Program-made: the position numbers and the translations under genes
The notes under the pieces: generated by a model
Database searches by the model: none
What the model was told of the DNA's origin: nothing
Seen by the model: the letters and a program-made list of their open reading frames with translations, nothing else
Assembly (NCBI RefSeq): GCF_000143415.4
Contig: NW_003314307.1
Coordinates: 832,378 to 896,377, forward strand
Source of the DNA: Selaginella moellendorffii
Lineage: Eukaryota; Plantae; Lycopodiophyta
DNA length: 64,000 nucleotides
Direction of reading: 5' to 3'
Shown: in pieces, positions 1-64,000 of the stretch
Numbering within the stretch: the first letter of the stretch is position 1
Layout: every line of letters begins with the position of its first letter

Positions 1-1560
1 ATAAGATTTATTATTAACATTTCGTAACAGGTATTTCAAAACTCATTGAATAAAGAAAGAGAATTAAGAAAGAGATCAATATAAGTACTTCCTTGTTTGA
101 GAAATAACTAAAGTCCTTAAATGTGGAAAACAAATAAACCACTATGTCAGCGAAGTCTGTAGTTGTAAAATTGCATTTTTTATAAACATTACCTCCAACC
201 CACTATAAACATATAAACTTGTAATACTTATTTGCATCTTGTAAAGTGTTTATACCTTTTAATTTCTAGCAAAACCACTTGTGGTTATTATGGTGTTCAA
301 CGTAAATACATTAATCTATGCATTCATATAAACTTTATTCCTAATGGAAAAGGCAACTCTTTCTCATTTAAGTAAAACTTTGTTTATACCACCATTATAG
401 ATAATTATAATAATTTGTTTATGCTTTATTACTCATGAAACCATAAAACATTTCCATATATTTGCTAATATAAGGAGCTAGTAAATAGTGAGCCAAGGGA
501 GTTGACAAAAATATTCTAATACACTAAAGAATATTTTATTAAGGTTTTAGCTGCAAACAGTTTTATTAATCAGATATTTTAAATAAACTTAGTAATGAAA
601 ATAATATTTACATCTGTTTAACTTACCACCATCTAATCTTTGTGGCAGAGGTTTTGGGTTATATGTTAATTTAATATTCAATAATTAGTATTTATACTAA
701 CTGTAAGTTATTTATTACAATACCAATATCTATTTTTTTCACCTTATGTTCAAACATTATGATGAATCCAAGTTGAACATTTAGATCCATAATATGCAAA
801 GGATGAAAGACTTTCAAAGTTTAATGTTAAAAAAAGTATATGCAATTGCAACTTGGGAATTAGTTGATTGTGATGTTGTGAAAATTCCCATTTACAATAT
901 CACTTTCTTAACTGAAATCTATATACTTGTGATTATGGTATTGTTGATTGATGTTCGTATTTAACTTTTTAACTATATTGCCTTTGAGAATATTGTCTTT
1001 GCTTTCTTTGACCAAGTATTTGTAATGTTCATATGTTTGTTATTTCTCTTCTATTAATACAAAATCAGAAAAGATTTAAATAACTTGAATTGTAATTATG
1101 AAGTTTGTATATTTGTACAAGGCATTGTTGAAAGAAGAATATATCATCTAATCTACAACAAAATGTTGTAAGTTTAAGTGAACAAACACCATAGATCTAT
1201 AATTGGTTTGCTTAAGCGAACTTGAAGTGGTATTGAATAAACTTTAAATATGCTTGGATATTCTAGGATATTCTATAATTTGTGAACATGTTTATAATTT
1301 ATAAAATTCGGAAAAAACTTTCTAGTATATTCTTTTCTATTCCACTATTTGCATCTATCAATTATTGGTGATGATTGACTATCATTTAGTATAGTTTATT
1401 AGATTACTAATCTTGGTTTATAAATTATAAATATGTTTATCATTATTTTTCAATTAAATTATTACTACTATCAAGTAAACCAAGCAAATTATTTACAAGA
1501 TAAGTATTTTCTCAAATAGTTTTATCTCTTCACCATAAGATCCTTTTGCTTGTTTTCAGG
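1..1560. repeat. AT-rich repeat, subfamily A (partial)
   Basis: Near-identical to 14673-16400, 30714-31990 and 58211-59136; carries the shared TACACTAAAGAATATTTT motif. Confidence 0.85.
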
Positions 1561-2044
1561 TACCATATTGGTTTGGATTTCATTGACGGCTCCATCAACC
1601 TTGCATCACACTCTTTCCTCACAAAGCTTACCAACAAGCTCCTGAGAAAAGCTTTTCTCTCATTTTGATTAAGCTCTTCAAATCCATGAGATTAGAGCAT
1701 ATGCCTTCAGTGATACGATGGAGTTCCCTCATTCTGACACAACACTCCTAGTTCTCAGGCAACTCCTAAACACCTAAATAAAAAGTAACTTTCATGAGTA
1801 ACACCTCCTAATACCCTCTCCACAATAAAATTGTATGTCCATTCCCATCCATGTCATTGATGAAAAAGTCAAAGAAGAAGATACTTACCATGTGTAAGGA
1901 GATAAGCTCCAAAGTCTCCATAGCTTTTCATTGCTAAGCTTCAATTTCCTCAAAACAGCTTGGAGATAAAGATTTTAAACTAGTTTGACAGAATTGTGTA
2001 AATGAAGTACCTTGTGAAAGCTATAAGACGAAACAAAAAAGCTA

Positions 2045-2645
2045 TCAACTAATGAAAACAGTATAGTCCCTATGACCATCATGCTTCGTAGGGCACTCTC
2101 CAGTTACTCCAAATGAGTAGTGCAAGAAGTGTGTCATCGTGACACTGATGCCAGAGTACTTCTGAACTTGAGGTAGAAAACTTCTCGAGCATGTCTCCAC
2201 TCTGAGCGAGCACGTGAGTAGTGGATTCCGTCCAGATTTCTCTCCCGGATCTGCGAGTGGAGCCTCTTCTCTGCTAAGTCGCCACGTGCCTTGAGCGCCA
2301 CCATGAAAAGTCTGAGCGTTTGGCTGCTGGTTTGCTCGTAGCACTAAAGAGCAAAGGTTGTTCTCAGCATATCCCAGGAAAGGATGTCTCGCTGCTCCAT
2401 GCAAAGTCTCAGCGTTTGGAGGCAGGCCAGCTTCTCGTTGCATCTGATAGAAGACTTGCATGTTCGTGTTCCAGGCAACCAACGTCATGTTTCTTTGTCC
2501 TCCTGAACACTTCTGATGGTTCCACAGTCCACGAGGCTGCTTGCAACGAATGCATACGGCTTTGTATTCACAATTTGCGAGGTAGACCAACCTATCCTGT
2601 TCTTCGTCCCATCCTGTTGAACAACCTGTGTTGCAAGCCGCAGTG
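2045..2645 (-). pseudogene. Decayed PPR (PLS-type) gene fragment, module P
   Basis: Pieces in different frames: AFVASSLVD, MTLVAWNT, QPNAQTF, LHSQI; these resemble PPR motifs; frameshifted. Confidence 0.6.
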
Positions 2646-2649
2646 TAAA

Positions 2650-3221
2650 GATCACATTACTGCGCTGCTTCCTTTGAGATAACATCCATCGCACGAGGAA
2701 AAAGCACGTGAGCAGCACCAAGATCGCAACCAAAACCAAGAGAAGAAGCTGGAGCAGCGACCACGGCGTCCTCCGAACCACTGTAACTACTGCTGCAGGT
2801 GTTGGTGTGGCCACTGCTGCGTCGTGACCGTCGCAACGATGGTGGTGGTGGGTGGTGGTGATTGTGGCGTCCTCCATGGTGGTGAACAACCAGAGGAGCT
2901 CCATCACCGTGATGATGATGGTACACTGCTGCTGCTGGAGCTGGATGGTGGTGGCAAGCATGATCAAGGATAGCAGGCGCTGGAGCTAGATGAGGAGGGT
3001 TGCCACGAGCAGGTGAACGAAAGCAGCTGGCGCTGGGGCTCGAACTGGAGTGTCACCTTGAAAGCTGGTGCTGGCTCGTGGCCTTGGTGTCCATGGTGGT
3101 GTGCTGGATGTGCTGGAGCTAGAGCTGGAGCTCGCGAGTGTGAAGCTCGGTGATGGCTGCCATGCCAGGGTGCTTGAGCTCGGTGGGCAAGTGTTGGGGC
3201 AGCGTGAGCGCGAGAGACCAT
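2650..3221 (-). pseudogene. His/Ala/Pro-rich membrane protein, copy 1 (frameshifted, 3' truncated)
   Basis: Split across ORFs 2964-3221, 2657-2926 and 2485-2967; after SNVIF it is fused by deletion to module P. Confidence 0.8.
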
Positions 3222-3588
3222 AACTTACCTCTTCGACAGGAGAAAAAATCCAAGCGAGAAAGAGGTAGTGAAAAAAAAATTATGAGTAGAGTCGAGAGCT
3301 CGTGACGCTGTGGATTGTTGGACTTATACTGAGCGCCCAAACCTAGATGTGAACAAATGTTTTTACTCGCTTTTTCAAATCTCTGGAAACTTAGCACTCA
3401 TTGAATGCGAGTCATGGAGCTCATAGAGACACAAGCCATCAGCATGCACAAAGTACAAAAAAAGTGGGAAGAAGAAACACAAGATAAATGTTTATCCATT
3501 GCTGTTTTTAGGTCTCACAGTGCAACATCCATCCAACACTAGTAAAATCGCTCAAAACGCCTGGAACGATCCAATAATCGAACATATT

Positions 3589-3661
3589 TGGAGATGCTGG
3601 GTATCGATCCCAGTGCCTCTCGTGTGCTAAGAGAACGCTCTACCAGCTGAGTTACATCCCC
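3589..3661 (-). pseudogene. tRNA-Ala(AGC) pseudogene
   Basis: 73-nt GGGGATG...CATCTCCA; D stem and anticodon stem disrupted. Confidence 0.85.
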
Positions 3662-3859
3662 TTAGCAAAGAAAGCACCATTCTAATACTCATCCTTGGAG
3701 ATTCTGGCATTTTTTGTTGCATTTCAAGAGCCTTTTGAGTGATGACCTTTGGAAAGACCACCATCTCCAGCAGGTTTCTATAGGAAAGCATCTGCATCTG
3801 CAGGCAACCATGAAGAATGTTACTAATGCTTATAATAATAGTAATAGTATTCACAAGAG

Positions 3860-6790
3860 GAGGACAAAAAGAGAGTGTTATTCAAGAGGATGAGTAAAGC
3901 AATTGGTAGAACCAACACAATATAAATCAATTATATGATCTTCAATAGCAATCAAATTGTATAAACACTAATATTATTTGGTATTTTGGTTTGCTAGTAA
4001 ACATATTTAGCTACATAATTGTATAGCTAAAAGTCTTTTAAATGAGTAACTTTTTTTTCTTACAAAATTTCAAAATTGGAAACATCACCTTTACATTCTT
4101 TCAAAGCTTAAATGCATTTTCTTTTGGTCTCTCATAGCCTCTGAACAAAAAAATAGAGATATTGGGCACGCTTGATTAATTCAAAGAAACTAATTACTAA
4201 AAGATTACTAGGTGACGAAACTTGTAAGTTGTAACAAGGAAATCAAGGAGTCATTTTAAAAATATTTTCGTAAACTAAAGAATATTTTCTAAAATTTTTA
4301 CTGGCAAACAGATATTTTAAACAAAATAGTAATTTAAATAATAACTAGATCTGACATTTTAGAGGTTTTTATTTGTGACCTAATTTGAATAATAAATTCA
4401 CAATATTTAGTATTTCTAAATATAAATTATTACTATAAAATTCCAATTTATATGTTAAAATTTATTTATAAATATATCAAATTCAAATAAAATTCTAATA
4501 ACTAGTTCTTCTCCAATATCTTTGATTCCTTTGACCATGCATTTGTAATGTTAAGGAACATTAATTTCTGTAGAAAAGTGAGATTGTTATTATAGTTGTA
4601 AAGTGTTCATTTCAAATTTAAACCCTATTTCAACTAAAGCATAAAACTCCAAATTCATCATTTTCACCCAAATAACTAAATATATGGTATATCTTCTGGT
4701 TTTTGGATAATTGACATTGCACAGACCATGTGTAGAACCTTCATAGGACATAACCATATGAATTGATCACATTGTTCTGGAGGATTCCCATGTTGTTTTC
4801 ATCAACAAAAACAATCAGTTAGAGTGTGTAAAGTTCATATAATAATTTTCTTACCACATAATATTTCTCCAATCCAAACAAAATATTTGGCTGTAGAACC
4901 TACTCTAGGTTGACATTAACCTCACTAAATCTCATGAATACTTTGTTCTTTGACTTGGCTTTTAATTGCTCAAAAGCATTGGTCCTTTGTGTTCTATAGT
5001 TACATACTCATGCTTGGGATGTGCAAGTTTTTGGATTGCATGGGCTCACTTACTCATTGTTTTCTTCTAATAGTTTTAAGGTTTTCAATTGGTTTTAATG
5101 CAAATTAAATTCCAACAGCATTTAAAGTTGATCCCATCACTTTGTGAGGTTGTGAATAAGAGGTTGTGTCAATGTTGTAGTAAATAAACATTCCACCAAA
5201 TCCTTAAAATTATATGTATTTTATTATAACTTAGCCTTTTATATAAGAGTGCATAAAAGTCTATTGTAAGATAGAGATGACCAAATCATTCTAGAAAGTT
5301 TTATATTAAAATATGCATTTAGAGAAACTTTTTTTTGATAGTGGGTAGCAAGTATTTTAAAACTCATTTAATAAAAAAAGAGAATTAATAAAGAAATCAA
5401 TGCTAGTAGTTCTTTATCTGAGAAATAATTAAAGCTTTTAAATGTAGAAAATGACTAAACCACCATACTAGCTAAGGTTTTAGTTCTAAACTTGTATTCC
5501 ATGTAAACATTATGTTCAACTTACTAAAATATATGAACTTGAATTACTTGTTTAAATCCTTTAAAGTGTTTGTACATTTTAAACTCTAGCATAACCAGTT
5601 GTGCTTATCATGGTATTCAACTTAAATGCATTTTCTATGTGTTCATGTAACTTTACTCTTAATGAAGAAGGCAACTCCTCTTTCAGATGATTAAACTTTA
5701 TTTATGTGACCATTACACATAATTCTAATACCTCAATGTTTTTGTGCTTTATTACTCATGAAACTATAAAGCATTTGTGGTGTTGAAAATTTTATTTCAA
5801 CTTGGTTTGTGTTGTTCAAAATAGAACTTAAAATGACATTTCTCTTAAACAACTATCACCATCAAGGATTATGCTCTATATAAAAGGATTTTTGAATAAA
5901 GAGAAATTAAATAAAGGAGTTCACAAAAATATTTTTATACACTAAAAAATATTCTATTAATGTTTTAGCTGTAATATATTTATTAAACAACTATTTTAAA
6001 AAATAGTAATTTAAGTATCTAATATTTATGGGCAATATTTGCTATTTGATCACCTAATTTAGAGAAGAAATTATTATTTTTAATATTTAATATTTATTAC
6101 TTATACTAATTATTAAAATTATACATCTATATTATGTTTTCATTACCTTTTTAGTGTAATTACAAGAAATGCCCTATATTTTTTTCAATGTAATTTATAG
6201 ATAAAATTTATTTTAATTTTAAATACAATATCAATATCTATTTTTTTCACCTCATATTCAGATGTTATAATGAATCCAAAGTTTAACAATTGGATCCATC
6301 CTATGTAAAGGATAAAATACTCTAGAATTTTAACATTTAAAGAATTATATGTAATTGCAACTTTGTTGTAAAGCTGTCTATTTACAGTGTCACGTCCATA
6401 ACTGAGAATCATATACTCATGATGATGGTATTGTTGCTTGATGTTGATCTTTTACTTTTAACTATAATGCCTTTGAGTATGTTGTTTTTGCTTCCTTTGA
6501 CCAAATATTTGTAATCTTCACATATTTGTTATTTCTCGTCTACTAATATGAAATCAAGAAAGATTTTAAAACTTGAATTGTAATTATAAAGTTTGTATAT
6601 ATGTACTGGGCATGGTTGAAGAAGAATATAACATCTAATCTACAATAAAATCTTGGAGAAAATTAAGTCCCATATATACTAATTAAAAAAATTCTATATA
6701 CTAAAAATACATTTGTGAATAGGCTTGTTTAGATTTAAAGTGACCAAACACTATAAATCTATAATTGGTTTGCTTAATCAAACCTAGCTA
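3860..6790. repeat. AT-rich repeats, subfamilies C and B in tandem; contains the empty Gypsy insertion site (CTAG-ATCT-GAC near 4348)
   Basis: Homologous to 19600-20265 plus 23766-26130, and to the inverted copies 44538-45200 and 37910-39943. Confidence 0.85.
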
Positions 6791-9700
6791 TCTATAATAA
6801 TAAGAACGAAGGGCCTAGACCCCCGCAGCTGTCCAATCACGGGCTCGGAAGCCATGGTTCTCAAGAAGGGGAGGCCACCCCAAGCCCAGGCCAAGGCCAG
6901 TGGCCATGGTTAACGGGAATATTGGCTCAATGTTGTGGCAGCCAATGGGCGGGATGCACATGTGGCCGTGAAAGGAAGAGGGCGTGGTGACAACTATTAT
7001 GCCATGCACTCCTAGGGCTCCATGGCTACTCTGCTCAGACAAGGTTGTGTGGGCATTCCCATGAGAGTCTGTGTGTCTGTAAGCTCCTAGAGGAGGTAAT
7101 AGGGGTGAGAAGAATGGTAGTTGGGCACACAATCTAGGTTCCTCTCGGGATCAACTCAAGACTGTGAGAGGCAAATTGGCTCATCTCCAACTCAACAAAG
7201 CTTTGATCCCTGTTCACCACTGCCTCAAGAGCTCTATAGCTTTGGCCTACAAGAAAGCAATTATCAAGGACACTCCCTCTTCATCCCCAGATTCTCTTGA
7301 GAAATCCCTTGCTGCTGGGCCTAGTGAGGCATTGTTGTTTCAGCACATGCTTGGGATCAACTCCGTTTGTAGGAACCAGGTGTTTCGAGTTGATGTAGGG
7401 CTGTCGAGTTACTGTGCCAGCCAACACTACTCCTGAAGTTTTGGAAATCTGACATGGCACTAATGTCTAGGTTCTCTCAAAAGAGAAGGAGAAGGAGAAG
7501 GTGCCACCACAGGCATCACCTGGTTTAGCTTCGTTTTTAGATCAAGGTAAGTTGTAAGTTTGGATATCTTTCTATTTTATGATGAGATTTTTTTTCTGTC
7601 CGATACTGCTTCGGTCAAATCTAAAATTTAGTTCCAGTTTCCGAGATTCCGAGGGCTGGTTTCAACAATGCGTGCTTATGGGCTTTCTCAGGTGTCTGGG
7701 ATGCTATGCTAGGTAACCTGATGCTAGCGTAGGAGCAACACTTGGGGCTGCAGCTCAAAATTGCAAAGCTGTGGATTATGAGGCAGAGATTGGTAAACAC
7801 AACATTGGAGTTATTACGTTGTTCTTGAGTGTGTTTCGCAAAAGTCTAATATTTCCCTTTCAGATCATTACATAGTTGTGAATTTTATATATTTCCAACT
7901 GTAGTCTGCATTTCTATTCTGCATAAACTTCTATACAAACTCAATTAAAAATATATATATAAAAGCTTCAAATCTATAATCAAACTGACGGAAAATGCCT
8001 CACCCTTGCCATCTTTTAAAGATTTAGATGCCTCTAAAACTATGATTGATCATGATACACATACTATAGCTGTTCAAAATAATCATGATAATGATTCTAT
8101 ACACCATAATATTAAAATTGGAGGTAATATAACTTGGTTATTCTGGCAACACATTGAAGAGTTTTCATCTTTAAAATGCAATGCATTACAAAAAATACAA
8201 ACAAATGATAAACTACCGATATTAAAATTTATAATGTTAAAGTCATTATAAATGCTATGGCTTGCTAGTGTGGTATTCATGGGTGGGAGTGGTGGATTTA
8301 ATATTGCTTATAATCATTATTATGATCACCTTTACCATTTGATATTAGACACTACAATAATGCTCTTGCTTTTGCATCTATGTCTTCTAATATTGATATT
8401 GTAAAAGCTCATGGTCCTTATTACTTTAAAATCCATGGTCAAATATATCATAATATTGTATCAACACATCCTTCTGAAGGTTAATATAAAACTTATGGAC
8501 AACTTTATATGCTTGATACTCTAGAAGCTATATATATAAGAAAGCAAAACCCTTTTAATTCAAGATGTAAGACAAACTTATTTAAACATCTTGATGCTCT
8601 CCTTCATCATGCTCAAGCTTTCAAAATGATGTATGAAATGGAACAAGAAGAAATTTGTTTTGCTACATTTTCAAGTTATCTTATATATGGTGTTTACATG
8701 TTATTAAAAACTGAAGGAACTGATCCATGATGATATAATGCTCCATGGACAAATGATGTTGTTGTTGTGTTTGTTAGTGATGATGGAGAACTACCACATA
8801 GTCGTGAAATTTGTATATATCCAATTGTAAGCAATTCTATATGTATCTCAACTCTTGATTATAATTGTGATCCTGTGGTTTACCCATTAATATTTCATTT
8901 TGGTGACAAAGGTTAGCACAAAAATATTTTTAATTCCGGATGTCGAATTAGATTACTCCAATATTATGCATACTATTTATCTATAAGAGACACAATACAC
9001 TTTTATTTTGATCAAATTTTACATGCAGGAAAACTCACACAATAATATATAGTTGATGCTTATGTAAAAGTTGAAAGCAATAATTTGAATTACTATTGCA
9101 CTCATCAGATAAAATTGCAAGTTGAAATGTATACTGGTCTTATGGATTATAATGCAAACTGTGCTACTAATGAAAATATAAATCCAGAAAAGATTTTTAT
9201 TTTACCTTCAAGTTTTGGGGGTGGCCCTAAAGCAATGCAACAAAATTATCAAAATGCAATGGCTATAGTTATTCATTTTTTAAAACCAGATCTTTTCATT
9301 ACTTTTACATGCAATTCCAAATGGCCACAAATTTCTAAATACTTACATCCAAATGAAGGCCTTGAAGATCATCCACGCTTGGTTTCTAGAGTATTTCATA
9401 TCAAGCTTAAAGAATTTTGAATGATATTACTAAAAAATATATTTTTGGAAATTGTATTCCTTTTATATATGTAATTGAATTTCAAAGGAGAGGCCTTCCA
9501 CATTGTCACTTTCTAGGGATTTTATCTCATGAAAACAAAATTAAAGACTGTGGTGCTATTAATCAATACATAATGGCACAATTGCTTAATCCTCAAGATG
9601 AACTTAAAATTTCTAAAATAACTACCTTTAATATGATACATGGTCCATGCAAGCCTCTTTACCCTAATACTCCTTGCATGGAAAATGGCATTTTCTCAAA

Positions 9701-12229
9701 AGGTTATCCAAAAAAATTTAATTATGAAACTACTTTTAGTGTTGATAGAAATCTAGATTATTATAGACCTGATAATGGCAACATAATTCTAAAAATTGGG
9801 TGCTATATTAATAATTATTGGGTAGTGCGCTATAATAAATAACTTTTAAAAAAATATAATGCTCATATTAATATTGAAATTTGTGCTACTATAAAAAGTA
9901 TTAAATATTTATTTCAATATGGTTATGATTGTGCTACAATTGAAATCCATTCGACAACCCAACAACTTAATAATATTTTAAATTGGGATGAAATCTCAAC
10001 TTTTTAAATACACATTATATATCTGCTCCAAAAGCAATATAGAGATTTTTTAAATTTAAAATGCATAACTATTCGACCCCTATAATCTGTCTTCCTATCC
10101 ATCTTTCAAATTTTCAAAACATCTATTTTATAAAGGGTTCTGAACAAATGGCACTTCAAAAAGCTTCTCAAAATGATACAATATTGACAAAATGGTTAGA
10201 ATTAAATATAAATGACCGAAATGCTAGATAATATATATATCTTGATACTGTCCTTTATATTATACATTTAACCTTCATACTCATAATTGGCAAATTTGAC
10301 ATACAACAAATGTCATGCCCCAAATGTATTATGTGTCTCCATCTAATGTTGAACTATATCATTTACATCTTATTTTACTCTATAAAAAAGGTGTTACATC
10401 TTTCAAAAATCTCTAAACAATTAACAATATTTATTATGACACATTTCAACAAGTTGTAAATGCAATGGGGCTTATATCTAATGATATCGAATGGGAAAAA
10501 TGTTTAGAAGATGCTTACTTTTTTAAAATGCTATCACAATTAAGACAATTATTTGTATTACTTTGTACCTTTTGCACTCCAAAAGATCCTTACTTTTTAT
10601 GGGATAAATTTAAAGACTTCCTTTCTAAGAATTTCATGCAAAAAAATCCAATTTTTCATTATGAATATGCTTTACATGATATAAATATTAAAATGAAAAT
10701 GCATGGCAAAATTAATCAAAATTACCATCTACCTTTCCTGTCTAAAAATTTTGATAATGAAAATAATGTCAACTCAACACAAATATATCAAAATGTTGAA
10801 CAAAATATTCCTTGATTTAATCAAGAATAGTTAAATATTTTTAATGATATTCTTAATGTTATTGATCACCCAACTAAGCATAATCAATAAATTCTCATTG
10901 ATGGCCTTGGTAGTATTGGTAAAACATTTTTTCTTAACACTCTTATAAATATTTTACAACTAAAAAAATAAATGTTGTTAGCATGGCTTGGATAGAAATT
11001 GCAAGTACTTTACTTTATAATAGCCAAACTTCACATGCTACTTTTATATTTCTTATTCCAATAAATGAAACATCAACTTTTATAACTACTAATAGTGAAG
11101 CAGGTATAAGAATCAAAACTATTAACGTATTGTTATGGGATGAAATAAGTATAGTTCACATTGATGCATTCACTGTTGTTGATCGAGTGTTGCGAGGCTT
11201 AAAAATACATCATTACCTTTTGGTGGCATAATTATTGTCACTAGTGGGGACTTTAAACAGACACTTTCAGTCATTCCACATGGACATAGGGCATAAATTG
11301 TTTCAAGTTTTATAAGAATGAATAAATTATAAAGATTATTTAGAAAATTATCTTTGAAAACAAATATGTGACTTGTTGAAAGTGATAAATCATAGGCTGA
11401 ATGGATTTTCAAAGTTGGAAATGGTGAAAATTTTCAAAATTTACCATCTTTACCTTCTAACTCCATTTTATTACCTCATATACAACTAATTTATTCATTT
11501 ATTATTGATTTTGTCTACCCTTTAGTACTTGATATTTCAAACCCTATCAAGTCATATTTACCCCACTTAATGATGAATATTTGCAATCAATAACACTATT
11601 GTATCTAAGGTGATACATATATCTACAAAAGTGTTGATTTTGTTGATACTAAACATCTTAAAAAATTTCCAATAGAATTCCTAAATTTTATCACACCTTT
11701 TGGTCTCTCACCATATAAACTCTCTCTCAAACAAGGTGCTATTCTTATCCTCCTAAGGAATATGCCTCCATCAGCAAAACTATGCAATGGCATATGTCTC
11801 ATCTTGAAAAATGCACTACCAAATGTTTTAGACTATGAAATTCTGATGGGGCAATTTAAAAGGACAAGAGTTTTTATCCCATGTATCGCACTAATACCAT
11901 CAAATACAAAAATTCCATTCAAAATGTTCAAAAGACAATTTCTAATTCTTTTAGGTTACTACTTAACAATCCCCAAATGCTAAGGATAGATATTTGACTG
12001 AGTTGGAGTTTACTTGCCCCCCCCCCTAGTTTTCATTCATGGGCAAATTTATGTGGCTTTATCAAGATACACATCACCACATGGCATTAGAATCAAAGTT
12101 CAAAACATCACACGCCAAGGCCACCTCTTTCCTTAAAATCCTTCTGTTTTTACAATTAACACTGTTTATAAAGAAGTTTTATATTAAACCTCTTTATAAA
12201 CCACCCAGCATTTGCTGGGCAAGTACTCA
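6791..12229 (+). mobile_element. Full-length degenerate autonomous-type Helitron
   Basis: 5' end A|TCTATAATAATAAG; 3' hairpin CCCAGC-ATTT-GCTGGG (12204-12219) followed by degenerate CTCA; RepHel coding remnants inside. Confidence 0.9.
7994..12185 (+). pseudogene. Helitron Rep/PIF1 helicase (RepHel) pseudogene
   Basis: PDLFITFTCNSKW, YVIEFQRRGLPHCH (HUH motif), NAHINIEIC..IKYLF, degenerate Walker A (GSIGKTF), WDEIS, PFGG..GDFKQTL, LCNG, HGQIYVALSR; many stops and frameshifts. The 5' boundary is approximate. Confidence 0.95.
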
Positions 12230-13005
12230 TCTATCACAATAAGGAGTTGCTGAAGTTGGGCACACAATCCAGACTCCTTTCGGGATCAACTTGCTTGCAA
12301 GCGGTGCATGAGCAGCACCACAGTCAGGGCTGGTGAGGGAGTGCACCATAAATGAAGAGCTGGGCTATGCTTGGGTGGAGCTGACTGGCACCATGGTAGC
12401 AGGTGTGGGTGATGCAAGGTATGCGAGTGACCAGATGGTGTGTGCAACCTGAAGGCGTCAAAGGAGTACTTTGAGCTGTCAAAGGAGGGGAAGCTGAAGA
12501 AGCTGAAATACACTGCCAGTGATCCTCCAGCATCCGCCCAAAGAGATTGAGAGCCGAGGCTACATCTCCTTGGTGGGAGTAGCTGGAGATGATTGCGTTC
12601 CAAGTTACAGCGTCACATCCTGTGCTGGCCACTGAGTTGAAAACTTCACAAGCTTCCACCATGCAGCCACACTGTCCGTAGAAGCCAAGAAGAGAGTTCA
12701 CAACAACCACCTCGGCTTCCATCTCGGCATGACAGATCTGCTGGTGGATGGCACTTCCAGTCTCCAGAGCCTTGGAGCTCCCACAGGCCTGGAGCGCAGT
12801 GGTGTAAGTTGGAGCATCAGGTACAAGGCCTTGGACTTGCTGCATCTGCAAGAAGAGATCCAGTGCAGCTGGTGCTTGCTCCGCCTGGATGTATCCGAGC
12901 ATCAGTGTTGTCCACGAGACAACATCGTGCCTCTCCATCCAGTCAAAAACTCTCCACACATCCACCTCTTTGTAAACCACCCAGCATTTGCTAGGCAAGT
13001 ACTTG
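12230..13005 (+). mobile_element. Non-autonomous mini-Helitron carrying a PPR fragment
   Basis: Starts TCTATCACAATAAG; 12257-12292 resembles 7119-7157; ends with the same ~39-nt terminus and hairpin (12965-13005) followed by T. Confidence 0.7.
12324..12998 (-). pseudogene. PLS-class PPR fragment (open 224-aa frame, about 3-4 motifs)
   Basis: WRVFDWMERHDVVSWTTLMLGY, PDAPTYTTALQACG, VVVNSLLGFYGQCG, DAVTWNAIISSY; the nominal start lies inside the Helitron terminus. Confidence 0.9.
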
Positions 13006-13208
13006 TATTCAAATATAGATTCTAGGATATTTTAATAACTAATAGTTGTTGTTCATTTATATTAATATTTTTATTTATAATTTATAATCTTCACTAAACA
13101 CTTTCTAGTATATTCTTGTTTATTCTACTATTGATATGGAATAATATTAATCTTGACTCCTATGTTTATAACCATTGATCAATTAAAATACTCAATGAAT
13201 GATACTAA

Positions 13209-13900
13209 CTATTGTCTCTCATATTTTTTATCCTTCACCATGGTGTGCCAGCTAAGACCCTTTTGCGTCTTTTCAGGTACCATGGGTTTCATGGACGGCT
13301 CCATCAACCTTGCATTCCTTGCAAAGTTTACCAACCTCCCAAGAAAAGCTTTTCTCTCATTGAGCAAGCATGCTGAGTAGTGGATTCCATCCAGATTTCT
13401 CTCCCAGATCTGTGAGTGGAGCCTCTTCTCTGCTAAGTCGCTGTGTGCCTTGAGCGCCACCATGAAAGTCTGAGCGTTTGGCTGGCTGGCTTGCTCATAG
13501 CACTCAAGAGTAAAGGTTGTTCTCAGCATATCCCAGGAAACGATGTTTTGCTGCTCCATGCAAAGTCTCAGCGTTTGGAGGCAGGCCAGCTTCTCGTTGC
13601 ATCTGATAGAAGACGTGCTGTTCGTGTTCCAGGCAACCAACGTCATGTTTATTTGTCCTCCTGAACACTTCTGATGCTTCCACATGTCCACGAGGCTGCT
13701 TGCGACGAATGCATCGGCTTTGTATTCACAATTTGCGAGGTAGACCAACCTATCCTGTTCTTCGTCCTATCCTGTTGAACAACCTGTGTTGCAAGCCGCA
13801 GTGTAGACTTTGACCATACTTTCACAATTGCACTTGCTTGATTCCCAGCTTGACTCTGGAGAAACTTATCTGGCTGCTATGCCCTGCACTGCTTCTTCTC
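13209..13900 (-). pseudogene. Decayed PPR fragment, module P
   Basis: DAFVASSLVDM, QPNAQTFMVALKA, RLHSQIWERNL. Confidence 0.6.
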
Positions 13901-16390
13901 AAATTTAAAGTTTGCTTCAACTAAAGCCCAAAGCTCCAAATTCATCAATTTCACCCCTTCTTCAACTAATTAAATACATAGTATATATTTTACTTTCTGG
14001 ATAATTAACACTACATAGACTATGTGAGCAGAATTTCTATAGGACATAACAACATGAATAATCACAATATTGTGGAGGATTGCCATATTGTTGTTATCTA
14101 CAAAAACAATCAAATGGAGTGTGTAAAGTTCATATAGTAATTTGCTTACTATATAATATTCCTCCAATCCAAGTAAAACATTTGATTGTAGAACTTACTT
14201 TAAGTCGATATCTAACTCACTAATTTCTATGAATCTTTCTTAATTTGACTTGGAAGCACCTAGGCTCTTCATTGCTCAAAAGCATTGGTCCTCTTTGTTC
14301 TATAGTTATATACTTATATTTGAGATAGTGCAAATGTGTTTGTTGTATGGGCTCACTTACTCATTCCTTTCTTTTGATAGTTTCAAGGTTCTCAATTGGT
14401 TTTACTGCAAATTAAATTCTAAAATCATATAAAGTTGATTTCATCACTTTTATTACTTTGTGACCAAGAGGTTGTGTCAATGTTGTAGTAGATAAACATT
14501 CCACCAAACCCTCAAAATTATGTTGATTTTTTTTATAACTTAGCTTTTTATATAAAAGTGTATAAAGGTCTATTGTAGCATAGAGATGACCAAGTCATTG
14601 TAGCATGTTTTATTTGAAAATATGCATTTAGCGCAATTTGTTTTTGATAGCCATATCATATGGTAAATTTCAATAAGATTTATTGTTAACACTTCGTAGC
14701 AGGTATTTCAAAAATCATTGAATAAAGAAAGCAAATTAGTAAAGAGATCAATATGAGTACTTCCTTATTTGAGAAATAACTAAAGTCCTTAAATGTGAAA
14801 AACATATAAACCACTATATCAGTGAAGTCTGTAGTTGTAAAATTGCATTTTTTATAAACATTACCTCCAACCCACTATAAACGTATAAACTTGTAGTACT
14901 TATTTGCATCTTGTAAAGTGTTTATACATTTTAAACTCTAGCAAAACCACTTGTGGTTAACTTAAATATATTAACCTGTGCGTTCATATAAACTTTATTC
15001 CTAATGGAAAAGGCAACTCTTTTTCATTTGACTGAAACTTTGTTTATATCACCATTATAGACAATTCTAACACCTTATCAATTTGTTTATGCTTTGTTAC
15101 TCATGAAACCATAAAACATTGATGGTGTTGAAAATCCTAATCCAACTTAATATATATTATTTAGTAGTGTTTAAAAAAGAACTTAAAATGGCATCTCTTT
15201 CAAATAGTTATATTTTCTAATATAAGGAGCTAGTAAATAGTGAGCCAAGGGAGTTGACAAAAATATTTTTATACACTAAAGAATATTTTATTAAGGTTTT
15301 AGCTGCAAACAGTTTTATTAATAAGATATTTTAAATAAACTTAATAATTTAAATAATATTTACATCTGTTTAACTTACCACCATCTAATCTTTGTGGCAG
15401 AGGTTTTGGGTTATCACCTAATTTAGAGAGTAATTTGTTAATTTAATATTCAATAATTAGTATTTATACTAATTGTTTAAGTTATTTATTACAATACCAA
15501 TATCTATATTTTTCACCTTATGTTCAAACATTATAATGAATCCAAACTTTAACATTTAGATCCATAATATGCAAAGGATGAAAGACTTTCAAAGTTTAAT
15601 GTTAAAAAAAGTATATGCAATTGCAACTTGGGAATTAGTTGATTGTGATGTTGTGAAAATTCCCATTTACAATATCACTTTCTTAACTGAAAACTATATA
15701 CTTGTGATTATGGTATTGTTGATTGACGTTTGTATTTACTTTTTAACTATATTGCCTTTGAATATATTGTCTTTGCTTTCTTTGACCAAGTATTTGTAAT
15801 ATTCATATGTTTGTTATTTCTCTTCTACTAATACAAAATCAGAAAAGACTTAAATAACTTGAATTTTAATTATGAAGTTTGTATATTTGTACAAGGAATT
15901 GTTGAAACAAAACGTTGGAAAAATGCAAGTCCCAAGTTTTTATATCGGTTTAATTATATAAGTTTGGGAAAAGAAATCTATATATTAATGAGTACATGAG
16001 TTAATGAAATAGGTCTGTGAATAAGCTTGTGTAAGTTTAAGTGACCAAACACCATAGATCTACAATTGAACTTGAAGTGGTACTGAATAAACTTTGAATA
16101 TGCTTGGATAATCTACTATCTAATGGTTGTTGTTCATTTAGATTAATCTATTTTTTATAATTTGTGAACATGTTTATAATTTATAAAATATCAAAAAACA
16201 AACTTTCTAGTATATTCTTTTCTATTCCACTATTTATTATTAAATTCTTGGTTTATAAATTATAAATATTTTTAACATTATTTCTCAATTAAATTATTAC
16301 TACTATCAAGTAAACCAAGCAAATTATTTATGAGATAAGTATTTTCTCAAATATTTTTATCTCTTCACCATAAGATCCTTTTGCTTGTTT
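13901..16390. repeat. AT-rich repeat, subfamily A (longest ungapped copy)
   Basis: Matches 29965-31990 and 57465-59136; a diverged paralog of subfamily B. Confidence 0.85.
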
Positions 16391-16879
16391 TCAGGTACCA
16401 TATTAGTTTGGGTTTCATTGACAGCTCCATCAACCTTGCATCACACTCTTTCCTCACAAAGCTTACCAACAAGCTCCTGAGAAAAGCTTTTCTCTGATTT
16501 TGATTAAGTGTTTTGGATCCATGAGATTAGAGCATATGCCTTCAGTGATACAATGGAGTTCCCTCATTCTGACACAACACTCCTAGTTCTCAAGCAACTC
16601 CCAAGCACTTAAATGAAAAGTAACCTTCCTTAATAGCCTCTCCACAATAAAATTTTATGTCCATTCCCTGATGAAAAAGTTAAAGAAGAAGATACTTACC
16701 ATGTGTAAGGAGATAACTCCACAGCTTTTCATTGCCAAGCTTCAGTTTCCTCAAAACAGCTTGAAGATAGGGATTTTAAACTAGCTTGACAGAATTGCAT
16801 AAACGAAGTACCTTGTGAAGGCTATAAGACGAAACAAAAAAGCTATGAACTAATGAAAACACTATAGTACCTATGACCA

Positions 16880-17332
16880 TCATGCTTCGTAGGGCACTCT
16901 CCAGTTACTCCAAATGAGTAGTGCAAGAAGAAGTGTGTCATTGTGACAGTGACGCCAGAGTACTTCTGAACTTGGGGTAGAAAACTTCTCGAGCGGCAGG
17001 CATGTCTCCACTCTGAGCAAGTAGTGGATTCCGTCCAGATTTCTCTCCCGGATCTGCGAGTGGAGCCTCTTCTCTGCTAAGTCGCCACGTGCCTTGAGCG
17101 CCACCATGAAAAGTCTGAGCATTTGGCTGCCGGTTTGCTCGTAGCACTAAAGAGCAAAGGTTGTTCTCAGCATATCCCAGGAAACGATGTCTTGCTGCTC
17201 CATGCAAAGTCTCGGCGTTTGGAGGCAGGCCAGCTTCTCGTTGCATATGATAGAAGACGTGCTGTCCCATGATGATCATGTTCCAGGCAACCAACGTCGT
17301 GTTTCTTTGTCCTCCTGAACACTTCTGATGGT
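16880..17332 (-). pseudogene. Decayed PPR fragment, module P
   Basis: TLVAWNMIIMG, QPNAQTF, LHSQIRERNL. Confidence 0.6.
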
Positions 17333-17454
17333 TCTTTGTCACTTCTGGCTGTTTTGATGGTCTCACGGTGCAACATCCATCCATAGCTCCCCCAGAGGTC
17401 AACACCAGTAAAATCGCTCAAAACACATGGAACGATCCAATAATCAAACATATT

Positions 17455-17527
17455 TGGAGATGCTGGGTATCGATCCCGGTGCCTCTCGCATGCTAAGCAA
17501 ACGCTCTACCAGCTGAGCTACATCCCC
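17455..17527 (-). tRNA. tRNA-Ala(AGC), probably a pseudogene
   Basis: Full 73 nt; anticodon stem TTTGC/GCGAG has two G:U pairs; C-A mismatch in the T stem. Confidence 0.7.
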
Positions 17528-17740
17528 TTAGCAAAGAAAGCACCATTCGAATACTCATCCTTGGAGATTCTGGCATCTTTTGTTGCATTTTAAGAGCCTT
17601 TTGAGTGATGAGCTTTGGAAAGACCACCATCTCCAGCAGGTTTCTATAGGCAAGCATCTGCATCTGCAGGCAACCATGAAGAATGTTACTAGTGCTTATA
17701 ATAATAGTATTAGTATTCACAAGAGGACGAAAAGAGAGTG

Positions 17741-17995
17741 TTATTCAAGAGGATGAGTAAAGCAATTGGTAAAACCAACACGAAACTTGGTAGGTTCTTG
17801 CTCTATTTTCCAGTCCATGTTCCGAGCCAGCTGTGCAATAACTTCCAAGTCTGGTAGTTGACCCTTGTATGTGATCTTCACTGTCTGTGAGCAAGAGCCT
17901 GCTGTCTTCTTGCTCTGCAACTTAATCTCCTTGAAGATTGTTTGTACACAATCTTCCATGTGACAACGCATGCACTGTGCTGAGTTACATGTCAC
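17741..17995 (-). CDS. Small Cys-containing ORF, HMA-like (putative)
   Basis: CMRCHMEDCVQTIFKEI...TVKITYKGQLPDLEVIAQLARNMDWKIE; the tail after KFR is replaced by a repeat junction. Confidence 0.4.
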   Translation of the reverse strand: MTCNSAQCMRCHMEDCVQTIFKEIKLQSKKTAGSCSQTVKITYKGQLPDLEVIAQLARNMDWKIEQEPTKFRVGFTNCFTHPLE

Positions 17996-18770
17996 TGCCA
18001 GTGTTGGCAGGACACTTTGAGGAGAATCCTAGAGTCCCATTGCTGTGCGAACCATGAGTGTGAGCTTCCAGCTGTTTCTTCTCAGTCGGAGGATCGTCCA
18101 CCACAACTTCGATCTGCCACCTGGGATCCTGAAAGATCACATTACTGCGCTGCTTCCTTCGAGATAACATCCATCGCACGAGCAAAAAGCACGCGAGCAG
18201 CACCAAGATCGCAACCAAAACCCAGAGAAGAAACTGGAGCAGCGACCACGGCGTCCTCCGAACCACTGTAACTACTGCTGCGGGTGTTGGTGTGGCCACT
18301 GCTGCGTCGTGACCGTCGCGACGACGATGGTGGTGGTGGTGGTGGTGGTGGTGGTTGTGGCGTCCTCCATGGTGGTGACCATGGTGATGGTGGTGAACAA
18401 CCAGAGGAGCTCCATCACCGTGATGATGATGGTACACTGCTGCTGCTGGAGCTGGATGGTGGTGGCGAGCATGATCGAGGATAGCAGGCGCTGGAGCTAG
18501 ATGAGCAGGGTAGCTGTGAGCAGGGTGAACGAAAGCAGCTGGCGCTGGGGCTCGATCTGGAGCGTCACCTTGAAGAACTAGAGCTAAAGCTGGCGCTGGC
18601 TCGTGGCCTTGGTGTCCATGGTGGTGTGCTGGATGTGCTGGAGCTAGAGCTGGAGCATGGGTGTGAAGCTCGGTGATGGCCGCCATGCCAAGGCGCTTGA
18701 GCTCGGCGGGCAAGCATTGGGGCGGCGTGAGCGCTAGAGACCATAGCTTACCTGACGAGAGCTTCGACAA
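17985..18770 (-). CDS. His/Ala/Pro-rich single-pass membrane protein, copy 2
   Basis: 261-aa open frame with APAPA motifs, His tracts, a TM segment (WSLLQFLLWVLVAILVLLACFLLVRWML) and RRKQR; true start uncertain. Confidence 0.65.
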   Translation of the reverse strand: MSKLSSGKLWSLALTPPQCLPAELKRLGMAAITELHTHAPALAPAHPAHHHGHQGHEPAPALALVLQGDAPDRAPAPAAFVHPAHSYPAHLAPAPAILDHARHHHPAPAAAVYHHHHGDGAPLVVHHHHHGHHHGGRHNHHHHHHHHHRRRDGHDAAVATPTPAAVVTVVRRTPWSLLQFLLWVLVAILVLLACFLLVRWMLSRRKQRSNVIFQDPRWQIEVVVDDPPTEKKQLEAHTHGSHSNGTLGFSSKCPANTGSDM

Positions 18771-19092
18771 TAGAAAAATCCGAGTGAGAAAGATTATAAC
18801 CTATGGATTGTCAGCAAGGGTGCCATCGGGCTTGAGCATGCCAAAGAGCCCAAACCTAGATGTGAATAGCGATTTAATCTCATAATCACAAAATGCTCTA
18901 GGTATTTCCAAAAGAGAAAACAACTTTAATTTGATGACAACTCCTTTTTAGGCTCAATCCTAATGTAGTGAACGAAACTTTTTTACTTGCTTTTCAAACC
19001 TCTGAAAACTTGGCACTTGGAGCTCATGGAAACACAAGCCATCAGCGTGCACAAACTACTTCCTTTTGAAAAAAAGTGGGAAAAAGAAACAA

Positions 19093-19268
19093 AAATAAAT
19101 GTCTATCCATTGCTGTTTTGATGGTCTCACAGTGCAACATCCATCCATAGCTCCCCCAAAGGTCAACACCAGTAAAATCGAAATAAATGTCTATCCATTG
19201 CTGTTTTGATGGTCTCATAGTGCAACATCCATCCATAGCTCCCGCAAAGGTCAACACCAGTAAAATCG
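19093..19268. repeat. 88-bp tandem duplication downstream of tRNA-Ala
   Basis: AAATAAATGTCTATCC...GTAAAATCG occurs twice in tandem. Confidence 0.9.
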
Positions 19269-19306
19269 CTCAAAACACCTGGAACAATCAAATAATCAAA
19301 CATATT

Positions 19307-19371
19307 TAGAGATGCTGGGTATCGATCCCAGTGCCTCTCGCATGCTAAGGAAGCACTCTACCATCTTCCCC
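19307..19371 (-). pseudogene. tRNA-Ala(AGC) pseudogene with an 8-nt deletion
   Basis: 3' two-thirds matches the other copies; deletion spans the acceptor/D-arm region. Confidence 0.85.
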
Positions 19372-20265
19372 TTAGCAAAGAAACAAAAATGCTAATCTTT
19401 CCTCTTCACCATTCTAATACTCATCCTTGTAGATTCTGGCATCTTTTGTTGCATTTCAAGAGCCTTCTGAGTGATGAGCTTTGGAAAGACCACCATCTCC
19501 AGCAGGTTTCTATAGGAAAGCATCTGCATCTGCAGGCAACCATGAAGAATGTTACTAATGCTTATATAATAGTAATAGTATTCACAAGGGAGGACGAAAA
19601 GAGAGTGTTATTCAAGAGTATGAGTAAAGCAATTGGTAGAACCAACACAATATAAATCAATTATATGATCTTCAGTAGCAATCAAATTGTATAAACACTA
19701 ATATTATTTGGTATTTTGGTTTGCTAGTAAACATATTTAGCTACATAATTGTATAGCTAAAAGTCTTTTAAAATGAGTAACTTTTTTTTCTTACAAAATT
19801 TCAAAATTGGAAACGTCACCTTTACATTCTTTCAAAGTTTAAATGCATTTGCTTTTGGTCTCTCATAGTCTCTGAACAAACAAATAGAGATATTGGGCAC
19901 ACTTGATCAATTCAAAAAAACTAATTATTAAAAGCTTACTACAAGATGGATTTTGTTTCAAGGTGGCCTCTCTCCATTCCTTGTATTCTAAGCATGTTGT
20001 CCCACCTGGATCTTGTATAAAAACCAAACTAATGCCTTTAGAACTTGTAAGTTTGTAACAAGGAAATAAATGTCCCCTATTGACCTCAAGAATGTACAAC
20101 TTAATGTACTTTCAAGTGGATCTGCTAATAAAGAGAGCCAAGTCAACAAAAAAGTCATTAAGAATATTTTAAAAATATTTTGGTACACTAAAGAATATTT
20201 TCTTAATGTTTTAGTGGCAAACAGGTATTTTAAACAAAATAGTAATCTAAATAATATCTAGATCT

Positions 20266-23200
20266 TGTGAGGTCCAAGTGTACGGCTACGATGCCATATA
20301 TTAATATTAGCATAGTGGGATTTTGGTAGCTGTCAGATTGGTTTCAATCCAGACCACTTGCTCTTGTATATAAACTAGGGTTTTTGGGTTAATTAATATG
20401 CACATTTTCTGTATTCCCTTTTTATATTTAATGCACTCACATTGGTGGAGATGAGGGGCATCTTTGATTGTCCTTGAGGAGTGTTTAAATTTGGGATTTT
20501 TGGTTTAGATATAACTTTTGCATCATCTAGGTTTAATTTTTTCCATTTCCTTTTTTTTATTTTTTCCTTTCAAGATCTAACTTTTTGCATTGTCTAAATC
20601 TCCCTTTCCTTCTAGCCTTTTTTCATCTCTTCTTTTGTTTTTTCCTTTTCGTTCATTTTCATAGTAGATTAGTAATCTCATTCTCTTTTGACTCTAGAGC
20701 AGCAATTGGTACAATTGCTTGATGCTATATGATTGCAATTGAACAACCAAACTCAATTGATGGTGGCATTCATGGCATGTAGTACAACTCTTCCTATTTT
20801 TAGTGCCAATTCTTGTGTTCAGCCGAAGTTCTTTTGCGGGAATCTTGGGGATAATGTGTACCATTGATTCGATCACTTCACGGTGATTGCCATATATTAT
20901 TCTTGGGATGATGCTTGACGTTTGCATGAATTTCCCACATGTCTCCAAGGGACAGCGTTGCAGTGGTACAATTGTTTGAACGCAGCCACTTGTGAAGATT
21001 GGAATATTCTCCCGGACGTCTTTAAACATGCATTCGAACATGCCAACGATTGTGATGATGCTTTCCAACAATTGCATTATTTTTGTCAAGGGCCATCTAA
21101 GTTGGTGATGCAATTTAGCATTCATTTCCGAAGCCTCTTGCTTCATGCAGAGCCAAATATGTTGAAGCGGATCAAGCTAGGAATGTTGTGGCCAGTACTT
21201 CGTCAAGATTTTGTCAAACTTATACATGCACTTGCTCCTGCCACCCTTGACAATGCTCTTCGCTTGGCACAACATTATGAGATGTCGCTTCTTCCACTTC
21301 TCGCTTCACATCCTTCAGCTCCACTTCCTGTGGGTGATGGTCTTGTTCCAATGGAGGTTGATGCTACTACTGCTCAAGTCCAAGGACAAGAGCGAGGCTG
21401 TGGTTGTGGCTGTGATATTCGTTATTGGGTGCTTGATGAAGTTGGTCACACTTATCGGCATTGTCGGTGTTTTCCAAATTAGTAGCCACTATTTCTTGAG
21501 TGGATACCTTGGCATCAATAACATCTTTTTGGTGTTGCTGTAGTAGAAGGTTTGAACACTAAGATGCATTCGGGAAATAAGGAGTGGCGTGAGTAACGGA
21601 GGGACCTTGTGCGAATAAGTTAGTGACCCCTCAATATTTCTTTCGAAAGTATCATCAAGGGGTTCACTTGGCACCAGTTCATCCAGTGTTTACTTTCCAA
21701 GCTTATTTTTATAACAAATGGTCTCCTATTATTTTCTCTGTGTTGGTTGATATAGGTTCGAGTTTATCTTCTATTGCTTGACCTGTTGCCACAAGTTGCC
21801 ATTTACACTTGCGTCGTGCAGTGGAGCCAGTTTTCATTATTTATGGCAACGGCCGTACATATGCATGTGCACAGGATGAGGCAGACCTAGTTGTGCATGT
21901 GAACGATCCCGAGCTTGGGTTGCAATCATTGTAGGTGGTGCTAAGTCAAGCTTTTGACTTCATCCTTGGTATAGATTGATTGCAACACAATCATGCCAAG
22001 TGTGACTTTGAGGCTTCTCCCCCTTGTCTCATATTTCTTTATATTTCATCCATTCTTCTCACTTCTGTATTCTTCGTCCCTCTAATTCTACCTCTGCTTC
22101 TATTTCTTTTGTCCCCCCACTACTTCCTCTTATGTTTCCATCTTGTTTTGCTTTTCTCTTTTCCGATTTAGCATTTGTGGATTTTCTAAACGAGGATTCT
22201 GTGCCGTCGGGGGTTTCTGTACTTGACATTTAGTGTCCACAAGGTGCGGAGCAAAATCTACCTTCTCTTAATGAGGTTCACGAGGCTCAAAAGATTGAGC
22301 CATGGATTTGAAAGCTTCGAGATGGGTTTGAGAATCCTAGATCACTTGCTAATGACTTGCTTTTCCTTCATTTACATTCTCAATATCGCCTTGAAGACGG
22401 CCTTTTTTATTTTGTGAAGATAGATCCTGATGATCCTTTATAGCTGGGGATGCCTTCTGTCTTTATTCTACGGTTTCTCCATGCCTACCATGATTCTCCT
22501 ATTCTAGACGAACATATGGGATATCGTTGTGTGATTGAAAAGTTGCATAAATCTTTCTATTGGCCGAAGATGCAATGTGATGTTATTCAATATGTGTGTA
22601 GTTACATTTGGTGCTAAGCCCGTAATACTCCTCTTTATTCCTCGGAAAGACAATTGGAGTCAATTGCAATTTCCCGTCCGTTTAAGTTGGTGGCGTTTGA
22701 TCTTATAAGACCTTTTCCACGATCAATTATTAGCAATGAGTATGTTATTATTGCTTCTGACTATTTGACTCATTGGGTGGAAGTTGGTGCTCTTGCTAGT
22801 GCCTCTGCAACTGTTATTAAATACTTCTTCCTCAATCGAGTGGTGTTCTAGCATTCTTGTCCATAGCGGATTCTTTCGGACAATGGTCCCGCATTTATGG
22901 CTGAGGCATTTCATATTTTGATGTCTCAGTTGGGGATACACCACACCTTCACAAATGTTTATCATAAATACAAATGGTTTGGTGAAACGGCTCGTTCGGA
23001 CGTTTAAAGGGATGATTGCAAAGTATGTGAACTTTTAGCATTCGAATTGAGATGGTTATTTGCCTTCTCTTTGGTATGCATATGTCACAAAGGTGCAGAG
23101 TTCTATTGTTGCTTCACCATATAAACTTCTATGTGGTCATGATCTAATATTGTTAACAGAGTTGGGTTTACCTTCACAATTGTCACGAGCTGCCGATGCT

Positions 23201-23765
23201 AGGTTGTGGGATCAGTATTTGACGAGCATTCTTCCACTTGTTCGAGTAGAGTCTACCAAACACTTAAGCCACGTACAAGTGGGACAACAATAGTGCTACA
23301 AGTCCCATCATCGTCCGCCTATGGAGTACAAAGTGGATGATATGGTGTTAGTCTGTTTTCCCCATTTTATAGTATGTGGTTTATTTAAAGGGCTCCTTGC
23401 TCAGTGGAAAGGACTATATTGAGTGTTGTGGCAAGTTGGACCACAAGTTTATAAGATTTGGCATGATATCCATAGGCAAATCCTCCAAAAATTGTGCATA
23501 TGCAACAATTAAAACGTTTCGTATAAAAGGATTAGAAAAAATTAATACCACCTATAGATCCGCTAATGCCTCCTTCTAACGTTCCTCCAGATCCTAGCCC
23601 ATTTATAAAAGAACTTGATGGTCTTTCATTATTCCGAGAAGAAGGGATGATATAAAGTCCAAGTCCAAGTGTATGGTTACAATGTTATATATTAATATTA
23701 GCATAGTGGGATTTTAGTAGCCATCGGATTAGTTTCAATCCAGACCCATCTTCCATGCACTCATA
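20266..23765 (+). mobile_element. Ty3/Gypsy LTR retrotransposon, degenerate, RT/RNase H deleted
   Basis: 5' LTR 20266-20441 (TG..CA); PBS 20443-20460; gag (PMEVDA); protease-like VLVDIGS; integrase (SDNGPAF); PPT; 3' LTR 23651-23765; TSD ATCT. Confidence 0.92.
20443..20460 (+). promoter_or_regulatory. Primer-binding site complementary to the tRNA-Ala 3' end
   Basis: TGGTGGAGATG is the exact complement of ...CATCTCCA-CCA and starts 1 nt after the LTR. Confidence 0.85.
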
Positions 23766-26390
23766 ATCTGAAATTTTAGAGGTTTTTATTTCTGACCTAA
23801 TTTAAATAATAAATTAACTATATTTAGTATTACTAAATATAAAATTATTACTATAAAATCCTAATTTATATATTAATCTTTATTTATAAATATATCAAAT
23901 TCAAATACAATACTAATAACTAGTTCTTTTCCAATGTCTTTGATACCTCTAACCATGCATTTGTAATGTTAAGGAACATTAATTTCTTGAGAAAAGTGAG
24001 ATTGTTATTATTGTTGTAAAGTGTTCATTTCAAATTTAAAGCCTGTTTCAATGAAAGCATAAAACTTCAAATTCATCAATTTCACCCAAACAACCAAATA
24101 AATTGCTTATTTTTTGGTTTTTGGATAATTAACATTGCACAGACCATGTGTGCAAAACTTTTGCAGGACATAACCATATGAATTGATCACATTGTTCTGG
24201 AGGATTGCCATATTGTTTTCATCTACAAAAACAATTAGCTAGAGTGCGTAAAGTTCATATAATAATTTGCTTACCACATAATATTCCTCCAATCCAAACA
24301 AAATATTTGATTGTAGAACTTGCTCTAGGTTGACATATAGCTCACTAAATCTTATGAATAATTTTTTTTTTGACTTAGAAGTAGCTAAGCTTTTAATTGC
24401 TCAAAAGTATTGGTCCTCTATATTCTATAGTTACATACTCATGTTTGGGATGGTACAACTTTCTCGATTGCTTGGGCTTACTTATTAATTGTTTTCTTCT
24501 GAGAGTTTTAAGGTTCTTAATTGGTTTTATTGTAAATTAAATTCCAATAGCATTTACTTTGTGAGGTTGTGACCAAGAGGTTGTGTCAATGTTATAGTAA
24601 ATAAACAGTCCACTAAATCTTTAAAATGATATGTATTTTATTATAACTTAGCCTTTTATATAAGAGTGCATAAAGGTCTATCGTAAGATAGAGGTGACCA
24701 AATCATTCTAGAAAGTTTTATATTAAAATATGCATTTAGAGAAACTTTTTTTCAATAGTGGGTAGCAAGTATTTTAAAACTCATTTAATAAGAAAGAGAA
24801 TTAATAAAGGAATCAATGCTGGTAGTTCTTTATCTGAGAAATAATTAAAGTCTTTAAATGTAGAAAACAACTAAACCACCATGTTAGCTAAGTTTGTAAT
24901 TCTAAACTTGTATTCTCTATAAACATTACTTTCAACCCACTAAAATGTATAAATTTATATTACTTGTTTAAATTTTCTAAAGTGTTTGTACTTTTTAAAC
25001 TCTAACACAATTAGTTATGCTTATCATGGTATTCACCTCGAATGCATTTTTTTATATGTTCATGTAACTCTACTCTTGATAGAGAAGGCAACTCCTCTTT
25101 CAGATAATTAAAATTTTATTTTTGGAACCATTATACATAATTCTAATGCTTCCTCAATTTTTTTATGCTTCATTACTCATGAAATTATAAAGCATTTGTG
25201 GTGTTGAAAATTTTATTCCAACATGATATACATTGTTCAAAAAAGAACTTAAAATAGCATTTCTCTTAGATAACTATTACCATCAAGGATTATGCTCTAT
25301 ATAAAAGGATTTTCTGTTAAAGAGAACTTAAATAAAGGAGTTCAGAAAAATATTTTTATACACTAAAGAATATTTTATTAAGGTTTTAGCTGTAATATTT
25401 TTATTAAACAGATATTTTTAAAATAGTAATTTAAGTATCTAAACTTTATTGGAAATAGTTTCTATTTGATAGAGGCTTTGCATTATCACCTAATTTAGAA
25501 AAAACTTATTATTTTAATATCTAATAATTAGTACTTATATTAATTATTAAAGTTATATATCTATATTATATCAATATCTATTTGTTTCACCTCATATTCA
25601 GATGTTATAATGAATCCAAAGTCTAACACTTAGATCCATCCTATGCAAAGGATAAAATACTCTAGAATTTTAACATTTAAAGAATTATGTGTAATTGCAA
25701 CTTTGTTGTAAAGCTTTCTATTTACAGTGTCACTTCCATAAATGAGAATCATATACTCGTGATGATGATATTGCTGCTTAACGTTGATCTTTTACTTTTA
25801 ATTATAATGCCTTTGAGTATGTTGTCTTTGCTTCATTTGACCAAGTATTTGTAATCTCATATATTTGTTGTTTCTCGTCTACTAATATCAAATCAAGAAA
25901 GATTTAAAGAACTTGAATTGTAATTATAAATTTTGTATATATGTACAGGGCATGGTTGAAAGAAGAATATAGCATCTAATCTACAATAAAATCTTGGAGA
26001 AAATTAAGTTCCTTATACACTAATGAAAAAAGTTAAATATACTTATGTAAATACGTTTGTGAATAGGCTTATACAGATTTAAAGTGACCAAACACTATAA
26101 ATCTATAATTGGTTTGCTTAAGCAAACCTGTAGCAGTATTGACTATATTTAAATATGCTTGGAGATTCTAGGATATTTTAATAGCTAATAGTTGTTGTTC
26201 ATTTAGATTAATATTTTTATTTATAATTTATAATCTTTCCTAAACACTTTATAGTATATTCTTGCTTATTCTACTATCGATATGGAATAATATTAATCTT
26301 GACTTATAAATTATAAATATGTTTATAACCATTGATCAATTAAAATACTCAATGAATGCAGAGATAAGTATTGTCTCTCATATTTTTTAT
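23766..26390. repeat. AT-rich repeat, subfamily B; contains the empty Helitron target site (GACTA|TATTTAAATAT near 26145)
   Basis: Collinear with 4350-6790 followed directly by 13006-13230. Confidence 0.85.
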
Positions 26391-26393
26391 CCT

Positions 26394-27000
26394 TCACCAT
26401 GGTGTGCCAGCTAAGATCCTTTTGCGTCTTTTCAGGAGCCATCTTTGTTTGGGTTTTATGGACAGCTCCATCAACCTTGCATCACACTCTTTCCTTGCAA
26501 AGTTTATCAACCTCCCGAGATGAGCTTTTCTCTCATTGAGCAAGCATGCTGAGTAGTGGATTCCATCCAGATTTCTCTCCCAGATTTGTGAGTGGAGCCT
26601 CTTCTCTGCTAAGTCGCTGTGTGCCTCGAGCGCCACCATGAAAGTCTGAGCGTTTGGCTGCTGGCTTGCTCATAGCACTCAAGAGCAAAGGTTGTTCTCA
26701 GCATATCCCAGGAAACAATGTTTTCCTACTCCATGCAAAGTCTCAGCGTTTGGAGACAGGCCAGCTTCTTGTTCCATCTGATAGAAGATGTGCTGTCCCA
26801 TGATGATCGTGTTCCAGGCAGCCAACGTCATGTTTATTTGTCCTCCTGAACACTTCTGATGCTTCCACATGTCCACGAGGCTGCTTGCGACGAATGCATC
26901 GGCTTTGTATTCACAATTTGCGAGGTAGACCAGCCTATCCTATTCTTCGTCCCATCCTGTTGAACTACCTGTGTTGCAAGCCGCAGTGTAGACTTCGACC
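26394..27000 (-). pseudogene. Decayed PPR fragment, module P
   Basis: Same motifs as the other module P copies. Confidence 0.6.
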
Positions 27001-27216
27001 ATACTTTCACAATTGCACTTGCTTGATTCCCGGCTTGACTCTGGAGAAACTTATCTGGCTGCTATGCCCTGCACTGCTTCTTCTTATCGAAATTGAGATT
27101 TGAGCGCCTGCAAGAACAGAGAGCAGAAGTAGTACGTTACCTTTTCTCATACCTTTCGTCTCAAGCAACTTCTCTGGCCTTTGGATGTGCACTAACGTCC
27201 GCCTCTAGAGCATAGC

Positions 27217-28189
27217 TCAGTCAAATCGAAACTTGGTAGGTTCTTGCTCTATTTTCCAGTCCATGTTCCGAGCCAGCTGTGCAATAACTTCCAAGTCTGG
27301 TAGTTGACCCTCGTATGTGATCTTCACTGTCCGTGAGCAAGAGCCTGCTGTCTTCTTGCTCTGCAACTTCATCTCCTTGANNNNNNNNNNNNNNNNNNNN
27401 NNNNNNNNNNNNNNNNNNNNNNNNNNNNNNNNNNNNNNNNNNNNNNNNNNNNNNNNNNNNNNNNNNNNNNNNNNNNNNNNNNNNNNNNNNNNNNNNNNNN
27501 NNNNNNNNNNNNNNNNNNNNNNNNNNNNNNNNNNNNNNNNNNNNNNNNNNNNNNNNNNNNNNNNNNNNNNNNNNNNNNNNNNNNNNNNNNNNNNNNNNNN
27601 NNNNNNNNNNNNNNNNNNNNNNNNNNNNNNNNNNNNNNNNNNNNNNNNNNNNNNNNNNNNNNNNNNNNNNNNNNNNNNNNNNNNNNNNNNNNNNNNNNNN
27701 NNNNNNNNNNNNNNNNNNNNNNNNNNNNNNNNNNNNNNNNNNNACTGCTGCGTCGTGACCATCGCGACGATGGTGGTGGTGGTGGTGGTGGTTGTGGCGT
27801 CCTCCATGGTGGTGACCATGGTGGTGACCATGGTGGTGAACAACCAGAGGAGCTCCATCACCGTGATGATGATGGTACACTGCTGCTGCTGGAGCTGGAT
27901 GGTGCTGGCGAGCATGATCGAGGATAGCAGGTGCTGGAGCTAGATGAGCAGGGTGCCCGTGAGCAGGGTGAACGAAATCAGCTGGCACTGGGGCTCGATC
28001 TGGAGCGTCACCTTGAAGAACTAGAGCTAAAGCTGGCGCTGGCTCGTGGCCTTGGTGTCCATGGTGGTGTGCTGGATGTGCTGGAGCTAGAGCTGGAGCT
28101 CGCGGGTGTGAAGCTCGGTGATGGCTGCCATGCCAGGGCGCTTGAGCTCGGTGGGCAAGCATTGGGGCAGCGTGAGCGCTAGAGACCAT
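27217..28189 (-). CDS. His-rich membrane protein copy 3 plus the 3' half of the HMA-like ORF; middle lies in an assembly gap
   Basis: 27744-28189 is an open His-rich frame from ATG; 27217-27380 encodes KEMKLQ...KFRFD*. Confidence 0.55.
27381..27743. other. Assembly gap
   Basis: Run of N. Confidence 1.
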
Positions 28190-29591
28190 AGCTTACCTGA
28201 CGAGAGCTTTGACAATAGAAAAATCCAAGTGAGAAAGATTATAACCTAACCCTTGACTTAGAAAAAATAAAGAGGTACTTTTGGCTTTGTGAAAAAAAAA
28301 ACGAGTGGACTTGAGAGCTGGTGACATGGATTGTTAGCAAGGGTGCCATGGGGCTTGAGCATGCCAAAGAGCGCAAACCTAGATGTGAACAATGATTTAA
28401 TTTCACAATCACGAAATGCTCTAGGTACAAATATTTCCAAAAGAGAAAACAATTTTAATTTGATGGCAACTCCTTTTTAGACTCAATCCTAATGTAGTGA
28501 ATGAAACTTTTTTACTCGCTTTTTAAACCTCTGAAAACTTAGCACTCATTAAATGCAAGTCATGGAACTCATGGAGACACAAGCCATCAGTGTGCACAAA
28601 CTACTTCCTTTTGCAAAAAAGTGGGAAAAAGGAACACAAGATAAATATCTATCCATTTTTGTTTTGATATTCTCAAGGTGCAACATAGCTCTATATTGAT
28701 ATTAATCCATAGCTCGTCCAGAGTAAAATTGGTCAAAATGCCTGGAATGATCTAACAATTGAACATATTTGGAGATGCTGGTATTGATCCCAAAAATCCA
28801 AAGCTTTTATTTTCACCATTCTAGTACTCATCCATAAGGTTTGGAAGGATCAGCAAGCTTTTATAGCCAAGCAGCTGCATGGAAATGGTATGTACATACT
28901 CAAGGTCATGAAATCTCATTTTGGCAACATCCTATGAAGTGTTCCAGGTTTAAGGCCAAGGGATTTGTGGAGCATACCCTCAAAAGAGATGTGTGTGGAA
29001 TCCACAGGATGGGCTGCTTGATATATACGAGAGGAACTCCTTGCAAAGCTGTTCCAGATCATACCAATTTGATTTATATTGTGTTGGTTTTGCCAATTGC
29101 TTTAATCATCCTCTTGAATAACATTGCAACGAAAAACACTAGGGTGAATATTATGTATTATTATTATAACTATTAGTAACACAAATATTATTTGGTATTT
29201 TGGTTTGCTAGTAAACATATTTAGCTACATAATTGTATAGCTAAAAGTATTTTAAAATGAGTAACTTTTCTTTCTTACAAAATTTTAAAATTGGAAATGT
29301 CTCCTTCACATTCTTTCAATGTTTAAGCACATTTGCTTTTGGTGTCTCATAGCCCCTGAACAAAAAATTAGAGATATTGGGCACACTTGATCAATTCAAA
29401 GAAACTAATCATTAAAAGCTTACTAGGTGATGTACAATTTGCTAATAGAGAGAGCCAGGTCAACAAAAAGAGTCATTAAAAATAAAATTTTAAAATATTC
29501 TGGTATACTAAAGAATATTTTCTTATGGAAATATTTTTATTAAAGAGGTATTTTAAACAAACTAATAATTTAAATAATATTTAAATATGAG

Positions 29592-29743
29592 TGGCTCCGT
29601 ACAAAGCAAGGGGCTTCGGAAATGAATGCTAAATTGCATCACCAACTCAAATGGCCTTTGACGAAGACGCTGCAATTGTTTTAAAGCATCATCACAATCA
29701 TCAGCATATTCAAATGCATGTTTAAAGACGTCCGGGAGAATAT
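29592..29743 (-). mobile_element. Isolated Gypsy gag fragment
   Basis: Reverse-complement homolog of ~21005-21155; also present at 57091-57242. Confidence 0.8.
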
Positions 29744-32722
29744 CAATTCCATAATTAAGAATTATATACTTGTAATGATAACATTGTTATTTAATGTTGA
29801 TACTTTTAACTACCACCTTCAAGTGTAATGCTTTTGAGTATGTTGCCTTGCTTCCTTTAATTATGTATTTGTAATTTTCCCACATTCATTCTTTCTCATT
29901 TTTATAGTTTCTTGAGAAAAGTGCTAAAGTTGAGTTTGTGGTTATGGTTGTAAAGTGTTCTTTTCAAATTTAAAGTTTGCTTCAAATAAAGCCCAAAGTT
30001 CCAAATTCATCAATTTCACCCCTTCTTCATCTAATAAAATACATAGTATATATTTTACTTTCTGGATAATTAACACTACATAGACTATGTGAGCAGAACT
30101 TCTATAGGATATAACAACATGAATAATCCCAATATTGTGGAGGATTGCCATATTGTTGTTATCTACAAAAACAATCAAATGGAGTGTGTAAAGTTAATAT
30201 AGTAATTTGCTTACTATATAATATTCCTCCAATCCATGTAAAACATTTGATTGTAGAACTTACTTTAAGTCGATATCTAACTCACTAATTTCTATGAATC
30301 TTTCCTAATTTGACTTGGAAGCATCTAGGCTCTTCATTGCTCAAAAGCATTGGTCCTCTTTGTTCCATATTTATATACTTATACTTGAGATAGTGCAAAT
30401 GTATTTGTTGTATGGGCTCATTTACTCATTCCTTTCTTTTGATAGTTTCAAGGTTCTCAATTGGTTTTACTGCAAATTAAATTCTAAAATCATATAAAGT
30501 TAATCTCATCACTTTTATTACTTTGTGACCAAGAGATTGTGTCAATGTTGTAGTAGATAAACATTCCACAAAACCCTCATAATTACGTTGATTTTTTTAT
30601 AACTTAGCCTTTTTTGTAGCATAGAGATGACCAAGTCATTCTAGCATGTTTTATTTGAAAATATGCATTTAGAGCAATTTTTTTTTTGATAGCCATATCA
30701 TATGGTAAATTTCAATAAGATTTATNNNNNNNNNNNNNNNNNNNNNNNNNNNNNNNNNNNNNNNNNNNNNNNNNNNNNNNNNNNNNNNNNNNNNNNNNNN
30801 NNNNNNNNNNNNNNNNNNNNNNNNNNNNNNNNNNNNNNNNNNNNNNNNNNNNNNNNNNNNNCAGCGAAGTCTGTAGTTATAGAATTGTATTTTTTATAAA
30901 CATTACCTCCAACCCACTATAAACGTATAAACTTGTAGTATTTATTTGCATCTTGTAAAGTCTTTATATCTTTTAAACTATAGCAAAACCACTCATGGTT
31001 ATTATGGTGTTCAACTTAAATACATTAACCAGTGCGTTCATATAAACTTTATTCCTAATGGAAAAGGCAACTCTTTTTCATTTAACTACAACTTTGTTTA
31101 TATCACCATTATAGACAATTCTAATACCTTATCAATTTTTTTATGCTTTGTTACTCATGAAACCATAAAACATTGATGGTGTTGAAAATCCTAATCCAAC
31201 TTAATATATATTATTTAGTAGTGTTTAAAAAAGAACTTAAAATGGCATCTCTTTCAAATAGCTATATTTGCTAATATAAGGAGCTTGTAAATAGTGAGCC
31301 AAGGGAGTTGACAAAAATATTTTGATACACTAAAGAATATTTTATTAAGGTTTTAGCTGCAAACAGTTTTATTAATCACATATTTTAAATAAACTTAATA
31401 ATTTAAATAATATTTACATCTGTTTAACTTACCACCATCTAATCTTTGTGGCAGAGGTTTTGGGTTATCACCTAATTTAGAGAGTAATTTTTTAATTTAA
31501 TATTCAATAATTAGTATTTATACTAATTGTTTAATTTATATATTCATATTAAGTTAATACAATACCAATATCTATTTTTTTCACCTTATGTTCAAACATT
31601 ATGATGAATCCAAACGTTAACATTTAGATCCATAATATGCAAAGGATGAAAGACTTTCAAAGTTTAATGTTAAAAAAAGTATATGCAATTGCAACTTGGA
31701 AATTAGTTGATTATGATGTTGTGAAAATTCCCATTTACAATATCACTTTCTTAACTGAAAACTATATACTTGTTATTATGGTATTGTTGATTGATGTTCG
31801 TATTTACTTTTTAATAATATTGCCTTTGAGTATATTGTCTTTGCTTCCTTTGACCAAGTATTTGTAATATTCATATATTTATTATTTCTCTTCTACTAAT
31901 ACAAAATCAGAAAAGATTTAAATAACTTGAATTTTAATTATGAAGTTTGTATATTTGTACAAGGCATTGTTGAAAGAGGAATATAACATCTAATTTAGAG
32001 AAGAAATTATTATTTTTAATATTTAATATTTATTACTTATACTAATTATTAACATTATATATCTATATTATGTTTTCATTACCTTTTTAGTGTAATTACA
32101 AGAAATTACCTATATTTTTTTCAATCTAATTTATAGATAAAATTTATTTTACTTTCAAATGCAATATCAATATCTATATTTTTCACCTCATATTCAGATG
32201 TTATAATGAATCCAAAGTTTGGATCCATCCTATGTAAAGGATAAAATACTTTAGAATTTTAACATTTAAAGAATTATGTGTAATTGCAACTTTGTTGTAA
32301 AGCTTTCTATTTACAGTGTCACTTCCATAATTGAGAATCATATGCTCATAATGATGGTATTGCTGCTTGATGTTGATTTTTTACTTTTAACTATAATGCC
32401 TTTGAGTATGTTGTTTTTGCTTTCTTTGACGAAATATTTGTAATCTTCATATATTTGTTGTTTCTCATCTACTATTATGAAATCAAGAAAGATTTTAAAA
32501 ACTTGAATTGTAATTATAAAGTTTGTATATATGTACAGGGCATGGTTGAAGAAGAATATAACATCTAATCTACAATAAAATCTTGGAGAAAATTAAATCC
32601 CATATATACTAATGAAAAACATTCTATATACTAATGTAATACGTTTGTGAATAGGCTTCTATAGATTTAAAGTGACCAAACATTATAAATCTATAATTTT
32701 TTTGCTTAATCAAACCTAGCTA
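29744..32722. repeat. AT-rich repeat, A/B chimera
   Basis: A-type up to ~31990, then switches to B-type matching 6055-6790. Confidence 0.8.
30726..30861. other. Assembly gap
   Basis: Run of N. Confidence 1.
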
Positions 32723-34895
32723 TCTATAATAATAAGAACGAAGGGCCTAGATCCCCAGAGCCGTCTGATCACGGGCTCGGGGCAGCCTCAGAAGCCATGG
32801 TTCTTAGGAAGGGGAGGCCACCCCAGGCCTAGGCCAGGGCCAGTGGCCATGGTTAACGGGAATATCGGCTCAATGTTGTGGCAGCCAATGGGCGGGATGC
32901 ACGTGTGGCCGGGAAGGGAAGAGGGCGTGGTGACAATTGTTATGCCATGCACTCCTAGGGCTCCATGGCTGCTCTGCTCGGATGGGGTTGTGTGGGCATT
33001 CCCGTGAGAGTCTGTGCGTCTGTAAGCTCCTAGAGGAGGTAATAGGGGCGAGTAGAATGGTAGTTGGACACACAATCCAGGTTCCTCTTGGGATCAACTC
33101 AAGACTGTGAGAGGCAAATTGGCTCATCTCCAACTCAGCAAAGCTTTGATCCCTGTTCACCACTGCCTCAAGAGCTCTATAGCTTTGGCCTACAAGAAAG
33201 CAATTATCAAGGACACTCCCTCTTCATCCCTGGATTCTCTCGAGGAATCCCTTGCTGCTGGGCCTGGTGAGGTATTGTTGTTTCAGCACATGCTCGGGAT
33301 CAACTCCGTTGTAGGAACCAAGTGTTTCGAGTTGATGTAGGGCTGTCGAGTTACTGTGCCAGCCAACACTACTCCTGAAGTTTTGGAAATCCAACACAGC
33401 ACTAATGTCTGGGTTCTCTTCAAAGAGAAAGAGGCGCCACCGCAAGCATCACCTGGTTTAGCTTCGTTTTTAGATTGAGGTAAGTTGTAAGTTTGGATAT
33501 CTTTGTATTCTATGATAAGATTTTTTCTCCGTCTGATACTGCTTCCATCAAATCTAAAATTTAGTTCCAGTTTCCGAGATTCTGAGGGCTGGTTTCAACA
33601 ATGCGTGCTTATGGGCTTTCTCAGGTGTCTGGGATGCTGTGCCAGGTAACCTGATGTTGGTGTATGAGCAACACTTTGGGCTGCAGCTCAAAATTGCAAA
33701 GCTCTGGATTATGAGGCAGAGATTGGTAAACACAACATTGGAGTTATTATGTTGTTCTTGAGTGTGCTTTGCAAAAGTCTAATATTTTCCTTTCAGATCA
33801 TTACATAGTTCTGAATTTTATATATATCCAACTGTAGTCTGCATTTCTATTCTGCATAAACTTCTATACAAACTCAATTAAAGATATATATAAGCTTAAA
33901 ATCTATAATCAAACTGACTGAAAATGCCTCGCCCCCACGATCTTTTGAGAGCCATACAACATAGTAAACAATCTAATGGAGATTTAGATGCCTCTGAAAC
34001 TATGATTGATCATGATACACATACTATAGCTGTTCAAAATAATCATGATAATGATTCTATACACCAAAATATTAAAATTGGAGGTAATATAACTTGGTTA
34101 TTTTGAAGAGTTTTCATCTTTAAAATGCAATGCATTACAAAAAGTACAAACAAATGATAAACTACCGATATTAAAATTTATAATGTTAAAGTCATTAAAA
34201 ATGCTATGGCTTGCTAGTGTGGTATTAATGGGTGGGATTGGTGGATTTAATATTGCTTGATATATGTAATCATCATAATGACATGCATGTAAGGTTCTAA
34301 ATGCTTATGACTATCCAACTGATTGGTGTATATAATCATTATCATGATCACCTTTACTATTTGATATTAGACACTACAATAGTGCTCTTGCTTTTGCATC
34401 TATGTCTTCTAATATTGATATTGTAAAAGCTCATGGTCCTTATTGCTTTAAAATCCATGGTCAAATATATCATAATATTGTATCAACACATCCTTCTGAA
34501 AGTCAATATAAAACTTATGGACAACTTTATATGCTTGATACTCTAGAAGCTATAGATATAAGAAAGCAAAACCCTTTTAATTCAAGATGTAAGACAAACT
34601 TATTTAAACATCTTGATGCTCTCCTTCATCATGCTCAAGCTTTCAAAATGATGTATGAAATGGAACAAGAAGAAATTTGTTTTGCTACACTTTCAGGTTA
34701 CTCTATATATAGTGTTTACATGTTATTAAAAACTGAAGGAACTAATCCACGATGCTATAATGCTTCATGGACAAATGATGTTGTTGTTGTGTTTGTTAGT
34801 GATGATGGAGAACTGCCACATAGTCATGAAATTTGTATATATCCAACTATAAGCAATTCTAAATGTATCTCAACACTTGATTATAATTGTGATCC
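32723..34895 (+). mobile_element. 5' part of the same Helitron, truncated
   Basis: Same 5' end and same upstream flank as 6791; homologous up to ~8873; ORF 34402-34950 (GPYCFKIHGQIYH) is a RepHel N-terminal piece. Confidence 0.9.
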
Positions 34896-36669
34896 AATAG
34901 TTCCCAAGTTGCACTTGTATATGCTTCTTGCAATGTTATACTTTTGGTAGGTCTTTAATCCCTTACAAACATATGTATTTTATATATTTAATGCTTTTTG
35001 GGATGAATTCAAATGTTAAAATGTTAATATGAGGAGTTCATAATATTAAGAAACAATTAGATATTAGTATTGTATTTGAATTTAAAAAAATTATTATAAA
35101 ATATTAATTATAAGTTACACATAACATAACAAAGGGCATTTCTTAAAGTTACACTCAAATGGATTTTACAGTAATAATTAAATATTTAATAATAATAAAT
35201 ATTAAAACTTAAAATAATACTTTCTTCTGTAAATTAGGTTACAAGGCAAAACCTCTATTAATTAGGAAATATTGCCACTCATATTTAAATATTATTTAAA
35301 TTACTAGTTTGTTTAAAATACCTCCTTAATAAAAATATTGCCATAAGAAAATATTCTTTAGTGTACCAGAATATTTTAAAATTTTATTCTTAATGACTCT
35401 TTTTGTTGACCTGGATCTCTCTATTAGCAAATTGTACATCACCTAGTAAACTTTTAATAATTAGTTTCTTTGAATTGATCAAGTGTGCCCAATATCTCTT
35501 TTTTTTTGTTCAGGGGCTATGAGACACCAAAAGCAAATGTGCTTAAACTTTAAAAGAATGTGAAGGTAACATTTCCAATTTTGAAATTTTGTAAGAAAGA
35601 AAATTTACTCATTTTAAAATACTTTTAGCTATACAATTATGTAGCTAAATATGTTTACTAGCAAACCAAAATACCAAATAATATTTGTGTTACTAATAAT
35701 TAAAATAATAATACATAATATTTACCAGGAGGAGGAGGAACAAGGCTAGTGTTTTTCAAGTAAAGAAATTGGCAAAACCAACACAATATAAATCAAATTG
35801 GTATGATTTAGAACAACTTTGCAAGGAGTTCCTCTTGTACACATCAAGCAGCCCATCCTATGGATTCCACACACATCTCTTTTGAGCATATGCTCCACAA
35901 ATCCCTCGGCCTTAAACCTGGATATCAATCCCAAATATCCAAAGCTTTTCTTTTCACCATTCTAGTACTCATCGATGAGGTTTGGAAGGACCAGCAAGCT
36001 TTTGTAGCCAAGCAGCTGCATGGAAATGGTACGTACATACTCAAGGTCATGAAATCTCATTTTGGCGACATCCTATGAGGTGCGATACCAGCATCTCCAA
36101 ATATGTTCGATTGTTGGATCGTTCTAGGCGTTTTGACCAATTTTACTCTGGACAACCTGTGGATTAATATCAATATGGAGCTATGTTGCACCGTGAGAAT
36201 ATTAAAACAGCAATGGATAGATATTTATCTTGTGTTCCTTTTTCCCATTTTTTTGCAAAAGGAAGTAGTTTGTGCACACTGATGGCTTGTGTCTCCATGA
36301 GTTCCATGACTCGCATTCAATGAGTGTCAAGTTTCCAAAGGTTTGACAAGTGAGTAACAAAATTTCATTCACTACATTAACATTAAGCCTAAAAAGGAGT
36401 TGCTATCAAATTAAAATTGTTTTTTCTGTACCTAAAGCATTTCGTGATTGTGAGATTAAATTGCTGTTCACATCTAGGTTTGGGCTCTTTGGCATGCTCA
36501 AGCCCGATGGCACCCTTTCTGACAATCCACAGCGTCACCAGCTCTCGAGTCCACTCGTTTTTTTTTTCACAAAGCCAAAAGTACCGCTTTATTTTTTCTA
36601 AGTCAAGGGTTAGGTTATAATCTTTCTCACTTGGATTTTTCTATTGTCAAAGCTCTCGTCAGGTAAGCT

Positions 36670-37410
36670 ATGGTCTCTCGCGCTCACGCCGCCCCAATGC
36701 TTGCCCGCCGAGCTCAAGCGCCCTGGCATGGCGGCCATCACCGAGCTTCACACCTGCGAGCTCCAGCACATCCAGCACACCACTATGGACACCAAGGCCA
36801 CNNNNNNNNNNNNNNNNNNNNNNNNNNNNNNNNNNNNNNNNNNNNNNNNNNNNNNNNNNNNNNNNNNNNNNNNNNNNNNNNNNNNNNNNNNNNNNNNNNN
36901 NNNNNNNNNNNNNNNNNNNNNNNNNNNNNNNNNNNNNNNNNNNNNNNNNNNNNNNNNNNNNNNNNNNNNNNNNNNNNNNNNNNNNNNNATGGAGCTCCTC
37001 TGGTTGTTCACCACCATCACCATGGTCACCACCATGGAGGACGCCACAACCACCACCACCACCACCACCATCGTCGCGATGGTCACGACGCAGCAGTGGC
37101 CACACCAACACCCACAGCAGTAGTTACAGTGGTTCGGAGGACGCCGTGGTCGCTGCTCCAGCTTCTTCTCTGGGTTTTGGTTGCGATCTTGGTGCTGCTC
37201 GCGTGCTTTTTGCTCGTGCGATGGATGTTATCTCGAAGGAAGCAGCGCAGTAATGTGATCTTTCAGGATCCCGGGTGGCAGATCGAAGTTGTGGTGGACG
37301 ATCCTCCGACCGAGAAGAAACAGCTGGAAGCTCACACTCGTGGTTCGCACAGCAATGGCACTCTAGGATTCTCCTCAAAGTGTCCTGCAAACACTGGCAG
37401 TGACGCGTAA
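36670..37410 (+). CDS. His/Ala/Pro-rich membrane protein, copy 4 (N gap at 36802-36988)
   Basis: ATG start and intact TM and C-terminus on either side of the gap. Confidence 0.6.
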   Translation: MVSRAHAAPMLARRAQAPWHGGHHRASHLRAPAHPAHHYGHQGHXXXXXXXXXXXXXXXXXXXXXXXXXXXXXXXXXXXXXXXXXXXXXXXXXXXXXXXXXXXXXXXGAPLVVHHHHHGHHHGGRHNHHHHHHHRRDGHDAAVATPTPTAVVTVVRRTPWSLLQLLLWVLVAILVLLACFLLVRWMLSRRKQRSNVIFQDPGWQIEVVVDDPPTEKKQLEAHTRGSHSNGTLGFSSKCPANTGSDA

Positions 37411-37624
37411 CTCAGCACAGTGCATGCGTTGTCACATGGAAGATTGTGTACAAACAATCTTCAAGGAGATGAAGTTGCAGAGCAAGAAGACAGCAGGCTC
37501 TTGCTCACGGACAGTGAAGATCACATACAAGGGTCAACTACCAGACTTGGAAGTTATTGCACAGCTGGCTCGGAACATGGACTGGAAAATAGAGCAAGAA
37601 CCTACCAAGTTTCGATTTGACTGA
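37400..37624 (+). CDS. Small HMA-like ORF (best-preserved copy)
   Basis: 74 codons overlapping the His-ORF stop in the +1 frame; CMRC and CHMEDC; C-terminal pattern like HMA/CopZ. Confidence 0.4.
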   Translation: MTRNSAQCMRCHMEDCVQTIFKEMKLQSKKTAGSCSRTVKITYKGQLPDLEVIAQLARNMDWKIEQEPTKFRFD

Positions 37625-39943
37625 GCTATCCTCTAGAGTGACGGGGGAGCAGACGTTAGTGCACCTCCAAAGGCCGGAGAAGTTGCTTGAGACGAAAGGT
37701 TTGAGAAAAGGTAACGTACTACTTTTGCTCTCTGTTCTTGCAGGCGCTCAAAGCTCAACTTTGATGAGAAGACGCAGTGCAGGGCATAGCAGCCAGATAA
37801 GTTTCTCCAGAGTCAAGCCGGGAATCAAGCAAGTGCATTTGTGAAAGTATGGTCGAAGTCTACACTGCGGCTTGCAACACAGGTTGTTCAACAGGATGGG
37901 ACGAAGAAGATGAGAGACAATACTTATCTCTTCAGTAGTATGAGTATTTTAATTGATCAATGGTTATAAACATATTTATAATTTATAAGTCAAGATTAAT
38001 ATTATTCCATATCAATAGTAGAAAAAACAAGAATATACTAGAAAGTGTTTAGGAAAGAATATAATAAAAAGATTAATCTAAATGAACAACAACTATTAGC
38101 TATTAAAATATCCTAGAATCTCCAAGCATATTTAAATATAGTCAATACTGCTACAGGTTTGCTTAAGAAAACCAATTATAGATTTATAGTGTTTAAATCT
38201 GTACAAGCCTATTCACAAATGTATTTACATTAGTATATAGAACTTTTTTCATTAGTGTATATGGGACTTAATTTTCTCCAAGATTTTATTGTAGATTAGA
38301 TTTTATATTCTTGTTTAATAAAAATATTACAACTAAAACCTCAATAAAATATTCTTTAGTGTATAAAAATATTTTTGTGAACTCCTTTATTTAAGTTCTC
38401 TTTATTAGAAAATCCTTTTATATAGAGCATAATCCTTGATGGTAATAGTTATTTAAGAGAAATGCTATTTTAAGTTCTTTTTTGAACAACGTATATCATG
38501 TTGGAATAAAATTTTCAACACCACAAATGCTTTACAGTTTCATGAGTAATGAAGCATGAAAAAATTGTGGAGGCATTAGAATTATATGTAATGGTTCAAA
38601 AAATAAAATTTTAATTATCTGAAAGTGGAGTGGCCTTCTCTATCAAGAGTAGAGTTACATGAACATATAAGCATATGCATTTGAGGTGAATACCATGATA
38701 AGCACAATTGATTGTGCTAGAGTTTAAAAAGTACAAACACTTTAGAAAATTAAACAAGTAATACAAGTTTATACATTTTAGTGGGTTGAAGGTAATGTTT
38801 ATAGAGAATACAAGTTTAGAATTATAGACTCAGCTAACATGGTGGTTTAGCTGTTTTCTACATTTAAAGGCTTTAATTATTTCTCAGATAAAGAACTACC
38901 AGCATTGATTTCTTTATTAATTCTCTTTTTTTATTAAATGAGTTTTAAAATACTTGCTACCCACTATTGAAAACAATTTGCTCTAAATGCATATTTTAAT
39001 ATAAAACTTTCTTGGTCACCTCTATCTTACAATAGACCTTTATGCACTCTTATATAAAAGGCTAAATTATAATAAAATACATATACTTTTAAAGATTTGT
39101 TGGAATGTTTATTTACTATAACATTGACACAACCTCTTAGTCACAACCTCACAAAGTGATGGGATCAACTTTAAATGCTATTGGAATTTAATTTACAATG
39201 AAACCAATTAAGAACCTTAAAACTCTCAAACGAAAACAATAAGCCCAAGCAATTGAGAAATTTGTACCATCCCAAACATGAGTATGTAACTATAGAACAT
39301 AGAGGACCAATACTTTTGAGCAATTAAAAGCTTAGCTACTTTTAAGTCAAAGAATAAAATATTCATAAGATTTAGTGAGCTATATGTCAACCTAGAGCAA
39401 GTTCTACAGTCAAATATTTTGTTTGGATTGGAGGAATATTATGTGGTAAGCAAATTATTATATGAACTTTACGCATTCTAGCTGATTGTTTTTGTAGATG
39501 AAAACAATATGGCAATCCTCCAGAACAATGTGATCAATTCATATGGCTATGCCCTACGAAAGTTCTGCACACATGGTCAATTATTCAAAAACCAAAAGAT
39601 ATACCATATATTTGGTTATTTGGGTGAAATTGATGAATTTGGAGCTTTATGCTTTTGTTGAAACAAGCTTTAAATTTGAAATGAACACTTTACAACTATA
39701 ATAACAATCTCACTTTTCTCAAGAAATTAATGTTCCTTAACATTAAAAATGTATGGTCAGAGGAATCAAAGACATTGGAAAAGAACTAGTTATTAGTATT
39801 GTAATTTAATTTGATATATTTATTAAAAAAAATTAATATAAAATTTAGGATTTTATAGTAATAATTATATATTTAGTAATACTAAATATAGTGAATTTAT
39901 TATTTAAATTAGGTCAGAAATAAAAACCTCTAAAATTTTAGAT

Positions 39944-42900
39944 TGTGAGTGTATGGAATATAGAAAGAGAATACAAAAAATATGCATTAGCCCAAAAAAC
40001 CTGTTTATATATAGGAACAAGTGGTCTGGATTGAAACTAATCCGATGGCTACTAAAATCCCACTACACTAATATTAATATACAGCATCATAGCCGTACAC
40101 TTGGACTTAGACCTCACATCATCCCTCCTCTCGGAATAATGGAAGACCATTAGGGTTCTTTTGTAGATGGGCTGGGATCTAAAGGAATGTCAAGAGGAGG
40201 CATTGGCAGATCTGTAGGTGGTATTAATTGTTTCTGATCTTTTTATATGAAGCGTTTTAACCGTTGCATATACACAATTTTTGGAAGATTTGCCTATTGG
40301 ATGTCATGCCAAACCTCATAAACTTGTGGTCCAACTTGCCGCAACACTCAATATGGTCTTTTCCACTGAGCAAGGACCCCTTTAGATAAACCACATATTG
40401 TAAGATGGGGAAAATGGACTAACACTATGTCATTCACTTTGTACTCCGCATGCGGATGATGATAGGACTTATAGCATTATTGTTATCCCACTTGTATACG
40501 GCCTAAGTGTTTGGCAGACTTTACTCGAACAAGTGGAAGAATGCTCGTCAAATACTAATCCCACAACCTAGCATTAGTAGCTCGTGACAATTGCAAAGGT
40601 AAACCCAACTCTGTTGGTAACATTAGATCATGACCACATAAAAGTTTATATGATGAAGTAACAATAGAACTCTACACCCCTGTGACATATGCATACCAAA
40701 GAAAAGGTAAATAACCATCCCAATTCGAATGTTGAAAGTTCACGTACTTTGCAATCATCCCTTTAAACATCCAAACGAGCCGTTCCACCAAACCGTCTAA
40801 TTATGGATAATAAGCATTCGTGAAAGTGTGGCGTATCCCAAACTAAGATGTTAAAACATGAAATGCCTCAGATATAAATACGGGACCATTATCCGAAAGA
40901 ATCTGCTCTGGACAAGAATGCTAAAACACCACTCAATTGAGGAGGAAATATTCAATAGCAGTTGCAAAGGCGCTAGCAAGAGCACCAACTTCCACCTAAT
41001 GAGTCAAGTAGTCAAAAGCAATAATAACATACTCATTATCAATAATTGATTGTAGAAAAGATCTTATAAAATCAAACGCCACCAACTTAAACAAACGAGA
41101 AACTGCAATTGACTCCAATTGTCTTTCCAAGGCACGAGGGAGAGTATTATGGGCTTGGCACCAAATGTAGCTACACACATACCAGATAATGTTATGTTGC
41201 ATCTTCGGCTAATAGAAAGACTTGTGCAACTTTTCAATCACACAACGATATCCCATATGCTTGTCTAAAACAGGAGAATCATGGTAGGCATGGGGAAACT
41301 ATAAAATAAAGACAGAAGGCACCACCAGCCGTAAAGGATTATTAGGATTTGTCCCCACAAAATAAAGAAGGCCATCTTCAAGGCAACATTGAGAATGTAA
41401 ATGCCAGAATGGCAAGTTATCAACAAGTGATGCAAGATTCTCAAACCCATGTTAAAGCATTTGAATCCACAGCTCAATCTTTTGAGCCTTACGAACCTCA
41501 TCAAGAGAAGGTAAATCTTGTTCTACACCTTGTGGATATTGAATGTCAAGTACAGCAACTGCTGACGGCACAAAATCCTCGTCTATAAAATTCACAAATG
41601 TTGGAATAACAGGCTTGTTAGAAACATGAGAAGAAAGAGAAGAAGGAAGAAGAGCTCAAGAAAGGGCATCAGCATTAGCCATAGAATTCCCTAAGTGATG
41701 AACAACATCAAAATCAAATATCTGAAGCTTCAAAGCCCACCAAGCAGTATGATCAACCAGGTTCTTCCGCTTCAATAATGAAGTAACGGCAGCATGATCA
41801 CCTTCAAGTAACATCCGAGAACTACATAAATATGCATGAAGTTTCTTGAAACCCTACACTGCTGCTAAACACTCTTTCTCTATCATGGAGTAGTTCATCT
41901 TTGTTAGTTGTAATGTACGGCTTATATATACAATGGGATGGCACTGACCAAGCACACTTAAGTTCTTTTGTATCAACACACTTCTAAGACCAATATCAAA
42001 AACATCCATGCGCAAAATAAAAGGTCAAGTGTAGTCAGGATATGCCAAAACTAGAGGAGTTGTCAATATCTCTTTGAAATCCACATACGCTTGCTCACAA
42101 TCCGAAGACTAGATGAAAGATGACATTGATGACTTCAACAACACTCGCAATGGTGTAGTGCGATAAAAAAAATGATCCACAAAATGACCGAGATACTACA
42201 CCTTGCCCAGGAAGCGCTGCATCATTCACACACTTTGGAGTAGGGAACTTTAGGATAGCCACAAGTTTTTCATGATCAACTTGCAAACCCTCACGAGAAA
42301 TATGGTACCCAAGATAAGTCGTGTCTTTGGACCCAAACACACATTTCGACTGCTTCAGCTTTAAACCAACATCCCATAGTTGATCCAACACTTTACAAAC
42401 ATCATAAATGTGCTCCTCCCACGTCCCCTCCGAGTGGATCAAGACATCATCAATGAAGTCAGTAATTATCTCCAACATATCGCAAAGAACCTGATCATCC
42501 ATCATCCACTAAAAAGTTGCAAGAGCATTGTTCAAACCAAACGGCATCACCAAGAACTCGTACAAATCAAATAGTGTACAAAAAGTAGTTTTAGGAATAT
42601 TTTCTTCGGCCATTAGTACTTGCTAATAACTAAAAGTATGATCTAGCTTGGTGAACCAATAACTTCGCCCCAGACAATCCAAAAGATCAGCCATGGGGGG
42701 GACAAAAGAAATGGAAACAAAGGTAGAAGTAGAGGGACAAAGAGTACAGAAGTGAGAGGAATTGATAAAATATAAAGAAATATGAGATAAGGGGAAAAAG
42801 CCTCAAAGTCACACTTGGCATGATTGCGTTGCAATCAATCTATACCAAGGATGAAGTCAAAAGCTTGATTTGGCACCACCTGCAATGATTGCAACCCATG

Positions 42901-44537
42901 CTTGAGATCACCCACATGCATAACTAGGTCCACCTCATCCCGTGCACATGCATATGTATGGCCGTTGCTATAAACAATGAAAATTGGCTCCACTACATGA
43001 CGCAAGTGTAAATGGTAACATGTGGCAATAGGTCAAGCAATAGAAGATAAACTTGAACCTATATCAACCAACATAGAGAGAATAATAGGAGATTGCTTGT
43101 TATAAAAATAAGTTTGGAAAGTAAACACTGGATGAATTGGTGCTGAATGAACCTTTTGATGATACTTCCGAAAGAAATATGAAAGGGTCACTAACTTATT
43201 CATGTAAGGTCCCTCTATTACTTGTGTAACTCCTTGTTTCCCAAATGCATCTCAGTGTCCAAACCTTCTATTACAGCAGCACCAATAAGATGTTGTTGAT
43301 GCCAAGGTGTCCACTCAGGAAATGGTGGCCACCAATTTGGAAAACACCGACAACGCTGATAAGTGTGACCAACTTCATCACACGCCCAACAACAAATACT
43401 ACGGCCTCGCCCTTGTCCTTGGATTTGAACAGTAGCAGCATCAACTTCCATTGGAACAAGACCATCACCCATAGAAAGTGAAGCTGAAGGATGTGACGCG
43501 AGAAGTGGAAGAGGCGACGTTTTATAATGTTGTGCCAAGCGAAGAGCATTATCAAGGGTGGCGGGAGCAAGTGTATGCATAAGTCTGACAAAATCTTGAT
43601 GAAGTGCTGGCTACAATATTCCTAGCTTGATCCGCTTCAACATATTTGGCTCCGCACGAAGTAAGAGGCTTCGGAAACGAATGTTAAATTGCATCACCAA
43701 CTTAGATGGCCCTTGACAAAGACGATGCAATTGTTGGAAAGCATCATCACAATTGTCAGCATGTTCGAATGTGTGTTTAAAGACGTTCAAGAGAATATTC
43801 CAATCCCCACAAGTGGCTGCGTTTAAACCATTATGCCACTACAATGCCATCCCTTAGAGACATGTGGAAAACTCATGCAAACATCAAGCATCATCCCAAG
43901 AATGATATATGGCAATCACCGTGAAGTGATCGAACCAATGGTACACATCATCCCCAAGATTCCCGCAAAAAAACTCCGGCTGAATACAAGGATCAGCACT
44001 AAAAACAAAAGGAGTTGTACTACATGCCATGAATGCCGCCATCAACTGAGTTTGGTTGTTCAATTGCAATCGCATAACATCAAACAATTGTACCAACTAC
44101 TATTCCAGAGTTAAAAGAGGAGGAGATTGCTAATCTACCATGAAAATGAACGAAAAGGAAAAAGCAAAAAAAGAGAGATGAAAAAAGGCTAGAAAGAAAG
44201 GAAGATCTAGACAATGCAAAAAGCTAGATCTTGAAAGGAAAGAATAAAAGAAAGGAAATGAAAAAGTTAGATCTAGATGATGCAAAAGTTATATCTAAAC
44301 CAAAAATCCCAAATTTAAACACTCCTCAAGGACAATCAAAGATGCCCCTCATCTCCACCAATGTGAGTGCATTAAATATAAAAAGGGAATACAGAAAATG
44401 TGCATATTAATTAACCCAAAAACCCTAGTTTATATACAAGAGCAAGTGGTCTGGATTGAAACTAATCTAACAGCTACCAAAATCCCACTATGCTAATATT
44501 AATATACGGCATTGTAGCCGTACACTTGGACCTCACA
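39944..44537 (-). mobile_element. Ty3/Gypsy LTR retrotransposon, more complete copy
   Basis: 5' LTR 44362-44537; PBS 44343-44360; gag with a CWACDEVGHTYQRC knuckle; protease; RT (FIDDVLIHS, LKLKQSKCVF); RNase H; integrase; PPT 40119-40131; 3' LTR 39944-40118; TSD ATCT. Confidence 0.95.
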
Positions 44538-45431
44538 AGATCTAGATATTATTTAAATTACTATTTTGTTTAAAATACATGTTTGACACTAAAACATTAA
44601 TAAAATATTCTTTAGTGTACCAAAATATTTTTAAAATATTCTTAATGACTCCTTTTGTTGACTTGGCTCTGTTTATTACCAGATCCACTTGAAAGTACAT
44701 TAAGTTGTACATTCTTGAGGTCAATAGGAAGGCATTGATTTCCTTGTTACAACTTACAAGTTCTAAAGGCATTAGTTTGGTTTTTAAACAAGATCCAGGT
44801 AGGCAACATGCTTAGAATACAAGAAATGGAGAGAGGCCACCTTGAAACAAAATCCATCACCTAGTAAGCTTTTAATAATTAGTTTTTTTGAATTGATCAA
44901 GTATGCCCAATATCTCTATTTGTTTGTTCAGAGGCTATGAGAGACCAAAAGCAAATGCATTTAAACTTTGAAAGAATGTAAAGGTAACGTTTCCAATTTT
45001 GAAATTTTGTAAGAAAAAAAAGTTACTCATTTTAAAAGACTTTTAGCTATACAATTATGTAGCTAAATATGTTTACTAGCAAACTAAAATACCAAATAAT
45101 ATTAGTGTTTATACAATTTGATTGCTACTGAAGATCATATAATTGATTTACATTCTGTTGGTTTTACCAATTTCTTTACTCATCCTCTTGAATAACACTC
45201 TCTTTTCGTCCTCCCTTGTGAATACTATTACTATTATATAAGCATTAGTAACATTCTTCATGGTTGCCTGCAGATGCAGATGCTTGCCTATAGAAACTTG
45301 CTGGAGATGGTGGTCTTTCCAAAGCTCATCACTCAAAAGGCTCTTGAAATGCAACAAAAGATGCCAGAATCTCCAAGGATGAGTAATAGAATGGTGAAGA
45401 GAAAAGATTAGCATTTTTGTTTCTTTGCTAA

Positions 45432-45504
45432 GGGGATGTAGCTCAGATGGTAGAGCGCTCGCTTAGCATGTGAGAGGCACCGGGATCGATACCCAGCATC
45501 TCCA
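45432..45504 (+). tRNA. tRNA-Ala(AGC), best-preserved copy
   Basis: Cloverleaf with G3:U70, intact D arm, TTAGCAT anticodon loop and ATCGATA T loop; one C-A mismatch in the T stem; first T4 run about 32 nt downstream. Confidence 0.8.
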
Positions 45505-46094
45505 AATATGTTCAATTATTTGATCATTCCAGGCATTTTGAGCGATTTTACTGGTGTTGACCTTTGGGGGAGCTATGGATGGATGTTGCACCGTGAGACC
45601 ATCAAAACAGCAATGGATAGACATTTATTTTGTTTTTCTTTTTCCCACTTTTTTGCAAAAGGAAGTAGTTTGTGCACGCTGATGGCTTGTGTCTCCATGA
45701 GCTCCATGACTTGCATTCAATGAGTGCCAAGTTTTCAGAGGTTTGAAAAACACGTAAAAAAGTTTCATTCACTACTTTAGAATTAAATTGCCATCAAATT
45801 AAAATTGTTTTCACTTTTGGAAATATTTGTACCTAGAGCATTTCGTGATTGTGAGATTAAATCGCTATTCACATCTAGGTTTGGGCTCTTTGGCATGCTC
45901 AAGCCCGATGGCACCCTTGCTGACAATCCACAGCGTCACCAGCTCTCGAGTCCACTCGTTTTTTTTTTCACAAAGCCAAAAGTACCTCTTTATTTTTTCT
46001 AAGTCAAGGGTTAGGTTATAATCTTTCTCGCTTGGATTTTTCTATTGTAGAAGCTCTCGTCAGGTAAGCTGGCTCTCGCGCTCACACCGCCCCA

Positions 46095-46790
46095 ATGCTT
46101 GTCCGCCGAGCTCAAGCGCCCTGGCATGGCGGCCATCACCGAGCTTCACACCCGCGAGCTCCAGCTCTAGCTCCAGCACATCCAGCACACCACCATGGAC
46201 ACCAAGGCCACGAGCCAGCGCCAGCTTTAGCTCCAGTTCTTCAAGGTGATGCTCCAGATCGAGCCCCAGTGCCAGCTGCTTTCGTTCACCCTGCTCACGG
46301 CTACCCTGCTCATCTAGCTCCAGCGCCTGCTATCCTCGATCATGCTCGCCACCACCATCCAGCTCCAGCAGCAGCAGTGTACCATCATCATCACGGTGAT
46401 GGAGCTCCTCTGGTTGTTCACCACCATCACCATGGTCACCACCATGGTCACCACCATGGAGGACGCCACAACCACCACCACCACCACCACCACCATCGTC
46501 ACGACGGTCACAATGCAGCAGTGGCCACACCAACACCCGCAGCAGTAGTTACAGTGGTTCGGAGGACACCGTGGTCGCTGCTCCAGTTTCTTCTCTGGGT
46601 TTTGGTTGCGATCTTGGTGCTGCTCGCGTGCTTTTTGCTTGTGCGATGGATGTTATCTCGAAGGAAGCAGCGCAGTAATGTGATCTTTCAGGATCCCGGG
46701 TGGCAGATCGAAGTTGTGGTGGACGATCCTCCGACTGAGAAGAAACAGCTGGAAGCTCACACTCGTGGTTCGCACAGCATGGCACTCTAG
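46095..46790 (+). CDS. His/Ala/Pro-rich membrane protein, copy 5
   Basis: 231-aa ORF; first ATG lost; a 1-nt deletion near the 3' end shifts it into the HMA-like frame, ending at TAG. Confidence 0.55.
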   Translation: MLVRRAQAPWHGGHHRASHPRAPALAPAHPAHHHGHQGHEPAPALAPVLQGDAPDRAPVPAAFVHPAHGYPAHLAPAPAILDHARHHHPAPAAAVYHHHHGDGAPLVVHHHHHGHHHGHHHGGRHNHHHHHHHHRHDGHNAAVATPTPAAVVTVVRRTPWSLLQFLLWVLVAILVLLACFLLVRWMLSRRKQRSNVIFQDPGWQIEVVVDDPPTEKKQLEAHTRGSHSMAL

Positions 46791-47269
46791 GATTCTCCTC
46801 AAAGTGTCCTGCCAACACTGGCAGTGACGCGTAACTCAGCACAGTGCATGCGTTGTCACATGGAAGATTGTGTACAAACAATCTTCAAGGAGATGAAGTT
46901 GCAGAGCAAGAAGACAGCAGGCTCTTGCTCACGGACAGTGAAGATCACATAACCAGACTTGGAAGTTATTGCACAGCTGGCTCAGAACATGGACTGGAAA
47001 ATAGAGCAAGAACCTACCAAGTTTCGATTTGACTGAGCTATCCTCTAGAGTGACGGGGGAGCAGACGTCAGTGCACCTCCAAAGGCCAGAGAAGTTGCTT
47101 GAGACGAAAGGTTTGAGAAAAGGTAACGTAGTACTTTTGCTCTCTGTTCTTGCAGGCGCTCAAAGCTCAACTTCGATGAGAAGACGCAGTGCAGGGCATA
47201 GCAGCCAGATAAGTTTCTCCAGAGTTAAGCCGGGAATCAAGCAAGTGCACTTGTGAAAGTATGGTCGAA

Positions 47270-47850
47270 GTCTACACTGCGGCTTGCAACACAGGTTGTT
47301 CAACAGGATGGGACGAAGAACAGGATAGGTTGGTTTTCCTCGCAAATTGTGAATACAAAGCCGATGCATTCGTCACAAGCAGCCTCGTGGACATGTGGAA
47401 GCATCAGAAGTGTTCAGGAGGACAAATAACATGACGTTGGCTGCCTGGAACACGATCATCATGGGACAGCACGTCTTCTATCAGATGCAACGAGAAGCTG
47501 GCCTGCCTCCAAACGCTGAGACTTTGCATGGAGTAGCAAAACATCGTTTCCTGGGATACAACCTTTGCTCTTGAGTGCTATGAGCAAGCCAGCAGCCAAA
47601 CGCTCAGACTTTCATGGTGGCGCTCAAGGCACACAGCGACTTAGCAGAGAAGAGGCTCCACTCACAGATCTGGGAGCGAAATCTGGATGGAATCCACTAC
47701 TCAGCATGCTTGCTCAATGAGAGAAAAGCTTTTCTCGGGAGGTTGGTAAACTTTGCAAGGAATGCAAGGTTGATGGAGCCGTCCATGAAACCCAAACAAA
47801 GATGGTACCTGAAAAGACGCAAAAGGGTCTTAGCTGGCACACCATGGTGA
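47270..47850 (+). pseudogene. Decayed PPR fragment, module P
   Basis: Inverted copy of 26394-27000. Confidence 0.6.
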
Positions 47851-48178
47851 AGGATAAAAAATATGAGAGACAATACTTAATATCATTCATTGAGTATTTT
47901 AATTGATCAATGGTTATAAACATATTTATAATTTATGAGTCAAGATTAATATTATTCCATATCAATAGTAGAATAAACAAGAATACACTAGAAAGTGTTT
48001 AGGAAAGATTATAAATTATAAATAAAAATATTAATCTATGCGTCATTGACACACTATGTGCGAGCGAGTTTGTTTTCAGCATGCCTTTCAAGCCAGACTC
48101 GGTGGACCTGAGCTCGATTCATCAACTGTTGTAAGAGATCGAGTGGATCGATCTAAGAGTTTATCGAAGAGCTTTTAG

Positions 48179-48356
48179 TTACCGGTTGATCCATTCATTG
48201 GCACGGCCACCCGACTCGTCCACGGCTTTGCCAATGCGTGGCCTCTCCTGTTTTCTCGAGGCTGGAGCGAATCACTGTGGCTCCCCAGCACTGGAGAGCG
48301 TTGGCCACATCGTCCAAGTGTAGGAGATATTCTTCCTCACTCAGTGGAAACGATCT
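48179..48356 (-). pseudogene. Terminal exon of a DUF3067-like gene, degenerate
   Basis: RSFPLSEEEYLLHLDDVANALQCWGA...PRIGKAV..DESGGRANEWI recognised from memory; preceded by a ~55-nt GT-AG intron; frameshift and deletions. Confidence 0.75.
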
Positions 48357-48699
48357 CTGGAAGAAAAAATGTAATTGTTCAGGGTTTAAACTCAAATGTC
48401 GCAATGTTTCACCTTGAATGCTTCTAGAAGTTTCAGGGGAGAGGAGGAAGGTTAGACACTAGATCAAACTTCAAATTTAAATAAATGTTGTTTAGAATTG
48501 TGGCAAGATGAGACCTCTCCAATCTCAAGAGATTACATTCTTGTCATCATGTCCAGGATTTTATGAGAGTGATCAAAGAGTTTCAAATCACATTAATTTA
48601 TATATTTTTTAATTTGTGAACATGTTTATAATCTATAAAAACTTTCTATGATCCAGAACTAAAAGATAAAAAAGTCTAGCCTCCCTAGGCCTCATCTTG

Positions 48700-49970
48700 A
48701 GGTTCCTCACCCCGAGCTACCCAGTGCTACCTCTCCGAGTTTTTTAAGTAGGTTAAGTTACTTACCCTAGGTGAATTTTCCCAATGCACCCTTGAGCTTT
48801 CCTTTGACTTATGTTGACCATGTTGCCGAAGTTAACAATGCCTCACACATTGAAAAGGTGCCTTAAGAGCCTCCCTTCTAGTACAAAAAACTAACACTTT
48901 TATTATGAGTTGAGTTTGGACACAAAAAAAGCCTAGAAAGTTGGATAGGTGACCTCTGCTAGTGCCTGTGGCAAAGTCATCTATATAAATAGGAAGAGTG
49001 TGTAACATAAGGTCATGAAACATGAACATCATCAACTGCTAAAAGGTTGATAGAGTTCCAAAAGGGAGAACTTGATAAGAAAAAATTCCCCATGACATGT
49101 GAAAATAAGTCTTAAGCTGGTCCTCTTTTGCAATTTGAATTTGGTTATAACATGAAAACCCATCCATAAAACTGTGTACTTCCTTTCCTGCCATCACATC
49201 AAGAATAGTATATACACAGAGTCGGGACCTTGCTTACTTCTAAGTTTCCATTAGCTTTAAGTACTAGCACTCCAATTAGCAACCTCCACCAGCTAAATAT
49301 AGTTGAATTGAATCTCTTGCTTGATAAGAGGCTCAAGAAGATTGAACAAGATTGATCTGGTGAGCTGGTTGTTGAATCGGTATTGCATTAGTCTTGAGTA
49401 GAATATGGTGCATGATGACATCAGGATCTACACCTTTCAAGTCCTTATAACTCCACACAAACATGTCTAAAAACTCCTTGGATATAGCCTCCACAGATTT
49501 GTGCTTCTCAGAAACAACGATCTTCTATGTGCCTAGTAGAAACAAAAATTGGGGACTAATATGGCACTGAATACACCATTGGTTGCCAAGCCTGCATACT
49601 TGATAATACTGGAGCTGGTGGTGGTGGCCACTGAGGTGAATTGTGATAACTAGGAGGCACAGCAGTCTGATGGGAAACCACATCCTTGACCTCATGGTCT
49701 ATAGTAACTGTTCACATGATAAGCTAGAAAAAATTCCAGAGGCAAGCCATCCTGTTGGTAAATAGACGTTTTTGCAACTAGGTCTGAGACTGTTGAGGTA
49801 ACCACCAAGTTTATAGGAATGTGTTCCTATCCAAGTCATGTTGATGCCAATCAAGCTAGCAGCTTCTCTCTTTTGACCTTTGTTTATGGTAGTGAGAACA
49901 TCCTACATGCAAATTTTCAATTCCAAAGAGTGTCTGTAAAGACTGGCTAACAAATATCTTTCGATACCCA
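48700..49970 (-). mobile_element. Athila/Tat-type Gypsy fragment (RT at about 48830-49330)
   Basis: ILDVMAGKEVHSFMDGFSCYNQIQIAKEDQLKT...LPFG...IYIDDF; outer boundaries are approximate. Confidence 0.85.
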
Positions 49971-49979
49971 AAGTCATAT

Positions 49980-50510
49980 CTACAACAGAGTGACTAGATG
50001 GTGTGTGCAACCTAAAAGCATCAAAGGAGGGGAAGCTGAAGTACATTGCCAGTGATCCTCCAGCTTCCGCTCAAAGAGCCTGAAAGCTGAGGCTACATCT
50101 CCCTGGTGGTAGTAGCTGAAGATGATTGCATTCCAAGTTACAGCGTTGCGTCCCGCGCTGGCCATGGCCGCTGAGTTGAAAACTTCGCAAGATTCCACCA
50201 CGCAGCCACACCGTCCGTAGAAGCCCAGCAGAGAGTTCACAACGACCACCTCGGCTTCCATCTCGGCATGACAGATCTGCTGGTGGATGGCACTTCAAGT
50301 CTCCAGAGCCTTGGAGCTCCCACAGGCCTGGAGCACAGCAGTGTAAGTTGGAGTGTCGGGTACTAGGCCTTGGACTTGCTGCATCTGCGAGAAGAGATCC
50401 AGTGTAGTTGGTGATTGCTCCGCCTGGATGTATCCGAGCATCAGTGTTGTCCACGAGACAACATCGTGCCTCTCCATCCGGTCGAAAACTCTCCATGCAT
50501 CCACCTCTTT
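49980..50510 (-). pseudogene. PPR fragment, frameshifted copy of 12420-12970
   Basis: High similarity and same downstream flank (TATTCAAATATAGATTCTAGG); the Helitron hairpin is lost. Confidence 0.9.
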
Positions 50511-50572
50511 TTAAAATTCGTATTCAAATATAGATTCTAGGATATTTTAATAGCTAATAGTTGTTGTTCATT

Positions 50573-51720
50573 GCTATGGAGTTTCTTACTGGACACCACG
50601 AAGAAATGCGAGCTTAGGCAGCTAAAGCATCGACGAGCAGCATCAACGTGGCCGGATCGACTGCAAGCCAGCAAGATCGAGACAAAAGAGCTCTCATCTG
50701 GCCGTAAACCATCACAACTCATCGAGCTCAAGATCTGGAACGCTCTTTACGAGCAAAGGCTAGCGCTCTGGGATTGAGCGCAACAGGCCAGGAGAGAGTT
50801 CACACTGAGACGTCAGCCAAAACTAAGAATTCGCTCGTCTTTCTCGAAAGGTGGCGATGGCATTCTTTGCGAGAAAACGTAGAAGCCATGACACTCCACG
50901 CAACGAAGTTTCTCTCCGGCATGGAGTGAAAGATCGAGGCAGCGTTTCAAACGAATCCATTGCGCGCGTATCTGTTGAGCATAGCGGTCCAGGAAACCAA
51001 GCTCGCCTCCTCCATCGCCGGGAAGATCTCCTCGGCCTTGGACAGATGCCCGTTTTGGGCATACGCTGCGAGCATCGCTGTGCAGGCGATGAGATTCCAC
51101 TCGGCCATGGCACGAAAGAAGAAATCCTCGGCGCTCGCCAGATCTGAATCTTGGATGTAAGCCGAGAGCATCTAATTCCAGGAAGAATCGATCTTGGCGG
51201 GCATGGAATCAAATAGCTTTCTCGCTTCGACGGCATGCCCGCGCTGGGCATACACGGTGATCATCGCGTTCCAACACACCTCGTCCCGGACGGGGGTAGA
51301 ATCAAAGAGAAACCGCGCCGATTCCAAATCCCCGAGGCCCGAGCGAGCGTGTGGATCATGGTAGTGATCGTGATGGCGTCGTGCTCCGGCATGGCGGCGA
51401 AGAGGATACGTACGCGGCACAGATGCCCTCTCTTGGCATACGCGTCCAGCATCGCATTGCAAGAGACGAGGTCGCGGTTGGGCATCTGGGCGAAGAAGAG
51501 CTCTGCCACTTTGATCGCCTCTTCTCCCTCCATTTCCCCTGCCACCAAGAATGCCGAGAGCATTGTGTAAGGAGACGAGGCTCCTCTCGGGCATGGAATC
51601 GAAATGGGATTTGGTAGCAGCCAAATGCCTAGCTGTGGCATATGCGGCAAGCATTCCATTCCACGCAATCAAATCCCACTCTGGCATTGATTGAAAGACT
51701 ATCTGGGCTTGATTGATTAA
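50573..51720 (-). pseudogene. PLS-class PPR pseudogene rich in short (S-type) motifs
   Basis: MPEWDLIAWNGMLAAYA, MPNRDLVSCNAMLDAYAKRG, RDEVCWNAMITVYAQRG, PDESSFVSILLACSRSG; several frameshifts. Confidence 0.9.
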
Positions 51721-52429
51721 TTTTTTTTCGGGCGAGATTGCACACATGAAGTCATATCCATTTTTCCCGTGCATAAATTTTATAAATTGTACATGTGGGA
51801 CAACAATGCATTATAAATCTCTTCGGTATATAAAAATGTCAGAGAGCAAGACGAAAATTTAAATAAAAAACAATTACCATTAGTCTAGCAAACAATTTTC
51901 GCTAAGTTACAGGCAGGGTAAATTCATCTTATTGAGACCTAAAGTAAGCTTTGGCTTGCAAAAGACTCAAGCACTTAGTCTGCAATTATATAAAAGACCA
52001 ATCACCATAGATCTCATATTGTCTCGGCATATATAACGTAATTGTCTTTAATATTTGACCATGATGTGCCACCTAAGATCCTTTTGCTTGTTTTCACGAA
52101 CCATCTTTGTTTGGGTTTGGTTGACAGCTCTGTCAACCTTGTATTACACTATTTCTTCATTTTTCTCGAAAATTTTACTGGAGAAAACCTTTTCTCTCAT
52201 TTTTTATTAAGTTCTTCATATCCATAAAATTGGCCTTCAGTGATAGTTTTGACGCAGCACTCCTAGTTCTCAGGCAACTCCCAAACACCTAAATTGGAAG
52301 TATGATAAATACCTTCCAAGGTGAGATGTGCAAAAGACCTAATACCTTCTCCACATTAAAATTGCATCTTGTGAAAACAAAAAAGCTATGAACTAGTGAA
52401 AAAAACTTAGAGTACTTGTGAACATCAGT

Positions 52430-53010
52430 TCTCAGATGCTTCGTAAGGTGCTCTCCAATTACTCCAAATGAGTAGTGCAAGAAGAAGTGTGTCATCGTGA
52501 CAGTGACACTAGAGTACTTCTGAACTTGGGGTGGAAAACTTCTTGAGCGGCAGGCATGTCTCCACACTGAGCGAGCATGTGAGTATGGATTCCGCTCTCC
52601 CAGATCTGCAAGTGGGGCTATTCTCTGCTAAGTCGCCACGTGCCTTGAGCGCCACCATGAAAAGTTTGAGCGTTTGGCTGCCGGTTTGCTCATAGCACTC
52701 AAGAGCAAAGGTTGTTCTTGGCATATCCCAGGAAACGATGTTTTGCTGCTCCATGCAAAGTCTCAGCGTTTGGAGGCAGGCCAGCTTCTCATTGCATCTG
52801 ATAGAAGACGTGCATGTTCGTGTTCCAGGCAACCAACGTCATGTTTCTTTGTCCTCCTGAACACTTCTGATGGTTCCACAGTCCACGAGGCTGCTTGGGA
52901 CGAATACATACGGCTTTGTATTCACAATTTGCGAGGTAGACCAACCTATCCTGTTCTTCGTCCCATCCTGTTGAACAACCTGTGTTGCAAGCCGCAGTGT
53001 AGACTTCGAC
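52430..53010 (-). pseudogene. Decayed PPR fragment, module P
   Basis: Closely matches 2080-2645. Confidence 0.6.
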
Positions 53011-53429
53011 CATACTTTCACAATTGCACTTCCTTGATTACCGGCTTGACTCTGGAGAAACTTATCTGGCTGCTATGCCCTGCACTGCTTCTTCTCATCA
53101 AAATTGAGATTTGAGCGCCTGCAAGAACAGAGAGCAAAAGTAGTACGTTACCTTTTCCCAAACCTTTCGTCTCAAGCAACTTCTCTGGCCTTTGGATGTG
53201 CACTAACGTCCGCCTCTAGAGCATAGCTCAGTCAAATCGAAACTTGGTAGGTTCTTGCTCTATTTTCCAGTCCATGTTCCAAGCCAGCTGTGCAATAACT
53301 TCCAAGTCTGGTTATGTGATCTTCACTGTCCGTGAGCAAGAGCCTGCTGTCTTCTTGCTCTGCAACTTCATCTCCTTGAAGATTGTTTGTACACAATCTT
53401 CCATGTGACAACGCATGCACTGTGCTGAG

Positions 53430-54200
53430 TTATGCGTCACTGCCAGTGTTGGCAGGACACTTTGAGGAGAATCCTAGAGTGCCATTGTTGTGCGAACCAC
53501 GAGTGTGAGCTTCCAGCTGTTTCTTCTCAGTCGGAGGATCGTCCACCACAACTTCGATCTGCCACCCGGGATCCTGAAAGATCACATTACTGCGCTGCTT
53601 CCTTCGAGATAACATCCATCGCATGAGCAAAAAGCACGCAAGCAGCACCAAGATCGCAACCAAAACCCAGAGAAGAAACTGGAGCAGCGACCACGGCGTC
53701 CTCCGAACCACTGTAACTACTGCTGCGGGTGTTGGTGTGGCCACTGCTGCGTCGTGACCGTCGCGACGATGGTGGTGGTGGTGGTGGTGGTGGTGGTGGT
53801 TGTGGCGTCCTCCATGGTGGTGACCATGGTGATGTTGGTGAACAACCAGAGGAGCTCCATCACCGTGATGATGATGGTACACTGCTGCTGCTGGAGCTGG
53901 ATGGTGGTGGCGAGCATGATCGAGGATAGCAGGTGCTGGAGCTAGATGAGCAGGGTGGCCGTGAGCAGGGTGAACGAAATCAGCTGGCGCTGGAGCTCGA
54001 TCTGGAGCGTCACCTTGAAGAACTGGAGCGTCACCTTGAAGAACTGGAGCTAAAGCTGGCACTGGCTCGTGGCTTTGGTGTCCATGGTGGTGTGCTGGAT
54101 GTGCTGGAGCTTGCAGGTGTGAAGCTCGGTGATGGCCGCCATGCCAGGGCACTTGAGCTGGGCGGGCAAGCATTGGGGCGGCGTGAGCGCGAGAGACCAT
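53430..54200 (-). CDS. His/Ala/Pro-rich single-pass membrane protein, copy 6 (complete ATG to stop, 256 aa)
   Basis: Ungapped ORF with an in-frame 21-bp duplication (APVLQGD x2), H9 tract and TM; the downstream HMA-like ORF has a 12-bp deletion that creates TAA. Confidence 0.7.
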   Translation of the reverse strand: MVSRAHAAPMLARPAQVPWHGGHHRASHLQAPAHPAHHHGHQSHEPVPALAPVLQGDAPVLQGDAPDRAPAPADFVHPAHGHPAHLAPAPAILDHARHHHPAPAAAVYHHHHGDGAPLVVHQHHHGHHHGGRHNHHHHHHHHHHRRDGHDAAVATPTPAAVVTVVRRTPWSLLQFLLWVLVAILVLLACFLLMRWMLSRRKQRSNVIFQDPGWQIEVVVDDPPTEKKQLEAHTRGSHNNGTLGFSSKCPANTGSDA

Positions 54201-54550
54201 TGCTTACCTGACCAGAGCTTCGACAATAGAAAAATCCAAGCGAGAAAGATTATAACCTAACCCTTGACTTAGAAAAAATAAAGAGGTACTTTTGGCTTTG
54301 TGAAAAAAAAAACAAGTGGACTCAAGAGCTGGTGACGTGGATTGTCAGGAAGGGTGCCATCGGGCTTGAGCATGCCAAAGAGCCCAAACCTAGATGTGAA
54401 CAGTGATTTAATCTCACAATCACGAAATGCTCTAGGTACAAATATTTTCAAAAGAGAAAACAATTTTAATTTGATGGCAACTCCTTTTTAGACTCAATCC
54501 TAATGTAGTGAATGAAACTTTTTTACTCGCTTTTCAAACCTTTAGAAATT

Positions 54551-55090
54551 TGGCACTCATTGAATGCAGAGTTTATGGAGACACAAGCCATTAGCATGCA
54601 CAAACTACTTCCTTTTGCAAAAAATTGGGAAAAAGAAACACAAGATAAATGTCTATCCATTGTTGTTTTGATGGTGGCACTCATTGAATGCAGAGCTTAT
54701 GGAGACACAAGCCATTAGCATGCACAAACTACTTCCTTTTGCAAAAAATTGGGAAAAAGAAACACAAGATAAATGTCTATCCATTGTTGTTTTGATGGTC
54801 TCACAATGCAACATCCATCCATAGCTCCCCCAAAGGTCTAATGGCTTGCACAAACTACTTCCTTTTGCAAAAAATTGGGAAAAAGAAACACAAGATAAAT
54901 GTCTATCCATTGTTGTTTTGATGGTGGCACTCATTGAATGCAGAGCTTATGGAGACACAAGCCATTAGCATGCACAAACTACTTCCTTTTGCAAAAAATT
55001 GGGAAAAAGAAACACAAGATAAATGTCTATCCATTGTTGTTTTGATGGTCTCACAATGCAACATCCATCCATAGCTCCCCCAAAGGTCAA
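54551..55090. repeat. Nested tandem repeats (~125-bp unit, ~250-bp higher-order period)
   Basis: GCACAAACTACTTCC...TTTTGATGG occurs four times. Confidence 0.9.
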
Positions 55091-55142
55091 CACCATTAAA
55101 ATCGCTCAAAACACCTGGAACGATCCAATAATCGAACATATT

Positions 55143-55215
55143 TGGAGATGCTGGGTATCGATCCCGGTGCCTCTCGCATGCTAAGCGAGTGCTCTACCAT
55201 CGGAGCTACATCCCC
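55143..55215 (-). tRNA. tRNA-Ala(AGC), possibly a pseudogene
   Basis: 73 nt; perfect anticodon stem; A14 changed to C; T-stem mismatch. Confidence 0.7.
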
Positions 55216-58200
55216 TTAGCAAAGAAACAAAAATGCTAATCTTTTCTCTTCACCATTCTAATACTTATCCTTGGAGATTCTGGCATCTTTTGTTGCATTT
55301 CAAGAGCCTTTTGAGTGATGAGCTTTGGAAAGACCACCATCTCCAGCAGGTTTCTATAGGCAAGCATCTGCATCTGTAGGCAACCATGAAGAATGTTACT
55401 AATGCTTATAATAATAGTAATAGTATTCACAAGAGGAGGACAAAAAGAGAGTGTTATTCAAGAGGATGAGTAAAGCAATTGGTAAAACCAACACAATATA
55501 AATCAATTGGTATGATCTTCAGTAGCAATCAAATTTTATAAACACTAATATTATTTAGTATTTTGGTTTGCTAGTAAACATATTTAGCTACATAATTGTA
55601 TAGCTAAAAGTCTTTTAAAATGAGTAACTTTTTTTTCTTACAGAATTTCAAAATTGGAAACATCACCTTTACATTCTTTCAAAGTTTAAATGCATTTGCT
55701 TTTGGTCTCTCATAGCCTCTGAACAAACAAATAGAGATATTAGGCACGCTTGATCAATTCAAAAAAACTAATTATTAAAAGCTTACTAGGTGATGGATTT
55801 TGTTTCAAGGTGGCCTCTCTCCATTCCTTATATTCTAAGCATGTTGTCCTACCTGGGTCTTGTATAAAACCAAACTAATGCCTTTAGAACTTGTAAGTTG
55901 TAACAAGGAAATCAATGCCTTCCTATTGACCTCAAGAATCTACAACTTAATGTACTTCTAAGTGGATCTGCTAATAAAGAGAGCCAAGTCAACAAAAGGA
56001 GTCATTAAGAATATTTTAAAAATATTTTGGTACACTAAAGAATACTTTCTTAATGTTTTAGTCATGGAGCTCATGGAGACACCCATCAGCATGCACAAAC
56101 TACTTCCTTTTGCAAAAAAGTGGGAAAAAGGAACACAAGATAAATATCTATCCATTGCTATTTTGATATTCTCACGGTGCAACATAGCTCTATATTGATA
56201 TTAATCCACAGCTCGTCCAGAGTAAAATTGGTCAAAACGCCTGGAATGATCCAACAATCAAACATATTTGGAGATGTTGGTATCGATCCCAAAAATCCAA
56301 AGCTTTTCTTTTCACCATTCTAGTACTCATCCATAAGGTTTGGAAGGACTAGCAAGCTTTTATAGCCAAGCAGCTGCATGGAAATGGTATGTACATACTC
56401 AAGGTCATGAAATCTCATTTTGGCAACATCCTATGAAGTGTTCCAGGTTTAAGGCCAAAGGATTTGTGGAGCATACCCTCAAAAGAGATGTGTATGGAAT
56501 CCACAGGATGGGCTGCTTGATATATACAAGAGGAACTCCTTGCAAAGCTGTTCCAGATCATACCAATTTGATTTATATTGTGTTGGTTTTGCCAATTGCT
56601 TTAATCATCCTCTTGAACAACATTGCAAAGAAAAACACTAGGGTGAATATTATGTATTATTATTATAACTATTAGTAACACAAATATTATTTGGTATTTT
56701 GGTTTGCTAGTAAATATATTTAGCTACATAATTGTATAGCTAAAAGTCTTTTAAAATGAGTAACTTTTCTTTCTTACAAAATTTTAAAATTGGAAATGTC
56801 ATCTTCACATTCTTTCAAAGTTTAAGCACATTTGCTTTTGGTGTCTCATAGCCCCTGAACAAAAAATTAGAGATATTGGGCACACTTGATCAATTCAAAG
56901 AAACTATTCATTAAAAGCTTACTAGGTGATGTACAATTTGCTAATAGAGAGAGCCAGGTCAACAAAAAGAGTCATTAAAAATAAAATTTTAAAATATTCT
57001 GGTATACTAAAGAATATTTTCTTATGGAAATATTTTTATTAAAGAGGTATTTTAAACAAACTAATAATTTAAATAATATTTAAATATGAGTGGCTCCGTA
57101 CAAAGCAAGGGGCTTCGGAAATGAATGCTAAATTGCATCACCAACTCAAATGGCCTTTGACGAAGACGCTGCAATTGTTTTAAAGCATCATCACAATCAT
57201 CAGCATATTCAAATGCATGTTTAAAGACGTCCGGGAGAATATCAATTCCATAATTAAGAATTATATACTTGTAATGATAACATTGTTATTTAATGTTGAT
57301 ACTTTTAACTACCACCTTCAAGTGTAATGCTTTTGAGTATGTTGCCTTGCTTCCTTTAATTATGTATTTGTAATTTTCCCACATTCATTCTTTCTCATTT
57401 TTATAGTTTCTTGAGAAAAGTGCTAAAGTTGAGTTTGTGGTTATGGTTGTAAAGTGTTCTTTTCAAATTTAAAGTTTGCTTCAAATAAAGCCCAAAGCTC
57501 CAAATTCATCAATTTCACCCCTTCTTCAACTAATAAAATACCTAGTATATATTTTACTTTATGGATAATTAATACTACATAGACTATGTGAGCAGAACTT
57601 CTATAGGACATAACAACATGAATAATCCCAATATTGTGGAGGATTGCCATATTGTTGTTATCTACAAAACAATCAAATGGAGTGTGTATAGTTAATATAG
57701 TAATTTGCTTACTATATAATATTCCTCCAATCCATGTAAAACATTTGATTGTAGAACTTACTTTAAGTCGATATCTAACTCACTAATTTCTATGAATCTT
57801 TCCTAATTTGACTTGGAAGCATCTAGGCTCTTCATTGCTCAAAAGCATTGGTCCTCTTTGTTCCATATTTATATACTTATACTTGAGATAGTGCAAATGT
57901 ATTTGTTGTATAGGCTCACTTACTCATTCCTTTCTTTTGATAGTTTCAAGGTTCTCAATTGGTTTTACTGCAAATTAAATTCTAAAATCATATAAAGTTA
58001 ATCTGATCACTTTTATTACTTTATGACCAAGAGATTGTGTCAATGTTGTAGTAGATAAACATTCCACCAAACCCTCATAATTACGTTGATTTTTTATAAC
58101 TTAGCCTTTTTTGTAGCATAGAGATGACCAAGTCATTGTAGCATGTTTTATTTGAAAATATGCATTTAGAGCAATTTTTTTTTGATAGCCATATCATATG

Positions 58201-59136
58201 GTAAATTTCAATAAGATTTATTTTTAACACTTCATAGAAGGTATTTCAAAACTCATTGAATAAAGAAAGAGAATTAATAAAGAGATCAATATGAGTACTT
58301 CCTTATTTGAGAAATAACTAAAGTCCTTAAATGTGGAAAACAAATAAACCACTATGTCAGCGAAGTCTGTAGTTATAGAATTGCATTTTTTATAAACATT
58401 ACCTCCAACCCACTATAAATGTATAAACTTGTAGTATTTATTTGCATCTTGTAAATTGTTGATATCTTTTAAACTATAGCAAAACCACTCATGGTTATTA
58501 TGGTGTTCAACTTAAATACATTAACCAGTGCGTTCATATAAACTTTATTCCTAATGGAAAAGGCAACTCTTTTTCATTTAACTAAAACTTTGTTTATATC
58601 ACCATTATAGACAATTCTAATACCTTATCAATTTGTTTATGCTTTGTTAATCATGAAACCATAAAACATTGATGGTGTTGAAAATCCAAATCCAAGTTAA
58701 TATAGTAGTGTTTAAAAAAGAACTTAAAATGGCATCTCTTTCAAATAGCTATATTTGCTAATATAAGGAGCTTGTAAATAGTGAGCCAAGGGAGTTGAAA
58801 AAAACATTCTGATACACTAAAGAATATTTTATTAAGGTTTTAGCTGCAAACAGTTTTATTAATCAGATATTTTAAATAAACTTAGTAATGAAAATAATAT
58901 TCACCTAATTTAGAGAGTAATTTGTTAATTTTATATCCAATAATTAGTATTTATAATAATTTTTTAATTTATATATTCATATTAAGTTAATACAATACCA
59001 ATATCTTTTTTTTTCACCTTATGTTCAAACATTATGATGAATCCAAATGTTAACATTTAGATCCATAATATGCAAAGGATGAAAGACTTTCAAAGTTTAA
59101 TGTTAAAAAAAGTATATGCAATTGCAACTTGGGAAT

Positions 59137-60062
59137 NNNNNNNNNNNNNNNNNNNNNNNNNNNNNNNNNNNNNNNNNNNNNNNNNNNNNNNNNNNNNNNN
59201 NNNNNNNNNNNNNNNNNNNNNNNNNNNNNNNNNNNNNNNNNNNNNNNNNNNNNNNNNNNNNNNNNNNNNNNNNNNNNNNNNNNNNNNNNNNNNNNNNNNN
59301 NNNNNNNNNNNNNNNNNNNNNNNNNNNNNNNNNNNNNNNNNNNNNNNNNNNNNNNNNNNNNNNNNNNNNNNNNNNNNNNNNNNNNNNNNNNNNNNNNNNN
59401 NNNNNNNNNNNNNNNNNNNNNNNNNNNNNNNNNNNNNNNNNNNNNNNNNNNNNNNNNNNNNNNNNNNNNNNNNNNNNNNNNNNNNNNNNNNNNNNNNNNN
59501 NNNNNNNNNNNNNNNNNNNNNNNNNNNNNNNNNNNNNNNNNNNNNNNNNNNNNNNNNNNNNNNNNNNNNNNNNNNNNNNNNNNNNNNNNNNNNNNNNNNN
59601 NNNNNNNNNNNNNNNNNNNNNNNNNNNNNNNNNNNNNNNNNNNNNNNNNNNNNNNNNNNNNNNNNNNNNNNNNNNNNNNNNNNNNNNNNNNNNNNNNNNN
59701 NNNNNNNNNNNNNNNNNNNNNNNNNNNNNNNNNNNNNNNNNNNNNNNNNNNNNNNNNNNNNNNNNNNNNNNNNNNNNNNNNNNNNNNNNNNNNNNNNNNN
59801 NNNNNNNNNNNNNNNNNNNNNNNNNNNNNNNNNNNNNNNNNNNNNNNNNNNNNNNNNNNNNNNNNNNNNNNNNNNNNNNNNNNNNNNNNNNNNNNNNNNN
59901 NNNNNNNNNNNNNNNNNNNNNNNNNNNNNNNNNNNNNNNNNNNNNNNNNNNNNNNNNNNNNNNNNNNNNNNNNNNNNNNNNNNNNNNNNNNNNNNNNNNN
60001 NNNNNNNNNNNNNNNNNNNNNNNNNNNNNNNNNNNNNNNNNNNNNNNNNNNNNNNNNNNNNN
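59137..60062. other. Assembly gap
   Basis: Run of N. Confidence 1.
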
Positions 60063-60189
60063 AGTCCCATATATACTAATGAAAAACATTCTATATACTA
60101 ATGTAATATGTTTGTGAATAGGCTTCTATAGATTTAAAGTGACCAAACATTATAAATCTATAATTTTTTTGCTTAATCAAACCTAGCTA

Positions 60190-62303
60190 TCTATAATAAT
60201 AAGAACGAAGGGCCTAGATCCCCAGAGCCGTCTGATCACGGGCTCGGGGCAGCCTCAGAAGCCATGGTTCTTAGGAAGGGGAGGCCACCCCAGGCCTAGG
60301 CCAGGGCCAGTGGCCATGGTTAACGGGAATATCGGCTCAATGTTGTGGCAGCCAATGGGCGGGATGCACGTGTGGCCGGGAAGGGAAGAGGGCGTGGTGA
60401 TAATTGTTATGCCATGCACTCCTAGGGCTCCATGGCTGCTCTGCTCGGATGGGGTTGTGTGGGCATTCCCGTGAGAGTCTGTGCGTCTGTAAGCTCCTAG
60501 AGGAGGTAATAGGGGCGAGTAGAATGGTAGTTGGACACACAATCCAGGTTCCTCTCGGGATCAACTCAAGACTGTGAGAGGCAAATTGGCTCATCTCCAA
60601 CTCAGCAAAGCTTTGATCCCTGTTCACCACTGCCTCAAGAGCTCTATAGCTTTGGCCTACAAGAAAGCAATTATCAAGGACACTCCCTCTTCATCCCTGG
60701 ATTCTCTCGAGGAATCCCTTGTTGCTGGGCCTGGTGAGGGATTGTTGTTTCAGCACATGCTCAGGATCAACTCCGTTGTAGGAACCAGGTGTTTTATGTT
60801 GATGTAGGGCTGTCGAGTCACTGTGCCAGCCAACACTACTCCTGAAGTTTTGGAAATCCGAAATGGCACTAATGTCTGGGTTCTCTTGAAAGAGAAGGAG
60901 AAGGAGAAGGCACAAGCATCACCTGGTTTAGCTTTGTTTTTAGATCGAGGTAAGTTGTAAGTTTGGATATCTTTGTATTCTATGATGAGATTTTTTCTCC
61001 GTCCGATACTGCTTCCGTCAAATCTAAAATTTAGTTCCAGTTTCCAAGATTCTGAGGGCTGGTTTCAACAATGCATGCTTATGGGCTTTCTCAAGTGTCT
61101 GGGATGCTGTGCCAGGTAACCTGATGCTGGCATATGAGCAACACTTGGGGCTGCAGCTCAAAATTGCAAAGCTGTGGATTATGAGGCAGAGATTGGTAAA
61201 CACAACATTGGAGTTATTATGTTGTTCTTGAGTGTGCTTCGCAAAAGTCTAATATTTTCCTTTCAGATCATTACATAGTTGTGAATTTTATATATATCCA
61301 ACTGTAGTCTGCATTTCTATTCTGCATAAACTTCTATACAAACTCAATTAAAGATATATATAAGCTTAAAATCTATAATCAAACTAACTGAAAATGCCTT
61401 GCCCCCGCGATCTTTTGAGAGACATACAACATAGTAAACAATCTAATGGAGATCTAGATGCCTCTGAAACTATGATTGATCATGATACACATACTATAGC
61501 TGTTCAAAATAATCATGATAATGATTCTATACACCAAAATATTAAAATTGGAGGTAATATAACTTGGTTATTTTGGCAACACATTGAAGAGTTTTCATCT
61601 TTAAAATGCAATGCATTACAAAAAGTACAAACAAATGATAAACTACCGATATTAAAATTTATAATGTTAAAGTCATTAAAAATGCTATGGCTTGCTAGTG
61701 TGGTATTAATGGGTGGGAGTGGTGGATTTAATATTGCTTATAATCATTATTATGATCACCTTTACCATTTGATATTAGACACTACAATAATGCTCTTGCT
61801 TTTGCATCTATGTCTTCTAATATTGATATTGTAAAAGCTCATGGTCCTTATTACTTTAAAATCCATGGTCAAATATATCATAATATTGTATCAACACATT
61901 CTTCTGAAGGTTAATATAAAACTTATGGACAACTTTATATGCTTGATACTCTAGAAGCTATAGATATAAGAAAGCAAAACCCTTTTAATTCAAGATGTAA
62001 GACAAACTTATTTTAACATCTTGATGCTCTCCTTCATCATGCTCAAGCTTTCAAAATGATGTATGAAATGGAACAAGAAGAAATTTGTTTTGCTACACTT
62101 TCAGGTTACTCTATATATAGTGTTTACATGTTATTAAAAACTGAAGGAACTAATCCACGATGCTATAATGCTTCATGGACAAATGATGTTGTTGTTGTGT
62201 TTGTTAGTGATGATGGAGAACTGCCACATAGTCATGAAATTTGTATATATCCAACTATAAGCAATTCTAAATGTATCTCAACACTTGATTATAATTGTGA
62301 TCC
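60190..62303 (+). mobile_element. 5' part of the Helitron, truncated
   Basis: Same 5' end and same breakpoint as 32723-34895. Confidence 0.9.
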
Positions 62304-64000
62304 AATAGTTCCCAAGTTGCACTTGTATATGCTTCTTGCAATGTTATACTTTTGGTAGGTCTTTAATCCCTTACAAACATATGTATTTTATATATTTAAT
62401 GATTTTTGGGATGAATTCAAATGTTAAAATGTTAATATGAGGAGTTCATAATATTAAGAAAAAATTAGATATTAGTATTGTATTTGAATTTAAAAAAATT
62501 ATTATAAAATATTAATTATAAGTTACACATAACATAACAAAGGGCATTTCTTAAAGTTACACTCAAATGGATTTTACAGTAATAATTAAATATTTAATAA
62601 TAATAAATATTAAAACTTAAAATAATACTTTCTTCTGTAAATTAGGTTACAAGGCAAAACCTCTATTAATTAGGAAATATTGCCACTCATATTTAAATAT
62701 TATTTAAATTACTAGTTTGTTTAAAATACCTCCTTAATAAAAATATTGCCATAAGAAAATATTCTTTAGTGTACCAGAATATTTTAAAATTTTATTCTTA
62801 ATGACTCTTTTTGTTGACCTGGCTCTCTCTATTAGCAAATTGTACATCACCTAGTAAACTTTTAATGATTAGTTTCTTTGAATTGATCAAGTGTGCCCAA
62901 TATCTCTTTTTTTTTTGTTCAGGGGCTATGAGACACCAAAAGCAAATGTGCTTAAACTTTAAAAGAATGTGAAGGTGACATTTCCAATTTTGAAATTTTG
63001 TAAGAAAGAAAATTTACTCATTTTAAAATACTTTTAGCTATACAATTATGTAGCTAAATATGTTTACTAGCAAACCAAAATACCAAATAATATTTGTGTT
63101 ACTAGTAATTAAAATAATAATACATAATATTTACCAGGAGGAGGAGGAACAAGGCTAGTGTTTTTCAAGTAAAGAAATTGGCAAAACCAACACAATATAA
63201 ATCAAATTGGTATGATTTAGAACAACTTTGCAAGGAGTTCCTCTTGTACACATCAAGCAGCCCATCCTGTGGCTTCCACACACATCTCTTTTGAGGGTAT
63301 GCTCCACAAATCCCTCAGCCTTAAACCTGGATATCAATCCCAAATATCCAAAGCTTTTCTTTTCACCATTCTAGTACTCATCGATGAGGTTTGGAAGGAC
63401 TAGCAAGCTTTTGTAGCCAAGTAGCTGTATGTAAATGGTACGTACATACTCAAGGTCATGAAATCTCATTTTGGTGACATCCTATGAAGTGCGATACCAG
63501 CATCTCCAAATATGTTCGATTGTTGGATCGTTCCAGGCGTTTTGATGAATTTTACTCTAGACAAGCTGTGGATTCATATCAATATGGAGCTATGTTGCAC
63601 TGTGAGAATATTAAAACAGCAATGGATAGATATTTATCTTGTGTTCCTTTTTCCCATTTTTTTGCAAAAGGAAGTAGTTTGTGCATACTGATAGCTTATG
63701 TCTCCATGAGCTCCATGACTCGCATTCAATGAGTGCCAAATTTCCAGAGGTTTGAAAAGCGAGTAAAAAAGTTTCGTTCACTACATTAGAATTGAGCCTA
63801 AAAAGGAGTTACCATCAAATTAAAGTTGTTTTCACTTTTGGAAATATTTGTACCTAGAGCATTTCGTGATTGTGAGATTAAATCACTGTTCACATCTAGG
63901 TTTGGGCTCTTTAGCATGCTCAAGCCCGATGGCACCCTTGCTGACAATCCATAGTGTCACCAGCTCTCTGAGTCCACTCGTTTTTTTTTTCACAAAGCAC

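Follow-up and report, generated by a model that had tools for sequence, protein, structure and literature searches.

A histidine-rich hydroxyproline-rich glycoprotein (HRGP)/AGP of maize, reportedly described by Kieliszewski and colleagues in 1992, is secreted. The His-rich open reading frame (ORF) considered here recurs along a 64,000-nucleotide stretch of Selaginella moellendorffii DNA (the window). It resembles the maize protein in composition only, by setting His among Ala-Pro repeats; unlike it, the predicted product lacks a signal peptide, combines a transmembrane helix with a tail of cytosolic type, reaches a Pro+Ala+Ser+Thr (PAST) content of 31.6%, and is unrelated in sequence to any entry of the databases searched. 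Classical AGPs, by criteria said to have been set out by Schultz and colleagues in 2002, combine a signal peptide, a PAST content of at least about 50%, clustered non-contiguous Pro glycomotifs (AP, SP, TP), a C-terminal GPI-anchor signal in which a hydrophobic end follows small residues at the omega site, and Hyp-O-arabinogalactan with Yariv reactivity. The ORF has 11 AP and 14 PA dipeptides in common with them, but neither their signal peptide, nor their PAST content, nor a GPI-type C-terminus.

Segmentally duplicated pseudogenes and orphan ORFs in transposon-rich plant DNA provide another comparison. Here, too, flanks are collinear over multiple kb, a secondary transposon insertion is common to copies, substitutions follow a neutral spectrum marked by CpG decay, frameshifts are scattered, and there are indications of gene conversion. 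Unlike such pseudogenes, the His-rich ORF has no known progenitor or homologue, and "pseudogene" is a label that we infer. In Selaginella lepidophylla, GingerRoot elements and Pack-MULEs carry gene fragments (PMC6839031). Both cases place GC-rich, host-derived pieces in repeated, gene-poor Selaginella DNA, whereas the present one concerns another species and other elements (Helitron and Ty3/gypsy), and the His-rich block appears to have neither bounding transposon termini nor an identifiable parental gene.

Copies of the frame and the block that carries them

A tblastn search of the whole window with c6 as query detects six His/Ala/Pro-rich copies (c1-c6) of an intronless ORF of ~256 codons (Table 1). 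The final 2.26 kb of the window (61739-63998) is 96.7% identical to 34331-36575, so a seventh start codon is expected just beyond the window's end. The original prediction of six copies of ~250 residues plus the upstream region of a seventh holds as an inventory, since all were found by tblastn or paralogy; it does not hold for their completeness, as c6 alone is read throughout and open. Two further copies have small frame-breaking changes, one is both truncated and frameshifted, and two meet N gaps, so that three of the four fully read copies (c1, c2, and c5) are damaged. The consensus frame of the copies, taken as ancestral, is open across 256 codons. Gap flanks are collinear with paralogues, and the N-run lengths equal the paralogous stretches to the base. 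An apparent 322-aa ORF running through the c3 gap is an artefact, because the gap replaces the stretch that holds the stop codon in every other copy.

Table 1. Positions of the ORF copies, duplicated segments, modules, transposons and assembly gaps in the window
Feature	Position	Strand	Remarks
c1	2647-3221	-	Older copy; across three frames; truncated at codon 208 by block breakpoint
c2	17991-18744	-	2-bp deletion near codon ~29; remainder open
c3	27744-28189	-	N-terminal 149 codons; C-terminal half and stop inside 363-N gap
c4	36670-37410	+	Open either side of 187-N gap; in frame at nominal gap length; 62 middle codons unread
c5	46074-46831	+	First ATG gone; 1-bp deletion 18 codons 5' of stop; remnant is a 231-codon ORF from second Met (46095-46790)
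c6	53430-54200	-	256 codons plus stop; sole copy both fully read and intact
Seventh copy, upstream region	63494-63998	+	Window stops ~95 bp short of expected ATG
Inverted duplication, left arm	17781-29595		Carries c2 and c3; 86-96% identical to 35274-47026
Inverted duplication, right arm	35274-47026		Carries c4 and c5
Direct duplicate of 28558-36575	56060-63998		Offset ~27.45 kb
tRNA-Ala(AGC)	45432-45504	+	On c5's strand, upstream of c5
tRNA-Ala sister copy	55143-55215	-	
tRNA-Ala sister copy	17455-17527	-	
tRNA-Ala sister copy	3589-3661	-	Weaker
D module (frameshifted PPR pseudogene fragment)	47177-48038	+	On the ORF's strand, downstream
D module sister copies	26204-27084, 13017-13901, 52565-53097, 2203-2647		
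Ty3/gypsy element 1, degenerate	20266-23765	+	~176-bp LTRs (TG..CA); ATCT on both flanks; PBS at 20443, PPT at 23640-23650
Ty3/gypsy element 2	39944-44537	-	In other palindrome arm; shares insertion site and target duplication with element 1
Helitron Rep domain	9085-9842		
Helitron 5' block, three copies	6051-8873, 31987-34895, 60063-62303		Abut the unit
363-N gap	27381-27743		Equals c2 17935-18297 and c6 53380-53742
187-N gap	36802-36988		Equals c5 46212-46398 and c3 27859-28045
136-N gap	30726-30861		Equals 14684-14819

What was duplicated is a multi-kb block comprising the tRNA-Ala gene, the PPR pseudogene fragment, and transposon pieces, ordered on one strand with the tRNA upstream of the His-rich ORF and the PPR fragment downstream. 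Direct and inverted collinear matches around the copies extend 8-12 kb, and the direct duplicate is 96.5-97.8% identical except beside the gap at 59137-60062 (89%). Expansion in copy number, originally read as a property of the gene, is thus that of the whole block rather than of the ORF alone. On its left side the block ends raggedly (26163, 26204, 26385, and 26552 in c3 coordinates), which fits breakage and does not fit transposon termini. A PPR fragment shares 92% identity with an annotated S. moellendorffii protein. The tRNA-Ala module is not a SINE, as the tRNA lies 254 nt within a ~430-bp module and not at its 5' end, and a frame of 85 codons immediately 3' of the ORF (37367-37621), which by eye resembled a heavy-metal-associated domain, returned nothing from Pfam or PDB.

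The balance of evidence tips towards the ORF being a passenger of the duplicated block, its copies not kept for protein function. An orphan frame, a tRNA-Ala gene, and a PPR fragment make up a composite block of about 5.6 kb, and it is this block, not the ORF, that segmental duplication, both tandem and inverted, has amplified at least sevenfold within DNA rich in Helitron and gypsy elements. Thereafter the copies would have diverged in the manner of repeat DNA that is free of constraint and probably methylated: CpG decayed to TpG, CAC/CAT and 12- to 21-bp repeats slipped, small frameshifts arose, and gene conversion acted patchily between copies. That one is still open would reflect the youth of the duplications (about 3% divergence). 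Features of a passenger ORF are present, including collinear homology far past the ORF, common secondary insertions, disabling mutations, and a neutral pattern, the verdict of neutrality resting on the limited power of about 73 changes. The frame may originally have been that of a small host gene, as suggested by its abrupt GC-rich start at the ATG, its place between two host genes, and its open consensus. A passenger matters little. It adds another orphan frame to those copied together with adjacent sequence in repeat-rich DNA, and serves as a warning that an open frame in stop-poor sequence plus copy number does not equal a gene family.

Openness of the frame

The N-terminal 165 codons of the ORF are of low complexity, with a (CCA/CAC)12 tract and tandem units of 9, 12, and 21 bp, and these repeats differ in length from copy to copy. 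For example, c6 contains a perfect 21-bp tandem duplication at 54002-54050; it also differs from the other copies by a V-to-M change. Such features favor a second explanation, in which the ORF was never a gene and is a chance frame in which expanded simple repeats with few stop codons (CAC/CAT runs and units resembling GCTCCAGC) adjoin a 100-codon stretch open by chance. Dinucleotide shuffles of the ORF already have a longest open stretch of 150 codons on average, and the other frames of the real sequence are open for 59-110 codons. The 10 synonymous to 25 non-synonymous changes of the N-terminal part and the failure of searches to find relatives (see below) are also consistent with a chance frame. 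However, just 1.9% of shuffles are open end to end, an unusual degree of openness, out of the ordinary though not overwhelmingly so. Moreover, the charge-flanked hydrophobic helix and the non-repetitive tail look protein-like, and the place between tRNA and PPR genes, together with an AT-rich upstream region that gives way abruptly to GC-rich sequence at the ATG, fits a small host gene. An origin as a chance frame is unlikely.

Selection and the predicted product

Substitutions were counted as distinct changes among c2-c6, with c1 compared separately with the consensus. The 49 changes among c2-c6 comprise 17 synonymous, 31 non-synonymous, and 1 stop, in line with the neutral expectation of 31.4/65.6/3.0% (binomial p = 0.36). 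Most are transitions (40/49), 28 of the 49 fall at CpG, and variable sites are spread over the codon positions as 14/16/19 (p = 0.68). Pairwise NG86 omega ranges from 0.41 to 1.52, and the 24 changes of c1 are distributed 9/6/9 by codon position with an omega of 0.74. The ratio among copies is indistinguishable from 1, half of what the original prediction had named as counting against it, although ~73 changes in all bound omega to roughly 0.5-1.6 only, a range that a weakly constrained disordered protein could still occupy. The TM-plus-tail third, which in c6 lies at 53433-53753 on the minus strand, has 7 synonymous and 7 non-synonymous changes (omega about 0.46, n = 14), a hint of mild constraint on that part.

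Comparison with the surrounding DNA also speaks for neutrality. Counting substitutions only, the ORF diverges by 3.3-3.9%, downstream non-ORF sequence by 2.5%, the PPR fragment by 4.5%, and the upstream modules by 6.7-7.6%; indel events number 6.2 per kb in the ORF and 7.5 and 7.1 in its flanks. The ORF is not conserved above its non-coding flanks. The impression that it stays largely intact while neighboring modules break does not survive this comparison, as its divergence lies within the 2.5-7.6% of the flanks, or the tally of damaged copies given above. Groupings by informative sites are mutually incompatible. A point against the passenger reading is that indels in the ORF are mostly multiples of three (12, 21, 6, 9, 12, and 30 bp), though all of these fall within trinucleotide or tandem repeats, in which slippage yields threes anyway.

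The predicted c6 product displays the expected AP/PA runs, His tracts, single hydrophobic segment (residues ~170-195), and subsequent basic SRRKQR segment. A structure model contains one helix (172-202), with a mean pLDDT below 60 in all other 10-residue blocks. Taken together, these predictions support the proposal that the product, if translated, has a single membrane helix with a basic stretch after it. The c6 protein would then begin with ~170 disordered His/Ala/Pro-rich residues, cross the membrane once as a helix, and end in a tail of ~60 residues, and by analogy with any 10-His tract it would certainly chelate Ni, Zn, or Cu in vitro. Its assignment as a cell-surface AGP-like glycoprotein fares worse. 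The composition is 17.2% His, 14.5% Ala, 10.2% Pro, 3.9% Ser, and 3.1% Thr, and the AP and PA dipeptides, with 3 TP and 0 SP, have His residues between them and occur only at residues ~30-105. The N-terminus is not signal-peptide-like and lacks a hydrophobic core: among 9-residue windows that begin within residues 1-25, the most hydrophobic averages 0.58 on the Kyte-Doolittle scale, and the conserved 400 bp upstream reveal no exon with a signal peptide. The last 60 residues are hydrophilic and the sole hydrophobic segment is internal, leaving no GPI-type C-terminal signal.

That the ORF belongs to no known family is borne out by several searches. Pfam-A yields no match above its curated threshold, the only hit being DUF350 on the transmembrane helix (21.6 bits vs a 26-bit cut-off), and protein word searches with the ORF find no relative. 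A full HMMER search of 1.84 billion protein representatives returns a lone, repetitive match, P0001; this tandem-repeat artefact of 1071 residues aligns over 10 short stretches and is rejected as a homologue. Also rejected are PDB matches in which residues ~133-151 align to residues 2-19 of recombinant chains, positions that suggest purification His-tags at chain N-termini. Exact look-up of six window ORFs in a 15-billion-protein collection finds none of them, and the annotated S. moellendorffii proteome, within the collections searched, holds no homologue of the ORF. Little weight attaches to its absence from annotated proteomes, since repeat masking would keep gene callers from seeing an ORF present in many copies.

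Under a third explanation, the lineage has a working family of its own of His-rich surface proteins, single-pass and possibly glycosylated, several copies of which were kept for metal binding. One copy is intact and initiation at internal Met codons would let two others make the greater part of the protein, the transmembrane helix and basic stretch are convincing as predictions, the start codon, with its purine at -3 and G at +4, heads the GC-rich stretch, and both the shuffle test (p about 0.02) and the even ratio in the TM-plus-tail third lean in its favor. Against these stand neutral substitution and codon-position patterns, conservation no better than that of the flanks, damage to most fully read copies, the missing AGP features and homologues, and a block duplication that accounts for the amplification. 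Such a family is quite improbable. A narrower variant is likewise doubtful: c6 (perhaps with c2, c4, and c5) might be a young Selaginella-specific orphan gene, repeat-born and supplied with a membrane anchor, whose disordered poly-His protein buffers or senses transition metals under weak constraint (omega about 0.5), mainly on the helix and tail. Expression of c6, if it occurs, would make a neat lycophyte example of a membrane protein that arose from repeats within one lineage and bears a natural poly-His metal site; it would concern researchers of de novo genes more than those of cell walls or metal homeostasis.

Transposons of the window

It is very unlikely that a transposon (Helitron or long LTR), rather than segmental duplication, captured and spread a host gene fragment: the window has a Helitron Rep domain, three Helitron 5' blocks adjoin the unit, gene-fragment-carrying transposons are documented in another Selaginella species (PMC6839031), and direct pairs of copies 9.4 kb apart flank gag-pol, but the ORF block is not a long LTR, as it lies outside a secondary gypsy insertion that has its own LTRs, PBS, PPT, target duplication, and empty-site paralogue, the block ends share no terminus and no TG..CA, several units lie away from the Helitron block, and captured genes are antisense to Rep. 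A fragment captured by a Helitron would lie between a 5' TC end and a 3' CTRR end with a hairpin; the features seen here are adjacency to a Helitron block and ragged block ends. The two gypsy insertions, one in each palindrome arm, occupy an identical site and agree in their ATCT target duplication, TG..CA LTRs, PBS, and PPT, and the c1 unit keeps the empty site; a single insertion was therefore copied with the block.

Copies of the reading frame and their duplicated block

The His/Ala/Pro-rich reading frame of about 256 codons (ORF) is a real repeated frame. It was probably multiplied passively, as part of a composite block of about 5-6 kb, and its copies are decaying in a neutral manner. The ancestral frame may have served as a small host gene, with a tRNA gene on one side and a PPR gene on the other; no result of this sequence analysis shows a present function of any copy. 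A tblastn search with the intact copy as query returns c1 to c6, the six copies claimed in the original prediction. Each sequence feature described there is also present: AP/PA runs, His tracts, the hydrophobic segment and the SRRKQR stretch. The description of the copies as largely intact was generous: this holds for c6, but c1, c2 and c5 are damaged and c3 and c4 are gapped. At the end of the window, a stretch of 2.26 kb matches 34331-36575 with 96.7% identity, so that a seventh copy is expected to start about 95 bp past the window end.

The ORF is never found alone. A tRNA-Ala gene lies 370-940 bp upstream on its own strand, and on the 3' side, on the same strand, come roughly 350 bp of conserved sequence outside the ORF and then a frameshifted PPR fragment. 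The block lies in turn within the larger inverted and direct repeats listed in the table. On the left it ends raggedly, with no terminus common to its copies. An 85-codon frame at 37367-37621 (+), also seen at 46791-46949 and 53315-53473, overlaps the 3' end of the ORF in a different frame and lies where the block is most conserved (divergence 2.5%). Its c5 and c6 versions are disrupted by a deletion of 17 bp, and the 37367-37621 frame matched neither a family nor a structure.

Informative sites back mutually incompatible groupings. The C module, an AT-rich module upstream of the ORF, divides the copies into {c2, c5, c6} and {c3, c4}, with 3-4% divergence inside a subfamily and 9-10% between subfamilies, but the ORF lacks such a split. 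Together these patterns are signs of gene conversion, of homoplasy at CpG sites, or of the two combined; the absence of the split from the ORF suggests that gene conversion homogenised the GC-rich core.

Coordinates of repeated features in the window
Feature	Position	Strand	Remarks
ORF c1	2647-3221	-	three frames occupied; cut at codon 208
ORF c2	17991-18744	-	2-bp deletion near codon 29
ORF c3	27744-28189	-	N-terminal 149 codons, then gap
ORF c4	36670-37410	+	gap mid-copy
ORF c5	46074-46831	+	first ATG lost; 1-bp deletion 18 codons 5' of stop
ORF c6	53430-54200	-	intact, 256 codons
tRNA-Ala(AGC) genes	45432-45504, 55143-55215, 17455-17527, 3589-3661
C module, {c2, c5, c6}	19694-20201, 44602-45109, 55541-56048
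C module, {c3, c4}	29178-29586, 35348-35691
Inverted duplication	17.8-29.6 kb vs 47.0-35.3 kb		86-96% identity
Direct repeat	28.6-36.6 vs 56.1-64.0 kb		offset about 27.45 kb; 96.5-97.8%; 89% beside 59137-60062 gap
Direct repeat	0-4.3 kb vs 14.7-19.9 kb
Gypsy element	20266-23765	+
Gypsy element	39944-44537	-
363 N	27381-27743		paralogous intervals: c2 17935-18297, c6 53380-53742
187 N	36802-36988		paralogous intervals: c5 46212-46398, c3 27859-28045
136 N	30726-30861		paralogous interval: 14684-14819
Helitron Rep domain	9085-9842	+	Helitron_like_N, E = 2.6e-27
Helitron 5' block, three copies	6051-8873, 31987-34895, 60063-62303
Helitron-related interval	34402-34950	+	side observation

Constraint, chance openness and predicted product

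Substitutions among c2-c6 resemble those of a neutral sequence. The 49 distinct changes comprise 17 synonymous, 31 non-synonymous and one stop-type (at the c2 frameshift site), against a neutral expectation of 31.4/65.6/3.0% (p = 0.36); 40 are transitions and 28 fall at CpG. Variable sites are spread 14/16/19 over codon positions 1/2/3 (p = 0.68), and the older copy c1 differs from the consensus by 24 changes (9/6/9 per codon position, omega 0.74). Indel events per kb number 6.2 in the ORF versus 7.5 and 7.1 in its flanks, values treated here as equal. Counting substitutions alone, the ORF copies diverge by 3.3-3.9%, compared with 2.5% for the adjoining downstream non-ORF sequence, 4.5% for the PPR fragment and 6.7-7.6% for the upstream sequence. 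The third of the ORF encoding the transmembrane segment and tail holds seven synonymous and seven non-synonymous changes, counts too few to interpret. Pairwise omega between copies ranges from 0.41 to 1.52. With all these results combined, omega is about 0.9, within a rough interval of 0.5-1.6. Strong purifying selection is excluded; weak constraint may still operate.

Openness by chance is unlikely. The ORF is stop-poor at 57% GC, and its N-terminal two thirds consist of simple repeats (a 12-unit trinucleotide tract and tandem units of 9, 12 and 21 bp). Only 1.9% of dinucleotide shuffles stay open over the full length; across the shuffles, the longest open stretch averages 150 codons. In the real sequence, the remaining five frames reach 59-110 codons.

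Searches for relatives of the product yielded little. Pfam gave solely a sub-threshold transmembrane match (DUF350, 21.6 bits vs a 26-bit cut-off), no relatives emerged from word searches using either the full-length protein or residues 150-256, and among the 1.84 billion representatives scanned in a full HMMER search the sole match was a repetitive artefact (E = 3.7e-5). PDB matches were set aside as resembling His-tags. The searched collections include the S. moellendorffii proteome, so the frame is unannotated there; this is weak evidence against a gene, because repeat masking could account for the missing annotation. AlphaFold2 without an alignment predicts one confident helix (172-202), with mean pLDDT below 60 in all other 10-residue blocks, and hydropathy agrees with a single helix. 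The proposed AGP-like character fails on three of four criteria checked: hydropathy reveals no signal-peptide-like N-terminus, PAST is 31.6% (His, 17.2%), and the C-terminus is hydrophilic. For the fourth, the glycomotifs, AP, PA and TP dipeptides occur (11, 14 and 3, with no SP), but they alternate with His and are limited to residues ~30-105.

Gypsy insertion and assembly gaps

Because ORF copies form direct pairs 9.4 kb apart flanking gag-pol, the block was considered as a long LTR. This reading is ruled out by the gypsy element's own LTRs of about 176 bp with TG..CA ends, a primer-binding site two bases past the 5' LTR, a purine tract 5' of the 3' LTR, an ATCT target duplication on both flanks, and an empty insertion site retained in the c1 unit. 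The identical insertion and site in both palindrome arms indicate one insertion, later copied along with the block; the sharing reflects segmental duplication, not independent transposition. The primer-binding site (20443-20458 (+), 44345-44360 (-)) matches the complement of the tRNA-Ala(AGC) 3' end plus CCA, perfectly over the first 11 bases and at 14/16 overall, which marks the element as one primed by tRNA-Ala rather than initiator tRNA-Met, located beside copies of the primer's gene. That tRNA is encoded in the same block, 0.9-3 kb away.

The 363-, 187- and 136-N runs have both flanks collinear with paralogues and match the paralogous interval in length to the base. In this they resemble sequence whose length is known but which has been masked or left unresolved; such exactness is odd for gap sizes described as merely estimated. 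A fourth run, 59137-60062 (926 N), has no exact match, its paralogous interval being 894 bases. At the nominal length of the 187-N gap, c4 is in frame, with 62 of its codons unread. A 322-codon frame across the c3 gap is an ORF-calling artefact, because the stop codon of all other copies falls within the stretch that the gap replaces.

Other features of the window

At about 26% GC, the window consists of AT-rich DNA interspersed with GC-rich islands. It contains PLS-type PPR fragments, Ty3 gag and reverse transcriptase, together with a Helitron Rep domain and four tRNA-Ala(AGC) genes. The PPR fragment at 12327-12998 has 92% identity to an NCBI protein from Selaginella moellendorffii, and the following matches are from the same species; the window is accordingly read as nuclear DNA of this lycophyte. 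The PPR reading frames at 12324-12998 (-) and 50021-51774 (-), with identity to annotated S. moellendorffii PPR proteins reaching 92%, could have arisen as pseudogene copies of the annotated genes, or could represent those genes on another haplotype. The Helitron 5' block occurs three times. Its first copy alone extends into Rep, and the spacer of the large palindrome holds the truncated one at 32-35 kb. Between a tRNA-Ala gene and c6 lies a 124-bp tandem array (54551-55049 / 54597-55088; 4 units, 86% matches), which includes a 250-bp unit present twice at 100% identity, pointing either to a duplication of very recent date or to an effect of the assembly.

Follow-up and report, generated by a model that had tools for sequence, protein, structure and literature searches.

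An open reading frame of 85 codons that lies in the +1 frame relative to a His-rich membrane-protein gene and overlaps the end of that gene (hereafter the +1 ORF) is probably untranslated sequence trailing the gene on its 3′ side, and represents either the decayed remains of a once-coding piece or an ORF due to chance. We conclude that it is no functioning HMA domain, metal sensor or immune decoy. Ribosomes on the His ORF would stop at its TAA (37408-37410); the +1 ORF behind it lacks a start from which the domain could be made in full and is, on this reading, neither joined to the His ORF nor maintained by selection. We infer that the ORF is not translated and, as to its origin, rate about equally a decaying remnant (from a C-terminal exon since lost, or from a gene fragment that was captured) and a lucky chance ORF.

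The window, i.e. the whole 64-kb stretch of DNA analyzed here, is eukaryotic, with AT-rich spacers (25–30% GC) alternating with GC-rich islands (~50% GC), and contains PLS-type PPR gene fragments, a Helitron-like ORF and remains of Ty3 gag and RT. It forms, over its entire length, a mosaic of segmental repeats, one repeated unit of which encodes a His/Pro/Ala-rich protein with one transmembrane (TM) helix. Copies of this unit are located as follows:

Copy A, ~2.6-3.3 kb, minus strand, with an internal deletion
Copy B, 13.2-13.9 kb, minus strand, only the 3′ part
Copy C, 17.8-18.9 kb, minus strand
Copy D, 26.3-28.5 kb, minus strand, containing an N gap
Copy E, 36.4-38.0 kb, plus strand, carrying the studied ORF, with an N gap at 36802-36988
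Copy F, 45.8-47.9 kb, plus strand
Copy G, 52.9-54.5 kb, minus strand
Copy H, from 63.85 kb, plus strand, only its start

Over the part of interest the copies are 94–97% identical, and segments have been exchanged between them: a 10-bp deletion is common to D and G, and a 12-bp deletion to F and G. Word-index searches with the whole His protein, with its non-repetitive C-terminal residues 150–256 and with the +1 ORF returned no match; these searches are limited by a length window and the whole-protein query was swamped by low-complexity candidates, so that blanks are not to be read as absence of the family elsewhere. In exact-sequence look-ups, neither the 256-residue His protein of copy G nor the ATG-started +1 ORF was on record. 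As the best explanation of the whole, we favor a spikemoss-specific His-rich family that has been amplified locally.

The anatomy of copy E is built from the following features:

36670-37410, plus strand: ORF of the His/Pro/Ala-rich single-pass membrane protein, with the N gap 36802-36988 inside it and the stop TAA at 37408-37410
37147-37230, plus strand: predicted TM helix (WSLLQ...VRWML), a hydrophobic run in the translation, followed by SRRKQR
37367-37624, plus strand: the +1 ORF, 85 codons and a TGA (37622-37624), bounded upstream by TAG 37364-37366, in frame +1 to the His ORF
37367-37410, plus strand: 44 nt shared by the +1 ORF and the last part of the His ORF, encoding the predicted first strand LQTLAVT (37385-37405)
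37421-37432, plus strand: CxxC of the +1 ORF (Cys19-Met-Arg-Cys22)

A preliminary description of this DNA had reported an ORF overlapping the His stop in this frame, and it is indeed present, stop to stop, with the length and overlap given above. Its translation reads ...QCMRCHMEDCVQTIFKEMK...TVKITYKGQLPDLEVIAQLARNMDWKIE..., includes TVKITYK and GQLPDLEVIAQLAR, and ends in TKFRFD directly before the TGA, the fourth position from its end not being a Cys. An in-frame ATG first appears at 37424-37426, as codon 20 inside the CxxC and in a poor context (−3 T, +4 C), so that a start there would lose the first strand and Cys19. On the His-protein side, the TM region gave weak, sub-cut-off Pfam matches to the TM-type DUF350 and FeoB_associated. 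The His-rich part had been called extracellular, a placement that is an assumption; the protein's N-terminus, judged by eye, has no obvious signal peptide.

RNA evidence was drawn from two stranded RNA-seq runs, ~12% of each being read, which yielded 29 and 26 reads (55 together), with joints listed from three reads up. The first mate lay on the minus strand in 55 of 55 reads, which corresponds to plus-strand RNA and hence to the sense of the His gene:

36584-37932, plus strand: transcribed stretch, sense and unspliced, at a depth of 1–6, continuous save for the N gap and a skipped His-codon repeat

Across 37081-37932, the stranded reads contained no splice joints and showed no pile-up of read starts or ends. 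Loose read ends occurred only at 37908, where the reads continue into sequence kept by copies D, F and G and lost in E. Most reads (53/55) were 95–99% alike, which indicates that they come mostly from sister copies outside the window; the family is expressed, and copy E itself perhaps barely. In addition, contigs of two more runs, whose RNA status is guessed, are gap-free across 37173-37286, 37257-37404 and 37375-37484. Transcripts therefore do not stop before the +1 ORF, which sense reads cover as a whole, and the RNA passes unspliced through the His stop, the +1 ORF and the interval 37710-37743 into a degenerate PPR fragment. The last-named interval (GTAACG...TTGCAG) had been considered as a second intron-like stretch and was discarded, as both reads and contigs cross it unspliced. 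The 3′ trailing region that contains the +1 ORF thus measures at least 500 nt.

Comparison with the other copies in the window involved the following features:

17741-18028, minus strand: sister ORF in copy C, open, 95 codons, its end differing after a recombination point at 17781
27217-27380, minus strand: sister ORF in copy D, open, only the 3′ part visible, with an N gap upstream
46791-46952, plus strand: sister ORF in copy F, 53 codons, ended by TAA
53312-53473, minus strand: sister ORF in copy G, 53 codons, ended by the same TAA
37528-37539 in copy E, plus strand: the 12 nt deleted from copies F and G, which makes an in-frame TAA (junctions at 46943-46962 and 53302-53321)

Following the deletion, copies F and G read ...ACA TAA CCA..., with the stop directly after TVKIT; a premature TAA is thereby found in 2 of 5 copies. 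These observations bear out the pattern reported earlier, in which the +1 frame is open in C and E, is open where visible in D, and is broken in F and G by the same 12-bp deletion. The openness in three copies follows from recent duplication and not from conservation, the flanking non-ORF sequence being equally similar.

Copy F is the only copy in which the two frames meet. One A is missing there at the position of E 37353/4 (F ~46779), so that the His ORF enters the +1 frame and ends at TAG 46788-46790, exactly as the preliminary description had noted for what it called copy 5. No window copy has an uninterrupted frame running from the His-rich part through the TM helix into the ORF. We rejected copy F as an ancestral fused state: neither copies C, E and G nor the RNA reads show the 1-nt deletion, and the TAA-making 12-bp deletion is present in F as well. 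Being private to F, the frame-joining deletion is derived by parsimony and not ancestral, which leaves the proposed ancestral His-HMA fusion unsupported. The idea that the TAG in CTCTAG is a deaminated CAG was likewise abandoned. The site reads TAG in 4 of 4 window copies that cover it, the sole variant is TGG, in sister-copy reads, and no CAG was seen.

Substitutions were pooled from the window copies and from variants seen in the RNA reads. In this pool, which is small and comes from copies that exchange segments, 12 of 24 differences in the His frame (37081-37407) are synonymous against an expected fraction of 0.28 (p=0.016), compared with 6/24 and 5/24 in the other two frames. In the +1 ORF frame (37367-37621), the equally small count is 2 of 13 against a neutral expectation of 0.24, with 1 of 9 outside the overlap, and omega ≤0.3 is rejected (p=0.009 and 0.016). 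Among the changes in the +1 ORF are Q8P (strand 1), R21P (within the CxxC; 37428 G>C, from an expressed sister copy) and R68W/Q (helix 2). Judged by these substitutions, the His frame fits constraint, whereas the variation of the +1 ORF frame in the same copies fits neutrality, with no sign of purifying selection, a contrast that appears clear despite the small numbers.

The length of the +1 ORF as an open frame is unremarkable in this DNA and expected by chance. The window holds 95 open stretches of at least 85 codons, and second-order Markov copies of the 944-nt, 51% GC segment around the ORF contain a mean of ~4 such stretches each. The same segment has further open stretches of 83, 87 and 95 codons.

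The predicted properties of the translation point in another direction. A single-sequence AlphaFold model of the +1 ORF, of low confidence (mean pLDDT 59.6, pTM 0.45), places its elements in a ferredoxin-like order (E7-14, H24-34, a bridge at 39, E49-55, H61-70 and E73-77). In this low-confidence model, Cys19-x-x-Cys22 falls between E7-14 and H24-34, as an HMA domain requires, and the second strand is barely predicted, the corresponding stretch KLQSKKTAGSCSR being polar. As a control, the same DNA translated in the His frame (37411-37617) gave a pLDDT of 38.9, a pTM of 0.16 and zero secondary structure. The Atlas "recognition" value was 2666 for the +1 ORF and 1126 and 1357 for the His-frame control and a neighboring 83-codon frame-0 ORF, respectively; a value of 2300 is reached by 91 of 100 known-family proteins and by 9 of 100 shuffled or reversed ones. 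GC content by codon position in the +1 ORF (0.51/0.39/0.51) has the same shape as in the PPR ORF of the window. On these predictions, the translation looks clearly protein-like beside its two off-frame controls, with the qualification that the signals are not mutually independent and the controls are few. Such signals still keep alive the idea of a once-coding stretch.

The alternative that retains most of the earlier proposal joins the two ORFs by splicing. It depends on one feature:

37255-37366, plus strand: candidate in-phase GT...AG intron of 112 nt, obtained by splice-site arithmetic and not seen spliced, whose removal would join ...SRRKQRSN to DSPQSVLQTLAVT...

Constitutive splicing of this stretch is excluded. 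Depth inside it (1.2–3.5) equals that of the +1 ORF (0.8–5), the contigs span both of its sites, and neither a joint nor a fused transcript accompanies the use of CTCTAG as a splice acceptor that the preliminary description had suggested, the reads crossing both the candidate intron and the His stop unspliced. What we regard as unlikely is that minor transcripts, or other copies, tissues or conditions, remove 37255-37366. Both sites are canonical and in phase (GT 37255, AG 37366), the +1 ORF begins exactly at the acceptor CTCTAG|G, predictions give the domain a fold and a protein-like character that the controls lack, and a depth of 1–6 with joints listed only from three reads up could miss a minor isoform. 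The product could then consist of the His-rich region, the TM helix, SRRKQRSN and a membrane-adjacent, 85-residue ferredoxin-like CxxC domain with a metal-binding or redox-sensitive role. On the other side, about four in-phase GTs fall within 120 nt, so that a donor there is expected by chance, and in expressed sister copies the GT is abolished by 37256 T>C and the AG by 37365 A>G. In the His tail that splicing would remove, 5 of 11 differences are synonymous in the His frame, similar to the remaining His ORF, and the +1 ORF frame beyond it varies neutrally and carries the premature TAA in two copies. Nothing was found that would link the ORF in the mature mRNA to a start codon of its own frame, given the lack of joints, a first ATG at codon 20 and the low depth. 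Transcript structure and substitution pattern together argue against a working exon.

A broader form of the same thought would make the +1 ORF, now or until recently, a lineage-specific, membrane-proximal ferredoxin-like CxxC module, with GT37255-AG37366 as a facultative intron that toggles a possible metal-handling protein between a tail-less form and a form with the CxxC domain. We consider this quite unlikely. On the reading we prefer, that of untranslated trailing sequence, the unspliced RNA simply carries the ORF behind the His stop.

The resemblance to HMA domains that had been drawn by eye received no backing from any sequence statistic. Pfam hmmscan of copies E and C with E up to 10 returned no HMA, the rows listed being sub-threshold chance matches; phmmer against PDB sequences with E up to 10 returned no HMA chain, giving instead a multihaem cytochrome (a match of the CxxCH motif) and APC; and BLASTP against residues 1–150 of E. 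coli CopA, which comprise two HMA domains, gave nothing at E up to 100. A phmmer (HMMER) search of 1.84 billion representatives produced three matches only (best E=1.7e-08). Their reading as multi-domain metal pumps was rejected as spurious; by Pfam they are Fn3 and BspA-LRR repeat proteins, and weak similarity over 20–40 residues had been summed across five repeats. No parent gene of the +1 ORF was recognizable among these representatives, and its language-model neighbors were unnamed acidobacterial clusters below 0.9, with no HMA. At the level of sequence statistics, membership in the HMA family fails.

Structural comparison of the model was less sharp. Foldseek against the PDB gave nothing at E ≤0.001, and its weak rows (E 0.02–0.2, TM 0.45–0.64) were a mixture of ACT domains, designed ferredoxin folds and many HMA domains, the latter at E 0.05–0.2 and TM 0.45–0.55, among them the Pikp-1 HMA at E 0.12. 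An exhaustive VIA-align search placed ACT first (prephenate dehydratase, Z 7.8, rmsd 2.8 over 76 residues), with S6, CheA-P2 and RRM next and Pikm-1 as the first HMA at rank 29 (Z 5.6); top scores of Z 7–8 (under 8) are typical of models that lack a clear match and reflect a common arrangement. The Atlas shape search listed an ACT cluster (TM 0.66) and, in row 2, an all-HMA cluster (TM 0.61). Of the HMA-like fold proposed earlier, a weak ferredoxin-like model with a CxxC has stood; the HMA assignment has not, there being no HMA profile match and ACT, S6 and RRM matching equally well or better. As far as this model goes, the fold resemblance to HMA would be generic at best.

Could the ORF nevertheless be a true, highly diverged homolog of HMA (PF00403), working or relic, for example a HIPP/HPP-type remnant that the His-rich gene captured or became fused with? 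We hold this to be very unlikely. An HMA domain is defined by a ferredoxin-like fold plus CxxC (PMC12835825), and the candidate has its CxxC where HMA domains have it; the many HMA entries among the weak Foldseek rows and the all-HMA cluster of the Atlas search would also agree with such descent. These soft features, fold and CxxC, are however unaccompanied by the hard one, kinship by sequence or profile, so that the HMA likeness is only generic. The sequence signal is zero at every level, a parent gene is missing from the 1.84 billion representatives, ACT, S6, CheA-P2 and RRM all outrank the first HMA, and the model is a low-confidence one whose polar stretch KLQSKKTAGSCSR scarcely forms the second strand.

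Independent translation, either of a small CxxC protein through reinitiation or an internal transcript or of a C-terminal extension through +1 ribosomal frameshifting in the 44-nt overlap, is highly improbable: the frames do overlap in the +1 register, the translation is protein-like and, in a sister copy outside the window, TGG in place of TAG 37364-37366 lets ATG 37355 open an 89-codon ORF that holds the whole predicted domain, but that same copy has R21P and other non-synonymous changes, an unsystematic look identified no known shift site or stimulator, many AUGs lie upstream in the mRNA, the first ATG of copy E is the poorly placed one inside the CxxC, transcript 5′ ends do not pile up before the ORF, and the frame varies neutrally and is truncated in two copies.

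Had the HMA idea been true, it would have revealed a new plant metal-binding design in an early vascular plant, combining a His-rich domain, a membrane helix and an HMA-like domain, and would have borne on the diversification of HMA and HIPP proteins. The case instead offers a caution: two cysteines together with a pattern of helix and strand recognized by eye do not suffice to call an HMA domain, and neither does an AlphaFold model with a ferredoxin-like fold. Because its translation is protein-like beside the controls, the ORF is worth keeping as a small candidate case, either of a coding fragment that was lost or captured or of a protein-like sequence that arose within a 3′ UTR.

Set against known systems, the +1 ORF differs from the HMA family (PF00403/IPR006121), which includes ATX1, CopZ, MerP, the N-terminal domains of P1B ATPases and plant HPP/HIPP proteins, in having neither profile nor pairwise similarity. 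Its second strand is poor, and it reads SAQCMRC, with no Gly-Met-x before the first Cys; moreover, it is unselected, lacks a start of its own and lies past a stop codon of a different frame. ACT, S6, RRM and CheA P2, which its model matches best in structure, share no sequence similarity with it, and ACT domains, unlike the +1 ORF, have no CxxC in the first loop.

HIPPs come closest to the imagined fusion, in that HMA domain, Gly/Pro/His-rich stretches and membrane anchor occur within one protein. Their order is nonetheless different: the HMA domain comes first and a C-terminal CaaX prenyl anchor follows, whereas here the His-rich region precedes the TM helix and the domain, and the +1 ORF ends in ...KFRFD without the C-terminal CaaX of a HIPP.

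The integrated HMA decoys of flowering plants, such as those of rice Pik-1 and RGA5, sit inside NB-ARC/LRR receptors. Their likeness to the +1 ORF is confined to the weak fold resemblance described above (Pikm-1, Z 5.6; Pikp-1, E 0.12). Pfam found no NB-ARC or LRR in either the His ORF or the +1 ORF, and the other long ORFs scanned are PPR, Helitron and Ty3 remains. Nothing about the gene points to the metal sensor or HMA-type immune decoy that had been proposed.

Amplified, transposon-rich regions of plant genomes are known for long open frames in 3′ UTRs, for chimeric transcripts and for gene fragments carried by Helitrons or Pack-MULEs. The present case departs from Helitron or Pack-MULE capture in that transposon ends around the unit are not shown and no parent gene was found for the +1 ORF. 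Its likeness to such regions lies in the unit itself, which sits in a repeat mosaic with Helitron and Ty3 remains, in a transcript that enters a degenerate PPR fragment, and in an ORF that appears unselected and is variably truncated.

The His/Pro/Ala-rich single-pass membrane proteins are encoded by the following ORFs, one in copy E of the repeated unit and four in sister copies:

36670-37410, plus strand, His/Pro/Ala-rich single-pass membrane protein ORF (copy E)
17985-18770, minus strand, sister His-rich ORF
27221-28189, minus strand, sister His-rich ORF
46095-46790, plus strand, sister His-rich ORF
53430-54200, minus strand, sister His-rich ORF

Word-index searches returned zero homologues of the family, no Pfam family matched it, and no signal peptide was obvious by eye at the N-terminus. 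Because the family is transcribed in the sense orientation and its members show an excess of synonymous differences (12/24, p=0.016), it is apparently a genuine gene family specific to this lineage.

The N-terminal part of copy C (18603-18803, minus strand) lies in a different frame from that of copies D and G (in G, 54069-54200, minus strand), reading MSKLSSGKLWSLALTPP... rather than MVSRAHAAPML..., which means that an indel has displaced its start; some unit copies are probably pseudogenes. Copy A (2647-2888, minus strand) carries an internal deletion equivalent to 37264-37860 of copy E, which removed the putatively cytosolic tail, the +1-frame ORF behind the His-rich stop codon (E 37367-37624) and most of the unspliced trailing region, joining the transmembrane part to downstream sequence in an ORF at 2485-2967.

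Copy C is also recombinant at 17781 (E 37614), at the very end of the +1-frame ORF. Beyond this point it continues as the tRNA-bearing segment otherwise found upstream of copies F and G, with 17348-17781 matching 45156-45611 and 55038-55494. Copies D and G have a 10-bp deletion (E 37639-37648) in common, and copies F and G one of 12 bp (E 37528-37539); the two groupings conflict, which implies gene conversion or recombination among unit copies. The tRNA-Ala(AGC) genes were amplified together with the unit; ARAGORN identified three as intact, the fourth being detected by Rfam only, at a lower score (37 bits).

Neighboring features are as follows:

3589-3661, minus strand, tRNA-Ala(AGC)
17455-17527, minus strand, tRNA-Ala(AGC)
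45432-45504, plus strand, tRNA-Ala(AGC)
55143-55215, minus strand, tRNA-Ala(AGC)
9417-9842, plus strand, Helitron_like_N ORF (transposon remains)
20922-21482, plus strand, Ty3-type gag (transposon remains)
42095-42505, minus strand, reverse transcriptase fragment (transposon remains)
12324-12998, minus strand, PLS-type PPR gene piece, clear Pfam PPR matches
49980-51774, minus strand, PLS-type PPR gene piece, clear Pfam PPR matches
2045-2590, minus strand, degenerate PPR-like fragment
13209-13748, minus strand, degenerate PPR-like fragment
26387-26935, minus strand, degenerate PPR-like fragment
47328-47857, plus strand, degenerate PPR-like fragment

The two PLS-type pieces are split over several frames and look like pseudogenes. 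The degenerate fragments, which gave no Pfam match, follow the unit on its 3' side and share its orientation, and approximately 530 nt of this sequence is gone from copy E after 37916. RNA reads from sister copies extend into the PPR-like fragment; the sister-copy transcripts are therefore chimeric read-throughs.
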